A stretch of DNA of 64,000 bases. Source: Methanomassiliicoccaceae archaeon. Lineage in GTDB: Archaea; Thermoplasmatota; Thermoplasmata; Methanomassiliicoccales; Methanomassiliicoccaceae. Of this stretch, positions 1 to 64,000 are shown one piece after another. The DNA is taken from positions 119,717 through 183,716 of the forward strand of contig CAVSJV010000013.1 in NCBI GenBank assembly GCA_963728405.1. Reading direction: 5' to 3'. The translations under genes were made by a program, and so were the position numbers. Each line of letters begins with the position of its first letter. Position 1 is the first letter of the stretch. Under the pieces are notes generated by a model that saw only the letters and a program-made list of their open reading frames with translations, did not search any database and had not been told where the DNA came from.

Positions 1-2
1 CG

Positions 3-902
3 GCCGATTTCAAAGAAAACATCCTCCAGACGATCGGCAATACCCCCTTGGTCAGGATAAACAAGCTTAATCCGAACAAGAACACGACGATATATGCCAA
101 AGTAGAGGGATTCAATCCTACTGGCAGTATCAAAGACCGGATTGCCTTGAGCATGATCCAGCAGGCTGAAGATGAGGGCACGCTGACCAAAGGTAAAACT
201 ATCATCGAACCAACGTCGGGGAATACCGGGGTGGCTTTAGCGATGATCGGTGCGATCAAAGGGTATGAAGTAGAGATCGTTATGAGTGAGTCCGTCTCGG
301 TAGAGAGACGGCAGATGATCAAAGCGTTCGGCGGAATCGTCACCTTAAGCGAGGGGAAATACGGCACCGACGGCGCCATTAGAAAAGCACGGGAATTGGT
401 CAAGGCAAATCCTCAAAAGTACTTCATGCCGGACCAGTTTTCCAACCAGTATAACCAGCTTGCGCATTATAAGACGACCGGGGATAAGATCTGGAAGCAA
501 ACTGGAGGCAAAGTAGACTATTTTGTGTCGGCGTTAGGCACTTCTGGCACGATAATGGGCGTAGGTAAAGCGTTAAAGGAACATAATCCGCAAATAAAGA
601 TAGTCAGCGCTCATCCTGTTAAAGGGCACTATATCCAGGGATTAAAGAACATGGAAGAAGCCATTGTCCCGGCGATATATGACCCCACCCAGATCGACGC
701 CACCATCATGGTCGAGACGGAAATAGCCTATGAGATGACCCGTCAGATCGTTAAACAGGAAGGGATCTTCGTTGGTATGAGCAGCGGTGCCGCAATGTAT
801 GCTGCCATCGAGATAGCCAAGCAGATAGAGTCCGGCGTTATTGTAACTATTTTACCTGACCGGGGAGAGAAATACCTAAGCACCAAGCTATTTTCAGTTT
901 AG
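3..902 (+). CDS. cysK: Cysteine synthase (O-acetylserine sulfhydrylase, CysK/CysM family), 5'-truncated by window
   Basis: Frame open from base 3 (…ENILQTIGNTPLVRI); PLP-lysine motif NPTGSIKDR, EPTSGNTG, GTSGT, GMSSGAA, PDRGEKYLST. Confidence 0.93.
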   Translation, partial: ADFKENILQTIGNTPLVRINKLNPNKNTTIYAKVEGFNPTGSIKDRIALSMIQQAEDEGTLTKGKTIIEPTSGNTGVALAMIGAIKGYEVEIVMSESVSVERRQMIKAFGGIVTLSEGKYGTDGAIRKARELVKANPQKYFMPDQFSNQYNQLAHYKTTGDKIWKQTGGKVDYFVSALGTSGTIMGVGKALKEHNPQIKIVSAHPVKGHYIQGLKNMEEAIVPAIYDPTQIDATIMVETEIAYEMTRQIVKQEGIFVGMSSGAAMYAAIEIAKQIESGVIVTILPDRGEKYLSTKLFSV

Positions 903-1083
903 ATGGTTTTTCATAATGCCACTGTTCCCGGGGATTGCCTAATTCCCCCCTTTCCACCACAAGCAGGGGGCGCGTCTCCGGAACTGACATAGAGGTACTA
1001 GCAAGTGCAAGCGGTCCTGGCGGGGGGTTGTGTTCAGGCGGCCGCACATCGGGCCCGGCTACCAGTTCGTTGACAATACCCCA

Positions 1084-1216
1084 ATCTTCGGGCCCTTCGA
1101 CACTAAGATGGCCATTAGCCATCTGGGCTTGGACGTGGACAATATGACGACGCGATGGGGCGGCTTGGTTTATATTAGGCCAGCATCTATTTTCCGTAAA
1201 CGGAAACTAACATATT
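1084..1216 (+). pseudogene. Highly degenerate tyrosine integrase C-terminal remnant
   Basis: IFGPFDTKMAISHLGLDVDNM aligns with IFGHADTRTTLKYLGLDFEDM at 31.2 kb; runs into a tRNA-Ala-type site. Confidence 0.6.
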
Positions 1217-1269
1217 GAGCCAGGATGATGGTGGACAGAGCGGATTTCTGCCCACGAAATCGTCTGGCC
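1217..1269 (-). repeat. att-like site A (tRNA-Ala 3'-end type, both outer arms)
   Basis: Minus strand GGCCAGA-cgatttc-GTGGGCAGAA-ATCC-G-CTCTGTCCAC-catcat-CCTGGCTC; right half matches tRNA-Ala 31093-31110 with one base missing. Confidence 0.85.
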
Positions 1270-1284
1270 AAATTGACGACCCTG

Positions 1285-1524
1285 AATGGATCGTCAATAA
1301 CCGAGGTATCCACCATGCTGGGTCATGCCGATACCAGGACGACCATGATCTATCTAGGATTGACCCTTGATTATCTCGCCAAGGTCCAGGAGAAGAGGGA
1401 CGACTATCTGGACCTGATAAGAATGAAGATGAGGGCGAACCCTCAGGCCTTCCAGGAAAAACATAATGCCGATGTTGTTCGCAATGTAAGGGCGTTTCCC
1501 AACACTATTGGGGAAAACGAGTGA
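1285..1524 (+). pseudogene. Tyrosine integrase C-terminal remnant
   Basis: EVSTMLGHADTRTTMIYLG carries box II His and catalytic Tyr; no N-terminal part present. Confidence 0.85.
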
Positions 1525-1579
1525 AGCCAGAAGAATTAGTGGGCCCGAAGAGATTTGAACTCATTATTATTATCTGGCC
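1525..1579 (-). repeat. att-like site B (tRNA-Ile 3'-end duplicate)
   Basis: 1537-1562 is identical (26 bp) to 7214-7239 at the tRNA-Ile 3' end; flanked by inverted GGCCAGA/TCTGGCT arms. Confidence 0.9.
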
Positions 1580-1851
1580 AACCCTCGAAAATTTCAAAAT
1601 TCTGTGACCGTATTGGAGGGCGTTAGCATTCACGATGCTCCGGTGGAATGGATGGTCCTCTGGAGTTCTTACCATCGACCAGTGAAAACGAAGCCCCCTC
1701 AACGGTGCCTAGTTCCAAGAACTGCCATGATGTATATTCTCTAGAAGTTGGGGCGGTTGGGCTGGACTTATTACTGGCTATCGAAATATTCCTCCACAAC
1801 CTCTATTTGGGAAGCCGTTGGGACACAAGATGGGATCATTGTAATGAATTG

Positions 1852-1891
1852 ATGGGCCGAGCGGGATTTTAAACCGCCAAACTGTCTGGCT
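1852..1891 (-). repeat. att-like site C (3' end of a tRNA not in the window, acceptor TCGGCCCA)
   Basis: Minus strand AGCCAGA-cagtttg-GCGGTTTAAA-ATCCCG-CTCGGCCCAT; same spacing as the other sites. Confidence 0.7.
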
Positions 1892-2101
1892 GACCCCTCA
1901 ATTGTACCGTCCTCGGTACAGAGCGCTTGTTCGAGGCTATGAAAAATAGTCCTAAACCACTTCCTTTCTTTGCCTCAACTATCTTAACTAATTTAACTTT
2001 CAGTTCCAATCACCAATCATCTGGCTCGGGGATTGCGATCAAGTTAGCTTATAGATCAAGGTGGTTAAGCATGGGGGTCTGAGCCCCTCGGTGCTTCTTT
2101 G

Positions 2102-3182
2102 TTAGCATATAATTTCATGGTACGGTCGACCAAGGCTTGGATGTAGACAGGAACGATAATCGCACAGGGGATCCCTAGGGCAACCACCAAGATCGGCGCA
2201 GCCCCCGGGGCTCACGCTCGCCCCCAGGACCGCGAACAGCGTGAGGAAGTAGATGTGGAAGAGGTATATCGAATAGGTTGACGGGCCGACTCTTTTAACC
2301 ACCCTGGCGATTAAGCCGGTAGCATATCTTTTGAACAAGTTGACGAAGAAGATGGAGACGGAGACACCGATCACGCCGATTAGGGCGAGTGCGATGGTTG
2401 GAATCAGGGAGGGCGGGAGCAGCTCACATACCAGCCCGAGCATGCCCCCGCCTGAGGCATATATGAGGGACAAGCCGACCCCGGAAGCCAGGCAGACTTT
2501 TAGGACCGTGGCCCCCTTTATATCCGACATATTCGCCCCCCTTCCGAGGAGAATCCCGGCGATGAAGATCCAGTAGTAGATGTACACCTGGCTCAGTCCC
2601 ACGGCACCGGTGATGAAAGAGACAACGACCAGGACTGCGAAGATGGCCAAGGCGACGAGGAAGAGGGACCTGGTGAAACCTAATCTAGCCCTATCGGCCA
2701 AGTAGATCAGTACGGGAAAGAAGAGGTAGAAAATCACAATAACGCTGACGAACCATAGAATACCAAGGTAGGGTACCAGCTTAGGGTAGAATAGGATCTG
2801 CAGGCCGCTTACCGTGAGAAGCTGCTGCAGGGCTGTGAGGTCGGTCAGAGCGAAGAGGGACTTCACCGACTGCCCGGAAGCTATGACGATTGTGGCGACG
2901 ATCAGCGCCACCCAATAGAGCGGGTATATTCTGACAAAACGCTTCCGGAGGAAAATCAGGACTGTCGCCAGGGCGGTCGAAAGTGGGCTTCTTGAGCATC
3001 AAGGAGTACCCAGAGGTGAAGAAGAATATGCTTAGGCCGGTGACGCCGGTCCAAACGCTCAACGTCAACAACCAGCTCACACTGGCAAAGGCCGGTACCA
3101 TCTCGAGCACATGGGCGACCACAATCGCCAGGATCGCCATCGCCTTCAAGATGTCGAGCTCAACGAGCCGGTTGGATCCCAT
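2102..3182 (-). CDS. Membrane acyltransferase (Acyl_transf_3/OafA family), frameshifted
   Basis: RLVELDILKAMAILAIVVAH, FFFTSGYSL, LWFV…FYLFFP, TYSIYLFH motifs split over two frames. Confidence 0.8.
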
Positions 3183-3819
3183 TAAGCGCTCCTCGTAATG
3201 GTGTTCCAACAACCCAAAGATAAATTATTTGTAGAATAAGGAGGTCCTTCCCTCCCTCAAAAATTCCAGTTCTAGGTTACTCATCTGGATAGAAAAATGG
3301 GAGAGGGTAAAAGCCATACCCTTTTGATTGAGCCGTCATATTTGCCGGAAAGGTATAAAAGTCCTAAGTATTTGCCATCAATGAGGGCCTTTCCCTCAAT
3401 GGACGACACCATCTCCCCCATAAGGCGTCAAGTAATTGTCCCCCCTTCCTTTTTGACCACATAGTTAGGTCTCATCCTAATCCACCGCCTTGGAGCCCTG
3501 GATGGCCAGGTCCTCGTAGATGGTACATTGGCAGACCAGGGGCGAACGACTATCGCACTCCTCGCGGCCGCATGACAAGCACAAACCTTTTTTCACACGA
3601 TAGTGCTTGAGCGGCGTATTGACCCTCATCGGGTCGGGGGCTCTTTCCTCTTTCATTGGTTATCTGCATCCCGGTTGCTAGAACGATCTGATTCCACGCG
3701 ACCATGGCGGACATCATAGCCACAAAGATGAACCCCGCGGTAAGTTTCTCTACTATGATTCCACCTATACCGCCGCCTTGGAGTAACCAGGCGTCGCCCA
3801 AATCCAGTGTAGCTAGGCA

Positions 3820-3995
3820 ACTCCTATCGACCTCGCCAAATCTCGCTGTTATAGGGGTTAGGGCTGGAAACAGCTATGGCCATCCGACTTCCGATACGCT
3901 ATCCCGTCTGAACGCCCATAGTGTGACCATCTACCGCACCGACCTCAATGGAACAGTGACCATAACACGGATGGCACCACCTGGACAGTCACCTG
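3820..3995 (+). pseudogene. ComEC/Rec2-type metallo-beta-lactamase C-terminal fragment
   Basis: PNLAVIGVRAGNSYGHPTSDTLSRL…IYRTDLNGTVTI matches the ComEC tail motif N-x-YGHP…RTD-x2-G. Confidence 0.7.
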
Positions 3996-4384
3996 AAGGT
4001 GGTCCCGTTCATTTCCAATTCATCCGCAGATTAGGACCTACTTGGGAGCGCCCATCGGCAATCGTTGGAACTTAATTTCCTGCCCACGGCTCTCACATCT
4101 TCCCTCGACCATAATTCGATTGAAGGCAAACCTTACTTTCTGTTCATGGCCGTAGATGAGAAATGGGACCGTTCTTCGAGAATACTCTCGGTGGGGTGGG
4201 ATTGGCACGAGCTCGAGATAGGGGCAACAAGGGTAAGTGGCTTAAGGGGGGGGGAGTGCCGAAAGTGAGTAGGATACAATATAATAATCAACAAGCCCTT
4301 CGTATTTTCCTCGTGGTGGGAATCAATCAGCGTTTACATCTAGGATGGTTGCCCATATGCACGAAGCAGCGATGGCCGGGGACC

Positions 4385-6238
4385 ATGACTGGGCCAAAGG
4401 GAGCGGACGAATCGTGGCGCCGTTCAGAGCATCATCAACGGGCTACCAGGCGCTGTTTTCTACCTCTCCTCCGACGAGTTCGAAGTAGAGTACATCAGCG
4501 ACGATTCTCGCCACTTTCTTCCCGGGAGGTTCAAGAACCAAACCTCGTCGGTGTGAAGTTGGTAGACTTCGTCACAGGCGGTGAGAAGAGCCCCGTCTTA
4601 CCAATTCTCCGCCGGGTCTCCGAGACCAAGGAGAAGTTGGAGATCAGAGAGTTCCGAGCCAAAAACGAGGACGGGATCGAGTTCTGGGTCAACTGGTCTG
4701 CTATCCCCATCGAGAACGGCACAGGGAGGGCGGACTTGCTGGTGATGATCCAAGAAGACGTTACCGAACGCAAGCGGGTGGAGGAAGTGCTAAAGGAAAG
4801 TGAGGAAAAGTTTTCCAGGGCCTTCCATGGTTCCTCAGCTTCGACCTACATCACGCGTTTGAGCGACGGCAAGATCATTCACGCGAATGACCAAGGCCTC
4901 AAAATGTTGGAGTATGGCAAGGGATGAGCTATTAGGTCGAACGACCACCGAACTGAACTTATGGCCTACCGAGAAGGATCGCCAAAATGTTGTTAATGAG
5001 CTAAAACAGAAAGGCTCCATTAACAACATGGAACTACGCCTTCGTAAGAAGAACGGCCAAATCTGGACCACGTTGTATTCGGCTCAGGTCATTGAATTCA
5101 AGGGGGAGGAGATAATGCTCTCCTCTCTCGTGGACATCACCGACCGCAAACGAGCGGAGGAAGCGCTCAAGGAGAGCGAGGAGCGCTCCGGACGCTCGCC
5201 GACAACATCCCTCAGTTAGCGTGGATGGCTGACGCGAACGGCTGGATCTTCTGGTATAACAGGCAGTGGTACGATTACACCGGCACCACCCCAGAGCAGA
5301 TGGGGGGCTGGGGCTGGCAGTCGGTGCACAACCCCGATGTACCGCCGAAGGTCCTCGATCAATGGAAGGGCTCGATAGCCACCGGCCAACCGTTCGACAT
5401 GGTGTTCCCGCTGCGGGGCGCCGACGGAGTGTTCCGTCCCTTCCTGACGCGGGTACTGCCGGTGAAGGACGAGAGCGGCAAGGTCGCTCGCTGGTTCGGC
5501 ACCAACACCGAAATAACCGAAGAGGTGGAGACGCGACGGAACCTCGAGCGCTCCAACGCCGAGCTGCAGCAGTTCGCTTACGTAGCCAGTCACGATCTTC
5601 AAGAGCCGCTCCGAATGATCATGAGCTATCTGGGTCTGCTCAACAAGAAGTATGGCGATCAGCTCAACGACCAGGCCAAAGGGTACATGGCCTACGTGAA
5701 CGCCGGTGCCGCACGCATGAGGGAGCTCATCAACGATCTGCTGCAATACTCGCGCATCGATATGCAGGGCGAAGAGTTCTCGGCCGTTGATCTGGAGCAG
5801 GTAGCGGAGAGAGCGATCGACAACCTGCATGTGGTGATCGGGGAGAGCAGGGCAGTGGTCGATCTAGGCCCCCTGCCGACCGTTTTCGGGGATGCGACGC
5901 AATTATCTCAGGTGCTCCAGAACCTCATCAGCAACGCCATCAAGTTCCACGGGCCAGAGCCGCCGAGAATAGAGATCACTTCTCAAGAGCGCGATCGAGA
6001 GTGGACCATCTCGGTCAAGGACAACGGCATCGGCATCGATCCGAAGTATCACAACAAGCTGTTCCAGATGTTCCAGAGACTGCATACTCAAAATGAATAT
6101 CCTGGCACCGGTATCGGGCTGGCCATAAGCAAGAAGATCGTGGAGCGGCACGGCGGTCGCATCTGGATCGAGTCGGAGGTCGGCAAGGGTACGACCTTCT
6201 TTTTCACCGTACCTAAGACAGGCGAGAGGGCGAGGTAG
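4385..6238 (+). CDS. Multi-PAS sensor histidine kinase (Cph1-like transmitter), several frameshifts
   Basis: PAS/PAC repeats (DVTERKR, DITDRKRAEEAL), H-box ASHDLQEPLR, NLISNAIKF, DNGIGI, GTGIGLAI; frame breaks near 4520, 4920 and 5188. Confidence 0.85.
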
Positions 6239-6648
6239 ATGAACGAAGGCCACCGGATCCTGCTCATTGAGGACAATCGGCCTGATGCGGACATTATCAG
6301 AGAGCTGATCAAAGATACTGGGATCGTGCATGAGCTGATTTGGCTCGATAATGGGGAGAAAGCGATCAAGTTCTTCGACGATGTTGGGCAGGCCGGTCTA
6401 TCATCATTGACCTCAATCTGCCCCGAGTCAGTGGTCACGAGGTCCTGGAATTCTTAAAAGAACGGGGAATAAGCAAGACCACTCCAGTGATCGTTCTGAC
6501 CGGCTCCGACTCTAATCTGGACAAGGAGAAGGCCAGGAAGAACGACATGGTCTGCTACCCCATCAAGCCGATGACGGCCGAGGAGATGGAGCGGACGACC
6601 GAGAAGCTGAAGGAAATAATGCTAGGGCCGCGGTCCTGCAACTGCTAG
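6239..6648 (+). CDS. Single-domain response regulator (Rcp1-like), 1-nt frameshift near 6395
   Basis: ILLIEDN, IDLNLP, VLTGSD, KPM motifs; ends SCNC-stop like the paralog at 43.4 kb. Confidence 0.82.
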
Positions 6649-6947
6649 ATGATCGGCAACCGGCACAAGCAGGGTCCTACTTCTGGAAGGGAGGGGTCCG
6701 TTCTAGAAAGAAAATGGGCTGCCGTCTCGGACGACATCCCACATGCGCTTACCGGACTGAACGCTGCGGCCTGGAGTCGCTCGCGACGGAGCGTCATTGA
6801 GACTCATGCGCCAAATTACGATATTTAGTTTGGTCGGTTTGCTGATAGGAAACTGCCTCCGATTCCATAGGAATATAATAGATTAATTTAAGATGAAAAT
6901 AACTATCTGGACATCTCTATAATGCTACCTCGTACATATGTGTTAAC

Positions 6948-7118
6948 ATGCCTACGAATACGACCAACAAGAAGACCACAGTCCACGCGTCCGTCTACCT
7001 GCCCGTACCACTCCATAAAGAGCTGATAAAGATGTCGAGGTGGACCAGGCTCGGCCGATCGGACATCATGCGAACGGGTGTCATCAAGTACCTTGATCAG
7101 CTGTTGTTGAGAAGATGA
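6948..7118 (+). CDS. Small ribbon-helix-helix DNA-binding protein (56 aa, not in ORF track)
   Basis: MPTNTTNKKTTVHASVYLPVPLHKELIKMSRWTRLGRSDIMRTGVIKYLDQLLLRR fits the CopG/Arc pattern. Confidence 0.65.
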   Translation: MPTNTTNKKTTVHASVYLPVPLHKELIKMSRWTRLGRSDIMRTGVIKYLDQLLLRR

Positions 7119-7216
7119 AAGCGGAGCCTATGATCAAGGAAGAATTCCCGCTCTTCAGCCGGTAAAGGCGTTTACAAATGGAATTGGGAAAATTAGGATG
7201 AGCCAGATGATAGTAG

Positions 7217-7291
7217 TGGGCCCGAAGAGATTTGAACTCTTGACCTCCCGGTTATCAGCCGGGCGCTCCAGCCAGTCTAAGCTACGGGCCC
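7217..7291 (-). tRNA. tRNA-Ile(GAT)
   Basis: GGGCCCG acceptor stem, anticodon arm CCCGG-CT-GAT-AA-CCGGG, T-loop TTCAAAT; CCA not encoded. Confidence 0.97.
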
Positions 7292-7450
7292 CTGTGCTTC
7301 ATGGGAATAGTGCAATCCATTTTAAAGCTTTCCATTCGTAACGCCCTCCCAAGATAGATATGGACGTGTTTTCCAAATGCGTGAAATTTCATCTCATTAT
7401 CTTGATATCTGCCATATCGTTCTAGGGAATCGCAGGGAGGGACGGATCAG

Positions 7451-8657
7451 GTGCCTGTCATTGAAAAGGGTTCGCTCAGGAAAGGCCAGTTGAACGGGGA
7501 GGTTTGCGTGGTGACCGGGGCCGGTCGTGGGATCGGCCTGGAAGCTGCTCGGTCCTTGGCCTGGCTAGGAGCAAAGGTGATCATCGCCGAGATCGACGAA
7601 CAAAATGGAAGGGCTGTTGCCGAGTCGGTAAATGCCGATTTCGGTAAGGGCTCTGCCATCTTCGTCCGGACCGACGTGGCCGACCCCGATAGCGTAAGAG
7701 GTCTTTCCGCGTTAGCTAATGAAGTGTACGGCCATGTGGATGCCGTCATCAATAACGCCACCGCCTTCCGGATGGGACCGGTGATCGAGGTCGGCATCGA
7801 CAGCTGGGACCTGGCATACCGGGTTAACGTCGGGGCCGGTCCTAATGGCCCAGACCTTCCTTCCCGGAATGATCGAGCGTGACCATGGCACGTTCATCTG
7901 CGTATCGTCCTCGGGGGCCGCGCCGTTCATGGGCGCCTACGAGATATTCAAGACCGCTCAGGTCGAGCTGGCCCGCGTCCTAGACGCGGAGATGGAGGGC
8001 CGTAAGGTCAACATCCTTACCATCGGCCCAGGCCTGGCCCGCACTCCCGGATCGGAAGAAGGGATACGCGCTCTCGCTCCGCTCTACAACAAGAGCGTGG
8101 AAGAGTTCTATGCAATGAGCGAGGAGGCCCAGCTTACCGCGGAAGAAGCGGGGGCCGGTTTCGCTGCGGCGGTAGCTTTGGCCGATAGGTTCCGCGGGCA
8201 GGAGATAAGCTCTTTTGCGGCCCTGAGCACTGTCGGGATAACCGTCGTAAAAGGCAAACCCTTGAAAGAGTGGACGTCCCAAGAGGTCCAGTGGTCGAGG
8301 GTGCAGCCTCTAGTCGACAAAGCGCTCGATGACCTAGAGTCTCAGTACAAGGGCTGGACCGAGATGGTCGTGTTCAAGAGGCAGTGGATCTTGCGTGATT
8401 TCAAGAAGGGCGCCGGGATGCCTGCCGATCAATGGCTGGCTGCTCTTCGACAGCTGCAGGCGGCGATCAGGATAAGGGATTTAGCCAAGGTCGCTTCCAT
8501 TAGGCCGCCCCTTGACAGATTGAGCGCTCAATACTCACACATGCGGGACCTGTTGAACGACTACGAGAAGGACCCGGTCAAGCTCAAAGTGGGGAGTGAG
8601 ACGATCGATGATTGGATTCGGACAGTTGGAGGAGCTCAACCTACTCATCTGAGATAA
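7451..8657 (+). CDS. SDR-family oxidoreductase with C-terminal extension, frameshift near 7830
   Basis: TGAGRGIG, INNA, YEIFK (YxxxK), IGPG motifs across two ORFs. Confidence 0.85.
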
Positions 8658-8767
8658 TGTCTGGTTGGGAGTCATTTTTTCATGGGCCCAATAAGATCTT
8701 ACACTCTCCACGACGTTGGCCTCGGTGATGACCGACAACCTTTATCCCGATGTCGTGTTCTGGGGGC

Positions 8768-9286
8768 ATGACCATCCCGACTGGCGTTATTCGTCAGGGC
8801 GTAATGCTTCCCGCTTCTCCCGAGACCGTATATGATATGCTGACAGACCCGGTCAGGCACGCCCAATTCACCAGATCCCCCGCGAGCGGGAGCTCCCTGT
8901 TAGGGGGCATATTGACCACCCATGGTGGCTACATCCTGGCCCAGAATCTGGAGCTGGAAAGAGGCAAGCATATCGTCCAGGAATGGTCGACCACCGAGTG
9001 GCCGGAGGGATTGCCCCCCTCCCGATTGGAGATCAAGCTCCACGCCATTGGTAGGGGCACCGACCTGTCCATGGTGCAGACAGGTGTCCCGGCGGCCGAT
9101 GTGGAGCGGTACGCTCAGGGCTGGTACGAATATTATTGGAACCCGCTGTTCGAATATTTGAGGGAGATATCCACGCGGAGCAAGGTTCGAGAGAGAATTG
9201 AAAAAGAGAAGATATGCCCACTTGAAAGAAGTGGGGAAGGTTTTCGGATCAGGTCCGGAAGGCCACCGAGTACTCCATGCTCTTAG
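8768..9286 (+). CDS. SRPBCC/AHSA1 domain protein
   Basis: ASPETVYDMLTDP, IVQEW, GWYEYYW; 3' end uncertain because it overlaps the convergent speD. Confidence 0.8.
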   Translation: MTIPTGVIRQGVMLPASPETVYDMLTDPVRHAQFTRSPASGSSLLGGILTTHGGYILAQNLELERGKHIVQEWSTTEWPEGLPPSRLEIKLHAIGRGTDLSMVQTGVPAADVERYAQGWYEYYWNPLFEYLREISTRSKVRERIEKEKICPLERSGEGFRIRSGRPPSTPCS

Positions 9287-9671
9287 AGCCGAAGTACTTC
9301 TTGCAGAACTCTGCGGTCTTTTGGGGCGGGTATTCCTTGCAGGAGAAGACGTCGATGAACGCTCGATCGGTGTTCTCGGCAAAGTGCCCGGAGATCAGCG
9401 ACGTCTCGATCAGTTGAGCGAGGGAATAGCCCTGCACCCGAGGGTCGGCGCCGAACCGAACCACGATGGGGTCGCCGAATCTCTTCATATCGATGTAGTT
9501 ACAGAGGTCGATAGAGAACTGCGTGATCACTTCCTTGCTGGCGATCCTTTCGGGGTCGCAGTCATGCAGGTCGATGGAGGTCAGGAGACCCCACTCTTCG
9601 CCTGTCTTGAACTTGGCCACACATTCCTCGTCGCTCAAACACTTACCCGTCCGCGGACTCATGCTATACAT
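9249..9671 (-). CDS. speD: S-adenosylmethionine decarboxylase proenzyme
   Basis: IDLHDC, LIETSLISGH self-cleavage region, FIDVFSCK. Confidence 0.85.
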   Translation of the reverse strand: MYSMSPRTGKCLSDEECVAKFKTGEEWGLLTSIDLHDCDPERIASKEVITQFSIDLCNYIDMKRFGDPIVVRFGADPRVQGYSLAQLIETSLISGHFAENTDRAFIDVFSCKEYPPQKTAEFCKKYFGSKSMEYSVAFRT

Positions 9672-9877
9672 GTCCAGTTATCACCTTACCGAGATCCCCT
9701 AGGGATTGAATGGGAGCAAAAACAATTCTGGTATTTGAAACTAATTCCGTACATGAGAGGGGCCGATAGTACAATCGATATTATGATAACGGAGAATCCT
9801 TACAGATCGGCCTTTCTTTGCGCCTAAAATTCCGCTTGTTACCTGGGCCAGAATCATTAATATCCTAATGTCATACC

Positions 9878-11038
9878 GTGAACGATACGATGGGAGAGGG
9901 GCTGAAGAACCGCGGCAAGAGCGGGGCGGATGTCGTTATTCGACGAAAGGCTGTGGAAGAACGTATAGGCATTGAGCTCAGACATATCGCTTCCGTGTCC
10001 TTCGACCCCTTTCTTGCTGAGAAGAACATCGAGAATATGATCGGGGTGGTGCAGGTACCCTTAGGTTTCGCCGGTCCGCTCAAGGTCATCGGCGATCACG
10101 CCCAGGGTGAGTTCCTGGTCCCCATGGCCACGACCGAGGGGGCCCTATTGGCTTCCGTCAACCGCGGCTGCTCCGTGATCACCGCGGCCGGAGGTGCCTC
10201 GTCGCTGGTGATTAAGGACGAGATGACCCGCGCCCCCGTCTTTAGAGTGAAGGATGCCCGCCATGCGGTTCGGGCGTCAGAATGGCTAGAGGCCAACTTC
10301 GCCCTTTTACAAGAGGTCACCGGTACTACCACTAAACACGGGAAGCTTCTTAGCGCGAAGCCTTTCGCGGTCGGTCGATCGTTCTACGTTCGCTTTGCTT
10401 TCACCACCGGCGACGCCATGGGCATGAACATGGCCACCATCGCATCTGAGGCCATGTCCAAGTTGATCGAGCAGGAGACCGGGGCGGTATTGATCTCGGT
10501 ATCCGGCAATCTATGTGTGGACAAGAAGCCAGCAGCCATCAACGCCATACTGGGTCGGGGTAAGATCGTCTTGGCCGATGTGACCATACCGCGCCAGGTC
10601 CTGGAAGAGAAGATGCACGCGACGCCGGAATCGGTGGCCGAGACCTGTTACCGCAAGTGTAACATAGGCTCCTCGCTGGCCGCCTCGTTCGGCTCGAACG
10701 CCCATGTCGCCAACATGCTGGCGGCCGTTTACATCGCCACTGGACAGGACCCCGCACAAGTGGTTGAAGGAAGCATGGCCACCACCACCTGCGAGGTCGT
10801 GGAGGGCGACCTATATACCTCGGTGAGGCTGCCCTGCCTTGAGGTCGGTACGGTCGGTGGAGGAACTCGGTTGCCCTGCCAGTCCGAGGCGCTGAGCATG
10901 ATCGGTTGCCTGGGAGGGGGGAAGGTCATGAAGTTCGCCGAGATCATCGGCGCGGTGGTCCTTGCCGGGGAGCTGTCTACTTTATGCGCTCAGGCCGCTG
11001 GGCATCTGGGTTCGGCCCACCAGGCTCTGGGAAGATGA
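9878..11038 (+). CDS. hmgA: HMG-CoA reductase (NADPH, class I)
   Basis: ENMIG, MATTEGAL, TGDAMGMNM, SGNLCVDKK, VGTVGGGT. Confidence 0.97.
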   Translation: MNDTMGEGLKNRGKSGADVVIRRKAVEERIGIELRHIASVSFDPFLAEKNIENMIGVVQVPLGFAGPLKVIGDHAQGEFLVPMATTEGALLASVNRGCSVITAAGGASSLVIKDEMTRAPVFRVKDARHAVRASEWLEANFALLQEVTGTTTKHGKLLSAKPFAVGRSFYVRFAFTTGDAMGMNMATIASEAMSKLIEQETGAVLISVSGNLCVDKKPAAINAILGRGKIVLADVTIPRQVLEEKMHATPESVAETCYRKCNIGSSLAASFGSNAHVANMLAAVYIATGQDPAQVVEGSMATTTCEVVEGDLYTSVRLPCLEVGTVGGGTRLPCQSEALSMIGCLGGGKVMKFAEIIGAVVLAGELSTLCAQAAGHLGSAHQALGR

Positions 11039-11066
11039 AAATAGGGCCTCCCGCCATATCCATTTC

Positions 11067-12029
11067 ATGACCCGGCCCCAAGTGCTGGTGACCCGCCGCA
11101 TACCCCGAGCGGGGATGGACATCCTTGAGGAAGGCGCTATCGTCGACGTCAATGAGAACGACGTCCCTATGCCCCATGAAGAGCTGCTCCAGCGCATCCG
11201 GGGAAAGGAGGGGGTGCTCTGCATGCTCTCCGACCATGTGAATGGCAGGGTCATGGACGCGGGAGACCGGTTGAAGGTAATATCCACCTATGCTGTCGGG
11301 TACAACAACATTGACGTCCGGGAAGCGGTCACGAGAGGTATCGTGGTCACCAACACCCCGGGCGTGCTGAGGGAGGCCACCGCGGACCTGACCTGGTCCC
11401 TGCTGATGGCCGTGGCCCGCAAAATACCGAGATCGGACCGTTTCGTCCGTGATGGTAAGTTCGTAGGCTGGGGGCCAGAACTGTTCCTGGGCCATGAAAT
11501 ACATGGTCGGACCCTCGGTCTGATCGGCATGGGGGACATAGGCTCGGCGGTCGCTAGGAGAGCTACGGGCTTCGGCATGAAGGTCCTATACCATAACCGG
11601 ACCCCGAATCCCTTGGCTGGCCAGATCGGAGCGGAACTGGTCCCCCTCGCCGACCTGTTGCAACGCTCCGATTTCATCAGTCTGCATGTTCCGTCCACCC
11701 CGCAGACGAGGCATCTCATCGGTCCCAGGGAGCTGGGGATTATGAAAAGCGAGGCGATCATCATCAACACCTCGCGGGGAGAGGTCATCGACGAGGCCGC
11801 GCTGGTAACCGCGCTCCGGGAACGGACGATCGGCGGGGCCGGACTGGACGTCTACGAGAAAGAACCAATGCTCTCCCCCGGACTGGCCGACCTCGATAAT
11901 GTCGTGCTGACGCCTCACATCGGAAGTGGCACCTACGAAACGAGGGACCGAATGGCCATCATGACCGCCCGGAATCTGCTTGCAGCACTGAAGGGGGAAA
12001 GGCCGCCGAACCTCGTGGAGCCGCGCTAA
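11067..12029 (+). CDS. D-2-hydroxyacid dehydrogenase (glyoxylate reductase-like)
   Basis: VGYNNID, VTNTPGVL, GMGDIG, INTSRG, LDVYEKEP, TPHIGS. Confidence 0.92.
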   Translation: MTRPQVLVTRRIPRAGMDILEEGAIVDVNENDVPMPHEELLQRIRGKEGVLCMLSDHVNGRVMDAGDRLKVISTYAVGYNNIDVREAVTRGIVVTNTPGVLREATADLTWSLLMAVARKIPRSDRFVRDGKFVGWGPELFLGHEIHGRTLGLIGMGDIGSAVARRATGFGMKVLYHNRTPNPLAGQIGAELVPLADLLQRSDFISLHVPSTPQTRHLIGPRELGIMKSEAIIINTSRGEVIDEAALVTALRERTIGGAGLDVYEKEPMLSPGLADLDNVVLTPHIGSGTYETRDRMAIMTARNLLAALKGERPPNLVEPR

Positions 12030-12067
12030 GAAATGTTTCAAATAGTCTCGCTCCCATCGGTTCGGCG

Positions 12068-13725
12068 ATGCCAGTAGTAACCTTCTGCTACGACGACCTC
12101 ATTTCCCTGCTGGGACGCGAGGTGAGCGTGGATACCTTGCTAGAGAGGATACCCCAGCTCGGCGCGGACGTTCACAGCTATGACAAGAGCACGAAGGAGA
12201 TCGCCATCGAGTTCTTTCCCGATCGACCCGACCTCTATAGTGTCGAGGGCGCCGCCCGGGCGCTCCGATCTTTCCTGGGATTCGAGAAAGGCCTGACCCG
12301 TTATTCGGTGCAGGATTCCGATGTCGTTCTGAACCTGGACCCTAGCATCAAGGCTGTCCGCCCCTACATGGTGGCCGGGGTCGTTGAGGACCTCACCATC
12401 ACTGATGCGTTCATCCGCTCTTTGATGGAGATGCAGGAAAAGCTCCACCTCACCATGGGTCGGAAGCGCTCCAAGGTGTCCATCGGCATCCACGATCTTG
12501 ACAAGGTCACCCCGCCTTTCACCTACAAAGCGGTCGATCCCGAGTCGGTCTCCTTCGTACCGCTGGCCAAGACCGAGCCTATGAATCTGAGGGAGATACT
12601 GGAGAGGCATGACAAGGGTGTCGATTATGCTTACATCCTGAAAGGGAAGGCCAAATACCCACTGCTGGTCGACAGCAATAACGAAGTGTTGTCGTTCCCG
12701 CCGATCATCAACGGTGCTCTGACCACGGTAACAGAGAGCACCCGGAGGGCGTTCTTAGATGTCACCGGCACAGACCTCAACGCCATCTCTGGCGCCCTTA
12801 ACATCGTCGCCACCGCCATGGCCGAGCGTGGCGGCAAGATCTGCCGGGTCAAGGTCCAGGGGGCCGATAACATGATCACGCCGGACCTCGAACCACGCAA
12901 ATGGGCCATCGAGGTCGCCAAGACCAATTCGCTGTTGGGCACGAGGCTCAACGGCGAGGAGATGGCCGCCGCTCTGGGGAAGATGGGTTTCGATGCTCAC
13001 CCGTCCACTACCTTCGTGAACGTCCTGGCACCGGCCTGGAGGCTTGACCTCATCCACCCCGTGGACATCATGGAGGACATCGCCAAGGGGTATGGCTACG
13101 AGAACTTCGGCAAGGTGCTTCCGTCCCAGCAGACCTTCGGTGCCGAGCTGCTGTCCAACAAGGCGGCTGACAGCTGGCCCGTCAGATGATGGTCGGCTAC
13201 GGTTACATGGAAGTGACCACCCTCACGTTGACCTCGGAGGACGATCAATTCGCCAAGATGCGGTTGCCGCCCGGCCAGGTGGTCGAAGTGCTCAATCCTA
13301 TCAGCGAGGACCACACCTGCCTCCGCGTTTCACTGCTCCCCAGCCTGATGGTCGTGCTGAGACGGAACAAGCATCGGGACCTGCCCCAGCGGCTGTTCGA
13401 GGTCGGGGACGTTCTGCAGGGCATAAAAAGGAGGAAGCACCTTGCGGCCGTCTCCATCTCCTCGCGCGCTTCGTTCACCGAGATCAAGTCCCTGGTGGAG
13501 AGCGTGCTTCGAGACCTTTCGGTCAAGTACACGATCCAGCCGTCCCCAGCAGGCACCTACTTGGACGGCAGGGGCGCGGACGTCTCCGTCGACGGTCAGG
13601 TCGTCGGCAGCTTCGGCGAGATGCACCCCATCGTCATCACCGACTTCGAGCTTGGCTACCCCATCGCGGCCTTCGAACTGGACCTGGAGGCCTTGACCGC
13701 CGGCAAGCTGGAGCGGCTCGCCTGA
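12068..13725 (+). CDS. pheT: Phenylalanine--tRNA ligase beta subunit, 1-nt frameshift near 13170
   Basis: PDRPDLYSVEG, QEKLH, SFPPIIN, NPISED, LRVSLLPSL, FGEMHP; adjacent ORFs 12068-13189 and 13186-13725. Confidence 0.95.
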
Positions 13726-13771
13726 CCGGGACCGAAACGGTTATTATCATCCAGGCATGTGGCCGACACAG

Positions 13772-13858
13772 GCCGAGGTAGCCAAGCCCGGATCACGGCG
13801 CCAGCCTTGAGAGCTGGTGGTGCTTCGCACTACGGGAGTTCGAATCTCCCCCTCGGCG
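13772..13858 (+). tRNA. tRNA-Ser(TGA)
   Basis: GCCGAGG/CCTCGGC acceptor, CCAGC-CT-TGA-GA-GCTGG anticodon arm, long variable arm, TTCGAAT. Confidence 0.96.
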
Positions 13859-14247
13859 CTCTCTTTATCCATCTCAGTCCTGGCTGAAGGACCAGCATGT
13901 TATCACTGATCCGATGGAATCGAACCCATCAGGGCGGCCCAGCCGTTCATGTCCACCGCCCACGAAGGTATGAACTGCGAGAACACCCAGGAACATTAGC
14001 CCACGAAAACCTTCGTCGGGCTGCGTTAACCATCTGCTGACCACGAAATATCGGATATCCGAAGGCTATCTTCTCCTCCTAAATCGGTCGGACCGTATGC
14101 GCATCGACCATTTTGGACCCGCTGGCGTCGCAGAAGCGGCCCCCTTCGCGCAATTGTTCCCCCCTACATTTCCGGCAGTGGGCCAATTTATTTTACATAT
14201 GTCAGGCAGATGTATCTCGATAAAGATCCTGCTCCAGTTACGCTCTC

Positions 14248-15171
14248 TCAGGAGTATGAACGCTGAACTGAGCGATAGGGAGCAATGACCTTGACCGCCC
14301 CCGGTACTATCCGGAGGTTCAACGGCGTTCGGCCGACGAACTCTCCGTCCGCCTTGATCACCGTCGGTGGCTCGCTCTTCAATACGATCTCACGGTGGGC
14401 GTCGAAGTAACGAAGACCTCGACTTTTCTTGTAGTTGCCGAACATGAGGTCCAGGCCGGAATCAAGGAACTCCAGTCGGGTCCGCCCGCGCATGGCGATG
14501 ACCTCTACCTTCCCATCATCCAGACGGATGTTTGGACCGAGACGCAGCGGCTCCAGGCCGAAGATACCGGCATTGGCGATCATGACCTGGTTCGCCCACA
14601 TCCTCACCTCACGGCCGTCGATGGCCCCATGGATCCATATGGGATGGTATTCGGCCAGCAGCCGCAGCCCAGCCAACGCGTACACCGAGCGGCCGAACAA
14701 CCGTTTCTCCGCCCGGGATATCTTGGACAAAGCTTCCGACCCTGCACCGACGACCACCTGGTAGACGTAATTGCGGTCTTGGGCGGCCATCGCGTCGATC
14801 CTTACCAGGTCCTTACCCTCCCGTATCAATCTTGCGGCCAGGGCGACCGAGATCGGTATCCCCAGCTCCCTGGCAAGCATGTTGGCCGTACCGGTAGGTA
14901 TGATGCCTAGGGTGGCGCTCTTTCCGGCGAGCGCACCGGCCACACCGGAGATCGTGCCGTCACCGCCCGCCGCCAGGACATCTGTTGCCCCCCCCGCCAG
15001 GGCCTCCGAGACCAAGTCTGGTATGCTGGAGCCCTTTCCGAGCACATGGAGCTCCAGGTCCAGGCCCTTAAGCTCTGCGAGTATCTGTTCTCGGAGATAC
15101 ATGGCCGAGCCGATACCGGCGTGGGGGTTGAGGATCAGGACAAAGCGTCGGTCCCTGCCAGGGGAAGGCAT
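14248..15171 (-). CDS. Diacylglycerol kinase family (YegS/DagK) lipid kinase
   Basis: ILNPHAG, GGDGT, IPTGTANMLAR, ADGE motifs. Confidence 0.9.
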   Translation of the reverse strand: MPSPGRDRRFVLILNPHAGIGSAMYLREQILAELKGLDLELHVLGKGSSIPDLVSEALAGGATDVLAAGGDGTISGVAGALAGKSATLGIIPTGTANMLARELGIPISVALAARLIREGKDLVRIDAMAAQDRNYVYQVVVGAGSEALSKISRAEKRLFGRSVYALAGLRLLAEYHPIWIHGAIDGREVRMWANQVMIANAGIFGLEPLRLGPNIRLDDGKVEVIAMRGRTRLEFLDSGLDLMFGNYKKSRGLRYFDAHREIVLKSEPPTVIKADGEFVGRTPLNLRIVPGAVKVIAPYRSVQRSYS

Positions 15172-15247
15172 CGGCCATCCATTGGCAACGTCCGATATTT
15201 TTCCCTTGCCCAGAAAGATACTAAGTCCCGACGATGATTCGCCCGTC

Positions 15248-16180
15248 GTGCGGTTGAAGGACTTCATAGGGAACAACGCCCTCATGTTGATCTCGGCATT
15301 CATCGTGGCCATGCTGTTCGGTGGTCTGCCAGAAGCGTATCCTCGGATGAACAGGGACGCGGCAATGTTCGCCCTCATGGTCATGATGTCCTTCTCTCTT
15401 TGCAATCTCAAGCTCCGGGGTCTGGCCGTCACAAACCACACCTACTCCATACAGCGGGCGTTCGTTCTTTCATTCCTACTATCGACCGGCACCACTATCG
15501 CCATGGCCTCTCTCTTCACCGGAGAGATCCGCGACGGCTGGATTCTGGAGGCGGCAGTCCCTTCGGCCGTCTCGGTCATACCTTTCGTCCTTATCCTAGG
15601 CGGTGACCTCGAGTCGACCCTGGTCTCGTCGGCAGGGCTATATTTCATCGCCTTGCTGTTCACTCCATTCCTGACCCTGGTTTTCATCGGTCAGGCGGTG
15701 AGCGTCATGATCCTTTTGTGGTATGTGGGTTTTCTGATCATCGTCCCCATCATCCTCTCTCGCTTCCTGCGTCAGATGGACCTCTCGGCCGGTTCGAGGC
15801 ACATCGCCATCAACTTCGCATTCTTCGTCCTGGTGGTGGCAGTGGCCGGATCGAACCGCGGGGTGTTCTTCGGCGAACCGGTCCTGCTCCTAACCCTTAT
15901 CGTCATAGCCGTCGTGCGTACCTTCGGCATCGGCATCGCTTTGAACGTCTACAATCGAAAGAGAGGGTTGCCGTGGGGAAAAAGGGTCCCGGAGGTCCTG
16001 TTCGCCACCCACAAGAACACCGGCATGGCCGCCGCCCTGGCGATCGCCCTGATCGGCGATACTGCGGCGGTCCCGGCGACCATCTGCATGACCGTGGACA
16101 TCGCCTGGCTCATCTACGTCAGCAAGTTCATGTTCCCATCTTCCAAGTTGGAAGGGGCTGACACCCTGGTACCGACGTAA
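15248..16180 (+). CDS. Na+/bile acid symporter (SBF/PanS-like) membrane transporter
   Basis: Multiple TM helices, AAVPSA and KNTGMAAALA motifs. Confidence 0.75.
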   Translation: MRLKDFIGNNALMLISAFIVAMLFGGLPEAYPRMNRDAAMFALMVMMSFSLCNLKLRGLAVTNHTYSIQRAFVLSFLLSTGTTIAMASLFTGEIRDGWILEAAVPSAVSVIPFVLILGGDLESTLVSSAGLYFIALLFTPFLTLVFIGQAVSVMILLWYVGFLIIVPIILSRFLRQMDLSAGSRHIAINFAFFVLVVAVAGSNRGVFFGEPVLLLTLIVIAVVRTFGIGIALNVYNRKRGLPWGKRVPEVLFATHKNTGMAAALAIALIGDTAAVPATICMTVDIAWLIYVSKFMFPSSKLEGADTLVPT

Positions 16181-16226
16181 GGGGCCTGGTTTATTACCCC
16201 GTCGAAATATTACTAGACGGGGTAAC

Positions 16227-18599
16227 ATGGTCGATGAGCTTTCCTACAAGCAAGGTCGCAAGACCTGTCCAGAGATGAAATTTGAATGCCAGTCCACCGA
16301 CGATCTAGCTCCCCTGGAGGAGATCATCGGTCAGGAACGCGCCATGCGGGCCTTGAACTTCGGACTTAAGATCCCTAACAAAGGGTTCAACATCTTCATC
16401 TCCGGTCTTCCCGGTACTGGCCGCAAGACCGCTATCATCGAATTTCTAAGGAAGTTGGCCATCTCTCAGCCTCCGCCCCTGGACTGGTGCTATGTCAACA
16501 ATTTCCAGGATTCCTCCAAGCCGAACGCCCTCCCCCTGCCCCCCGGGACGGGCATCGAGCTGAAGAAGGCCATGGAGAAGTTCGTCTCGTCCATCCAACC
16601 AGCCCTAAGGGAAGCGTTCGAGAGCGAAGATTACTCGAAGCGTCGCGATTCGACCTTGCGGGGGATAAATCAGGAGAGGGGCGAGATCGTCAGCCGGATC
16701 AATGCCATGGCCCAGGAGGCCGGGTTCATCGTTCAGCCCTCCCAGATCGGCCTGCAGCTCATCCCTATGTCAGAGGGAAAGCCCCTCACGGACCAGGAGT
16801 TCGCCCAACTGCCGGCAGCATTACAGAAGAAGGTCGGAGAAGAGCGTGACGCTCTTAACACGAAGATAGGAGAAGCGTTCCGGCCCCTTCAGGACATCGT
16901 CAAAAAGGTCGATGCGGAGATGATGGCACTTAACCGGCAGGTGGCGGCGTTCGCCATCGCCCCATACCTCGGCGGCATCAGGGACATGTTCAAGGACAAC
17001 GAGGAAGTGCTATCCTACCTAAAGGACGTGGAGAATGACATCCTAGACAGCGTCCCCCTGTTCCTGGTGCCCCTGCCTCAGTCACAGCAGCCAGGGGCGC
17101 CGTTGATCGATCCTACCCGTAACTATCGCGTCAATCTCATCGTCGATAACTCCCAGACCAAGGGTGCGCCGGCAGAGATAGAGCTAAACCCGACCTACCC
17201 GCGGTTGTTTGGCTATACTGAGAAGGAGGCCCGTTTCGGAGCGCTGGTGACCGACTACACCATGATCAAGGGCGGTTCGGCGCACCGCGCCAACGGCGGC
17301 TATCTGGTCATCCCGGTGGAGAGGATGTTCCAAGACCCCTTGGTATGGGAAGGGCTGAAGCAGACACTGTCCAACGGTACCCTGGAGATGGAGGATTTCA
17401 TCTCCAAGATGGGCTACATGGTCACCAAGAGCCTTCGCCCCGAGCCGATCCCGTTCAACGCCAAAGTGATAATCCTGGGCAATCCCCAGGTCTACAACGT
17501 CCTGTTCAGCCTCGATCCCGACTTCAAGGATCTGTTCAAGGTAAAGGCGGAGTTCGACACCACCATGGAGCGTAACGATGAGAATATCCAGCTCTATGCG
17601 AGCTTCATCTGCGGGCTGTGTAACCGCGAGAAACTACTGCCTCTCGACCCATCCGGCCTGGGAGCGGTGATCGAACACTCGTCCCGTCTGGCCGATGACC
17701 AGGAGAAGCTCTCCACCCAGTTTGCCCTCATCGCCGATGTAGTGCGGGAAGCATCGTTCTACGCCATGGAGGACGGGGTGAAGGTAGTGACCCGGAAGCA
17801 CATCAACCGTCAGCTGGAGGAAAAGACCTATCGTTCCAACATGATCCAGAAGAAGATCGAGGAGCTCATCGCCGATAAGGTGTACCTTCTGGACATCCAT
17901 GGGGCGAAGGTCGGGCAGGCCAACGGGCTGGCCGTCCTTTCGGCCGGGGACTACGCGTTCGGCCGACCTTCGCGCATCACCGCCACCGTTGGCGTGGGAA
18001 GGGAGGGGATAATCGACATCGAGAGGCTGGCCCAGATGGGTGGGGCAACTCACACAAAAGGCGTCCTCATCATCAGCGGCTTCCTCAACGAGCGCTACGC
18101 CAATGATATCCCGCTAAGCCTCTCGGCCCGGCTGGTGTTCGAGCAATCGTACTCTGGCGTGGATGGGGACAGCGCATCCAGCACTGAGCTTTATGCTCTC
18201 CTGTCCACGCTATCCGACGTCCCCTTACGCCAGAACATCGCCATGACCGGTTCGGTCAATCAGATGGGTGAGGTGCAGGCCATCGGTGGGGCGAACGAGA
18301 AGGTGGAGGGCTTCTACGAGGTGTGCAAGGCTGTTGGTCTTACCGGCGAGCAGGGGTGCATGATTCCGTTCTCGAACGTCCGCAACCTCATGCTCAAGGA
18401 AGAGATGATCAACGCCATCAAGGATGGTAAGTTCCACATCTTCCCGGTAAAGACCATTGATGAGGGCATCGAGGTTCTCACCGGCATACGGGCGGGCGTC
18501 AAAGGTCCGGACGGCCAATACGAGGAAGGCACGATCAACTTCCTCGTCCAGAAGCGCCTTACGACGATGGCCGCGGCCATCAAGGAATACCACCCCTAG
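16227..18599 (+). CDS. Lon-like protease (AAA_32/LonC type)
   Basis: IIGQERA, GLPGTGRKT, HRANGGYL, catalytic GDSASS, TGSVNQ…AIGGANEK. Confidence 0.92.
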   Translation: MVDELSYKQGRKTCPEMKFECQSTDDLAPLEEIIGQERAMRALNFGLKIPNKGFNIFISGLPGTGRKTAIIEFLRKLAISQPPPLDWCYVNNFQDSSKPNALPLPPGTGIELKKAMEKFVSSIQPALREAFESEDYSKRRDSTLRGINQERGEIVSRINAMAQEAGFIVQPSQIGLQLIPMSEGKPLTDQEFAQLPAALQKKVGEERDALNTKIGEAFRPLQDIVKKVDAEMMALNRQVAAFAIAPYLGGIRDMFKDNEEVLSYLKDVENDILDSVPLFLVPLPQSQQPGAPLIDPTRNYRVNLIVDNSQTKGAPAEIELNPTYPRLFGYTEKEARFGALVTDYTMIKGGSAHRANGGYLVIPVERMFQDPLVWEGLKQTLSNGTLEMEDFISKMGYMVTKSLRPEPIPFNAKVIILGNPQVYNVLFSLDPDFKDLFKVKAEFDTTMERNDENIQLYASFICGLCNREKLLPLDPSGLGAVIEHSSRLADDQEKLSTQFALIADVVREASFYAMEDGVKVVTRKHINRQLEEKTYRSNMIQKKIEELIADKVYLLDIHGAKVGQANGLAVLSAGDYAFGRPSRITATVGVGREGIIDIERLAQMGGATHTKGVLIISGFLNERYANDIPLSLSARLVFEQSYSGVDGDSASSTELYALLSTLSDVPLRQNIAMTGSVNQMGEVQAIGGANEKVEGFYEVCKAVGLTGEQGCMIPFSNVRNLMLKEEMINAIKDGKFHIFPVKTIDEGIEVLTGIRAGVKGPDGQYEEGTINFLVQKRLTTMAAAIKEYHP

Positions 18600-18663
18600 G
18601 AGGCGCCAACCTCCTGGGAACATTTATATTAATATATTTCCATATAGCCATAGGGATGGAACA

Positions 18664-18903
18664 TTGTGTCGGTATAACTATGGGAACAAATACTGCGCCC
18701 ACCGAATGATAGATGACCGAGAATGCGTTGGAGAAAGGAACTGCCTGGAGCGGGTCGCTCCATCTTATCATTGCCGACATGCCAGTGAAGGAACGTCCCA
18801 TGCGATCAAGCGGGCGGAACTGTCCCCCCTTACGGTCTTTTCGCACAGCATCGACCTCCACCTGGTAGACCTGGGCCTGCCTCTTTCACCGGAGAGGCCG
18901 TAG
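18664..18903 (+). CDS. Small Cys-rich hypothetical protein (TTG start)
   Basis: Preceded by TATA-like TTTATATTAATATA and AGGGATGG; LCRYNYGNKYCAHR…CVGERNC…CRH. Confidence 0.45.
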   Translation: MCRYNYGNKYCAHRMIDDRECVGERNCLERVAPSYHCRHASEGTSHAIKRAELSPLTVFSHSIDLHLVDLGLPLSPERP

Positions 18904-19134
18904 ATGAAATGCTTCTACCTGAAGAGCGACGGCAAATGCGATGGCCGATACAAAGGATTTGCTTGCATCGATACGAAGTGTCGGGCAGATAAGGACCCTC
19001 CCTGCGAGCATTATGACCAGGGCTTCTACTGCCGCAAGTATCGCCGATTCGGTTGTGAGGGCATATCGAAGTGCACCGGCGAACTGAAGCTCTCCGTGCC
19101 GGTGAAGGTGCACCGGGAAAAGGCCAAGGCCTGA
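18904..19134 (+). CDS. Small Cys-rich protein, putative metal-binding
   Basis: 76 aa with two copies of C-x8-C-x7/8-C-x4/5-C. Confidence 0.65.
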   Translation: MKCFYLKSDGKCDGRYKGFACIDTKCRADKDPPCEHYDQGFYCRKYRRFGCEGISKCTGELKLSVPVKVHREKAKA

Positions 19135-20109
19135 TCATAGGTCCGAGTATAGGTCACGACGGATCCGGGGCACCATTGCTGCCATTACTGCTTGCTCGGC
19201 CAGCTCGGTGCGGCTCAGCGCCCCCTTGGTCAGGAAACCGATGGCCCCGACCTTCTTTTCATCTTTCTCCCACCCGTACAGCTCGCGGAAGGCTGCCCCC
19301 ACCGGGCAGCCTTCCTTGACCTTTTCAGCCACCTCCGGCGGATAACGGAACCCTGAGCCATGACCTATGGAGAAGTGACCCCGCCGGTCGATGATCGCAC
19401 AGAACTGGATGTCATAAAGGCCGTCCCCTGTTTCGAACACCCCGGCCTCTAGGCCGATACCCAGGTCCCCGTCCCCCAAGGCCAGCCTGGCCCGCTCAAT
19501 CGCCCCCCGGCTGGTCTCCTCCCCGCGAGGTTGTTCGGGAATGGAGGTTTTCACGCCGATGCCCTTGATGATGACCTCCCCATAGAACTTGGCCAGGACG
19601 TTGCTCGCGGCGTCGATCTTGATCTTGTTCTCCGAGCCCACGTTCACCCTCAACGGACGGAGGAGGTGACCTTCTCCGTCGATCTCCCCGGTCATTATAC
19701 GGCGGGCGGAGATCGGCAGAAAATCTTCTGCTAGAATATGAGGGACCTCGATCAGCTGGAGAGGGTTGAAGCCCCCGGCGACCCGGTCCTTGTTGATCCC
19801 CTCAGCAGACGGTCGGGTCTCTGGAGAAATGATAAGAGCAGTAATGTCGGTTTGCTCGTCCACTCGCCCGGACGGGCGGTCGATGACCGTTATCGACCAA
19901 TTATTACCTTTGGAGCGCAGGTACTCTTCCAACCGGGACCTTCTTTCTTCGAGAGGGACGACCTGGCTCTTCCGCTCTCGGGCCATCTCGTCGGAGGTGA
20001 TGCCCACGACCACGATATCGCCGACCTGAAATGCTCGGTCGAGGATGGCCCTGTGTCCGCGGTGGATGATATTGAACGTTCCTCCCACGCCGACCTTCAT
20101 GGTGATCAC
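19135..20109 (-). CDS. coaD: Fusion of archaeal phosphopantetheine adenylyltransferase and inosine/xanthosine triphosphatase (YjjX)
   Basis: GGTFNIIHRGH…ISARRI N-domain; VGSENKIKI, EQP, GLEAG, GAIGFLT C-domain. Confidence 0.9.
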   Translation of the reverse strand: MITMKVGVGGTFNIIHRGHRAILDRAFQVGDIVVVGITSDEMARERKSQVVPLEERRSRLEEYLRSKGNNWSITVIDRPSGRVDEQTDITALIISPETRPSAEGINKDRVAGGFNPLQLIEVPHILAEDFLPISARRIMTGEIDGEGHLLRPLRVNVGSENKIKIDAASNVLAKFYGEVIIKGIGVKTSIPEQPRGEETSRGAIERARLALGDGDLGIGLEAGVFETGDGLYDIQFCAIIDRRGHFSIGHGSGFRYPPEVAEKVKEGCPVGAAFRELYGWEKDEKKVGAIGFLTKGALSRTELAEQAVMAAMVPRIRRDLYSDL

Positions 20110-20297
20110 ACCAGAACGAACAGCGCGATCACCAGGACCACCAGGGTAACGGCATAGAGAAGAATAAGCTGGCGCTTTCGCTTCTTAAGGATATCGTTAC
20201 TTTTACCTTTGCACTCATCGGTGCAAAAGCGCTCCTCCCCGATGAAGGCCTTGCCACATTTGGAGCAATGGCGGTGCTGGGGGATCTTTTCCGGCAT
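20106..20297 (-). CDS. DUF2116-family Zn-ribbon membrane protein
   Basis: HRHCSKCG…FCTDEC plus C-terminal TM helix. Confidence 0.85.
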   Translation of the reverse strand: MPEKIPQHRHCSKCGKAFIGEERFCTDECKGKSNDILKKRKRQLILLYAVTLVVLVIALFVLV

Positions 20298-20405
20298 ATC
20301 TGCCCCATGGTCCGCGATTGATAAAAGCGTTTCCTAACTTGGTTCACTTGTAGACCGCGAACTGACCCTCATCCTTCCTATTGGGAACTGGTCAACGCCC
20401 GGCCG

Positions 20406-20558
20406 CTAGTCCTCGATGAACGGGGTCCCGTCAGGAATGCGGTTGATCCCATGGCTGTCCATGAGGTGATAAAGTAGGTCTCGACGGACCTGTTTCTCAT
20501 CATCGCCAAATGCGATGTAACCGCAATCCCCCTGCGGACATACTGCTCGTAAGCTCAT
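20406..20558 (-). CDS. DUF1059-like small metal-binding protein (50 aa, not in ORF track)
   Basis: MSLRAVCPQGDCGYIAFGDDEKQVRRDLLYHLMDSHGI…, C-x4-C…H-x4-H. Confidence 0.65.
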   Translation of the reverse strand: MSLRAVCPQGDCGYIAFGDDEKQVRRDLLYHLMDSHGINRIPDGTPFIED

Positions 20559-20591
20559 CGATGCAATGTCGCACCGCATGCTTGAAATAAC

Positions 20592-21200
20592 TTAGCCTGT
20601 CGGAACTGTCTTGGGGGCCCTAAGGTCCAGTTCATTGTGCATGATGAGGATGCAGTGGTCGGCGTGGTAGGATAACGGACCGAGGGTGATGGTTGCCGGC
20701 GCATGGGCCAGAAGGTCCTGTTCTTCCTGGGGTGAAAGGTCCTGATGGTCCGATATGACGAACGTAAGGTCGCCGGAAAGCTCCTGCGAGCGGACATCCA
20801 CGCCGTCCTCCTTCAGGTAAATGATCTGACTGACCTTGGCCAGTTCATCGATCAGCTCCTTGAACGAGCGTTTCGAGACATATATCCCGGGGGATGAGCG
20901 GACCTCTTCGCCGCCCAGATCCTTGAGCAGAGCGTTCCTTACCAATGCTCCGGTGGAGCGTTCGTCCGGATTAAGGTACCGTACTTCCGATCCGTTGACC
21001 CGGATAGTGCGTGGCGGATTGGGCTCACCCTGCAGAACCAGGTACACCTCGCTGTCTCGTCTGATACCATGGGATAGGAAGAATGTAGAGTTGATGCACC
21101 GGAGGAGGATGTCCAAACGACCGGCACCCCCTGCCATATCGTCTAATTTGAAATCACCGGAGGTAGCGGCCTTATGGCCGACGACGACGAAGCGTCTCAT
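20592..21200 (-). CDS. trmY: tRNA (pseudouridine54-N1)-methyltransferase
   Basis: GRLDILLRC, FFLSHGIR, LNPDERS, SDH, LGPLSYHADHCI. Confidence 0.95.
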   Translation of the reverse strand: MRRFVVVGHKAATSGDFKLDDMAGGAGRLDILLRCINSTFFLSHGIRRDSEVYLVLQGEPNPPRTIRVNGSEVRYLNPDERSTGALVRNALLKDLGGEEVRSSPGIYVSKRSFKELIDELAKVSQIIYLKEDGVDVRSQELSGDLTFVISDHQDLSPQEEQDLLAHAPATITLGPLSYHADHCILIMHNELDLRAPKTVPTG

Positions 21201-22537
21201 GGGGTCGGCCCCAGTTCGCCGGACTGGAACTGCTTCATCAGCTGCTTGCGGAACTTGCGGTTCCCCATGAAGCCCTTCACTGCCTTCTTGGACATATTGT
21301 ACTGCTTCAACAGGTCCCTGACATCCTTGGCCTCCACGCCGGAGCCCCGGGCGATGCGATTGATGCGGGCCGACTTGATCAGCTTGGGGTCCTCCATCTC
21401 CTCATCGGTCATGGAATCCATGATGAACTTGAACTTGCGGAGCTTCTCCTGTGACTCCTCCATGTTCACCTTTTCACCCATCCCGGGCATGCCTGGCAAC
21501 ATGGACACCAACTTCTTCAGCGGTCCCATATTGGTGAGCATCTCCATCTGCTCATACATCTCCTTGAGCGTGAACCGTCCGGACATCATCTTCTTGACCG
21601 TCTCTTCGGCCTTTTCCTCGGAGATGTTGTCCTTGGCAGCCTCCAGCAGGCTCTGGATATCCCCCATTCCCAGCAACCGAGAGATGAACCGGGTCGGGTC
21701 GAACGGCTCGAGGTCGGTAAGGTGTTCCCCTACGCCGATGAACACGATGGGCGCCTGGGTCTGCGCCACCGCGGATAGGGCGCCACCGCCCTTAGCGGTG
21801 CCGTCCATCTTAGTGATGATGACGCTGGTCACTCCGACCGCATCGTGGAACGCCTTGGCCTGCGGACCAGCCTGTTGCCCGACCGAGGCATCAAGGACCA
21901 GGATGCGCTCGTTCGGCTTTACTATGTCCGCTACGCGTTTCAGCTCTGAGATGAGGTCGTCCTCAAGGGCGTGTCTGCCCGATGTGTCGACGATGACCAC
22001 GTCCGAGCCAGCGAAGTGGTGCATGCCGTCCTGAGCGATCTTAGCAGCATCATTTTGCCCTGGCTCGCCATAGAAGGAGACGCCCACTTTGTCGGCAATC
22101 TGCTTCAGCTGATCATAGGCGGCAGGACGATGGACATCGGCGGCAACAACCCCTACCTTGAGCCCTTTTTTGTGGAAGAATCGGGCCAACTTTCCGGTGG
22201 TGGTGGTCTTCCCTTGTCCATAAAGACCGACCATCATGATGGTCTGCTTGCCGATGGGAAGGGGGCGGGGCTGCCCTAGGATCTTGATAAGCTCATCATA
22301 GATGATACGGACGATGTGCTCCTTGGGGCTCGTACCGGCGGTTGGCTGCTCGCTGAGGGCCCGGCGCTCCACCTCCTTGGTCATCTCAAGGACGAGCTTG
22401 ACGTTGATATCGGCCTGAAGAAGCGCTCTCTGAATGTCCCTGGTGATCTCCTTGACCAGCGTTTCGTCGATGTGTGATGCCCCGGTGATCTTCTTGAGGA
22501 CATTACGCAGGGAGTTGCCTAGGTTCTCCAGTACCAT
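21197..22537 (-). CDS. srp54: Signal recognition particle protein Srp54
   Basis: GLYGQGKTTT, DTSGR, TKMDGTAKGGG, Met-rich M domain with RIARGSG. Confidence 0.98.
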   Translation of the reverse strand: MVLENLGNSLRNVLKKITGASHIDETLVKEITRDIQRALLQADINVKLVLEMTKEVERRALSEQPTAGTSPKEHIVRIIYDELIKILGQPRPLPIGKQTIMMVGLYGQGKTTTTGKLARFFHKKGLKVGVVAADVHRPAAYDQLKQIADKVGVSFYGEPGQNDAAKIAQDGMHHFAGSDVVIVDTSGRHALEDDLISELKRVADIVKPNERILVLDASVGQQAGPQAKAFHDAVGVTSVIITKMDGTAKGGGALSAVAQTQAPIVFIGVGEHLTDLEPFDPTRFISRLLGMGDIQSLLEAAKDNISEEKAEETVKKMMSGRFTLKEMYEQMEMLTNMGPLKKLVSMLPGMPGMGEKVNMEESQEKLRKFKFIMDSMTDEEMEDPKLIKSARINRIARGSGVEAKDVRDLLKQYNMSKKAVKGFMGNRKFRKQLMKQFQSGELGPTP

Positions 22538-22606
22538 GAGTGCACCGAGGATAGCTGAGGACCTGGAGCATTTTAAAGGTTGCCATTCGGCAGCCGCTCG
22601 TCAGCC

Positions 22607-23326
22607 TCACCCTAGCTCGAGCCTTTCCCCCGGAGCGAGCACCATTGCCTCCGATATGGTCTCCTTCTCCACACGATCCCTGAATTCCTGCGGATCAGCC
22701 TTGAGCATGTGCATAGGGACGACGATAGTAGGCTTGATAAGCTTGACCGCCTCGACCGCCTGGCCCATGTTCATAGTGAACTTCCCGCCGATGGGCAGCA
22801 AGGCCAGGTCTATCCGACCCAGATCTTTCATCTCATCGATCAGACCAGTGTCTCCGGCATGGTAGATGCGCTTGCCCTCGATCTCCAGAACATATCCCAC
22901 ACATTCGCCTTTCCTATGGTAGGTGATCCCACCCTTCCTGGGGCGATTGTAGGCAAACACGACGTTGATGTTCAGATCCTGGAAGGGAATGTTCTGCCCG
23001 GGGCTGACAACACTCATGCCCTGACCGAGCTTCTTCTGGCATTTTCCCGTAGCGAGCACCGTGGTCATATCACTGGACAACTGGTCTACCACCTCTTTGA
23101 CCACATGGTCCAAATGGTGGTGGGTGACAAGGATCAAGTTTCCCGGACCCATATCTTCAGGCAGATCCGTTCTCTGCTTTCTGGGAGAGAAGGACGACCT
23201 TATCTGGTCCCCGATGCTACTGGATAATGAGGGATCGAAGTATATCAGATGCATTGATGAACGGATCTGGACGAAGGACTGTGGAAACCAACGGACATTT
23301 AACAATAAATCACTGCGCGAAAGCAT
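22607..23326 (-). CDS. MBL-fold metallo-hydrolase
   Basis: THHHLDH, IYHAGDT, LLPIGG, VVPMH. Confidence 0.88.
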   Translation of the reverse strand: MLSRSDLLLNVRWFPQSFVQIRSSMHLIYFDPSLSSSIGDQIRSSFSPRKQRTDLPEDMGPGNLILVTHHHLDHVVKEVVDQLSSDMTTVLATGKCQKKLGQGMSVVSPGQNIPFQDLNINVVFAYNRPRKGGITYHRKGECVGYVLEIEGKRIYHAGDTGLIDEMKDLGRIDLALLPIGGKFTMNMGQAVEAVKLIKPTIVVPMHMLKADPQEFRDRVEKETISEAMVLAPGERLELG

Positions 23327-23561
23327 TCCATCGACCCATAATAAACTTCGGTGGACACGCGTTCACCCTGACGATCTGTCAGAGGAATTTTGCCCACAAC
23401 GCTCAGTCTAACGATATCGTCACCGGGGCATCGGCCCAGTTCACCACATTCTACTGGGCGCTCTGATAAAGTCGCAGATGTTAAGGCACTATTCGTACTC
23501 AGCCGACACGCTATCCAGCGTAGGTGGGATCTGCAACAATATTGATATTGTATAGGACTTT

Positions 23562-23640
23562 AAAAAAGGAAGTGGGAAGGGCTAGCTCTGTCAGAAGGGA
23601 TGGGATGCACTCTGTAAACTAGCCCAACGCTTCCCATTCC
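23562..23640 (-). ncRNA. Candidate stand-alone hairpin small RNA
   Basis: BRE/TATA (GCAAAACC-TATATATA, 23673-23658) upstream, long stem with C-rich loop, T6 tail; no ORF. Confidence 0.6.
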
Positions 23641-23735
23641 TAATATTATCTCTAGCCTATATATAGGTTTTGCAAAGAGTGCAGAATATTATACTGGATA
23701 AAAAATATGGGGGTTAAAGGGGTTTGGGAAACCGA

Positions 23736-24605
23736 TTAGAGATACCCAGACTTCTGAAGGGCCATAAGGTCCTCGGTGCTAAGCTTCTCTCCGGACTTGA
23801 ACTTGTCAAAGATCTTCTCCGCCTCTTCCTTGGCTGAGGACTCGTCCTCTTTCTTCTTGGCCTTCCGGGCCTTCTGCCTCATGCCTGCGATGATCTTGTC
23901 GTAGTCATGCACCTGGCGGATGTTCTCGATGTGCTTCTTGTGCTCCTCGTCGGCGTTGAGCTTGTTAGCGATGAACGATTCCTGGGCACCATCGGCCTCC
24001 TTTCTCAAGGTGTCGGCCTGCTCATATAGGACGATCATTGCGTCGTGCTCGGACTGAGCCTTCTCGGCGCACTCGGAAACGTCCCGGTGGTGGGCCTCGG
24101 CCTGATCCTTCGCATCGCGCAGTTCCTTGATGCCAGTCTTGACTTCCTCGTTCTGCTCGTACGCCTTCTCCCTCTCGCGGATCTGAGCCTGGAGCTTTCC
24201 CATCTCTTCGATGAGCTCTTGCTCCTTATCCTTGGTGAGGACCGAGGTCATTTGTTTGAACTCGAGGTTCTTTAGCTCTTTCTTGAGCTTTGATACCGGA
24301 GGTCCGTTCTTCGGAAGGTTATCCTTCTTGATCTTGGTAACCTTCTCGTTGAGTTCGTTGACCATCTTGTTCCATTTGTCGCGCTGTTCCTTAGCTTCCC
24401 GGACCTTGACGTTCAATTGGTCTCGGGTGCTGCGATGCTTGGCAGCCTGGTCAACCAGTTCCCTGACCTTCGCGTTCAGGGCGTCCCTCTTCTCAACCCA
24501 TTCCCTGGTCTTTTCGTTTAGCTCGTCACGGACCTTGCGGTGCTTCTCCGCTTCAACGTTGTGGAGTTGGCGCTTAGTTTCCAGCTCCTCCAAGAGTTCA
24601 GTCAT
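23736..24605 (-). CDS. Conserved archaeal coiled-coil protein
   Basis: Heptad-rich; LEFKQMT, C-terminal FKSGEKLSTEDLMALQ. Confidence 0.85.
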   Translation of the reverse strand: MTELLEELETKRQLHNVEAEKHRKVRDELNEKTREWVEKRDALNAKVRELVDQAAKHRSTRDQLNVKVREAKEQRDKWNKMVNELNEKVTKIKKDNLPKNGPPVSKLKKELKNLEFKQMTSVLTKDKEQELIEEMGKLQAQIREREKAYEQNEEVKTGIKELRDAKDQAEAHHRDVSECAEKAQSEHDAMIVLYEQADTLRKEADGAQESFIANKLNADEEHKKHIENIRQVHDYDKIIAGMRQKARKAKKKEDESSAKEEAEKIFDKFKSGEKLSTEDLMALQKSGYL

Positions 24606-24718
24606 GCATTCACACTCAAATAGCAAGCGAATAAAATTGCTTGGCAGTAAAGGGCATACTGACACTTGTTTATAATCCTTACGCTTTTTAACTTTTTTTC
24701 AGGGAGGTCGGCCAGCAT

Positions 24719-25129
24719 CTACTTTTTCTTGCTGTCTTCCGCTTCTTCGTCGAACTCCTCTTCTTCACCCTGGTCGTTCGACTTGCTGGGTTCGAGCTGC
24801 ACCTCATGCCAGTCGGATCCGAAACGATCGGCTCCACCGGTCTTGAGCTGGAACTTTACTCTGAGATGGCCGTCCTCGAAGAACACGTAGGCGTTCTTCA
24901 GCATTGATATGTAGAACGACACCCGTTTGCCCTGTTGGGAAAGCCTTCTCTCCTGACATACTAGGAGGCCAGCCGATTCCAGGTCCTTGATCCGACGGTA
25001 ACAGGCGGCGATAGGGATGCCAAACTTCATTGCGATGTCCTGAGCCGAGCGCGGCTGACGGACCGTCGCCACTAGTATCTTGACCGAGTATTCGTCGGTC
25101 AAGAGCTGTGAAACCCTGAGCACGTCTAT
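24719..25129 (-). CDS. Winged-HTH (ArsR-like) regulator; start ATA 25129 or GTG 25123
   Basis: DEYSVKILVAT…SAQDI…IPIAACYRRIKDLE…GK. Confidence 0.85.
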   Translation of the reverse strand: MDVLRVSQLLTDEYSVKILVATVRQPRSAQDIAMKFGIPIAACYRRIKDLESAGLLVCQERRLSQQGKRVSFYISMLKNAYVFFEDGHLRVKFQLKTGGADRFGSDWHEVQLEPSKSNDQGEEEEFDEEAEDSKKK

Positions 25130-25321
25130 ACGGGTCCCCCCTGAAGATGACCGGACAGGATGAATGATAACGACCCTACACGCTCAAAAGCGTTCTCTCC
25201 AGACCTATCTCCCACCCCTAGATTCTGAGGTAGGAGAAACGTTCTCGATTTAAAAGCGTTATGGATTGGATTGATTCTAGATAGAATATCGGATATTAAT
25301 CCAGCGAACCCGGATATCGCC

Positions 25322-25684
25322 TTAGGCTTTCTCGGCGTGGGCGACAGGGCTCTCACCAACATGGACCATCTCCGAATCAGGTAAAAAGTCGATCTCCACG
25401 TTGAAAAGTCCACCGGCGAAGGTGACCTTGGCCACATTCACCGCGCATTGATAGTAGGACACTTTCTTCCCGCGGTAGACCTCTTCATATCCGACACATT
25501 TGACGAGGCCAAACTCTTCCATTCGAGCGACCCTTCGATAGGCCACCGCTATGGGTATGATGCAGGTCCGGCTTATCTGTTGTACGGACATCGGGTTCTT
25601 GAAAGTGGCGCTGAGGATCTTACCAGCGTACTCGTCCGAGATTAACCGAGAGAGGTCCTCATCGCGGGAAACGTTCACTTCCAT
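25322..25684 (-). CDS. Winged-HTH (ArsR-like) regulator, paralog of the downstream gene
   Basis: DEYAGKILSAT…SVQQIS…IPIAVAYRRVARME. Confidence 0.85.
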   Translation of the reverse strand: MEVNVSRDEDLSRLISDEYAGKILSATFKNPMSVQQISRTCIIPIAVAYRRVARMEEFGLVKCVGYEEVYRGKKVSYYQCAVNVAKVTFAGGLFNVEIDFLPDSEMVHVGESPVAHAEKA

Positions 25685-25754
25685 CGCCCGTTGAATCGAC
25701 GTTTCTATTAAAGACTTTATCTTATCAGTATCAGGGTTGATAGTCCACCACCGC

Positions 25755-27374
25755 CTAGATCATCGGCACCATTCTGGGTGACGGCAGCTTCTCTTCCTGG
25801 CCCGCGAAATCAAGGTAGTAGTATGGGGTATGGGGCTTCATTCCTGCGGCCATTACACAGCCAGCCATGTTCTCGAACCGGATATGGATCTTGGCCTGCT
25901 CGCGTAAAGGCGCGAGGGACTGGGACATCGTAGATGCGATGGCGATCACGACATGGCCGCCTCTCCTCATGGCGTCGATGTGGGCCAAGGTCTGTTTGAA
26001 TACATTGGACCCGTACACGCCCTCCATGGCATCATAGCCCAGGATGCTCAGATAGGGGGACGAGGAATCGCCCAACATGTATTTTAGCGAGGACATGCGC
26101 AGGTCCTGCCCGGCATCCTCCCCTTCAATAGCAGTAATGAATGGGTAGCTCTGCTCCTGTCCAGCTTCGGTGTCCAGGATCCTGAAGCTCTTGCTGAGGG
26201 CGTTGGTACCAACCAGCATCCGCATTTGCTCGTCGACGATCGAATAATCGGTCGCATACATGGGAAGCCAGGCCACGCCTCGACCTTTCTCCAGGAAGTC
26301 GCTCATAACTCCAAGCTCGAGACAGCGGACGACGTCCTGGTGGACGTCCAGATCGAACTCCCATAGGACGAGCGAGCCCTTGGGGAACCCGCCAAAGTAC
26401 TGATCGATATAGAAGTTACCTGATGAAACGGTCCGGGAGGTGGGGTCCTTGACCGGTACGTGCTTCTGCATATGTTCTGGAATCCGCACCCAGGTCGGCT
26501 CGAACACCGACATGCGGCCTCCGGTGAGCGTAAGAAAATATTTCCACTGGTCGACCGACTGACCGCGAAGCTTCTCGATGATCATCTGACGGACGCGTCT
26601 TCCGCCGCGGTCCTCCGAGATCATCTGGATGACCCCATCCCCGAGGTAGTCCATATTGGTCTTGCCCGATTGTTCGAGAGTGTAGACGATGTTGGTGCCG
26701 GAATTCTCCACAAGGTCCTTCTGGAGGGTGTTGATTATCCTCTGGGAGCTTATGCCATACCGCTCCGAAAGGGCATCGATGGAGTCGACCACCATGAGTG
26801 TCTTACGGGGCAGGTTCGCCTCTGCCAGATCATAGGCCACCTCGAGTTCGGGGAGCATGACGCCGAGGTCCAGGGTGATCTCCTCTTCGGTGATCTCACC
26901 ACTGAATCCCCCTTCGCCTTCCGCGCCGACCTCGCCCGCCTCGACCTGGCCCTCCAGTTTCTGAAGCTCGGAGCGGACGACCATCAGGGAGTTCTCATTG
27001 GTGTTCAACGCCCTCAATAGGTCCTTGGCCGCCTGAATTGTCACTTGCTGACCGGCCGGTGACTCGGCATGGATAGGCATTTCCTTATTTCGGCGCAGGA
27101 AGGACTTGCCGGCCTTTAGGATATTGTCCCGCTTTGCCTTGTCACGGGCCCACGGGAACTGTCTGAACAGTGCTTCGTCCGATACTCTAGTGGAGAGATA
27201 ATATTCGGGTTGCTCGTCGGATAGCTCTTCGATCACCTGCAGGGCCAGCGTGGTCTTGCCTGTACCGGCTTCCCCTTTCAGCATGAGCGAGTGACCTCCT
27301 GGTGCCCGCATGAAATCCAACAATACCTGGGGGATCTTGCCCCTCTGTCTTTCCGCTGCCGAGGAGGATGCCAT
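25755..27374 (-). CDS. GvpD/KaiC-like RecA-superfamily ATPase (active N-domain, degenerate C-domain)
   Basis: GEAGTGKT, VVDSIDAL, IEKLRG; second domain SSGNFYIDQYFGGFPKGS lacks Walker A. Confidence 0.85.
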   Translation of the reverse strand: MASSSAAERQRGKIPQVLLDFMRAPGGHSLMLKGEAGTGKTTLALQVIEELSDEQPEYYLSTRVSDEALFRQFPWARDKAKRDNILKAGKSFLRRNKEMPIHAESPAGQQVTIQAAKDLLRALNTNENSLMVVRSELQKLEGQVEAGEVGAEGEGGFSGEITEEEITLDLGVMLPELEVAYDLAEANLPRKTLMVVDSIDALSERYGISSQRIINTLQKDLVENSGTNIVYTLEQSGKTNMDYLGDGVIQMISEDRGGRRVRQMIIEKLRGQSVDQWKYFLTLTGGRMSVFEPTWVRIPEHMQKHVPVKDPTSRTVSSGNFYIDQYFGGFPKGSLVLWEFDLDVHQDVVRCLELGVMSDFLEKGRGVAWLPMYATDYSIVDEQMRMLVGTNALSKSFRILDTEAGQEQSYPFITAIEGEDAGQDLRMSSLKYMLGDSSSPYLSILGYDAMEGVYGSNVFKQTLAHIDAMRRGGHVVIAIASTMSQSLAPLREQAKIHIRFENMAGCVMAAGMKPHTPYYYLDFAGQEEKLPSPRMVPMI

Positions 27375-27503
27375 TTTACCTACCTACACTTTATATGCTG
27401 GCCTCAATATTAACCATTTCAGTATAAACCCCTTTCGCTCTCGGTCCATTGACTTGATAAGAACAAGCACCGCCACTAAATATAAATTGAGCGGCTTTTA
27501 TCA

Positions 27504-28877
27504 TTGGCCGTGACCATGCTTATCTGCCCGTTAGATTATCGTTATGGTAGGAAGGAGATGAAGGCGGTGTTCTCGGAGGAGAACCGGCTGCGCACTCAGC
27601 TCCTTGTCGAGGCGGCCCTGGCCCGTGCCCAAGCGACAGCTGGCAGCATCCCTGAGGAGGCTGCCGCTGAGATAACGGTGAAGTGCTCCCCCGAGTTCAT
27701 CAATTTGGAACGGGTAAAGGAGATCGAGGCGGAGACGAAGCATGATGTAATGGCATTGGTCAAGGCGATCTCCGAACAGTGCGGTGAGGCTGGGAAATAT
27801 GTTCACCTAGGGGCGACATCGAACGATATAGTGGACACCGCCGCAGCGTTGGAGTTCAAGTCGGCCATAGATATAATCGAACAGGACCTTGATACGCTGA
27901 TCATCACCATGTGCGCCCTGGCAGCCAAGCACCGCCAGACCGTCATGATCGGCCGTACCCACGGCCAGTTCGCGATACCGACCACCTTTGGATTCAAAGT
28001 GGCCGGATACATCACTGAGCTACTGCGCCACCGCGATAGGGTCAAGGAGATGCGCCCAAGGGTATGTGTGGGCAAAATGTCCGGAGCCATCGGTACGGGC
28101 GCCGGCTTCGGGGACAAGTTCTTCAAGGTCCAGTCCCAGGTCATGAGGGATCTGAAACTGGGTGTGGAAGAAGCTGCCACTCAAGTTGTCAACCGCGACC
28201 GATACGCCGAGTTCGTGTTCACCCTTAGCCTGATAGCCACCTCCTGCGAGAGGTATGCCACCGAGATTAGGAACCTGCAGCGCTCCGAGATCGGCGAAGC
28301 AGCCGAAGCGTTCGATGCCAAGAAGCAGGTCGGCTCATCGACCATGGCACAGAAGAAGAACCCCATGCTCTCAGAGAACATCACCGGATTGGCGCGGGTC
28401 GTTCGCGGGTTCATCAATCCGCAGATGGAATCGATGGTCCTCTGGCACGAGAGGGACCTGTCCAACTCTTCGGCCGAGCGGTTCATCCTTCCTCACGTGG
28501 CGGTGCTCACTGACGATATACTCTACAAGATGAACGATGTGTTCGCTCATCTGTCCGTAAACGAGAAGAGCATGCGTCGCAACATCGACTCGGCCAATGG
28601 ATTCATCATGGCCGAGGCGGTGCTACTTGCTCTCGCCAACAAGGGGATGGGGAGACAGGAAGCTCACGAACTGGTCCGCCAGGTCAGCATGAAGGCAGAG
28701 GAGCAAGGCAAAGGCCTGAAGGCGGCGCTCAAGGAGAATAAGGCGGTGACCAAGCTCCTGTCGGCCAAGGATCTCGATGCGGTCATGGAGCCCGACAACT
28801 ATGTTGGGAAGGCGCCCGAGTTGGTCGATCGGACCATAGATCAGGCCACGGCCGCGCTGGGCCGCAAGATACTCTGA
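27504..28877 (+). CDS. purB: Adenylosuccinate lyase
   Basis: HLGATSNDI, GRTHGQ, GSSTMAQKKNP, HERDLSNS. Confidence 0.97.
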   Translation: MAVTMLICPLDYRYGRKEMKAVFSEENRLRTQLLVEAALARAQATAGSIPEEAAAEITVKCSPEFINLERVKEIEAETKHDVMALVKAISEQCGEAGKYVHLGATSNDIVDTAAALEFKSAIDIIEQDLDTLIITMCALAAKHRQTVMIGRTHGQFAIPTTFGFKVAGYITELLRHRDRVKEMRPRVCVGKMSGAIGTGAGFGDKFFKVQSQVMRDLKLGVEEAATQVVNRDRYAEFVFTLSLIATSCERYATEIRNLQRSEIGEAAEAFDAKKQVGSSTMAQKKNPMLSENITGLARVVRGFINPQMESMVLWHERDLSNSSAERFILPHVAVLTDDILYKMNDVFAHLSVNEKSMRRNIDSANGFIMAEAVLLALANKGMGRQEAHELVRQVSMKAEEQGKGLKAALKENKAVTKLLSAKDLDAVMEPDNYVGKAPELVDRTIDQATAALGRKIL

Positions 28878-28881
28878 ACAC

Positions 28882-29727
28882 TTATTGTGTCAGGTTGTTC
28901 TTGTATCGAATATGGGACAGCACTGTCCGCGTTACCAGAGGATTGGCCTGGTTGGGAGCTATCCCGATATCCTTCAGGACTGCGCTGACCAGCTCCGGCG
29001 TTACATCGATACCGGTGGAATGCCGTACCACCGAGCGGTGGATGGTCTGCACCAGCAGCGTCGCCTCGTCCAAGCGCCTATTGACGGCATGGTCCTCTAG
29101 CGGATCGGCCCAGGCCGATAACATCGTCTCGATGCCCAAGGTCCTGAGCGTGCGGAAGGTACGGATCATGGCGAAGGCATCATCATAGATCGGTACATCT
29201 CCCGGCACTGGAACGGCATCGCCAGTGATGGCGGTGCGGGATGCCGGCGACCATAGGGTGATCGACCCCTTGGAATGGCCAGGGGTGTGGACGACGGCCA
29301 GGGTGGACCCCCCCACCTTGATGATCTCCCCATCCTTGACCATGGTGTCGAGATGGACCGGTCCTGAGATCAGCGTGTCGAAACCGGGGACCGGCCGTTC
29401 GGCCTTCTGTAATGCCGGCCTCTCGATCCATTCTTTCTCCGAACCATGAGCAAGGACCTTGCATCCAGTGGCGGCGACCACCTCTGGCGCCGCGCCGATA
29501 TGATCGGGGTGGGAGTGAGTGAGAATGAGCTTGGAGATCTCCTGGGGCCGCCGCCCTATGGAGCGGATCTTTTTGAAGATCGCCTTTTCCGATCCCTTTA
29601 CTCCCGTATCGATTAGGGTAAGGTCCTCGCTTTCAACGATGAAAACATTGACGAATCGGTCAAGGGCCTTCCCCGGGGCGATGGGCACCTTGAATGGAAT
29701 GGTGAGAGAATGGATGTTGGTGGCCAT
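28882..29727 (-). CDS. MBL-fold hydrolase (glyoxalase II-like)
   Basis: LIDTG, THSHPDHIG, HTPGHSKG, TGD. Confidence 0.88.
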   Translation of the reverse strand: MATNIHSLTIPFKVPIAPGKALDRFVNVFIVESEDLTLIDTGVKGSEKAIFKKIRSIGRRPQEISKLILTHSHPDHIGAAPEVVAATGCKVLAHGSEKEWIERPALQKAERPVPGFDTLISGPVHLDTMVKDGEIIKVGGSTLAVVHTPGHSKGSITLWSPASRTAITGDAVPVPGDVPIYDDAFAMIRTFRTLRTLGIETMLSAWADPLEDHAVNRRLDEATLLVQTIHRSVVRHSTGIDVTPELVSAVLKDIGIAPNQANPLVTRTVLSHIRYKNNLTQ

Positions 29728-30095
29728 GTTCCTCACCCCGGGCAACAGCTCCAAGCTGTTTAGTCTTTCCCCAGGAAACGTCTTATCGGCCGTTTCTACC
29801 CATGGTGCTATGGATCAGAGAGCACTGGTTGGCCAGTTACTGCCTGGAACACTAAAATACCAACCCAGGAGCCCGTAGGCCGTTCGTGCATTTCCGTTCC
29901 GGAGTTCCACAGTTCAGAAATCCATCTCTTGCATCTCGCCCGATAGGAACCCGCTGACCCCGGTCGAGATGACCCTGAGTGCGGACCCATCGTCAGCCTC
30001 AGTCAGCTTCATAGTGATGGTCCCTGTTTCGTCCTACTATTGATGGGTCCGAGGGCCGGTCGCCGGTCTGAGATCGTTGGAGCTAAGGAGGAACA

Positions 30096-30581
30096 GTGAT
30101 GAAAGGCATCGTTGCGTTCGACAGCGTTTACGGGAACACTAAGCAGGTGGCCGAGGCCATCGCCGAGGAGATCAAGGCCCAGGGGCACGAGGTTGAGGTC
30201 TACAATCTGGGTGAGAAGGTGCCCCGGGGAGTGACTGGCGACTTTGTGTTCGTCGGCTCGCCCACCAGGATGTCCAGGATGACGGGGCGGACCAAGAAGT
30301 TCGTCAAGAGGCTGGACAAGAGAACCTGGTCCTCGAAACCAGTGGTCCCGTTCGAGACGATCTTGGCGCTGCCGGAGGACCCGGCGGAGCGGGCCAAGGC
30401 AGAGAAGTGGACCACCCACACCGCCGGCCCGAGGATCAAGGAGCTTGCCGAGAAGCGAGGGCTGATGGTGAGCGAGAAGGTGCTCCGTGTGGATGTGAAG
30501 GGTCTGAAAGGACCGCTGGCCCCTGATGGTCTGAACAAGGCGAGGGAATTCACTCATAGTTTTATCGCAACCATCAAGTGA
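30096..30581 (+). CDS. Flavodoxin-domain protein
   Basis: SVYGNTKQVAEAI FMN-binding loop, VGSPT. Confidence 0.85.
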   Translation: MMKGIVAFDSVYGNTKQVAEAIAEEIKAQGHEVEVYNLGEKVPRGVTGDFVFVGSPTRMSRMTGRTKKFVKRLDKRTWSSKPVVPFETILALPEDPAERAKAEKWTTHTAGPRIKELAEKRGLMVSEKVLRVDVKGLKGPLAPDGLNKAREFTHSFIATIK

Positions 30582-30697
30582 AGATTCCTTTGGGCCTTGT
30601 GCCCAACTCCTTTTCAGATCATTTCCCGTCCTTTGTTCACGGCATAAAAATGGATGGAAAGGGTTTTTGTACTTACCGAGGCTCAATACGATCGTCG

Positions 30698-30880
30698 TCA
30701 GACACTGAAGAAGGTCAATCCGTAGCCCATGTTCCCAGCAGGATCAGTGACGACGATCGCGATGCTGTGAAATCCAGAGCGCAGAGTTCCTGCCGGCACC
30801 TGGTAGGTTACGGTGTAGATGCCTGTGCGCTCGTCATATTGAAGGTTCATCCCACTGCTGACCGTCTTGGCGTCTATCAT
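30698..30880 (-). pseudogene. C-terminal Ig-like fragment of a surface protein
   Basis: beta-rich GIYTVTY…HSIAIVVTDPAGN. Confidence 0.45.
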
Positions 30881-31036
30881 GAGCTGACACCCGGCAAAAC
30901 TATGGAATCTATGGAATTATCGTTTGAGTTCTTGAATGGGTTTGTTCTTTCAATTCAACCACATTCAGATGCGTCCCCCCTTGAACAGGGTCAACCGCAA
31001 ACCATTATATCCACCGTGACATTACCGACTGGTCAA

Positions 31037-31109
31037 GGGCAGATAGATCAGCTGGAAGATCGCGACATTCGCAATGTCGAGGCCGCGGGTTCAAATCCCG
31101 CTCTGTCCA
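31037..31109 (+). tRNA. tRNA-Ala(CGC)
   Basis: GGGCAGA/TCTGTCC with G3:U70, CGACA-TT-CGC-AA-TGTCG, TTCAAAT. Confidence 0.97.
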
Positions 31110-31110
31110 C

Positions 31111-31334
31111 TCAAATTCTGGCTTCTTCAATTTGAACCGTTTGCGGTTCATTTCGGATTCTCTGATACTGGGCGTATTTCGCCATCGCGTTGCTCATATC
31201 CTCGAAGTCTAGTCCTAGATACTTGAGCGTCGTACGGGTGTCGGCGTGACCGAAGATCTTCGCGATCTCCTCGATAGGCACACGTGGGCCCGGAACATCA
31301 TACGGCCGCTGGTCCGGCGGAGGTCATGAAAACG
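31111..31334 (-). pseudogene. Tyrosine integrase C-terminal remnant converging on tRNA-Ala
   Basis: RFHDLRRTSGR…(frameshift)…IAKIFGHADTRTTLKYLGLDFEDM; HxxR, H and Y catalytic residues. Confidence 0.88.
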
Positions 31335-31341
31335 CTTAGGG

Positions 31342-32167
31342 CTACAGTTGGCAGTCGCGGCTTTTCCCGTCGTCGCCCACTTCGGATGATCTACCACTGA
31401 TCTCCCGCCCCTTCATCTCACTGAAGAACTTCCCCAATGACTCCCGAAGGACGCGCTGCGGAATTTCTTCAATGCCCCCGCGCGGCAGCTTGCCCAATGG
31501 GAACGGCCCGAACGCCACGCGGATCAAGCGCGTCACCTGCAGGCCCAGATGGGCCATGATATTGCGAACCTCGCGGTTCTTACCTTCGCGGATCGTCACA
31601 ACAAGCCAGTGGCTCGGTCCCTCCTCCTTGCCTTTCTCGATCTCGATCTTGATGGGTTCGTACCGGATGCCCGAAATCGTCACCCCGTTCGCGACCGAGG
31701 CGAGCTTCTCGAGGTCGACATGCCCGCTCACGCTCACTCGGTAGCGCCGCAGCCAGGCGTTTTGCGGCAACTCCAAATGCCGCGCCAATTCCCCATCGTT
31801 CGTCAGAAGCAACAGCCCCTCGGTATTGAAGTCCAAGCGCCCCACGCTCACGACGCGCGGCATCTCGGGAGGCAGCTTCTCGAACACGGTCGGACGTCCC
31901 TGGGGGTCCTTCGCCGTTGTAATGGTGCCCGGCGGTTTGTGATAACGCCACACGCGGGTTTCCTCGGCCGCTTTCAAAGACTCCCCGTCAACCGTGATGA
32001 CAGTTCTTATCCGTGACGTTCAGCGCGGACGAGATCAAAACCTTGCCGTCGACAGCCACACGGCCGTCTGCGATCAGCCTTTCGGCGTCGCGGCGCGAGC
32101 ACACGCCGGCTCGGGCCAGCACTTTAGCGATGCGTTCGCCTTCAAAGGAAGATTCGGTTTTGTGCAT
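31342..32167 (-). CDS. rluB: rRNA pseudouridine synthase RluB-like (S4 + RsuA family), bacterial type, frameshift near 32000
   Basis: GERIAKVLARAGVCSRRDAE, YHKPPG, VGRLDFNTEGLLLLTNDG, EGKNREVR, LIRVAFGP. Confidence 0.9.
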
Positions 32168-32460
32168 CTCGGCCTCGCTTATCTTGCAACTTGCCCCCTT
32201 ATAGCGCATAGATATGGCCTGCAAGCAATCGCGTTTATGTGAGCGTTTCTCTGTCTAATTCCAAGATTGACTCGTAATATTTGTCCTTGTCTTCGACACT
32301 GAGGTGGAGGAATCGTTCAAGTTCGGCCGGGTCTTCCTGCATTAATTTCACATCAATCAACCTATGATGGGTCGAACGATAACTAGCCCTATCCTCCACC
32401 ATAAAACCAGGTATTGGTATGACCGTAGAAAAGATTATTTGCAAAAAAGGTCAAGCGTGG

Positions 32461-32865
32461 CTAGCACAACCGCTCGCCAAGGAAGATCTCCTTGAGCGTC
32501 GCGGCCAACTGCTCCATCTCCTCGACAGTCATGGGCTTGACGAGGTACCAGACCATACCGCTATCCTTGGCTTTGGCCACATCGTCTGGAGAGCTGGAGC
32601 CGGATCTAACGATCAATGGCGTATTCCTGTAGGTGCCGCTCTCCTTTAGTATGTTCATCAAACTATGGCCAGTGATCTTGGGCAAGTTAAGGTCCAAGAG
32701 TATGAGGTCCACGGCATGCTTTGCCTCGATATACTTTGGGGCTTCTTCGCCATCGCTCAGTCATGTAACTCGATAGGCCATTCTAGTTTCATTCAACACT
32801 TCCTCGATGAGATGAACATCGCTCATGTTATCCTCGATTAGAATGATCTGGAGAGGCTCATTCAT
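32461..32865 (-). pseudogene. Response regulator with in-frame TGA at 32763-32761
   Basis: IILIEDN…VT*LSDGEEA (paralog has LTWLSDGEKA)…LLDLNLPK…KPM. Confidence 0.8.
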
Positions 32866-34387
32866 TCAATTCCCCCCCCCGCTTCGGGCAGAGTGAAAAA
32901 GAATGTCGAACCCTTACCTTCCTCGCTTTCGACCCATATCCGACCGCCGTGACGTTCGACGATCTTTTTACTGATGGCCAGTCCGATGCCGGTGCCGGGG
33001 TACTTGTCCCTTGTATGTAGCCGCTGGAACATCTTGAAAATGTTCTCGTGGTACTTCGGATCGATGCCGATGCCGTTGTCCTTGACCGCAATGATCCATC
33101 TATGACCGCGGTGGCGGGCTGACACTTCGACCTTCGGCCCCTCGGTTCCGCGGAACTTTATGGCGTTACTGATGAGGTTCTGCAGCACCTGGGTCATCTG
33201 CGATTCGTCGGCCAGAACGGTCGGCAGCGGTTCGATGCTAACTTGTGCTCCCGCCTCTTGTATGGCCACATGCAGGTTGTTCTTAACCGTCTCGACGACC
33301 TTGTTCATGTCCACGAGAGTGTGCTCCTCGCGCTTGGTTTCGATGCGTGAGAACTGCAGCAGGTCGGCGTTCGATTCGGGGCGGCCAGGTTCTCTTCGTT
33401 CCTTTGCTGCTCGGTGATGTCGATGTTCACACCCCCCCAGCCCATGACCTTGCCTACATCGTCCTTGAGCGGCACCCCTCTCGCAAGGACATAGCGGTAT
33501 TGACCGTCCTTGCCCATGATGTGATGAGTGTAGTTCCAGAAATCTCCCGTTTCAATGGTCTTCTTCCAATCGGAGATAGTTCGCTTGACCGTTTCTGGGT
33601 CAAGAGTGTCGAGCCAACCGAACTTGAGGATATCATCCTCGCTCTTGCCGACGAGTTCGCAGAACGAGGGGCTGATGTAGGTCGCCCGACCTTGGGCGTC
33701 CATTGTCCAGATGCCGAAGGGGATCAGCTCACCGATGGTACGGTACTTGGCCTCGCTCTCGCTCAGCTCCTTGGTGCGCTCTTGCACTTTATTTTCAAGC
33801 TGCTCGTTGGCCTTCTTCAACGCCTCTTCCGCTCTCCTCAGCGCGGTGACATCGGTGAGAATGGACCGGAATCCTTTTCCTGGACCTTTGACCAGATCGC
33901 TCTCGAACTGTACAAGAATCTCGCTTCCGTCGTTCCGATGAATGGTGAAGGTGTTCTGCTGTTCTCCCTCTGAGGCGACCCGTCTGAAGTGGAGGTACAG
34001 CTGCTCTTGGGATCGAGGCGAAATGAATGTCGAAATTGCTTTATTCATCAGACTGGCCCTATTCGTCCTCAGGAGCTTCGATGCTCCTAAGTTGGCCTCT
34101 TTGATCAGAAGGTCTGGAGTCAGCGTGACATAACCAAGCGGAGCGAGGTCGTACAGCTCAAAATACTTGGCCCTGGTGGCCTCCAGCTCTACCTGGATCC
34201 TCTTGAGTTCCTCGTTCTGGATGTTCAGCTCCTCTTGATGGAGGGTGAGATCCTCTATCAGCTTAGAAGCATCTTTCTCTGAAAGCTCTTGAGATGGCCC
34301 CCTCTTTGCCAAGCGCTTCTTGGCCAGCTCCCTGATCTCTTCTCTACCGAGATCTTGCTCGTTCTCCATGGTTGAAACGTTCAACAT
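32862..34387 (-). pseudogene. PAS histidine kinase with internal deletion of the HisKA H-box
   Basis: PAS domains then SNADL joined directly to LQFSRI; intact HATPase. Confidence 0.85.
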
Positions 34388-34421
34388 AATCGACTTTCCT
34401 ATTAATAGATAAATCGGCCTT

Positions 34422-34461
34422 AGCCAGACGATTTCGTGGGCAGTTATCCCGCTCTGTCCAC
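34422..34461 (+). repeat. att-like site F (tRNA-Ala type)
   Basis: AGCCAGA-cgatttc-GTGGGCAGTT-ATCCCG-CTCTGTCCAC; last 16 nt identical to the tRNA-Ala 3' end. Confidence 0.9.
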
Positions 34462-34709
34462 AATTATAATAATTAGTACATATAAATCTTGCATGAACCG
34501 TAAGCCAGTATTCTCCAAACTCATCAACAACCTATAGCCCAAAAGGGGCCTGTTTAGGTGAGATCTATTTGGAAGATGTTCACTCCGCCCCCTCGCCCTA
34601 TCTTTATTTCTGTCCCCGCACTCTCGTAACCAGGGTCCTAGTAAAGGAGGATCATCATCCACATCGAAAGATAATCGAAGCTTGTTGCGACTAAAACTGC
34701 CTCTCCAGG

Positions 34710-35144
34710 CTATCTTGTGCCCTCGCATCGTTTCTTCATGGCCTCGTTCATTTGCTCCAATCCCTTTTGTGTACCACGGATCCATCCTCCCATAATGGGG
34801 ACCAGGATACCGGAAAAAGAGACTCCCTGGGAGAACCGTGCTCTTTTCGGACCGAGAGGTTCGATGGTAAATCTATGTTGACCGTAGACCAGTCCTCTCA
34901 CATAGGTGCTATGGAGCAGGAGCTCACGGTTCTCCTTGAGGCCTGAGACCCTTGTATTAAAGCTCATTTCCTTCCTGCCCGGTATCCTTGCATGGGCCCT
35001 GAGGACATGTCCAGGCTTCGCATCACCGGACAACCCTACGATGAAGGGGTTCCAATCGGAATAGGATGGAAAGTCCAACAGGACGATCCACACCCGCTCA
35101 ACGGGGGCATCGATCTCGATGGTTGCTTTTATTTCCTTCATCAT
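34710..35144 (-). CDS. SRPBCC/polyketide cyclase family protein
   Basis: IEIDAPVERVW…DFPSYSDWNPF…MNEAMKKR. Confidence 0.85.
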   Translation of the reverse strand: MMKEIKATIEIDAPVERVWIVLLDFPSYSDWNPFIVGLSGDAKPGHVLRAHARIPGRKEMSFNTRVSGLKENRELLLHSTYVRGLVYGQHRFTIEPLGPKRARFSQGVSFSGILVPIMGGWIRGTQKGLEQMNEAMKKRCEGTR

Positions 35145-35440
35145 TAGCTTACTGCATTCGTTGTGTATTTATCATTAATAGTAGAGAGAAATCCCCTAAT
35201 GCAATAATTGCCGATCCAGCTGTGCTATCCAACGACCCTGTGAAAGGGTGTAATTTTATCCACTGCCCCCGCACTGATCCTTTGGGCTAACACGGAGAAT
35301 AGAAAAAAGGCCCACCATCATATCCGATGCTACGACGACAGTTCACATCGTCCTCCAAGCACCACATATCCTGGGGCTAAATTGGAGCGATAGGGCCGGA
35401 CCCAAATGCGTCTATCCGCCCCGGTCATAGTTCGATTCAC

Positions 35441-37813
35441 TCACTGTTTGCTAAGCAACATGTGCATCAGATCGTCAGGTTTGACCAAATGGCTCTGATC
35501 GTCACTGCCCACGCTCAGCTCCACCCATTTGATCTTGCCGTTGAATATGGTGTTCTCGGGTTTGTTTCCGAGCACAGTCGTGCCTGATTCGCAACCGATG
35601 TCTAGACCTTCGGTGGCTGAGAAGATCATCGGCTGAGTGACTTCCACCCTTCCCACACCCACCTGCTCACCATCATTATACAGAGTGACGATTCCGCCCT
35701 TGGCTAATCCTCCACCATCGTAAGCGAACTCTGCTCGTACCTGGTGCTCACCCGGTGGGACTGCTTTGGTGGCGTTAATCGTGAACGATTTCACCCCGAA
35801 CAGATTGTAGACGAACTTGGTCGTGCCCTCATTCATCAACAGAACCCAGCCACCTGACTTGCCGCCCTGAGCGACGATCGTCCCCCTGCCCCCTCCTTCG
35901 GGGATGATGATTTGCGCAGTGATCCAGAACGACCTGTTCTTTAGTGTCAGGACCGATGCTTCAGTAATCCGCTTCATTCCCGGGAAGAAGATTTGCTTGT
36001 TGCCTTTGACGAAAGATGGTCGTCCGGCTATCTCTGGGATGAACCTTTCGACGGCGCGGTCGTCCAAGGGGATGACATTATATTTGGTGGCTTCGATCAG
36101 GAACTGGCGCTGTAACTTGTGCAACATCTCCGGATTCTCCTTTGACAGATCGTGCGCCTGAGTATAGTCAGTGTGGCCGTCGTATAGCTCCCAGACATCT
36201 TCGTCGAAAGGTATCTGTTTCGCGCCCGCCTCGAGCTTCCATGGTGTGCGGTGCTTTGTGCAGGCGCTCCATCCCTTGTAATAGATGCCGCGGTTGCCGA
36301 ACATCTCGAAATATTGCACGTCGTGGCGCTCCGGTTCCTCGGGTGTGTTGAAAGAATAAACTATGCTCGTGCCCTCGTAGGGGCTCTGGGTCACCCCATG
36401 CACCAAGATCGGTTCAGGAATGCCGGCAGCCTCGAGGATGGTGGGAGCGATGTCGATGACATGGCAGAACTGCGAGCGCTGGCCGCCCTTCTCTTTTATA
36501 TACTTAGGCCAGTGAACTATCGTACCGTTGCGCGTCCCACCCCAGTGCGAGGCCACCTGTTTGGTCCATTGATAAGGTGAGTCCATCGCCCAGGCCCAGC
36601 CCACCGCGTAATGGTTATATGCCTCTGTACTTCCCCACTTCTCCAAGTTTGCTATCAAGAACTCGGGGGTCTCGATGACCTCTCCCATGCCGTTCAGGGG
36701 GATGAACTCGTTGAATGTGCCCTTTATCGTGCCTTCGGCGGAGGCACCATTGTCGCCGGTGATGAGAACGATCAGCGTGTTGTCCAGGATGCCGATTTCC
36801 TTGATTGCATCGATGATTCTGCCCACATGATGGTCGGTGTGGGACAGGAAGCCGGCGTAGGTCTCCATCTGCCGCTCCAGCACGGGTTTGAGCCCCTCGG
36901 GCATGTCGTCCCAGGCCGGTATCTCCTCTGGCCGCTTGGTCAGCTCAGCCTCTGGTGGGATGATACTAAGCTCCTTCTGCCGCTCAAAGGTGATCTCCCT
37001 CTGCTTGTCCCATCCGTGGCTGAATTTGCCCCTATATTTCTCGATCCATTCCTTTGGTACATGGTGCGGGGCGTGTGTGGCGCCGGGGGCGAAATAGATG
37101 AAGAACGGCCGATCAGGGGCGAGCGACTTTTGCGTTCGCATCCATAGGATGGTATGATCGGCCAGGTCCTCGGTCAGGTGGTAGCCTTCTTCAGGGGTCT
37201 TGGGCTGTTCGATGGGGGTCGTGCCTTCATAGAGCGAGGGATACCACTGATTGTCCTCTCCGCCAACGAAGCCGTAGAAGTACTCGAACCCGGAGCCGGT
37301 GGGCCACATACCGAAGGGGCCGACCTGGCTGTTTTGGAATACCGGTACCTCATGGCACTTGCCGAACTGAGCCGTGTTATAGCCGTTCAGTTTTAGCGTC
37401 TCGGCGAGCGGCGCCTTATTGTTGGGCCGGATGGAGGTCATTCCGGGTGCCGACGTTGCCACCTCGGTGACGCTTCCCATGTTGACCGAATGGTGGTTCC
37501 GGCCGGTGAGCAGGGCCGCTCGGGTCGGCGCGCATAGGGCGGTGGTGTGGAAGCGTTCGTAACGCAGGCCACCCCTGGCCAGCTTCTCGAAATTTGGCGT
37601 TTCACAGGGACCCCCGAAGGCGCTGGAAGAGCCGAAGCCCGCGTCATCTAACAAGACCACGAGGACATTTGGTGCTCCGGCAGGAGGGCTTAACGGCGTA
37701 ATGGGTGGAAATTTGTTGTCAGGGTCCTTCGCGTCATAGGTGGTCAGGTGATGGCTGACCTGGTCAGGGATTGGCAGGACAACGCGGGATTGCTCATGGG
37801 ATCGATCAGACAT
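35441..37813 (-). CDS. Arylsulfatase (Cys-type, formylglycine-dependent)
   Basis: LLDDAG, LCAPTRAALLTGR (CxPxR), GKCH, HAPH, GDNG. Confidence 0.93.
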   Translation of the reverse strand: MSDRSHEQSRVVLPIPDQVSHHLTTYDAKDPDNKFPPITPLSPPAGAPNVLVVLLDDAGFGSSSAFGGPCETPNFEKLARGGLRYERFHTTALCAPTRAALLTGRNHHSVNMGSVTEVATSAPGMTSIRPNNKAPLAETLKLNGYNTAQFGKCHEVPVFQNSQVGPFGMWPTGSGFEYFYGFVGGEDNQWYPSLYEGTTPIEQPKTPEEGYHLTEDLADHTILWMRTQKSLAPDRPFFIYFAPGATHAPHHVPKEWIEKYRGKFSHGWDKQREITFERQKELSIIPPEAELTKRPEEIPAWDDMPEGLKPVLERQMETYAGFLSHTDHHVGRIIDAIKEIGILDNTLIVLITGDNGASAEGTIKGTFNEFIPLNGMGEVIETPEFLIANLEKWGSTEAYNHYAVGWAWAMDSPYQWTKQVASHWGGTRNGTIVHWPKYIKEKGGQRSQFCHVIDIAPTILEAAGIPEPILVHGVTQSPYEGTSIVYSFNTPEEPERHDVQYFEMFGNRGIYYKGWSACTKHRTPWKLEAGAKQIPFDEDVWELYDGHTDYTQAHDLSKENPEMLHKLQRQFLIEATKYNVIPLDDRAVERFIPEIAGRPSFVKGNKQIFFPGMKRITEASVLTLKNRSFWITAQIIIPEGGGRGTIVAQGGKSGGWVLLMNEGTTKFVYNLFGVKSFTINATKAVPPGEHQVRAEFAYDGGGLAKGGIVTLYNDGEQVGVGRVEVTQPMIFSATEGLDIGCESGTTVLGNKPENTIFNGKIKWVELSVGSDDQSHLVKPDDLMHMLLSKQ

Positions 37814-38102
37814 TTCTTCTCCCTCGATCTATCGATGAAATTCATGAAACCACATATGACTTAAGACTTTCATAGGGATAGCAAAAAAGCCAGATGAGAA
37901 TGATTCAATCTGATAGGATGAACAGTACAGTGTGGTCCACCTAAGACTCAACGCCGTGGCACATATCCAAGCGAACAGGATCACTTGGCCGAGACGAGAA
38001 CATCCTTTTTCTCACAATCATCCTTCTCATTTTACCTAATGGACAGTCTGCTCCCCTTTGAACCTCTCTGAGAAGTGTTTACGGATTTTAGGAATTGAGC
38101 AT

Positions 38103-38155
38103 AGCCTACTATTCTTCGGGTCCAAATCTCTGCGGGCCCACTAATTCTTCTGGCT
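38103..38155 (+). repeat. att-like site G (tRNA-Ile type)
   Basis: TCGGGTCCAA-ATCTCT-GCGGGCCCAC-taattct-TCTGGCT; inverted homolog of site B. Confidence 0.85.
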
Positions 38156-38325
38156 TCACTCGTTTTTCCCAATAAATTTAGGAAACGCCTTTACCTCGCG
38201 AACAATGTCGACATTACCGTCTCCTGGAAGGCCTGGGGGCTCGCTTTACTCTTCCTTCCGATTATATCCAGAAAGTCATCCCTCTTCTCTTGGACCTTGG
38301 CGAGACGATCAGGCTGAGCTCAGGA
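38156..38325 (-). pseudogene. Integrase extreme C-terminal remnant, homolog of 1375-1524
   Basis: LAKVQEKRDDFLDII…PQAFQE versus LAKVQEKRDDYLDLI…PQAFQE. Confidence 0.85.
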
Positions 38326-38647
38326 TGTGTTTCGATCACATCACTCAGATCAGGGATATTGGGAGCTGAGGCAAAGATGTTGGATTCGAAAGGCCCCGCT
38401 AAAGTGCCCAAATGAGGGAGAAATGTTTGACGTTCATCCGGTCTAAGGGGTAGCCAGACTAGGCCAACGGCGTAGGGCCATGTATCCAATCCTCATTGGT
38501 TCCTGGGTCTGAGGGGAGAGACGATATCACTTTCTCAAAGCTGTGAACATAATGCAAGGTGTAAATTTTCCAGGTTGCGACTACAGTATAATATATATGT
38601 TGATTCAATTAGCTTTATATAAATCGCTCAAGAGCGGAGATAGAAAA

Positions 38648-39346
38648 TTGATTACAGTAAATAAGTTCGCTAGGATTACTGGGTTACTGTATCTAATTTA
38701 CATAATATCCACTGCCCTCGCAACAGTTATCCGCTCTCAACTCATTGTGTTCGGAGACGCTGCGACAACGGCCAATAATATCCTAGCAAATGAGTTCCTA
38801 TTCCGCATCGGTTTTGTAACCGAACTGGTCTCTGCCTTGTTCTTTCTTTTGGCGGCCTGGGCGCTATATGTGCTATTGAAACCAGTCAATAAGAACATCG
38901 CGTTGCTGTTCTTGCTATTGAACCTGGGCGGGGTCATTATAGAGTGCGTCAATATGCTTAATCTATTTGCTGCCCTACCCCTTTTGAGCGGTGCTGATTA
39001 TCTGAGCGCATTCTCGGCTGGTCAACTGCAAGCTCAAGCCATGTTATATCTCAATCTGTACTCCAATGGCTTCATGATCTGCCAGATATTCTTTGGCGCT
39101 TGGTTGCTTCCTCTGGGCTATCTAGTTTACAAATCGGTCTTTCTTCCGAGGATTTTAGGCATACTTTTAATCATTGATTTCTTTGGCGTCCTGATATGGT
39201 TCTTGCAGTTCTTCCTCTTCCCTGGCTACGAAGCAATATCATACCCAAGTTTCGCGGCTGGTTTCATTGCTGAGCTCTCGCTCAGTTTGTGGCTTTTGAT
39301 CATGGGCGTAAAGAATCAGAATCCAGCTTTTACCAAAGATAGTTGA
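38648..39346 (+). CDS. DUF4386-family membrane protein
   Basis: ARITGLLYL, GDAATTANNI, FRIG, LYVLLKPV, LGYLVYKS…LPRILG. Confidence 0.85.
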   Translation: MITVNKFARITGLLYLIYIISTALATVIRSQLIVFGDAATTANNILANEFLFRIGFVTELVSALFFLLAAWALYVLLKPVNKNIALLFLLLNLGGVIIECVNMLNLFAALPLLSGADYLSAFSAGQLQAQAMLYLNLYSNGFMICQIFFGAWLLPLGYLVYKSVFLPRILGILLIIDFFGVLIWFLQFFLFPGYEAISYPSFAAGFIAELSLSLWLLIMGVKNQNPAFTKDS

Positions 39347-39397
39347 TGGCCAGAAATAAAATGGCGACCAGTAATCAGAAGGAAGGGGACAAAAAAG

Positions 39398-39841
39398 ATG
39401 ACCCGATCAATAGAAATCTGGAGAGAGACGTTAGTACTGGCGATCATGGGAGGATTGGGATTCTGGATAACCAATTTTGCAATTTCCCTCACCCCCATTG
39501 CTGCGGAGTATAGGGCTGGTCTTTCAATTTCTTATTTTCCAATGCTTTTTGAAGCCTTGGTTGGTGGTTTGATTATCGGATTTGGCGTCAGCTTTTTCCT
39601 GCTTCGATTCTTTGATAAGATTCCAACAAAGAATCCAATTTTAAAATCCTTAATACTGAGCTCCATTGCCCTAATCATTGTCACAATCCTACTCGAAGTT
39701 CCCGCAAAATTCCTTACAAACACAAATGATGCCTTGCACTACTTCCTCATTGGCACATTGTTTAACATACTGAGGATTCTTGCTCTTGGAGCAGTTATTG
39801 GCTATCTATATGGTAGGTTCTACGGGCAAGTGCCTGGCTAG
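39398..39841 (+). CDS. Hypothetical membrane protein (about 4 TM)
   Basis: Intact hydrophobic ORF, co-oriented with the DUF4386 gene. Confidence 0.7.
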   Translation: MTRSIEIWRETLVLAIMGGLGFWITNFAISLTPIAAEYRAGLSISYFPMLFEALVGGLIIGFGVSFFLLRFFDKIPTKNPILKSLILSSIALIIVTILLEVPAKFLTNTNDALHYFLIGTLFNILRILALGAVIGYLYGRFYGQVPG

Positions 39842-39940
39842 CATTGAGGACAAAGGAATCTCGGCCATCCTTTAGTCCCCGACGATATTGTTGGGTCGCA
39901 GCAGGCAGATATTAAAATATTCCAGTCTACCCGGTGCGCT

Positions 39941-40296
39941 TCAGTCGTCTTCATACCCGATCTGGTCGGCCATGTGCTCTTTACCCCAGGCGTACATCAG
40001 TTCGACGATCGGCATCAGCGACATGTACAGCTCTGTCAGCGTGTACTCTACTCTGGGCGGCACCTCCGGGTACACCTTCCTGACTATGAGCCCGTCGTTT
40101 TCCAGCTCGCGTAGCTGTCTGGTGAGCATCCTCTGGGTGATATTCGGAGTGTACAACCGAGAGCTCTTCCTCGATCTGCCCGAACCTGAGCGTCCCGTCC
40201 CTCAGGGCCCAGAGGATCAGCGGTTTCCACCTGCCAGCTGAGAATGTCTACGGTCGCTTCGACCGGACCATGGTATTTTTTCTGTCGCATGGGCAT
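39941..40296 (-). CDS. HxlR-family wHTH regulator, frameshifted
   Basis: [41 protein letters not shown]. Confidence 0.85.
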
Positions 40297-40474
40297 AGTT
40301 CCCCTGTCATCTACCAGTATACAGATTGGTAGTATATACCACAATGTATTCTGTTCACGCTAAATATTATTGGTATATATCTTGTATGGCGGCGGAACAT
40401 CGATCATACGCTGCCCGAGGAATCATGAAACAAATGGATATACACATCGAATATAAACCAGGAGGAATGAACTG

Positions 40475-40669
40475 ATGCCAATAATTACACTAGAGATGGG
40501 ACCGCTGTCGACCGAACAAAAGGAGAAGCTGATCATCGCATTCACGCGGGATGTCTGCGATGTGACAGGGATGCCGCCTGAGGCAATGGTCGTGCTCATA
40601 CATGAGCTCAGTCGCGATAACATGGGCGTGGGCGGCCACCAGCTGTCTACGATGAACGGCAGTCGATAA
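40475..40669 (+). CDS. 4-oxalocrotonate tautomerase family protein
   Basis: N-terminal Pro (MPIITLE), EQKEKLI, NMGVGG. Confidence 0.88.
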   Translation: MPIITLEMGPLSTEQKEKLIIAFTRDVCDVTGMPPEAMVVLIHELSRDNMGVGGHQLSTMNGSR

Positions 40670-40689
40670 TGATCATGGGAGGTAATCGC

Positions 40690-41088
40690 ATGGTCAAGCT
40701 CACTAATGACATCAAGGACACCCTGGCCGCCGCGAAGTACGCCTGGCTGGCCACGGCGGCGAAGGACGGCACGCCCAATGTGGTCGTCGTCGCCGCGTTC
40801 CGGCTGCTGGACGACGGATCGCTGCTCATCTCGGACCAGTACTTCCTGAAGACGCTGGCGAACCTCAAGGAGAACCCGAAGGTCGCCATTTCCTGGTGGG
40901 GCGACAAGGGTGGCTTCCAGATCAAGGGCACGGCCGCCGTCCACAACTGCGGTTCCGTCTTCGAGGACAACGTGGAATGGATGAAGGTCAAGTGGCCCCG
41001 GTTCACGCCGAAGGGGGCTGTCGTGGTGAAGATCACCGACGCCTACATGCTCAAGGCCGGGCCGGACGCCGGGAGGAAGCTTCTGTAA
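40690..41088 (+). CDS. Pyridoxamine 5'-phosphate oxidase-like FMN-binding protein
   Basis: LATAAKDGTPNV, KTLANLKENPKV, FQIKG. Confidence 0.88.
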   Translation: MVKLTNDIKDTLAAAKYAWLATAAKDGTPNVVVVAAFRLLDDGSLLISDQYFLKTLANLKENPKVAISWWGDKGGFQIKGTAAVHNCGSVFEDNVEWMKVKWPRFTPKGAVVVKITDAYMLKAGPDAGRKLL

Positions 41089-41146
41089 CTCCGGCCAAGT
41101 TTTTGCCTTTTATCGAAACATTATAGATTAAAAAGAGCGTGGCGAC

Positions 41147-41383
41147 ATGATACCCATCTGGCTTACCATCGTGCTTTCCCTTGCCTCAATCGTCGGCGGA
41201 GTTATAAATGCGAGAGGTCGGATAGAAGGGTTCTATATCTGGATGTTGGCGAGTAGCGCATGGGGTGCGCTTTGTATCTTCGAGCCGTCGATGCTAGGGC
41301 AGCTTCCGATGTGGTTGGCGTACTTTGTTATCTCAGCCTATGGCATCAAGATGTGGAAGAAAAACGCGGGTCCGAACATATAA
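41147..41383 (+). CDS. Small 3-TM PnuC-like membrane protein
   Basis: GFYIW…W…YFVISAYGIKMW resembles one PnuC three-helix repeat. Confidence 0.6.
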   Translation: MIPIWLTIVLSLASIVGGVINARGRIEGFYIWMLASSAWGALCIFEPSMLGQLPMWLAYFVISAYGIKMWKKNAGPNI

Positions 41384-41682
41384 AGAGCTACCATGCTCAA
41401 CACATATCATGGACCAGCGAACAGCAGAGAGAATAAGAAAAACATGCCAACGTGCTGCTTACTTTGGAGTTACTAAACTGGCCTATCCATCTGAAACGAA
41501 GGTTAATGGGGCAGTATAATACTAACCTCCACGGGAAATATTTTAAAGTTTAGCTTTAACATCAACAATGATCATACTAGCCCTCGCTCGTCTATCGTAT
41601 GGGGTCATTCTCCCACGAACCTTGACATTGCGGTGGAATTGGTTTAATTCTTGGTCTCTGATTTGGGCATTTATCGCATAAT

Positions 41683-41720
41683 CCAGATAGTTTTGTGGGC
41701 ATAGATCCCGCACTGTCCAT
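41683..41720 (+). repeat. att-like site H (tRNA-Ala type)
   Basis: CCAGA-tagtttt-GTGGGCATAG-ATCCCG-CACTGTCCAT; abuts the kinase stop codon. Confidence 0.8.
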
Positions 41721-42874
41721 CAAGTACTCTTTGGAACGGTGAAGGAAAAGGTCGAACCGCTCTTGCCGTCCGACTCTATCCATATCCGACCATTATGCCG
41801 CTCGATGATCTTCTTACTGATCGCAAGGCCAATGCCTGTTCCCGGGTATGCGTCCCTGGTGTGCAGTCGTTGGAACATCTGGAACAGCTTATCGTGACAC
41901 TTGGGGTCGATGCCGATGCCATTGTCCTTGACAGAGATAGTCCATTCGTTGGTACCCTGTCTAGCGTAGATGTTTATCTTGGGTGGGTCCGGCCCATGGA
42001 ACTTGATGGCATTACTGATGAGGTTCTGCAGCACCTGGCCCATCTGTACCTCGTCCGCCCAGACCATCGGCAGGTGTTCGACCACGGCCTCGGCACCGCT
42101 CTCGTCGATGGCCACCCGCATGTTTTTCAGCACGTTCGTCACGACGGTGTTCATGTCCACGGGGCCAAAGGGCTTCCCCTTGCGCTCCACACGGGAATAC
42201 TCAAGAAGATCATCGATGAGATGCCCCATCCTGGAAGCGCCATCAATGGCGAAGTGAATGAATTCCTCCGCCTTTTCGTCCAGAACCTTTCCTTTGTATC
42301 TTCTTTCTAGAAGGTTGAGGTAGTTGGAGATCATCCTCAGAGGTTCCCCCAGATCATGGGAAGCGATATTGGCGAAATGTTCCAGCTCCTCGTTGCTTCT
42401 CTTCAGCTCTTCTGAGTATTCCTTAAGAGCGGCCTCCGTACGCTTTGACTCGGTAACATCCCTGCCCAGTCCAATGATTCCTATGGGTGTACCGCTGTCA
42501 TCTTTCAGCAGGCTACTGGTTATTGATGCGATAAAAGTGCTTCCGTCCTTGCGCTTGAATGTGATCTCTCCCTTCCAGTGACCGGTCGTATTGAACTCGT
42601 CGACGATCTCCATACCTTTCTCGGCCCTTATCTGGGGGACCACGATATCAAAGATGCTCTTATCGACCGCGTCCCTATCAGATACCTGAGTGAGCACTGT
42701 GGTCTGTTTGTTCCAGAAAACGATCTTACCCTCCAGGTCGGTTATTATTATGGCATCGCTAACTTGGTCAAAAATCGATACCTGTAACTGAATCGGATGC
42801 CGTAAATCGACCGGGGCAACCGAGGCATCACCATTCTGTGATGCCCCTTCATCAGGTTCCTGGGCATTAGGCAC
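41720..42874 (-). CDS. PAS sensor histidine kinase (intact)
   Basis: PAS, ASHDLGEPLR, NLISNAIKF, GTGIGLAI. Confidence 0.92.
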   Translation of the reverse strand: MPNAQEPDEGASQNGDASVAPVDLRHPIQLQVSIFDQVSDAIIITDLEGKIVFWNKQTTVLTQVSDRDAVDKSIFDIVVPQIRAEKGMEIVDEFNTTGHWKGEITFKRKDGSTFIASITSSLLKDDSGTPIGIIGLGRDVTESKRTEAALKEYSEELKRSNEELEHFANIASHDLGEPLRMISNYLNLLERRYKGKVLDEKAEEFIHFAIDGASRMGHLIDDLLEYSRVERKGKPFGPVDMNTVVTNVLKNMRVAIDESGAEAVVEHLPMVWADEVQMGQVLQNLISNAIKFHGPDPPKINIYARQGTNEWTISVKDNGIGIDPKCHDKLFQMFQRLHTRDAYPGTGIGLAISKKIIERHNGRIWIESDGKSGSTFSFTVPKST

Positions 42875-43351
42875 GATGTAACACTGTGTGCCATGATGTA
42901 AATATCTGTTGTTTTTAGTTATCTAATGCAGGGTCGACGGACTGCCTTAACTGTCGTGATGCCTAGCTTATTGTTGTTTAACCGATGACCGGACGAACAA
43001 AGCTGTCGATCCCCCATCTTCATCAGGATGATGTTTCCCGCGCCGACCTGTTCGATCTCAACAACCAGATAAACCAGTGACAATGTATCGATGGGCGTGA
43101 GTGTTCGCCCCATCCCGCCAATTGGAGGTGGTGATCACTGTCGTTCTCCGTGGGCAGGATGCTCGTGTTTTGATGTGAAATGCCCACCAAGGCTGTTAGA
43201 ATCGATTTCTATCTACATGTGTGCACAATCCTTGGGGAAAACTCTGTCAAGGGGATTCCAATCGAGTTCTTACCAAGTGAGAGGCCTCTTTTCGCCCCTA
43301 TTCTACATGTATTAAGGTAGGGACACCGGGATTCTTAAACGAATAGAGAAA

Positions 43352-43771
43352 TTAACAGTTGCATGATTTCTCCCCCAGAAAGATCTCTTTGAGGATGATC
43401 GCCATCTTATCCATCTCCTCGACGGTCATCGGCTTGATGAGATAGCAGACCACTCCGTTCTCCTTGGCCTTTTTCTTATCGATGGGAGAGCTCGAGCCGG
43501 TCAATACCACCACTGTTGTTTTGCTCATGATACTGCGCTTCTTGAAAAAGTCCAGCAATTGATGGCCGCTGAACCTCGGTAGGTTGAGGTCCAGGAGGAT
43601 GAAGTCTACTTCGTTCCCCGCTTCAAAGTACTGAACGGCCTTCTCCCCATCGCTCAACCAAGTAAGGCGATGCTTGAGACCTGTTTCCTTCAGGATCTCC
43701 TGGATGAGATCGGCATCGCCTTCGCTATCCTCGATGAGTGCGATGTTCAACGGTTCGCTCGATGCGCTCAT
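43352..43771 (-). CDS. Single-domain response regulator (intact)
   Basis: LIEDS, LLDLNLP, LTGSS, KPM, ends SCNC. Confidence 0.9.
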   Translation of the reverse strand: MSASSEPLNIALIEDSEGDADLIQEILKETGLKHRLTWLSDGEKAVQYFEAGNEVDFILLDLNLPRFSGHQLLDFFKKRSIMSKTTVVVLTGSSSPIDKKKAKENGVVCYLIKPMTVEEMDKMAIILKEIFLGEKSCNC

Positions 43772-43772
43772 T

Positions 43773-44094
43773 CTACTCTCCCGAGTATGGTAAAGTAGAA
43801 AGTGCTTCATTTACCTTCCTCGGACTCGATCCAGATGCGACCGCCATGACGTTCGACGATCTTTTTACTGATGGCCAGTCCGATTCCGGTTCCGGAGTAT
43901 TCTTCTTGCGTGTGGAGGCGCTGGAACATCTTGAACAGGTTGCCTTGGTACTTTGGATCAATGCCTATGCCGTTGTCCCGGACGCTGAAGACAGACGCTT
44001 GAGCGTCTTGATGCGCAAAGACCACAACCTTCGGTTTATCAGTCCCGTGGAACTTGATGGCATTGCTTATCAGATTTTGAAGAACCTGGTTCAT
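43773..44094 (-). pseudogene. Histidine kinase HATPase fragment
   Basis: MNQVLQNLISNAIKF…GTGIGLAI; 5' part replaced by an integrase remnant. Confidence 0.85.
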
Positions 44095-44284
44095 CGATTT
44101 TTGCCCTCTTCAGGGCAGACTGAAATTCGGCGAGCTGGGTCATCGCCTCGGACTTATTGCCCTTGTTGACGCCGAGGTAGAGAGTGGTCTTGGTGTCCTC
44201 GTGGCCGAGGAGGTCCCGTACCGTTTCTATCTTGACCCCCGCAAGCCACAGGGTCCGGCCGAAGGTCCGGTGGAGGGTGTGGTT
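44095..44284 (-). pseudogene. Tyrosine integrase C-terminal remnant
   Basis: NHTLHRTFGR…VRDLLGHEDTKTTLYLG. Confidence 0.85.
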
Positions 44285-44585
44285 GGTGGCCACCGGTATG
44301 GGTCCCAAATTGATGAAACCTCGGTGGGCTTGAGGCGCTTAATGCCTCGATAACGAAGACGCCCAATATGCTCCAACAATTGGCCTTTAACCGACGTAGC
44401 AGGTCCAAGTATGGTTATAGTGGGCGTTCTGCACACGAAGGGAGTAAGGTAGCTCCCCATCTGCATGGTGGCGAGAAACGAGGGCCTGTCGGATTGGGGG
44501 GAATCGATACGGATGTCGCCAATGGATTCCACGGGTGGTCGTTCCCACTCGCTGATTTATTAACACCAGCCTCTCTTCTTGAATA

Positions 44586-44855
44586 ATGAGGCTGAACATG
44601 ACTGAGAAGAGGCGCAAGAAGCAAGAGGGCGATTCGGAGGCATTTGTTGATAAGGAGGATAAGAAGCCCGAGGACATCTACAATGATGACTCTAGGCAAG
44701 AGATGCTCGAAGATGATGAGATTACAGCCGCGGAGGAGGGATTCATGCGCGGCTGGGAGGGCACCGTGGAAGGTGGGAAGAAACATAAAAAGGATAGCGA
44801 CCACAAAGACACGGCATCTGTCGAGCTGGCCAAGGAACAGTACAATGAGGATTAA
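44586..44855 (+). CDS. Small acidic hypothetical protein
   Basis: DIYNDDSRQEMLEDDEITAAEEGFMRGW; TATA-like TTTATTAA upstream. Confidence 0.7.
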   Translation: MRLNMTEKRRKKQEGDSEAFVDKEDKKPEDIYNDDSRQEMLEDDEITAAEEGFMRGWEGTVEGGKKHKKDSDHKDTASVELAKEQYNED

Positions 44856-45133
44856 TTGATTTCCTAATTCATTGTATGAATTCGTAAATGACATGGGCCG
44901 GGCGAGGATCCCTCCTCGATCGATGAGTAAGACAAAGGAAAAACGCCACAGGGGCAGGGTCGGTGTTCTTACCAATATCTGGGTCCCGATCATCATTTTG
45001 GGAACGATCATGCGGGTTCGATGCGGCCTGGTAGAAATCGGCAAGATGCACCGAGGTGGGCCAGGAACAGCTGACCATTTCTTGGGGCGCTATAATGAAC
45101 CCCGGCCCATTCCTCTTCCGGCTTCTCCCCCTC

Positions 45134-46258
45134 TCACATAGATTTCTTCTTTCTCCTCTTTAAGAAAACGACAGTGCCTATTGCCGCGATCGCTACGACC
45201 GCTCCAAACGCAGCTATCGGTATCCAAAGAGTCACCGGATTCGACTGGTCGGTCACTCTATCATGATAGACAGTGATCTCCGGATCGCTCTTCATCGATA
45301 GCGTATCCTTGTAGATCAGATTCGGGAATCCGTGGGTGACCACTCGCGAATTATGATTATACTGCACTATACTGTCTGAGGAGTCATTGGGCGAATCCAT
45401 CCGGGAATAGCCCATCGCCGAATGAGCCCCGGTTTCATTATAGATCGTAAAACTGTCCTGCATATCCAATTTCGACAGAGTATAGGGAGAGCCATTGTCA
45501 AGCGTCATGTTGTATTCCAAAGTTGTATCCGTATACCTGGATGGTTTGATCGTGTTAAAATCGGGCGGACCCAACTGTAGATCGGGGTCAGTCAACTGCA
45601 TGATGTAATGGATCTCTGCGGTGAAAGGTTCGCCTGCGTTGTATTGACCCAGATTCGTATCGCTGAAATCGAGAAGCGCCTCGACCTTAATGCTCGTCTG
45701 GTTCCAATCCCCTCTGAAATGATTTAGCACTGTCAGATCGAAGGCTGAATCAGGGGCTTCGGAATATGCTCGTATATTCTTGTAAGTGATATTGCATTCC
45801 ATTGTGGGGATCGTGCCATCATATATGACCGGGGAATGCGTTAATTCAAAACCGTCACAGTTCTTCAAAGGCGTGATCAATGTGTCATTCCCTATTTTGA
45901 TCGCTACCTGATCGATCGTGAACATCGCTATGTAGAACTTGCCTCCGATGTAGAACATGAAGTTCATGCCATAGTCCACATATACTCCATTGGAATTGGA
46001 ATAGTTCCTGGCGGCGATGCCTGTCTTCATGTCCCCATGAGTGATCGTAATTCCCCAGGCCTCGTTGTCATAATTGCCCTGAACAGTGTTCCCATTCATC
46101 TCGGGCTTATTGTATTGGTGAGATTCGGTGATCCACGGGGCAGGAACATTTTCGTTGGTCGGATCAGCTGCCCGAGCGAATGGTATCGTGTTCAAGCTAA
46201 TAATTATCAAAAGACTTGCTACTAATATTGCGGTCAATGTCCGGGCCGGGTTCCTCAT
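45134..46258 (-). CDS. Secreted/surface protein with C-terminal TM anchor
   Basis: N-terminal signal peptide (…ARA), beta-rich body, TM helix followed by KRRKKK tail. Confidence 0.8.
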   Translation of the reverse strand: MRNPARTLTAILVASLLIIISLNTIPFARAADPTNENVPAPWITESHQYNKPEMNGNTVQGNYDNEAWGITITHGDMKTGIAARNYSNSNGVYVDYGMNFMFYIGGKFYIAMFTIDQVAIKIGNDTLITPLKNCDGFELTHSPVIYDGTIPTMECNITYKNIRAYSEAPDSAFDLTVLNHFRGDWNQTSIKVEALLDFSDTNLGQYNAGEPFTAEIHYIMQLTDPDLQLGPPDFNTIKPSRYTDTTLEYNMTLDNGSPYTLSKLDMQDSFTIYNETGAHSAMGYSRMDSPNDSSDSIVQYNHNSRVVTHGFPNLIYKDTLSMKSDPEITVYHDRVTDQSNPVTLWIPIAAFGAVVAIAAIGTVVFLKRRKKKSM

Positions 46259-46848
46259 CGCGGAGGATGATCGGTGTAGGCATACTTAGTTCATTGTTGG
46301 AAAGAATGCCATGAAAACGCACTTGTTTCATTTTACCTCATGTATTGCACATCGACCTCCGATCCACATGGGGTGATCTGCGTGGGGGTACGAGGGGACC
46401 TTGAGCTGATGAAACCACTCGACGACGCCTGGAAGGACTACGAGATCGTTAAAGAAAGACTGTTCTACGACGCTGTCGGCATGAAGAAGCAGCTTGGATC
46501 GATGCGGGTATCCTCTCTCAGTACCATAAATAATGCTAAATCTGGATCGAAATGAAAGCACCTGGAGATTGAGCCCTCATTCAGACTGCCCCCATGGTTC
46601 TTACCCACCCATAGGTAGTGCTAGGTGCTCGATTTAAATCTCTAGAACTTTCACGATTGAAAATATTCTCTCCTCATCGAACCCCGACTTAACCATGGTT
46701 TTAGCCCCCATAACAAGAGTGACCAGATTATTTGTTATTTAGAATAATGGTCAATAATGTTAAAGAGATAAAGAAAAAGGGGTTTTTTCATTTCTTCAAT
46801 AACTCTCGAGCAGGATAGTTGAACACTGCTGCGTTCAAACTGCATTTT

Positions 46849-46888
46849 AGCCACTCTGTTTCGTAGGCAGAAATCCAGCTCTGTCCAC
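46849..46888 (+). repeat. att-like site I (tRNA-Ala type)
   Basis: AGCCACT-ctgtttc-GTAGGCAGAA-ATCCAG-CTCTGTCCAC. Confidence 0.85.
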
Positions 46889-47109
46889 TTTTCATCGCAA
46901 TAATAAATGATGACTGTTCATGGAACAGAAATATAGTATCATCTCAAGGCGAGATTAATTTACTATTCCCTTGGGGGCATTTTTAAAGCTATTCTGACCA
47001 TTCTCGCCATTCCCTAGAGTCATAAACAAACGAGAGCCGACCGACCGCAATTATTAGGCTTGTAGCCCATATTGTATAAGCAAATGTTAGCCGACACCAG
47101 GGATTTTTG

Positions 47110-48023
47110 ATGATAGAAACTGAAAATCTAACCAAAAAGTTTGGTGATTTGGTCGCGGTCGATAATCTCACGCTAAACGTTAAAGAAGGAGAGATCTTCG
47201 GCCTTCTTGGTCCGAATGGCGCGGGCAAAACGACAGCTGTCAGGATGCTTTGTTGTCTGATCTCCCCGACAAGTGGCAATGCAAGAGTGGCTGGCTACGA
47301 CACCAACAAACAGGTGGACTCACTTAAGATCAGGAAAATCATCGGGTTCGTCCCCGACAATGTCGGCCTCTATGACGAACTGAGCGCCTATGAGAACCTG
47401 GACTTCTACGGAAAGCTCTATGATTGCACGGAAGCGCAAAGGAAGGAGAACATCGAGCGCTTCCTCAAAATGTTGGGGCTGTGGGACAAGAAGAATGTCG
47501 CTGCTGGTACTTTCTCGAAAGGGATGAAGCAGAAGCTCGCGCTAGCCCGCGCCCTCATTCACGACCCTCAGATATTGTTCATGGATGAGCCGACAGCGAA
47601 CCTAGATCCCGAGGCAGCCAAGACGGTGCAGGGACTTCATTCTGGAATCTGAAAAAGGAGAAGAAGACCATCTTTCTCAACACACACAACCTCGATGAGG
47701 CGCAAAGGATCTGCGACAGGATCGGGATACTAAACACGAGATTGAGAGCAATTGGAAAGCCAGAAGAATTAGAGCGTTCGGTGAGTGGCAGGAAGACCAT
47801 CATTCTGCTAGAACAGGTCAACGATGCCATATTGGCATCTTTGAAAGGACTCTCACTCGGAGACAACGCTATCGAGGGGAACAAGCTATCGATCGATGTG
47901 AAAGACCCGGAAAAAGAGAATCCCGTTATCCTCAACGAGATATTCAAAGCAGGAGGGCGTGTTCAATCGGTGAATGTGGTCGGTTCAACGCTGGAGGAAG
48001 CTTATCTGAAGCTTGTGAGGTGA
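47110..48023 (+). CDS. ABC exporter ATP-binding protein, frameshift near 47625
   Basis: GPNGAGKTT, FSKGMKQK, MDEPT, THNLDEA. Confidence 0.92.
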
Positions 48024-48775
48024 CCGAAATGAGGCTTTCGAAATCATGGGTCATCGCTTCGAAGGATTTCAAGACCTTCAGGAAGAAGAGGAACATAATC
48101 TATTCGACCATCCTCGTCCCCCTAATTGTCTCATTCCTTTTTCCGATCGTAATACAGTTAGCAGGGCAGAAAAATGGGGGGAGCGGGATTTCGGCGGCGG
48201 CGCTTACTACACTTCTGCCAGCTTTTACTTTCTTCTATCTCATCCTCGCAGGGTTCATTCCGACGGCCATCGCATCATACAGCATCGTCGGAGAGAAAGT
48301 GCAGAAATGCTTGGAACCGCTCCTAGCCACTCCGACGACAGACAGCGAGATCTTGCTCGGAAAGGGGATCTCAGCGTTTCTGCCGCCCGTAGTGGCCATC
48401 CTGGGAAGTTCTGTGATCTTCATGGTCCTCGTGGATTTGATAACACAGGGCACATTGGGCTACTACTTTTTTCCGAACTTGAATTCCGCCATTGTCTTTT
48501 TCCTCATGGTTCCTCTTGCCACCATTATGAGCGTCGAATGGAACGTTTTCATATCGGCGAGAGTAAGCGATGTGCGGGTCGCGCAGCAGATTGGGATGCT
48601 GTTGGTCATCCCCTTCGCAGGGATTTATGTTGCTGGTGAACTTGACATAATAGACCTTGGCGTCACAGACAACCTCCTCATCATCGCGGCCATACTTCTA
48701 GTAATTGACGTTCTATTCCTTTACGTCGCCAGAGCCACATTCCGCAGAGATAAGATATTGACGAAATGGAGGTAG
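48020..48775 (+). CDS. ABC-2 type permease
   Basis: SIVGEKVQKCLEPLLATP…ILLGK. Confidence 0.9.
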   Translation: MTEMRLSKSWVIASKDFKTFRKKRNIIYSTILVPLIVSFLFPIVIQLAGQKNGGSGISAAALTTLLPAFTFFYLILAGFIPTAIASYSIVGEKVQKCLEPLLATPTTDSEILLGKGISAFLPPVVAILGSSVIFMVLVDLITQGTLGYYFFPNLNSAIVFFLMVPLATIMSVEWNVFISARVSDVRVAQQIGMLLVIPFAGIYVAGELDIIDLGVTDNLLIIAAILLVIDVLFLYVARATFRRDKILTKWR

Positions 48776-48928
48776 ATGGCATGTCCCGCAATTCACTTTG
48801 GTTCCTAAGCCACACGGGTATCGGCCCTAATGCCATATCTAAGCTAGATCACGGGGGGGAAGTCATCAGAATCATGCTATCTGAAATGATTAGCTAGAAT
48901 AGGGATATGTGGTGAAAACACGAACTCC

Positions 48929-49114
48929 ATGAAATTGGGACTCATACTAATGGGATGCATCATATCAACATTAGGCGTCATCCTGCTTTTGGTACGGGGT
49001 TTCTCAGCGGCTCCTCTTGGAGTGCTCGTGGCAGGCATAATGATACTCATTGCTGGGTTCTTTGGAGGAATACTGAAAAATGGAAGCACCAACAGTGAGG
49101 AGCTCTGCTCGTAA
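48929..49114 (+). CDS. Small 2-TM hypothetical protein
   Basis: Hydrophobic ORF with GGTGA RBS; stop adjacent to next start. Confidence 0.5.
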   Translation: MKLGLILMGCIISTLGVILLLVRGFSAAPLGVLVAGIMILIAGFFGGILKNGSTNSEELCS

Positions 49115-49843
49115 ATGAACCTGGAACATTCGTTCACTATCGCAGAAAAAGAGTGGAAGGTATACCGCAGAACGAAGATCATCTTTGCTTACACCGTTGC
49201 ACTTCCTCTTTTCTTCTCACTCCTTTTTTCAGCCTATGTCAGCAGCTTTGCAGCATATGGGATCCCATCAACATATTCACTAGGCCTCACAATGCTCACT
49301 TTCTTTTTTGTTGTTCTAATAGCTTTCCTACCCAGTTCGATCGCGGCGTATAGCATAATCGGCGAGAAAGTTGAGAAGAGCTTAGAGCCGTTGCTCGCCA
49401 CCCCTACAACCGACAGTGAAATTCTCCTTGGAAAAAGCATCGCTGCTTTCGTGCCGCCTATTCTCGCGACTTGGGCAGGAGCTTCAATTTTCATGGTTGT
49501 AACGGATTACTTGACATACAGTGGTTTATCCTTCTATTATTTTCCCAATTGGGGTGCTGGAGTAATTCTGTTGCTCCTCGCTCCTCTTGCCGCAATTTTT
49601 GGTATTGAAATAGCAGTAATCGCATCATCACGTCTGAACGATGTTCGGGCCGTAAACCAGATCGCGACCCTCACGTTTGCTCCATTCATGCTCGTCTTCG
49701 TTGCGGGATCGATCCAAGCCATTACGCTCAGTATCGACAACCTTCTGATTTTCTGTGGTATTCTGCTGACCATTGATGTGGCTCTGTTCTACATGAGCAG
49801 AGCTACTTTCAAACGAGAGGAGATACTAACGAAGTGGAAATGA
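49115..49843 (+). CDS. ABC-2 type permease (paralog)
   Basis: SIIGEKVEKSLEPLLATP…ILLGK. Confidence 0.9.
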   Translation: MNLEHSFTIAEKEWKVYRRTKIIFAYTVALPLFFSLLFSAYVSSFAAYGIPSTYSLGLTMLTFFFVVLIAFLPSSIAAYSIIGEKVEKSLEPLLATPTTDSEILLGKSIAAFVPPILATWAGASIFMVVTDYLTYSGLSFYYFPNWGAGVILLLLAPLAAIFGIEIAVIASSRLNDVRAVNQIATLTFAPFMLVFVAGSIQAITLSIDNLLIFCGILLTIDVALFYMSRATFKREEILTKWK

Positions 49844-49996
49844 AAGTGAATATGCCAAATGATCAATTTTTGTTAACTCGGAACAGTATGTACCATATTT
49901 TTAAGAGAAATAGAAGAATAGATTTTTCCTGGGCCAGGGGACATTTAAAACGGCAGAACGGGAGAACAGTGTCATTTATAAGGTAGAACGTAGAGG

Positions 49997-50097
49997 AGGT
50001 TTTACCGAGCAAGCGGCTGAACTCGCTTCTTACTGCTATTGACCGAGATAATGAAACATCTGGATGGCCTGAGATTCAAATTCGGGCAGACCCACCA
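49997..50097 (+). repeat. 101-bp direct repeat copy 1, tRNA intron/3'-half-like
   Basis: Differs from 57422-57522 at two positions; ends TTCAAAT-TCGGG-CAGACCC-ACCA. Confidence 0.92.
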
Positions 50098-50400
50098 CAT
50101 ATATAAATAAATCAAATAATAGTGTTCGATCCTGGTCGTAGAAAAGTGCAATTCAAAATCTTACTGCTGCCTAGAAAGATCTCACTGAGAGCATTATGAA
50201 CTACCTAATGGCTCTGAACGCACCTGGAACGCATTGAACAGGCCTATCGCTACCGGCCTGCCCACAGACATCATTTGTGAGCCGAGAAGACTCCTGGATG
50301 TGCCATCACTTTAGTCATACCCGCGATATGCCTACGTTCAGAATCGGAATACCTGCCAGAGAATAAAGGATAAATGAAATCTTGTTTCCAAGAATAAAGG

Positions 50401-50820
50401 ATGAAGTTTTGGGAGCGCGCGATAAGGAAGGGATCGATCTATGCCATTTTGGCCCTTATCCTCTTCATAATCGTCCTGGTGGTTATCGGACTGGTCCTGA
50501 GCCTCGCCCAGACCCTGCTCGATGGACATTACAACCTCGACAAGGGTGAGATTCTCAACTTCTTTGGGGAGCTCCTCCTTGTGGTCATCGGGGTGGAGCT
50601 CTTCGACACTATCAAGGGCCTCCTCAGCGAGTCGCGGGTAAGGGCAGAGTTGGTGCTCCTCGTGGCGGTGACCGCGGTGTCCAGGGAGCTCATCGTCTTT
50701 AACTACGAGAGCGCGGACGGTATGATGATGGTGGGTCTGGGCGTGCTCATCGCTGCTGTCGCCGTTGGGTACTATCTGATCAGCAAGGCACTCTTGAAGG
50801 AGAGCCCTTCGGGCCAGTGA
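50401..50820 (+). CDS. PsiE-family membrane protein
   Basis: LLLVVIGVELFDTI, LVAVTAVSRELI. Confidence 0.85.
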   Translation: MKFWERAIRKGSIYAILALILFIIVLVVIGLVLSLAQTLLDGHYNLDKGEILNFFGELLLVVIGVELFDTIKGLLSESRVRAELVLLVAVTAVSRELIVFNYESADGMMMVGLGVLIAAVAVGYYLISKALLKESPSGQ

Positions 50821-50823
50821 CCT

Positions 50824-51510
50824 ATGAGCAGAGGATACGAGCAATGGGGCCTTCGCTCCACCTCCACCCTGGCCATCCCGGCGGTCGATCCCATCATTGC
50901 CACCACAACCTCAAAGAGGATCGATTCCGGCGCGATCGACAGAGATATCAGCATCAGGAACAGGCATGAGAATTGGCCGAGGCGTGGGATAAACTGTCGG
51001 AATATCCCCTGCCCCTGTGGTCCCGGTCTGGCTGCGGCGATGTTACCGATCATGTGGTTGAAGAGCTGCGAGAAGGTGCTGATGGCGATCACGCTGATCA
51101 CGTTCACGAACAGGACCAGAACCACAATGATCCCCCCAGTGATCTATATGTCATAGTGTGGGGTGCGATAAACGTGGATGGCTCTGCTCAGCCGATGAGG
51201 GAGAGCCCTCTTCCTGCCCTAGCCCACTCCATCCTCGAAACGCCCAAGAATGGCGGTCATCAGGATGCTCACCGTGGCTAGCAACCCGTCGATGGAGATA
51301 AGCAGGACGGCAAGCAGGTTCCCTGTACTGCTCATGGCCAATGAAAGGGGAGATGGACGAGGACAGGTTGGGGGCCCCCACCAGGCCGACGGCAATGTAG
51401 AATATGACCGAGATGACGATGGACCGCATGATGGCCCCGATTTTGATCGCCGTGGCGTCCAGTAGGCCGAGGGAGTGTTTCATCCCAGGGGCGGCCTTCA
51501 ACTTGGGCAC
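50824..51510 (-). pseudogene. APC-family amino acid permease remnants
   Basis: MKHSLGLLDATAIKIGAI joined to IVISVIFYIAVGLVGA; large internal deletions. Confidence 0.55.
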
Positions 51511-51590
51511 TGCGCATAGTTAGCCCATTATCCCGAGTGTCAACATATCCACTGTCCAGTGGGCCGGTCCGCCGGGGGCCGCCAAGATCA

Positions 51591-52163
51591 CTAGTGCGCT
51601 ATTTGGTCAATGGCGACCGTGGCGGCCAGTACGATGATGTCATCCTGCCCTGGCTGGATGTCCACGGTATAGGTATCCCGCATCCGCAGCCACCGCTTGC
51701 TGACCTCGGCGACTTCCCGCCCGTTCTGTTCGAACTTGTACTCATGGTCGGTGATGTTGCCCTTTATCTCCATGTCCGCGCCGGGGAGATTGAGGGTGAA
51801 CCTTTCTCGGACCGGGGTGATCATCGCCTTCTTGACCGTTGCATATTGTACCCCGTTCCTCTCGATGGCCATGGTGTCCTTTATCGCCGCCTTCCTTTCC
51901 TGGATCGTGGCGAGCTCCCGGCCCATCATGTCCTCGAACCTGAGGGTGTTGCGCACCCGGAGGGCCTTCCCATCGACCTTGAAGACCCGCTGGCCTGCCC
52001 CGTTCTGGATGAAGAAGTCGTCCCCTATCGTGAACATCTGCTCCCTCATCACGTACCGCTGGGGGCCGCTAACGGCCGCTCCCGGTTGGGCCATAGGCTG
52101 ACCGGCCTGTGGTGCTGCTTTCTCCCCCCTTGCCTCCTGCCTAACTTCCCTTCGTCTCAGCAT
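51591..52163 (-). CDS. LURP-one/scramblase (Tubby C-like) protein
   Basis: TIGDDFFIQN, KVDGK, AEVSKRWLRMRDTY. Confidence 0.88.
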   Translation of the reverse strand: MLRRREVRQEARGEKAAPQAGQPMAQPGAAVSGPQRYVMREQMFTIGDDFFIQNGAGQRVFKVDGKALRVRNTLRFEDMMGRELATIQERKAAIKDTMAIERNGVQYATVKKAMITPVRERFTLNLPGADMEIKGNITDHEYKFEQNGREVAEVSKRWLRMRDTYTVDIQPGQDDIIVLAATVAIDQIAH

Positions 52164-52319
52164 GTCAATATCTCCTGACCGATTATGCTCACGGCATAGA
52201 CGTCCATCTGGACAGTACATAATGCTTCCTTTTTCGTTTCCACCATTGACATAAGAAAGGGTAAAAGGACAAAGGGGGGGGCCACACTGATCTGCAAACA
52301 CATGTGAGATATGGTTCAG

Positions 52320-52960
52320 CACGGATCGTGGCTACACTTCCTTTCCTTGCCGTTCGCCAGATCATCGTCCTCTTGAACAGCCCCCCTAGGATCATTGACA
52401 CCGATATTGAGATGACGAGCCCGACCGGACACATCGCGATGTTCCGGATCTAAGTGCTCCGACCTCTCCTGCCAGCAATATGGCTGACAGAAGTCTCCCA
52501 GGATCAGTGATAACCGCCCCTTCGATGAAGAGTGCAAAGATGGCGACGGGCACCCCGGGGAAGATCAAGCTCAAGGGTAAGCCCAGCATTGTGCAGGAGA
52601 ACAGCGTGGGGAATATGGGTCGCACAGGAACCCGCTCCAGTTATAGATTCCACGGTGCCTCCGTTGATCACGGTCAGGAGTGCAGATACATTTGGGTCAG
52701 TCCAACGGGGAAAGAAAAGACCAGGACCCCTTCCGGAGTGGTACACCGGTTGTTCATCAAGTGCTCGTTCTTCCAGTGAGGTCATCGAGGAAGGTATAGG
52801 GCCCAAACCAGATTATGGTGAAGATGACCGCCACCAAGCCGATGAGGGCGATCATCCAGATCCTGGGAAGTTGCCCTAAGGCATCCTCTCGATCACATCA
52901 GGAGTGGGGCCCTGTCCCTACTAGGAACGTTTTCGGAGATCGTCTCTCATTGTCCCATGT
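52320..52960 (-). pseudogene. Degenerate membrane-protein remnant, probably a ClC chloride channel
   Basis: PIFPTLFSCTMLGL…FPGVP resembles the ClC GGPIFP helix; multiple stops and frameshifts. Confidence 0.45.
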
Positions 52961-52994
52961 CCCTGGTTAAGGTAACTGCCCTCCCGATGGGACC

Positions 52995-54885
52995 TCACCT
53001 TTGACCCGTGGTGTTGACCACCATACGCCCTCCCGCCTCCTGGGGTCCAGAGGGGGCTTGACGCTCTACGTTCGCCCGGACCCATTCTCCAAGTTCTACC
53101 TTGCCGATGCCTCCGAAGTAGGCGAAGTTGACCGCAGCGTGTATGACTCCCAGATGGGAGAAGGCCTGCGGGAAGTTGCCGATATGCTCCCCCGTCTCCG
53201 GGTCAAGCTCCTCAGCGAACAGCCCCAGGGGAGTGGCCTTGGCCAACAGATTGTCGTAGATCTTGCGAGCCTCCTCCACCCGTCCGGCCAGGATCAAGGC
53301 ACTGACGAGCCAGAAGGTACATAATGTGAAGGTCGCCTCCTTCCCGCCCACGCCCACTGGAGCGTCCATATATCGGTAGCAAAGGCCGTTGACGACCAGA
53401 TGCTCCATCGTCGCATCGATGGTCGAGAGCATGCGCGGGTCCTTTCCATCAATGAAGCCCATGATGGGGAGCATCAGATTGACCGCGTCCAGATTCTCGT
53501 CCTCGAACGACTGTTTGAACGCGTTCAGCTTGGTGCTCCACCCCTTGGTCATGATCTCATTGCGGATGATATCCTTGGTCTCCCGCCACCGCTGGAGGTC
53601 GCCTTCCAGGTTCATGGCCTCGAACATCTGGATCCCTCGGTCGAGCGCCAACCACAGCATCGCCTTCCCGTAGACGAAGTTGCGATTGCCTCCCCGCACC
53701 TCCCAGATACCCGCGTCAGGCTGCTGCCAGTTATCGCATATCCAATCGAGGACCGCGCGTATCCTCTTTCCGCCATCCGGAGGAGTGAACAGGCCTGACC
53801 GCCATGCAAAGTATCCCGCTCCCATCAGCTCGCCGTACACATCGAGCTGTATCTGGTTGGCCGCCTCGTTCCGATGCGGACCGGCCTGGAATCGCGGTAC
53901 CCTCTGAGATGGTCCAGGGTTTCCTCCTTGGTCTGCCCCTCCGGGACGATAGGGTAGAGGATCTGTACGCTTCAGGTTTGACAGTGTTGAATACCCATTT
54001 GGCATATCTTTCGACAAAGTCAGGGTAACCAGCTAGGACCAGGCTGAGCAATGTGTACGAGCCATCCCGTAGCCAGGTGAAGCGATAATCCCAGTTCATC
54101 TCGCCACCGATCGTCTCGGGAAGAGATGTGGTCGGCGCGGCCACGATCGCTCCCGAAGGCGGGTAGGTCATCAACTGAAGGGTCAAGGCGCTGCGGACCA
54201 CCGTTTCGCGGTAAGGGCCCTGGAGGGTGCACTTGTTGGCCCAGCCCCTCCAGTAGCTCATGGTGGATTGCAACGCGGCGGAGATGGAGGCCAGCGGGCT
54301 CTTGTCCATGTCGTTGGCTAAGGAGAAGTAGAACTGTTCTCCCGGACGGACCACCAAGGTCTGGGACAGGGACATATCGCTTTCATCTATAAGCCATCCC
54401 TGAGGCCCGGTGATCACGAACTTTTCAATCAATGCCTCGCTCCCACCCACATTGAGTGTGGGCGGGTCGCGGGCGTAGTTCGGCCGGGGCCTGCAGGTGC
54501 TCTTCATCACCACAGTTGCCGTCAGGCCTCTCACAATCCTGATGAGCTTTCCCGGCGGGCCACCCTCCACATCCTGCTCCGCCCAGGTCATGTCCATGAA
54601 ATCCAGTAGTGCCACCTTTCCCTGAGAACATTCGAAGACCGTCTCCAGGATGTTGGTGTCCTTGAGGTATCGGTGACGGCTCTTAAAATCACATGTCGGC
54701 TGGATGACCCAGTTGCCACCTTTGTCGGGATCCAGTATTCCAGCGAATATGGATGGGGAATCGAAACGAGGCCAACACAACCAATCGATCGATCCCACGC
54801 TGTTAATGAGCGCAGCCGCGTGTCTGTTGCCGATGAGACCGTAATCCTCAATCGGCCAATAACCATCCAACGGTCCAGAAATCAA
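52995..54885 (-). CDS. Glycoside hydrolase family 15 (glucoamylase/trehalase-like), frameshifted
   Basis: IEDYGLIG, PTTSLPE, NWDYRFTWLRD, QLDVYGE, GIWEVR, GNFPQAFSH. Confidence 0.92.
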
Positions 54886-55169
54886 TACAAACGCCTCCTA
54901 GACGATCTATAGGTCAATTTTTCACCCTCCCCTGATCTCTCGATTCTGATCGTTTAGCTGAGCTGTACTTAGGGTGAGGCTAGGTTCCCAAGCATCTCTA
55001 TGTTCGATCCTCATTCTCCCCAATAATGGAGTTATGAAGGAGGTGCTGATGATTTCGCCATCGATTGGCCCTGGGGGCCTTCAGCAGCTTCCTCAGCACA
55101 TAAACTACAGTTTGCTATGGATTTAAACAATTATCGGTCAAAGATGACCCGCCAACGATATCCTCGCCC

Positions 55170-55649
55170 TCAGGACTTAGCTTTCGATCCGCTGCCGGTC
55201 GTGGCCTTACCGGATGGCTTTTTATCTAGTGGCGGTAGCACAGCGGTGAACGGACCAATGAAGGCGAAAACGATGAACGAAATATGCGCCATACCATGGG
55301 TCTGGGTTTCCGGCATGAAAGTCGTCAGGATGGCCGATCCGATGACTGTAGTTCCTATCGAAGATCCAGGGTTAGAAACACACCTCGATACCCCCGATAG
55401 CTCTCCCTGGTCCTTCTCTGGGAAGCTGGACTGCACGACATGTTGACCGATGAGGTAACAAGCCGACGGGGCTAGGGAGGAAAAAGACCTCGGACCTGAG
55501 GGCGATGCCAGAGAATCATAAAAAAAGAAGTTAACCATATCGGCTGTGATGAGGCCGAAAGCTGCACTAAATATCTCTATTATCATCACGCCCTCATATT
55601 CCCGATCCTTCATGCGCGGTTCGAGACTCGCCCGCCCTGGGGAGACCAA
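55170..55649 (-). pseudogene. MFS transporter C-terminal remnant (paralog of adjacent gene)
   Basis: VVQSSFPEKDQGELSGVSR versus VVQSAFPEKDQVEISGLSR. Confidence 0.75.
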
Positions 55650-55712
55650 ACCCGGGCATGGCCAGATCCTCTTCGATCACCATGATGGCACTTTCTCGAC
55701 CATTTCCCATGT

Positions 55713-57179
55713 TCAGGACCTATCTTTACCTACTCCTGATCCTCCCTTTGACGAATCTGTAACGACACGAGGAATAAGGATTGCCGCGATCAGGCCGACG
55801 ATCGAAACGAGGATGATCGCGATGAGCGCAAACCCATAGGTCTGGGTCTCCGGGAGAATCGTCGTAATCAGTATCGATCCTGCAACCGCTGTCCCGAAGG
55901 AAGAGCCCAGGTTCGACATGCTCCTCGATAGGCCAGAGATCTCAACCTGGTCTTTCTCTGGAAACGCCGATTGGACGACATTAACGGAGGATGTGAGCAT
56001 GGTCCCGATCCCCAGCCCCATCAGGAAGAGACCTGGAACGAAATACCACACGCTGGCAGTGGCTGCACCCGATGCGAGGTATGGCAGCAATATCACCAGG
56101 ATAATACCGACAGTGGTCAGAACGAAGCCGATGCGGATGAGCCTCCTCTGAGTGGTTCTCGTAGCCAGCTTCCTCGCTCTCGTGCCTGTCAGCAGTATGC
56201 CGATCGTTGCAGGTGTAACTATCAGGCCAGCCGAAACCGCACTGAACCCGCGAACGGTTTGGAAGAACACAGAGATCACATAGAAGGCCCCTTGAAGTAC
56301 CATCCATTGGACAAACTGTGTCACCAGCCCGAGGTTAGAGGTGCGGTTACGGAATATGTGGGTCGATAGGAGCGGTGACTTCCCCTTTCTCTCCGCGGAC
56401 CGGATGTGCAGGAAGAAGAGGCCAATAATGATCACGCCTATCGCAACAAGTATCCAGACCGTCGCTGAGAACCATCCATAGGTTCCCGTTGCGAGGATAC
56501 CGAATACCACAAAGAATAGTCCCGATGCCGAGAGTATGGTTCCAATAATATCGAGCTTGGGCTTGGTACACTGTACGCCAGGATCGGAGATCCGGCGGGC
56601 CAGGACGAAGATCAGCAAAACGATTAGGGCCTGTAGGATGAAGGAAGCTCTCCAGCTGATCGCGGTAGTCAAGAAGCCGCCAACTAGCGGGCCGAGTGCA
56701 GCTCCGATCCCCCCCGCGGCGCTGATCCTCCAAAGGCTTTCGCGCGCGATTCCGTACCAGTGTAGTTCACTGTGGCCAAGATATAGACCGGCGGGATCAA
56801 GAGGGCCGATCCTACACCTTGCATAATCGAATAACCGATGTATAGGATGCCTATGCCAGGTGCCAATGCCCCCACCAGCGCACCCAAGCCGTAAACGATG
56901 AGCCCGATTCGGAAAGTGAACTTGCGGCCCCAGATGTCGGTCAGCTTGCTGCCGGGGATGATCAAGGCGGCCATGGTGAGCGTGAAAAGAGTAATGGCTA
57001 TCTGGACGCCGTGCACAGTCCGTGCCCAGGTCACTGGCAATACTGTTGACCGCCACGTTTCATATTTGAGCCGGCGTAGCTACACACGAACTGAGCCAGC
57101 ACCAGAGGAAAAAGGATCGACCCTAGAAGGGCCGCCCTCTTTGAGTTGGCGCTCCTCACCGTCGACGCCTCCTAGGCAT
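55713..57179 (-). CDS. MFS (DHA2-like) transporter, frameshifted
   Basis: GSKLTDIWGRK, AALGPLVGG, many TM segments across frames. Confidence 0.85.
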
Positions 57180-57421
57180 TGAATCAACGTTATTGGTGGA
57201 GGTTTATATCAGTATCTACTATGATAAAGTGCAACCTTGGTCGTTTGGTGAGAGAAAAACCCCTTCAATCCGGGCATAACACCTAATGGGGCCATTTGCC
57301 CATAAACAGTAGGAACAGTGACAATTATCCTGTTAAGTTCCTGTTCTGTTTTGCCAGAATATTGACGGAAACGGGAGAACAGGAGAGTACTACTTTTTCA
57401 AAGAATAAAGAAAGAAGGAAT

Positions 57422-57522
57422 AGGTTTTACCGAGCAAGCGGCTGAACTCGCTTCTTACTGCTATTGACCGAGATAATGAAACATCTGGATGGCCCGAGAT
57501 TCAAATTCGGGCAGACCCGCCA
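57422..57522 (+). repeat. 101-bp direct repeat copy 2
   Basis: See 49997-50097; ends CAGACCC-GCCA. Confidence 0.92.
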
Positions 57523-57727
57523 TCCCTATCCAGTAATCTCCATTTTGTCAATGCGGGGTAATCATTCGCACGACCTTTTCGGCAATTCAATCATGCTGAT
57601 CCCGTCGGGCCAGGAATGGTTTAGCACCAGGGTCACCCGCCTTCACGAATTGTTCATTGATCGACCTATGGTCGTAGATTTTTTATAACGTGACCGACGA
57701 GTGAAATGCTACACATGGGTGAATAAC

Positions 57728-58585
57728 ATGGCCATGATAACGACCACCGATGGGACACAGATCTATTACAAGGATTGGGGAAACGGACAGCCCGTAGTAT
57801 TCAGCCATGGCTGGCCGCTGAGCGCGGACGCTTGGGAAGATCAGATGATGTTTCTGGCTAACCGGGGATACCGTTGCATCGCCCACGACCGGCGCGGCCA
57901 CGGGAGATCAAGCCAGCCCTGGGAAGGCAATGACATGGACACATATGCCGATGACCTCGCGACACTGGTCGAAACGCTCGACCTGAAGGATGTGATCCAT
58001 GTTGGCCACTCCACCGGGGGCGGGGAGGTCGCCCGCTATATCGGCCGCCACGGAACGAGACGCGTGGCCAAGGCCGTATTGATTAGTGCAGTGCCGCCCC
58101 TGATGCTGAAGACAACCGCCAACCCCGGCGGCTTGCCTATCGAGGCCTTCGACACTATCCGCACCGGCGTCCTAGCTGACCGCTCGCAGTTCTTCATGGA
58201 CCTCTCCATGCAGTTCTACGGTTTCAACAGGCCCGGCGCCAAGGTCTCACAAGGTTTACGCGATACGTTCTGGCTTCAAGGAGTGCAGGCAGGATTTAAC
58301 GCCGTCTACGACTGCATCAAAGCTTTCTCTGAGACCGATTTCACCGAAGATCTCAAGAAGTTCGACGTGCCGACACTCATCATCCACGGTGATGACGACC
58401 AGATCGTGCCGATCGGCGATTCGGCCATGCTCTCATCGAAGATCATCAAGGGAGCCCAGCTGAAGGTATATCCGGGTGCACCGCACGGCCTGTGCTCGAC
58501 CCTTAAGGGCAAGGTCAATGAGGATCTGCTTGCGTTTTTCAAGGAGGAAGTGGTCAAAGAAAAACTGCCCACTATCAAGGCTTGA
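57728..58585 (+). CDS. cpo: Non-heme chloroperoxidase/perhydrolase (alpha/beta hydrolase)
   Basis: [39 protein letters not shown]. Confidence 0.93.
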
Positions 58586-59259
58586 GCTTTCAAGAGACGC
58601 AGTGCTCATAATGGGTGGAGAGGTGGTCTTTCCAGGATAAGGGTCAAACGAGGGCGTAGATGGATCGGACAGCTCCAATGGTGATTATTGCAGAGTTAAT
58701 GATTGACCAGGGTGGCCCCCCGACCCGGGTGACCACGGTGTCTAGTCTGCCCACCTCGACGACGGGCATAGCGGCAATATGATCTCAAACGCGATACGGG
58801 CGACTCCATCCCGCCCATCTTTGTATTTTCATATCGGGTTGGTTTCCGATCATTGCAACTTGGTTGAATAAGTGGAAGAAAAGTGCGCGTCAGCGTTTCT
58901 ATCAGAATGGGGTTGAAAGGGGCGATTTGGGACGTTATGGTTATGGGCGGAGAATATTATTCAAGCCCGGTAGATGATCCAGAATCATCTGCCTCTTGGA
59001 AAACTGCGTAGTTTTATTTAAGAAATACTTTTTTGGCCTTATGATGGGCTACATCTGGCTGGAAGAATGATACCACTACGCCGCCCCGGGGCCATATCCA
59101 GAACGGAGTTTTGAGAAAGTAAGATCGAATTTCAAACATTCGAACCGTTCATAATTCGGTCCGAGGGGGAGCGGTAAAGAGGAAATTGGTGATCGATAGT
59201 CAAACCCAGATGTGATAATACTTTTAAAACTGGAACCCATTATGTCGGTCAGGGAGGTC

Positions 59260-60423
59260 ATGGCGCTAAGGTTGGTGGAAATCATCGTGCCGGCCGGTCT
59301 TTCGAAGAGGGTGAAGGAACTCCTCGAAGGGCAGCAGCTAGACGAGTTGCTGATAATCCCAATGACTGAGGAGTTGATCTCGGTGCGCCTCGTCCTCGAT
59401 GCAGAAGAGACCGAGGCCATCACCGAAAAGTTCCGAGAGGTCTTCGACAGCTTTGAGGGATTCAGGATAAACTTGATCCCACTAGATGCGACGATACCGG
59501 AGCACAGATCCAGGAAGGAAAGGAAAAAAGAACAAGATAAGGAGCAGGAGAAGGCGGTAAAGAAAGCCCCTGAAGCTAAGACTCCTCAAGCAGGAACAAC
59601 CCCGCCTACTGCAACTATTACCTCCTCGTCCCTCACGGAAAGTGAGAGGAGATCACCTCCGGGGGGACAGCAGATGCCCCCAAAGGAGGAGGAGGAGGAG
59701 AGGAGCCCGCGCATCAGCAGGGACGAGCTATACTCAAACCTGAGCGACGCGGTCAAGGTAAATAGAAACTACATAGCACTGGTGACGCTCTCGGTGATCG
59801 TGGCCTCGGTAGGCCTGTTGGGGAACAACGTCCCAGTGATAATTGGGGCCATGGTCATTGCCCCGCTGCTAGCTCCTAACGTAGCCCTGTCCCTATCCAC
59901 TACCCTTGCCAACCGAAGTCTGGCGGGAAAGGCCCTGGTGGCGCTGGGTCTGGGCCTGATCCTATCTCTGGGAATCTCCTTCGTCTTGGGCGTATTCCTG
60001 CAGGTGAACCCGACGCTTCCGGAGATAGCACTGCGGACCCACGTGAGCATGGGGGACATCGTCATAGGACTGGCCGCGGGGGCGGCTGCAGCCCTCTTCT
60101 TTAGCATAGGGGTTGGGACCGCATTGGTGGGAGTGACCGTTGCGGCGGCCCTATTACCTCCGTTGGTGGTCACCGGTCTTCTCCTAGGGGCAGGAGATGT
60201 GGACCTCGCGATACAATCCCTGCTCCTCTTGGTCAGCAATCTGATCGGCATTAATCTGGCCGGAACAGTGGTCTTCATTCTACAAGGGGTCTGGCCCAGC
60301 TCCTGGTGGGAAGAGAGGAAGGCCAAACGCACTGCCATAAGTGCCGTTATCATCTGGACGATCCTGTTCCTGGTGTTGGCCCTCATCATCCTCTCAATCG
60401 AGCACATCAACGTCATCAGCTGA
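59260..60423 (+). CDS. TIGR00341/DUF389 membrane protein
   Basis: IIGAMVIAPLL, LVGVTVAAALLPP, WWEERKAK. Confidence 0.9.
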   Translation: MALRLVEIIVPAGLSKRVKELLEGQQLDELLIIPMTEELISVRLVLDAEETEAITEKFREVFDSFEGFRINLIPLDATIPEHRSRKERKKEQDKEQEKAVKKAPEAKTPQAGTTPPTATITSSSLTESERRSPPGGQQMPPKEEEEERSPRISRDELYSNLSDAVKVNRNYIALVTLSVIVASVGLLGNNVPVIIGAMVIAPLLAPNVALSLSTTLANRSLAGKALVALGLGLILSLGISFVLGVFLQVNPTLPEIALRTHVSMGDIVIGLAAGAAAALFFSIGVGTALVGVTVAAALLPPLVVTGLLLGAGDVDLAIQSLLLLVSNLIGINLAGTVVFILQGVWPSSWWEERKAKRTAISAVIIWTILFLVLALIILSIEHINVIS

Positions 60424-60783
60424 GCGTTATGCCTCCTCGGTCCATTTGGAATACAACGAGAAGCCATGATTGTTATCTTTCGCGGGCCAGCAGTTCATAA
60501 CGTGGTGATAAAGAAGGCTATCCCCCACGATTTGCTCCCCTCGTCGTGGATGAAGTCATCCGCGCCCCTAGGATGCGTTCGAGGAGTGGTTGAAAACGAT
60601 GGACGTGAGGGGCTTCAAGTTGTTACTTATTTCAAGCTCGAGGACGAGGCGTACAGGTTGGTTGACTTATCATCTGGATGCTCTAAGATCTCCACCTATT
60701 GAGCCAGAAACTCATCTTGCAGACATGATGCAAAATTTTATTATTATCATGTAGCTAATTAAAAACGATTAGCAATAGATTAG

Positions 60784-61998
60784 GTGGATTCTATGAGGGC
60801 CGTGGTTTCTGGTGCCGGGATCGCCGGGCTGTCGTTCGCCCTGTGCATGCAGCGGGCAGGGCATGATGTGATCGTGATCGAAAGGTCGCCGCAGCTACGC
60901 GATGCGGGCTACATGATGGACTTCTTCGGACCAGGCTACGACATGGCGGAGGTCCTAGGACTGCTTCCAGAGATAGAGAAGATCCACTATCCGATCGGCA
61001 ACTTCGCTTTCCTAAAGCCTGATGGCAGCCCCAAGTTTTCATTGAGCTACGAGACCTTCCGGAAACTGTTCGATGGTCGGCATTTCAACTTCATGCGGGG
61101 TGACCTGGAGAGGCTGCTCTACGAAGCGCTCCCGGACCGGAGCGGGGTCAGGTTCGGGCGGACGATAACTAGGGTAGATCAAGGAGGCCGTAATGTTCGC
61201 GTAGTACTGGACGATGGAACGGAACTGGAGGGTGATGTCTTGGTTGGCGCCGACGGGATCTACTCCAATGTGCGTGGCCTGGTCTTCGGTCCGGGATCCG
61301 ACTACGAACGGTATTTGGGGTTCCATACCTTTGCCTACATTCTGGACGACCCTGAGCTGCATCGATCGACCGAGGACACCTTCTCCACCTTGACGGTACC
61401 GGGGCGACAGGTAGCCATCTATCCGATCCGTGGGGGCAGAACGGCGGCTTTCTTTGTGCACGAGGCCGCAACTCCGCCAGATGACCTTTCAGAAGAAGGG
61501 GCCATGCAAGAGCTGAGAAAGGAGTATAGTTGCCTGGACTGGGTGGTCCCCCTATTGATCGAGGAGGCCGGGGAGTTGCCCGGCATTTACTTCGATTCCG
61601 TCTCGCAGATCATCATGCCGCGGTGGAGCGAGGGCCGCATCGTCCTGGTCGGCGACGCGGCCTACTGTGTTTCTCTGCTAGCCGGGCAGGGTTCGGCCAT
61701 GGCCATGGTGGGAGCCGGCATTCTGGCGGCAGAGCTTGACCACCGCCCTGATGACCACGCCGCGGCTTTGGCCTCTTACGAGAGTAGGATGCGCCCCTAT
61801 ATCGATCTCCGGCAGAAGGCGGGCCGCGACTTCGCCGACCTGTTCGTGCCAAAAAGCGAGCTCAAGCTGATTTTTCGAGACCTGGTCATGCGCTACTCTG
61901 CCTGGCCGCCCATGTCATGGCTGGTCAAACAGGACATCGCGGGGGGAAGGATGGACCCGGAGGACGCTCGTTTGCTCGAAAGGTTCGGACCTCCCTGA
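60784..61998 (+). CDS. FAD-dependent monooxygenase/oxidoreductase
   Basis: GAGIAG, VGADGIYS, LVGDAA…GQG. Confidence 0.92.
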   Translation: MDSMRAVVSGAGIAGLSFALCMQRAGHDVIVIERSPQLRDAGYMMDFFGPGYDMAEVLGLLPEIEKIHYPIGNFAFLKPDGSPKFSLSYETFRKLFDGRHFNFMRGDLERLLYEALPDRSGVRFGRTITRVDQGGRNVRVVLDDGTELEGDVLVGADGIYSNVRGLVFGPGSDYERYLGFHTFAYILDDPELHRSTEDTFSTLTVPGRQVAIYPIRGGRTAAFFVHEAATPPDDLSEEGAMQELRKEYSCLDWVVPLLIEEAGELPGIYFDSVSQIIMPRWSEGRIVLVGDAAYCVSLLAGQGSAMAMVGAGILAAELDHRPDDHAAALASYESRMRPYIDLRQKAGRDFADLFVPKSELKLIFRDLVMRYSAWPPMSWLVKQDIAGGRMDPEDARLLERFGPP

Positions 61999-62225
61999 TC
62001 CGATGCGATCGGCGTCAATCCATCCTTGAGCATTCCATATGATTCCATCAAGAGCATGGGCCCCTTGACTAAAAAATCGGTAGAGCGGATATGGGTCATC
62101 TGATCGGTTAGATGCGCCAGGATGGCTCATCCACTCATATTCAACGGCGGGTCGGTCCCGGCTCAACGGCCACCGGCCGTTCCTATAGGGTGCAGGTTAG
62201 CTATGATCCATAGGAATAGGAAGGA

Positions 62226-62804
62226 TCATCTTAACGAGCCGATGATCTCGGCGGTGCTCCTGACCCGGCCTAGCCTCTTGAGTATGGCATTGACCGCGAC
62301 ATGGTGCTGTTCCTCCGATACGGCCGTCATGGCATTCTCAGCGAAGATCTGCTGGTAACCATACTCATAGGCGGATCGCGCGGTACTCTCTACACCGTAG
62401 TCCGTGGTTATGCCGCAGAGCACGATTGTCCGCATACCTCGTCTTCTAAGCTGAAGGTCCAGTTCCGTTCCGTAGAACGCGCCCCACTGACGTTTGGTGA
62501 TGATAATGTCCGAAGGGACGGGGGCGATCTCCGGAACGAGATCAGCAAATCCTGAGGGCGAATCAAGAGGGTCCAAAGGAGGAAGGTCGCTCTCGGGGGC
62601 CAGTGCAAAGGGCTTCGCCAGCTCGACCCGGACGAGGAACACAGGCATGCTTCTTTCGCGAAAGGCTCGCACCAGCATCGATGTGTTGGCTATCACAACC
62701 TGAGCCGAGTAAGGTTGAAGCGAAGGGTCCCTAGCTATCCCTTTCTGAAGATCGATCACCACTAGGGCAGTGGTATTTACGTCTATCTTCAATTTCCCTG
62801 CCAT
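62226..62804 (-). CDS. Isochorismatase-family hydrolase (YecD-like)
   Basis: VIDLQ, KRQWGAFYGT, GITTDYGVESTAR. Confidence 0.9.
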   Translation of the reverse strand: MAGKLKIDVNTTALVVIDLQKGIARDPSLQPYSAQVVIANTSMLVRAFRERSMPVFLVRVELAKPFALAPESDLPPLDPLDSPSGFADLVPEIAPVPSDIIITKRQWGAFYGTELDLQLRRRGMRTIVLCGITTDYGVESTARSAYEYGYQQIFAENAMTAVSEEQHHVAVNAILKRLGRVRSTAEIIGSLR

Positions 62805-62869
62805 ATGTGCAGTTAATGGTGCCTTCTTTCTAATAAGCGTGGCCAACTATTTTCACCTGGTCGGTCGGA

Positions 62870-63420
62870 ATGACCGTCCTTGGCAAGAGAATGCCGATGG
62901 ACCTGTTCCTCCGATCGCTGGCAGAGGCTAAAGGTGATAGGTCGGTAACCATCGTCCTTTCCGGAATGGGGACAGATAGGTCCCTAGGCATAAAGGACAT
63001 CAAGGAGCGGCTTGGTCTAGGGATCGCGCAGGACCTTATTTCGGCCGAGCATGATGACATGCCTAGGAACGCCGTCGAGACCGGCCTCGTGGATTATGTG
63101 CTCCCGCCATCGATGATGTGTTCCAGGTCGTTAGATATCTCCGAGGCATTGATCTGACCGCAATGGCCCAGGAGATCATTGACACACTAGAGATGGAAGA
63201 GCAGGAAGTTCAGACCAAGGATGGCGCCTGGTACCTCATGCGCTTGCTCCCATATCGTACTGAAGGCAACACCCCGGATGGGGTAGTGATAACCTTTGTC
63301 GACATCACTTCCCGAAAGCAGGCCGAAGAGAAGATCATCTCAGTGGCGGAGGATGCAAAGAGTAAAGCACATAGATTAGAGGATATTCTGAAATTATTGG
63401 CGAGGGTTCGATCGAACTAG
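62870..63420 (+). pseudogene. CheB-CheR-PAS fusion remnant with CheR deleted
   Basis: CheB tail (VLSGMGTD…AQD…DMPRNAV) followed by PAS tail (WYLMRLLPYRT…GVVITFVDIT). Confidence 0.8.
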
Positions 63421-63626
63421 ATATGGCGGACGGGCGATCTGTGCCAACAAAGCTGCTTTGGATCTGCTTGATATAAAAAACCGCTGAAGAATTTAGCAGC
63501 TTTTTAGATATCCGGAGCTGGATGGAGAAGCGATACCGATTAAAGATCAACCCCCGCGAAAAGTAATAAGGGGCGAATCGTTCTTCGATAGGAACACCAA
63601 GTGAAAAAAAGGACAGAGAGACGCAC

Positions 63627-64000
63627 ATGGCTGAAAATACTGATCGGTACCTGGAAAAATTAAGAAAAAGGGCTGAGAATGCTCTCGACGAGCGCCAGGT
63701 GAAGGGGGGCGATGTCACCCATGAAGAGGTCCAGGAGGTCTTTCACGAACTACAGGTCTACCAGACCGAGCTGGAGCTGCAGAACGAGAGCCTCCAGAAG
63801 ACGAAAGCTAACCTCGATGAGTCGAGAAAGAAGTACTTTGACCTGTTCAACCTGGCCCCTATAGGCTACTTGACCATCAGCCAGGATTCTGTCATTCAGG
63901 AAGCCAATCTTACTTTTTTGAATATGGTCGGTTCGGATGTCAAAGGGGTCCTGAAGAAGAAGATCTCATCGTTCGTCACGACCGACTCCCAGGACGCCCT
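63627..64000 (+). CDS. PAS sensor protein N-terminus, truncated by window
   Basis: HELQVYQTELELQNESL…KYFDLFNLAPIGYLT, paralogous to the 34387 kinase N-terminus. Confidence 0.85.
   Translation, partial: MAENTDRYLEKLRKRAENALDERQVKGGDVTHEEVQEVFHELQVYQTELELQNESLQKTKANLDESRKKYFDLFNLAPIGYLTISQDSVIQEANLTFLNMVGSDVKGVLKKKISSFVTTDSQDA

Follow-up and report, generated by a model that had tools for sequence, protein, structure and literature searches.

The interval between positions 31037 and 57522 of the 64,000 nucleotides of archaeal DNA analysed here (the window) is, with a probability of roughly three in four, a tRNA-anchored genomic island that was built up by serial site-specific integration (accretion), followed by deletional decay and rearrangement. 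Integrase-carrying mobile elements inserted successively at tRNA genes of this methanogen and then decayed, and the palindromic sites of the region are their attachment sites. The initial annotation had read these sites as tyrosine-recombinase attachment sites on tRNA 3' ends that split a tRNA-anchored island into blocks of cargo, which holds, and its label "tycheposon-like" suits the manner in which the island was constructed. However, its proposal of an integron-like platform, with non-autonomous cassettes and a recombinase acting in trans, is unsupported: the right outer arm of the sites is an integrase gene's 3' end, relatives have intact autonomous elements of this att architecture at tRNA-Ala, attP sites beside full integrases occur on unintegrated contigs, and in the window the cores are mutating and many genes are broken. 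The region thus belongs to an ordinary type of genomic island and does not imply a new gene-capture machine.

Attachment sites at tRNA 3' ends

The array is anchored at tRNA-Ala(CGC), whose final 18 nt, AAATCCCGCTCTGTCCAC, form the att core (Table 1). The Ala-type site recurs downstream of this gene and, on the minus strand, at 1218, in the four copies that had been reported. Site 1 joins an element P arm to the core, which makes it an attR-type junction, and its 16-nt core matches tRNA-Ala perfectly; against the tRNA 3' 18-mer, sites 1, 2 and 3 match at 16, 15 and 17 positions, respectively. Three of the four Ala-type cores in the window are mutated. Site 3 carries one substitution within the proposed spacer, and the spacer of site 1218 has lost one C (a 1-nt deletion). 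Scanning with the 26-mer consensus at up to three mismatches gave 2 matches in the window versus 0.00 expected from 100 shuffles, the two remaining copies, with more changes or a 1-nt deletion, having come from the repeat search. GTGGGCAG, the inner left arm, is a mirror image of the 3' acceptor strand and is similar to the tRNA's own 5' strand, GGGCAGA. An outer AGCCAGA/TCTGGCT pair had also been described. Its left arm is present in all four copies (as AGCCAGA, ATCCAGA, AGCCACT or GGCCAGA), but the right arm occurs only by tRNA-Ala (31117-31123) and at site 1218; it is absent from the right flanks of all three plus-strand sites, hence from three of the four recurrences, which counts against accretion.

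Table 1. Coordinates of anchors, attachment sites, remnants and cargo in the window
Feature	Position	Strand	Basis
Ala-type site, complete and two-armed, in the tRNA-Ile island	1218..1269	-	repeat search
Ile-type site, both outer arms	1525..1579	-	repeat search
tRNA-Ile(GAT), anchor of a second, oppositely oriented island	7216..7291	-	ARAGORN; Rfam
tRNA-Ala(CGC), array anchor (attL/attB)	31037..31110	+	ARAGORN; Rfam 66.7 bits
Family-2 tyrosine integrase, C-terminal fragment (~aa 271-348), HDLRRT...GHADTRTTLKYLG...EARI*	31114..31328	-	translation; tblastn
rluB-type pseudouridine synthase, frameshifted near 32000	31342..32240	-	Pfam PF00849
Response regulator (internal TGA), then PAS histidine kinase split by frameshift	32300..34387	-	Pfam; translation
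Ala-type site 1, AGCCAGA-N7-GTGGGCAGTT-ATCCCG-CTCTGTCCAC	34422..34461	+	consensus scan, repeat search
SRPBCC protein and 790-aa sulfatase, cargo	34710..37813	-	Pfam
Ile-type site: degenerate left arm AGCCTA, tRNA-Ile 3' core with 1 mismatch, N7, TCTGGCT	38103..38155	+	repeat search
Integrase C-terminal fragment, 49 aa aligned	38164..38310	-	tblastn, 53% identity
Ala-type site 2, degenerate, ATCCAGA...GTGGGCATAG-ATCCCG-CACTGTCCAT	41681..41720	+	repeat search
Intact PAS-HisKA-HATPase kinase, response regulator and kinase C-terminal fragment	41720..44095	-	Pfam; repeat search
Integrase C-terminal fragment (~aa 246-333 of ~350)	44087..44290	-	tblastn
Prim-Pol fragment (aa 404-484 of 750-aa protein)	44290..44520	-	tblastn, 35% identity, E 5e-9
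Ala-type site 3, AGCCACT...GTAGGCAGAA-ATCCAG-CTCTGTCCAC	46849..46888	+	consensus scan, repeat search
ABC-2 type exporter, 181-aa ATPase ORF and two permeases, cargo	47107..49843	+	Pfam
Pro-type site 1: 83-nt element arm and 18-nt tRNA-Pro(TGG) 3' core	49997..50097	+	repeat search
GH15 glucoamylase-like gene and MFS transporter, frameshifted	52995..57056	-	Pfam
Pro-type site 2	57422..57522	+	repeat search

Sites of other tRNA types follow. Both proposed Ile-type sites are real, and the 26-nt core of the one at 1525 is identical to the 3' end of tRNA-Ile (7214-7239), near which an integrase 3' remnant lies (~7161-7210). Of the third-type versions that had been suggested, the one at 1853-1891 is genuine and has further copies on contigs C11, C12 and C18, while 45085 is a mere weak resemblance that was not confirmed; no tRNA gene with a matching 3' end was found anywhere in the assembly. 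The 101-bp repeats that had been taken for block separators are tRNA-Pro(TGG)-type sites: they are 98% alike and terminate exactly at the 18-nt tRNA-Pro 3' end. The likeness of the second to the first and to a copy on contig C5 ends with the core, and its right flank opens with ATCCAGT, which is left over from the 3' end of a family-1 integrase. The same pattern is seen at tRNA-Pro of a relative (G003), with five partial copies in 15 kb. ATATCCAG, an integrase 3' remnant, comes after three of these and, in degenerate form, after one more; the tRNA and the first Pro-type site have two integrase fragments next to them.

It is very improbable that the palindromes are RNA or DNA structural signals without a role in recombination, be they tRNA-like minihelix processing sites, terminators or Xer/dif-type resolution sites. 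While the inner part is similar to the acceptor/T-arm minihelix of tRNA-Ala, the arm-6 bp-arm layout resembles dif and the complete site 1218 folds as a single strand with a z-score of -2.3, the remaining sites score -1.8, -1.1 and +0.3, so that three of four fold no better than shuffles. Moreover, the Rfam matches in the window are three tRNAs only, conservation of the inner left arm does not extend to other Ala-type sites, and the multi-copy sites go together with integrase gene ends in this genome, in relatives and in free elements. Across the order, the palindromic Ala site was found in 7 of 201 genomes (no match with the reversed control); of the seven sites in other genomes, CTGGCT or CTGGCC comes next at two, and an integrase fragment adjoins two. 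Partial tRNA copies are concentrated in few islands, and 12 of 41 such copies have the arm motif upstream, versus 7.2% of 20,000 random positions.

Integrase remnants and decaying cargo

As had been noted, the window lacks an intact integrase, its sole PF00589 match scoring 18.3 bits against a cut-off of 27.1. Integrase C-terminal fragments are present in three of the six window blocks, one of which holds a Prim-Pol fragment as well. The fragment next to tRNA-Ala has one frameshift and 62-67% identity to six full-length relatives (tblastn), and the outer arm TCTGGCT forms its codons E-A-R. The frame of the fragment at 38164 runs into the Ile-type site, and this fragment is an inverted paralogue of 1368-1560. 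The third, at 44087, was recovered by tblastn with seven integrases (up to 61% identity, E 5e-20) and matches PF00589 weakly. Since the Prim-Pol fragment is fused straight to it, an internal deletion has occurred; the query here was the 750-aa protein (PF09250) that adjoins the integrase of the element in relative G005. Site 1218 has integrase C-terminal fragments on either side (1051-1216 and 1225-1524).

Pfam matches bear out the gene content that had been described for the blocks. The rluB gene is single-copy in the genome, conserved in relatives and located downstream of tRNA-Ala in G014 and G015, and is therefore probably native flank rather than cargo. As this conserved gene sits between tRNA-Ala and site 1, that block is not simply an element, a point against accretion. 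The kinase and regulator genes at 41720-44095 are paralogues of the pairs at 32300-34387 and 5225-6900, and the sulfatase shares 77% identity with a protein of another genome (G001:C3). Also against accretion, tblastn finds no integrase remnant at the tRNA-proximal ends of blocks 34462-38102 (SRPBCC and sulfatase), 46889-50097 (ABC-2 exporter) and 50098-57522. The initial annotation had conceded that its platform would fail if each of the blocks were a decayed self-integrating element; part of the array is just that. The first two of the blocks without a remnant may have moved in trans or in cis. The GH15 and MFS genes have an intact counterpart by tRNA-Pro on C5 (87% and 95% nucleotide identity), whereas in the window they are broken across three and two frames. 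Only the right boundary of this copy is at an att core; the left one (53094) is off-site, which also speaks against accretion.

Intact elements in relatives and free attP forms

The genomes compared are species-level relatives (Methanomassiliicoccaceae/Methanomassiliicoccales). Three of them (G005, G015 and G009) carry a PF00589 integrase of 330-349 aa that reads into tRNA-Ala, next to a partner protein that is the Prim-Pol in G005 and a 592-654 aa protein without Pfam match in G009 and G015. The attR lies 6.65 kb (G005), 11.8 kb (G015) and 10 kb (G009) away and has an AGCCAG-type arm (ATCCAG in G005); the G009 element has FecCD/ABC/binding-protein genes as cargo. In all four attL/attR pairs measured the block of identity spans 18-19 bp. 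Among 30 Methanomassiliicoccales loci of this integrase family, 15 have a tRNA gene, tRNA-Ala (8) or tRNA-Pro (7), no more than 200 bp from the integrase end, and a tRNA 3' end is visible by eye at two more. In most of them CTGGCT, or a variant with one base changed, follows 5-9 nt beyond the tRNA, and in most loci where AGCCAG was found it is 30-32 nt ahead of the integrase stop. Because AGCCAG is read in all three frames (Ser-Gln, Glu-Ala-Arg, Glu-Pro-Asp), it is the DNA that is conserved and not the protein. A complete two-armed attP adjoins a full integrase, in the absence of a tRNA gene, at four loci (L027, L029, L024, L034), and the same arrangement occurs on unintegrated IMG/VR contigs. 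One of these (L062) encodes MCM, integrase, attP and large terminase, and another (L063) has a palindromic Ala(CGC) attP, GTGGACAC-AAATCCCG-CTCTGTCCAC.

How the island may have formed

We propose that each incoming element carried its own tyrosine integrase and that integration occurred repeatedly at the tRNA. In this element family the integrase is the last gene ahead of attP, and its frame terminates within the att core, so that its final codons, ..SGQSGI*, read as the 3' end of tRNA-Ala in reverse complement. Together with a second, inverted AGCCAG beyond the core, the AGCCAG ahead of the stop makes up the dyad of about 54 bp that the initial annotation had noticed. Strand exchange would take place within the 18-19 bp common to attP and the tRNA 3' end. 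Integration would rebuild the tRNA and leave an incomplete copy (attR) at the distal end of the element. Newcomers would displace older elements outward. Because deletions would be barred from the tRNA and its core, stubs of integrase 3' ends, att scars and cargo would persist while the remaining backbone is lost. The sequence of these events within the island is one that we infer from the present arrangement.

It is possible that the integrase-less blocks were mobilised in trans. That the array as a whole works in this way, a recombinase in trans inserting, excising and shuffling att-bearing blocks without integrase, or an incoming element carrying them in cis as in CIMEs, is unlikely. Such a scheme would accommodate the three blocks in which a remnant went undetected, the perfect core retained at site 1, the AGCCAG arm common to sites of different tRNA types, and the intact family-1 integrases elsewhere in the genome (C13:1920-3077 and C18:19024-20214). 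Likewise, the 4-kb GH15-MFS block by tRNA-Pro on C5 has no integrase gene and recurs in the window with its right boundary exactly at the att core, and in G003 GH15 and MFS flank a Pro-type site on opposite sides. However, the assembly yields no intact integrase of family 2 (Ala/Ile-type), and half of the blocks hold remnants of integrases of their own. The last bases of an integrase gene open the right flanks of tRNA-Pro, C5:220127, C5:221588 and window site 2 (57505), although not those of window site 1 (50080) or C5:218458. The multi-gene blocks with genes on both strands, the many pseudogenes, the degenerate Ala cores, the off-site left boundary of the duplicated GH15-MFS block and the single-strand folds that do not exceed shuffles all point the same way.

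Accretion at a single tRNA would not yield one array with Ala-, Ile- and Pro-type sites. The mixing may reflect an inversion between the two oppositely oriented islands, together with movement or duplication of composite array segments. That the order of the blocks is partly an assembly artefact is less likely still than the scheme in trans; reads of co-occurring strains would then have been joined at short att repeats, mixing islands from separate tRNA loci or strains. With 18 contigs (93.75% complete, 4.07% estimated contamination), the assembly is a draft, and the block order is known from it alone. C11 is a 97% copy of window positions -3645..7216 whose end coincides exactly with that of the tRNA-Ile 3' sequence, C12 carries this island as a rearranged variant at 88-98%, and Pro-type sites lie within the Ala array, with the tRNA-Pro gene on C5. 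However, the shared repeats measure merely 40-101 bp, below the usual read length, and C4 and C12 also hold mixed-type arrays. The window GH15-MFS copy is 5-13% divergent from that on C5 and frameshifted, and must therefore be a separate locus.

Relation to known systems

In integrons the cargo units of a one-ended array are separated by imperfect palindromes on which a tyrosine recombinase acts. The window array shares palindromic recombinase sites between cargo units and one-endedness, but it has no intI/attI/Pc head, its units are multi-gene, on both strands and retain remnants of their own integrases, and its sites derive from tRNA and integrase gene ends without an attC-like single-strand fold signal.

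A closer parallel is found in streptococcal ICE, IME and CIME, where an element at a tRNA 3' end loses its integration genes but retains attL and attR, and the next element takes the same site, giving tandem composites of mostly decayed elements (PMC5704250). The window likewise combines partial tRNA repeats, integrase stubs and cargo, but differs in its archaeal host, the lack of conjugation genes, the three tRNA types in one array and the Prim-Pol or MCM replication genes, in one case with a terminase, of its autonomous relatives; mobilisation in cis of the CIME kind is a possibility for the window blocks. Tycheposons of Prochlorococcus are tyrosine-recombinase cargo elements between a full and a partial tRNA, the partial copy alone separating neighbours; newcomers drive older elements into the island, which contains scattered fragmented integrases and extra partial tRNAs (bioRxiv 10.1101/2020.12.28.424599). 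The island architecture here is similar, as is the nutrient-uptake cargo of the G009 relative, whereas the host domain and probably the integrase lineage differ, and our elements are known from sequence rather than from excision or circles.

That tyrosine-recombinase elements form arrays by re-use of one site is known (PMC6563490). A 2021 review of archaeal integrases has no occurrence of Methanomassiliicoccales (PMC8371274). In it, classical type II, pNOB8-type integrases are described as leaving their gene intact upon integration into a tRNA gene, with elements that may become trapped in the chromosome and decay there (PMC8371274). The integrase gene here also stays whole, but its ORF ends within the core and the attP has a symmetric AGCCAG outer pair; and while that text quotes 40-60 bp of att identity for several archaeal families, the identity here is 18-19 bp (PMC8371274).

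tRNA-derived sites and integrase remnants

Copies of the tRNA-Ala 3' end do recur at 34422, 41683 and 46849, and on the minus strand at 1217, as the initial annotation noticed; the Ile-type sites at 1525 and 38103 and a third type at 1852 are equally real, and the resemblance of 45085 to this third type is unconvincing. The Ala-type consensus is AGCCAGA-N7-GTGGGCAG(A/T)(A/T)-ATCCCG-CTCTGTCCAC, and a 26-mer consensus of the site has two matches in the window at up to 3 mismatches against 0.00 expected, the other two copies being more diverged. The inner left arm forms a mirror image of the 3' acceptor strand and is similar to the tRNA's own 5' strand, with a G opposite T as in the G3:U70 pair of tRNA-Ala. 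Among Ala-type sites, the right outer arm TCTGGCT is present only at tRNA-Ala itself and at site 1218. The 101-bp repeats of the window, which are 98% alike, consist of an 83-nt arm and the last 18 nt of tRNA-Pro(TGG), the gene for which lies on another contig (C5). All sites left of the 7-31 kb core point to the minus strand, and all those right of it to the plus strand. The third type is built on the tRNA 3' end AAATCCCGCTCGGCCCA and also occurs at C11:5405, C12:11378 and C18:30893; no tRNA gene with this 3' end was found in the assembly, for which ARAGORN reports only 35 tRNA genes.

Features of the tRNA-associated islands (window coordinates unless a contig is named)
Feature	Position	Strand	Remark
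tRNA-Ile(GAT)	7216-7291	-	
tRNA-Ser	13772-13859	+	
tRNA-Ala(CGC)	31037-31110	+	
tRNA-Ala 3'-end copies (sites 1, 2, 3)	34422-34461, 41681-41720, 46849-46888	+	
tRNA-Ala 3'-end copy (site 1218)	1218-1269	-	
Ile-type sites	1525-1579, 38103-38155		
Third-type site	1853-1891		
Integrase C-terminal fragment	38164-38310		reads into Ile-type site
Integrase C-terminal fragment	44087-44290		
Integrase C-terminal fragments	1051-1216, 1225-1524		
Kinase/regulator paralogues	5225-6900, 32300-34387, 41720-44095; C17:390042-391203, C12:6154-7249, C18:22327-23009		

The minus strand beside tRNA-Ala translates as ...GHADTRTTLKYLGLDFEDM...IEEARI*, the C-terminus of a tyrosine integrase in which the codons for E-A-R are the outer arm AGCCAGA, and the head of the array is the tRNA gene followed by a C-terminal integrase stub of ~70 aa. 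One further fragment is directly fused to a piece (44290-44520) of a 750-aa Prim-Pol protein covering aa 404-484, and an inverted paralogue of the unit of integrase stub and Ile site at 1368-1560 lies at 38120-38311, the two being 82-87% identical. That the window holds no intact integrase was borne out, as no PF00589 match there exceeds the cut-off. Indeed, an intact integrase of the family that goes with the Ala- and Ile-type sites (family 2) is absent from the draft assembly: the copy on contig C7 is near full length and spread over three frames, and the one on C12 is cut short by the end of the contig. The junctions at 31328, 44290 and 1270 lie close together and had hinted at a common deletion point near the HxLRR box; this idea was dropped, since shorter and longer stubs also exist, and the clustering was put down to chance and detection limits.

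Autonomous relatives carry the complete site

In three related genomes (G005, G015 and G009; loci L009, L010 and L016), a PF00589 integrase of 330-349 aa lies directly against tRNA-Ala, and its ORF terminates in ..SGQSGI*, codons that correspond to the tRNA 3' end in reverse complement and place the stop in the T-loop. The neighbouring protein is the 750-aa Prim-Pol in G005 and a protein of 592-654 aa with no Pfam match in G009 and G015. A partial tRNA copy behind an AGCCAG-type arm (ATCCAG in G005) is located 6.65, 11.8 and 10 kb away in G005, G015 and G009, respectively, and the attL/attR identity block spans 18-19 bp in all 4 pairs measured. Cargo of the G009 element comprises an ABC uptake system (FecCD permease, ATPase and binding protein) and a methyltransferase. 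Among 30 family loci from public genomes, 15 have tRNA-Ala (8) or tRNA-Pro (7) within 200 bp of the integrase end, and a tRNA 3' end is visible by eye at two more. AGCCAG precedes the integrase stop by 30-32 nt in most loci in which a script found the motif. It is conserved as DNA, since all three reading frames are used: Ser-Gln at 10 loci, Glu-Ala-Arg at 2 and Glu-Pro-Asp at 1 (13 of the 22 loci examined, some of which are duplicates of one locus).

Complete two-armed sites also lie beside full integrases where there is no tRNA gene (L027, L029, L024 and L034), and further ones are carried by IMG/VR contigs, L063 among them with a palindromic Ala(CGC) attP. Because such tRNA-less sites adjoin full integrases, the site noticed at the outset is the attP/attR of autonomous elements. 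The layout of this attP over 54 bp comprises an AGCCAG arm, an acceptor-stem mimic, a 6-bp spacer, the tRNA 3' end and a CTGGCT arm. The suggested arrangement of two arms around 6 bp stands for a sub-family and has to be withdrawn for most other Ala-type sites, because their inner left arm is non-palindromic. The palindromic Ala site was detected in 7 of the 201 genomes examined from the order (a reversed control gave 0 matches). In relatives it forms the junction between two elements; two of seven such sites are followed by CTGGCT or CTGGCC, and two adjoin an integrase fragment. By tblastn, the integrase had no match in a phage collection and only bacterial matches, at 26-34%, among plasmids.

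One unintegrated IMG/VR contig (L062, 7835 bp) encodes an MCM helicase, a family-2 integrase and a large terminase subunit beside a complete two-armed attP. Given this gene set, some of the autonomous relatives are therefore probably tailed archaeal viruses.

In SSV-type (type I, 'suicidal') elements, attP resides within the integrase ORF and the gene is split into N- and C-terminal parts at the element ends. Such a split had been suspected, as all fragments are C-terminal and site 1218 abuts one of them. It was rejected, since relatives have whole integrase genes beside the tRNA and fragment lengths vary from ~10 to ~121 aa. Only the last 6 integrase codons overlap the core (the tRNA 3' end within the att site), the identity block restores them, and N-terminal integrase fragments were not found at attR sides. 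The three relatives instead resemble classical (type II) archaeal elements, in which the integrase is intact after integration and attP lies outside or at the end of the ORF. Particular to this family are the symmetric attP with AGCCAG arms and an ORF ending inside the core.

The relatives thereby define a compact pair, an integrase of ~340 aa and a site of ~54 bp that targets the last 18-19 nt of tRNA-Ala. To our knowledge, there are no genetic systems for this group of methanogens, and the pair could become a tool for site-specific integration in it.

Proposed serial integration and decay

We favour a scenario, to which we give about three chances in four, in which elements integrate serially at a tRNA, each newcomer displacing older ones outward, and in which subsequent deletions would leave the tRNA-proximal 3' end of the integrase gene, att scars and cargo. 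The mixture of Ala, Ile and Pro sites would require extra events, perhaps inversions between two oppositely oriented islands, with which the site orientations and the inverted stub/Ile-site paralogue would be consistent. The Pro-type segment has the appearance of a part of the C5 array that was duplicated.

Divided at the sites, 31111-57522 falls into six blocks of 3.2-7.4 kb with 2-6 genes on both strands. Block 1 (31111-34461) contains the integrase stub together with three broken genes (rluB, a response regulator and a kinase); block 3 starts with an Ile-type arm and an integrase stub, and block 4 holds integrase and Prim-Pol remnants. No integrase remnant was found in block 2 (SRPBCC and sulfatase) or block 5 (ABC exporter). 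In block 6, the GH15 and MFS genes are frameshifted copies (3 and 2 frames) of an intact pair that lies on C5 between tRNA-Pro and a Pro-type site, with 87% and 95% nucleotide identity; the similarity stops 8 bp past the core at the right, and the left boundary is not at a site. The contig has a G+C content of 0.55, which falls to 0.44-0.49 at 38-40 kb and 45-50 kb. Among the flexible genes that this methanogen collects at tRNA hot spots are a sulfatase, a glycoside hydrolase, transporters and many two-component sensors.

In a second model, the one first proposed, the blocks would be non-autonomous cassettes moved by a recombinase acting in trans. It draws some credit from the three blocks without integrase remnants and from the integrase-less block that is present twice, one of its boundaries coinciding with a core, yet we consider it quite unlikely, and the likeness to an integron is not supported. 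Integrons have an intact intI-type integrase and attI at the array head, whereas the head here is a tRNA with an integrase stub, without intI or attI. Integron cassettes are mostly single, co-oriented, promoterless ORFs, each with a terminal attC, whereas the blocks here are multi-gene units on both strands, some of which hold remnants of their own integrases. An attC works as a folded single strand that forms a stable imperfect hairpin; the DNA fold z-scores of the four Ala-type sites (-1.79, -1.14, +0.32 and -2.29) are weak and vary from site to site. A structural-RNA or dif-like role of the sites is unlikely as well: dif is a single chromosomal site on which the host Xer recombinase acts, whereas att-type copies are present on at least 8 contigs and are tied to integrase gene ends. 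More generally, a palindromic site that separates blocks of cargo can be what is left of the 3' end of a lost integrase gene.

Serial integration with decay finds closer parallels elsewhere. Tycheposons have a tyrosine recombinase between a full and a partial tRNA, an arrangement seen in G005, G015, G009 and on C7 of the present assembly (with a frameshifted integrase), the window having remnants only. Tycheposon islands are tandem elements parted by partial tRNAs with scattered integrase fragments, as in the window; this likeness is one of architecture. CIMEs have lost their integration genes and retain attL and attR, as does 31111-34461, in which only an integrase stub is left and the core of site 1 is preserved at 16/16 positions; the other att sites are degenerate. 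CIMEs are excised or transferred with an incoming functional element, for which this segment would be a candidate. As published, bacterial tandem accretion with decay to CIMEs (PMC5704250), tycheposon islands (bioRxiv 10.1101/2020.12.28.424599) and arrays of archaeal tyrosine-recombinase elements (PMC6563490; PMC8371274) match the pattern of the window. A 2021 review of archaeal tyrosine recombinases makes no mention of Methanomassiliicoccales (PMC8371274), and a literature search, supplementary element lists aside, found no description of these elements in the order. The integrase/attP pair appears to be previously undescribed in this order.

A bolder idea, which we deem unlikely, is that the symmetric attP is a recombination module shared across tRNA specificities, so that decayed, integrase-less blocks with such sites could still be excised, exchanged among tRNA-Ala, -Ile and -Pro islands and re-inserted by any incoming relative. 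In that case, arrays of mixed type would be more than a graveyard, namely an archaeal platform for capturing and shuffling genes.

Arrays on other contigs

Genome-wide, 41 partial tRNA 3'-end copies lie outside tRNA genes (up to 2 mismatches), several of which look like chance. An AGCCAG-type arm is found upstream of 12 of the 41, compared with 7.2% of random positions, and the arm-bearing copies are concentrated in the window, at 268-279 kb of C4, at 20-25 kb of C18 and in the short contigs C10-C12. A second array, at tRNA-Pro(TGG) (C5:217000-226000), has partial copies at 221588, 220127 and 218458, with the intact GH15 (633 aa) and MFS (455 aa) genes between the tRNA and the first of them; no integrase gene was detected in this array. 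The tRNA-Pro array of the related genome G003 has 5 partial copies in 15 kb and retains two integrase fragments. In both Pro arrays, most right flanks start with the last bases of an integrase gene (ATATCCAG).

The whole of contig C11 (10913 bp) is a 97.1% collinear copy of window positions -3645..7216, the tRNA-Ile island, and breaks off exactly where tRNA-Ile has its 3' end. Contig C12 shows the same island in rearranged form (88-98%) without 3.08 kb beside the Ile-type site, and C13, the contig of which the window is 119717-183716, has no site at the boundary that matches this gap. Either the sample contains strain variants or C11 and C12 are genuine duplications. Such copies speak for the view that the block order is an artefact of the draft assembly, which we nevertheless regard as very improbable. 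Synteny offered a poorly collinear comparison for block gain or loss, the relatives being different species.

Neighbouring genes and a second integrase family

The rluB gene is probably native flank and not cargo: it is single-copy in this genome, at least 12 of the 30 relatives listed have a homologue, and G014 and G015 keep theirs downstream of tRNA-Ala with the relative orientation unchanged. It encodes a bacterial-type RluB/RsuA pseudouridine synthase (31342-32240; S4 and PseudoU_synth_2) that is conserved across the archaeon's family. Its frameshift, which separates the S4 part from the catalytic part, reflects either a sequencing error or a recent pseudogene. The block with the integrase and Prim-Pol remnants also encodes a 374-aa protein (45134-46258) that has an archaeal surface-anchor motif, PGF-CTERM, matched at E 0.001 and so narrowly above the cut-off.

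Paralogous pairs of PAS histidine kinase and response regulator genes (65-79% nucleotide identity) repeatedly adjoin a tRNA gene or an att-type site. An att-type site is found no more than 3 kb away at 9 of 41 kinase loci and 4 of 15 regulator loci, compared with 5.2% of random positions, and these elements seem to favour two-component systems as cargo.

The sulfatase and a LOR-domain gene are 13.8 kb apart in the window (35441-37813 and 51591-52322) and 1.7 kb apart in the relative G001, in the same order and orientation (G001:C3:5854-10663, locus L018). A search of the G001 region with 8 tRNA tails, allowing 3 mismatches, gave no att site, and the other genes of that region have their counterparts elsewhere in the present genome.

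The assembly also encodes a second integrase family (family 1), with two apparently intact members whose open frames of 386 and 397 aa have the C-termini ..LAGYG* and ..NAGYV*. The gene at C13:1920-3077 abuts tRNA-Gly(GCC), and that at C18:19024-20214 abuts an Ala(TGC)-type site; a third copy, at C4:277868-278899, is near full length. A reversed CTGGCT-type arm is the mark of family-1 sites.
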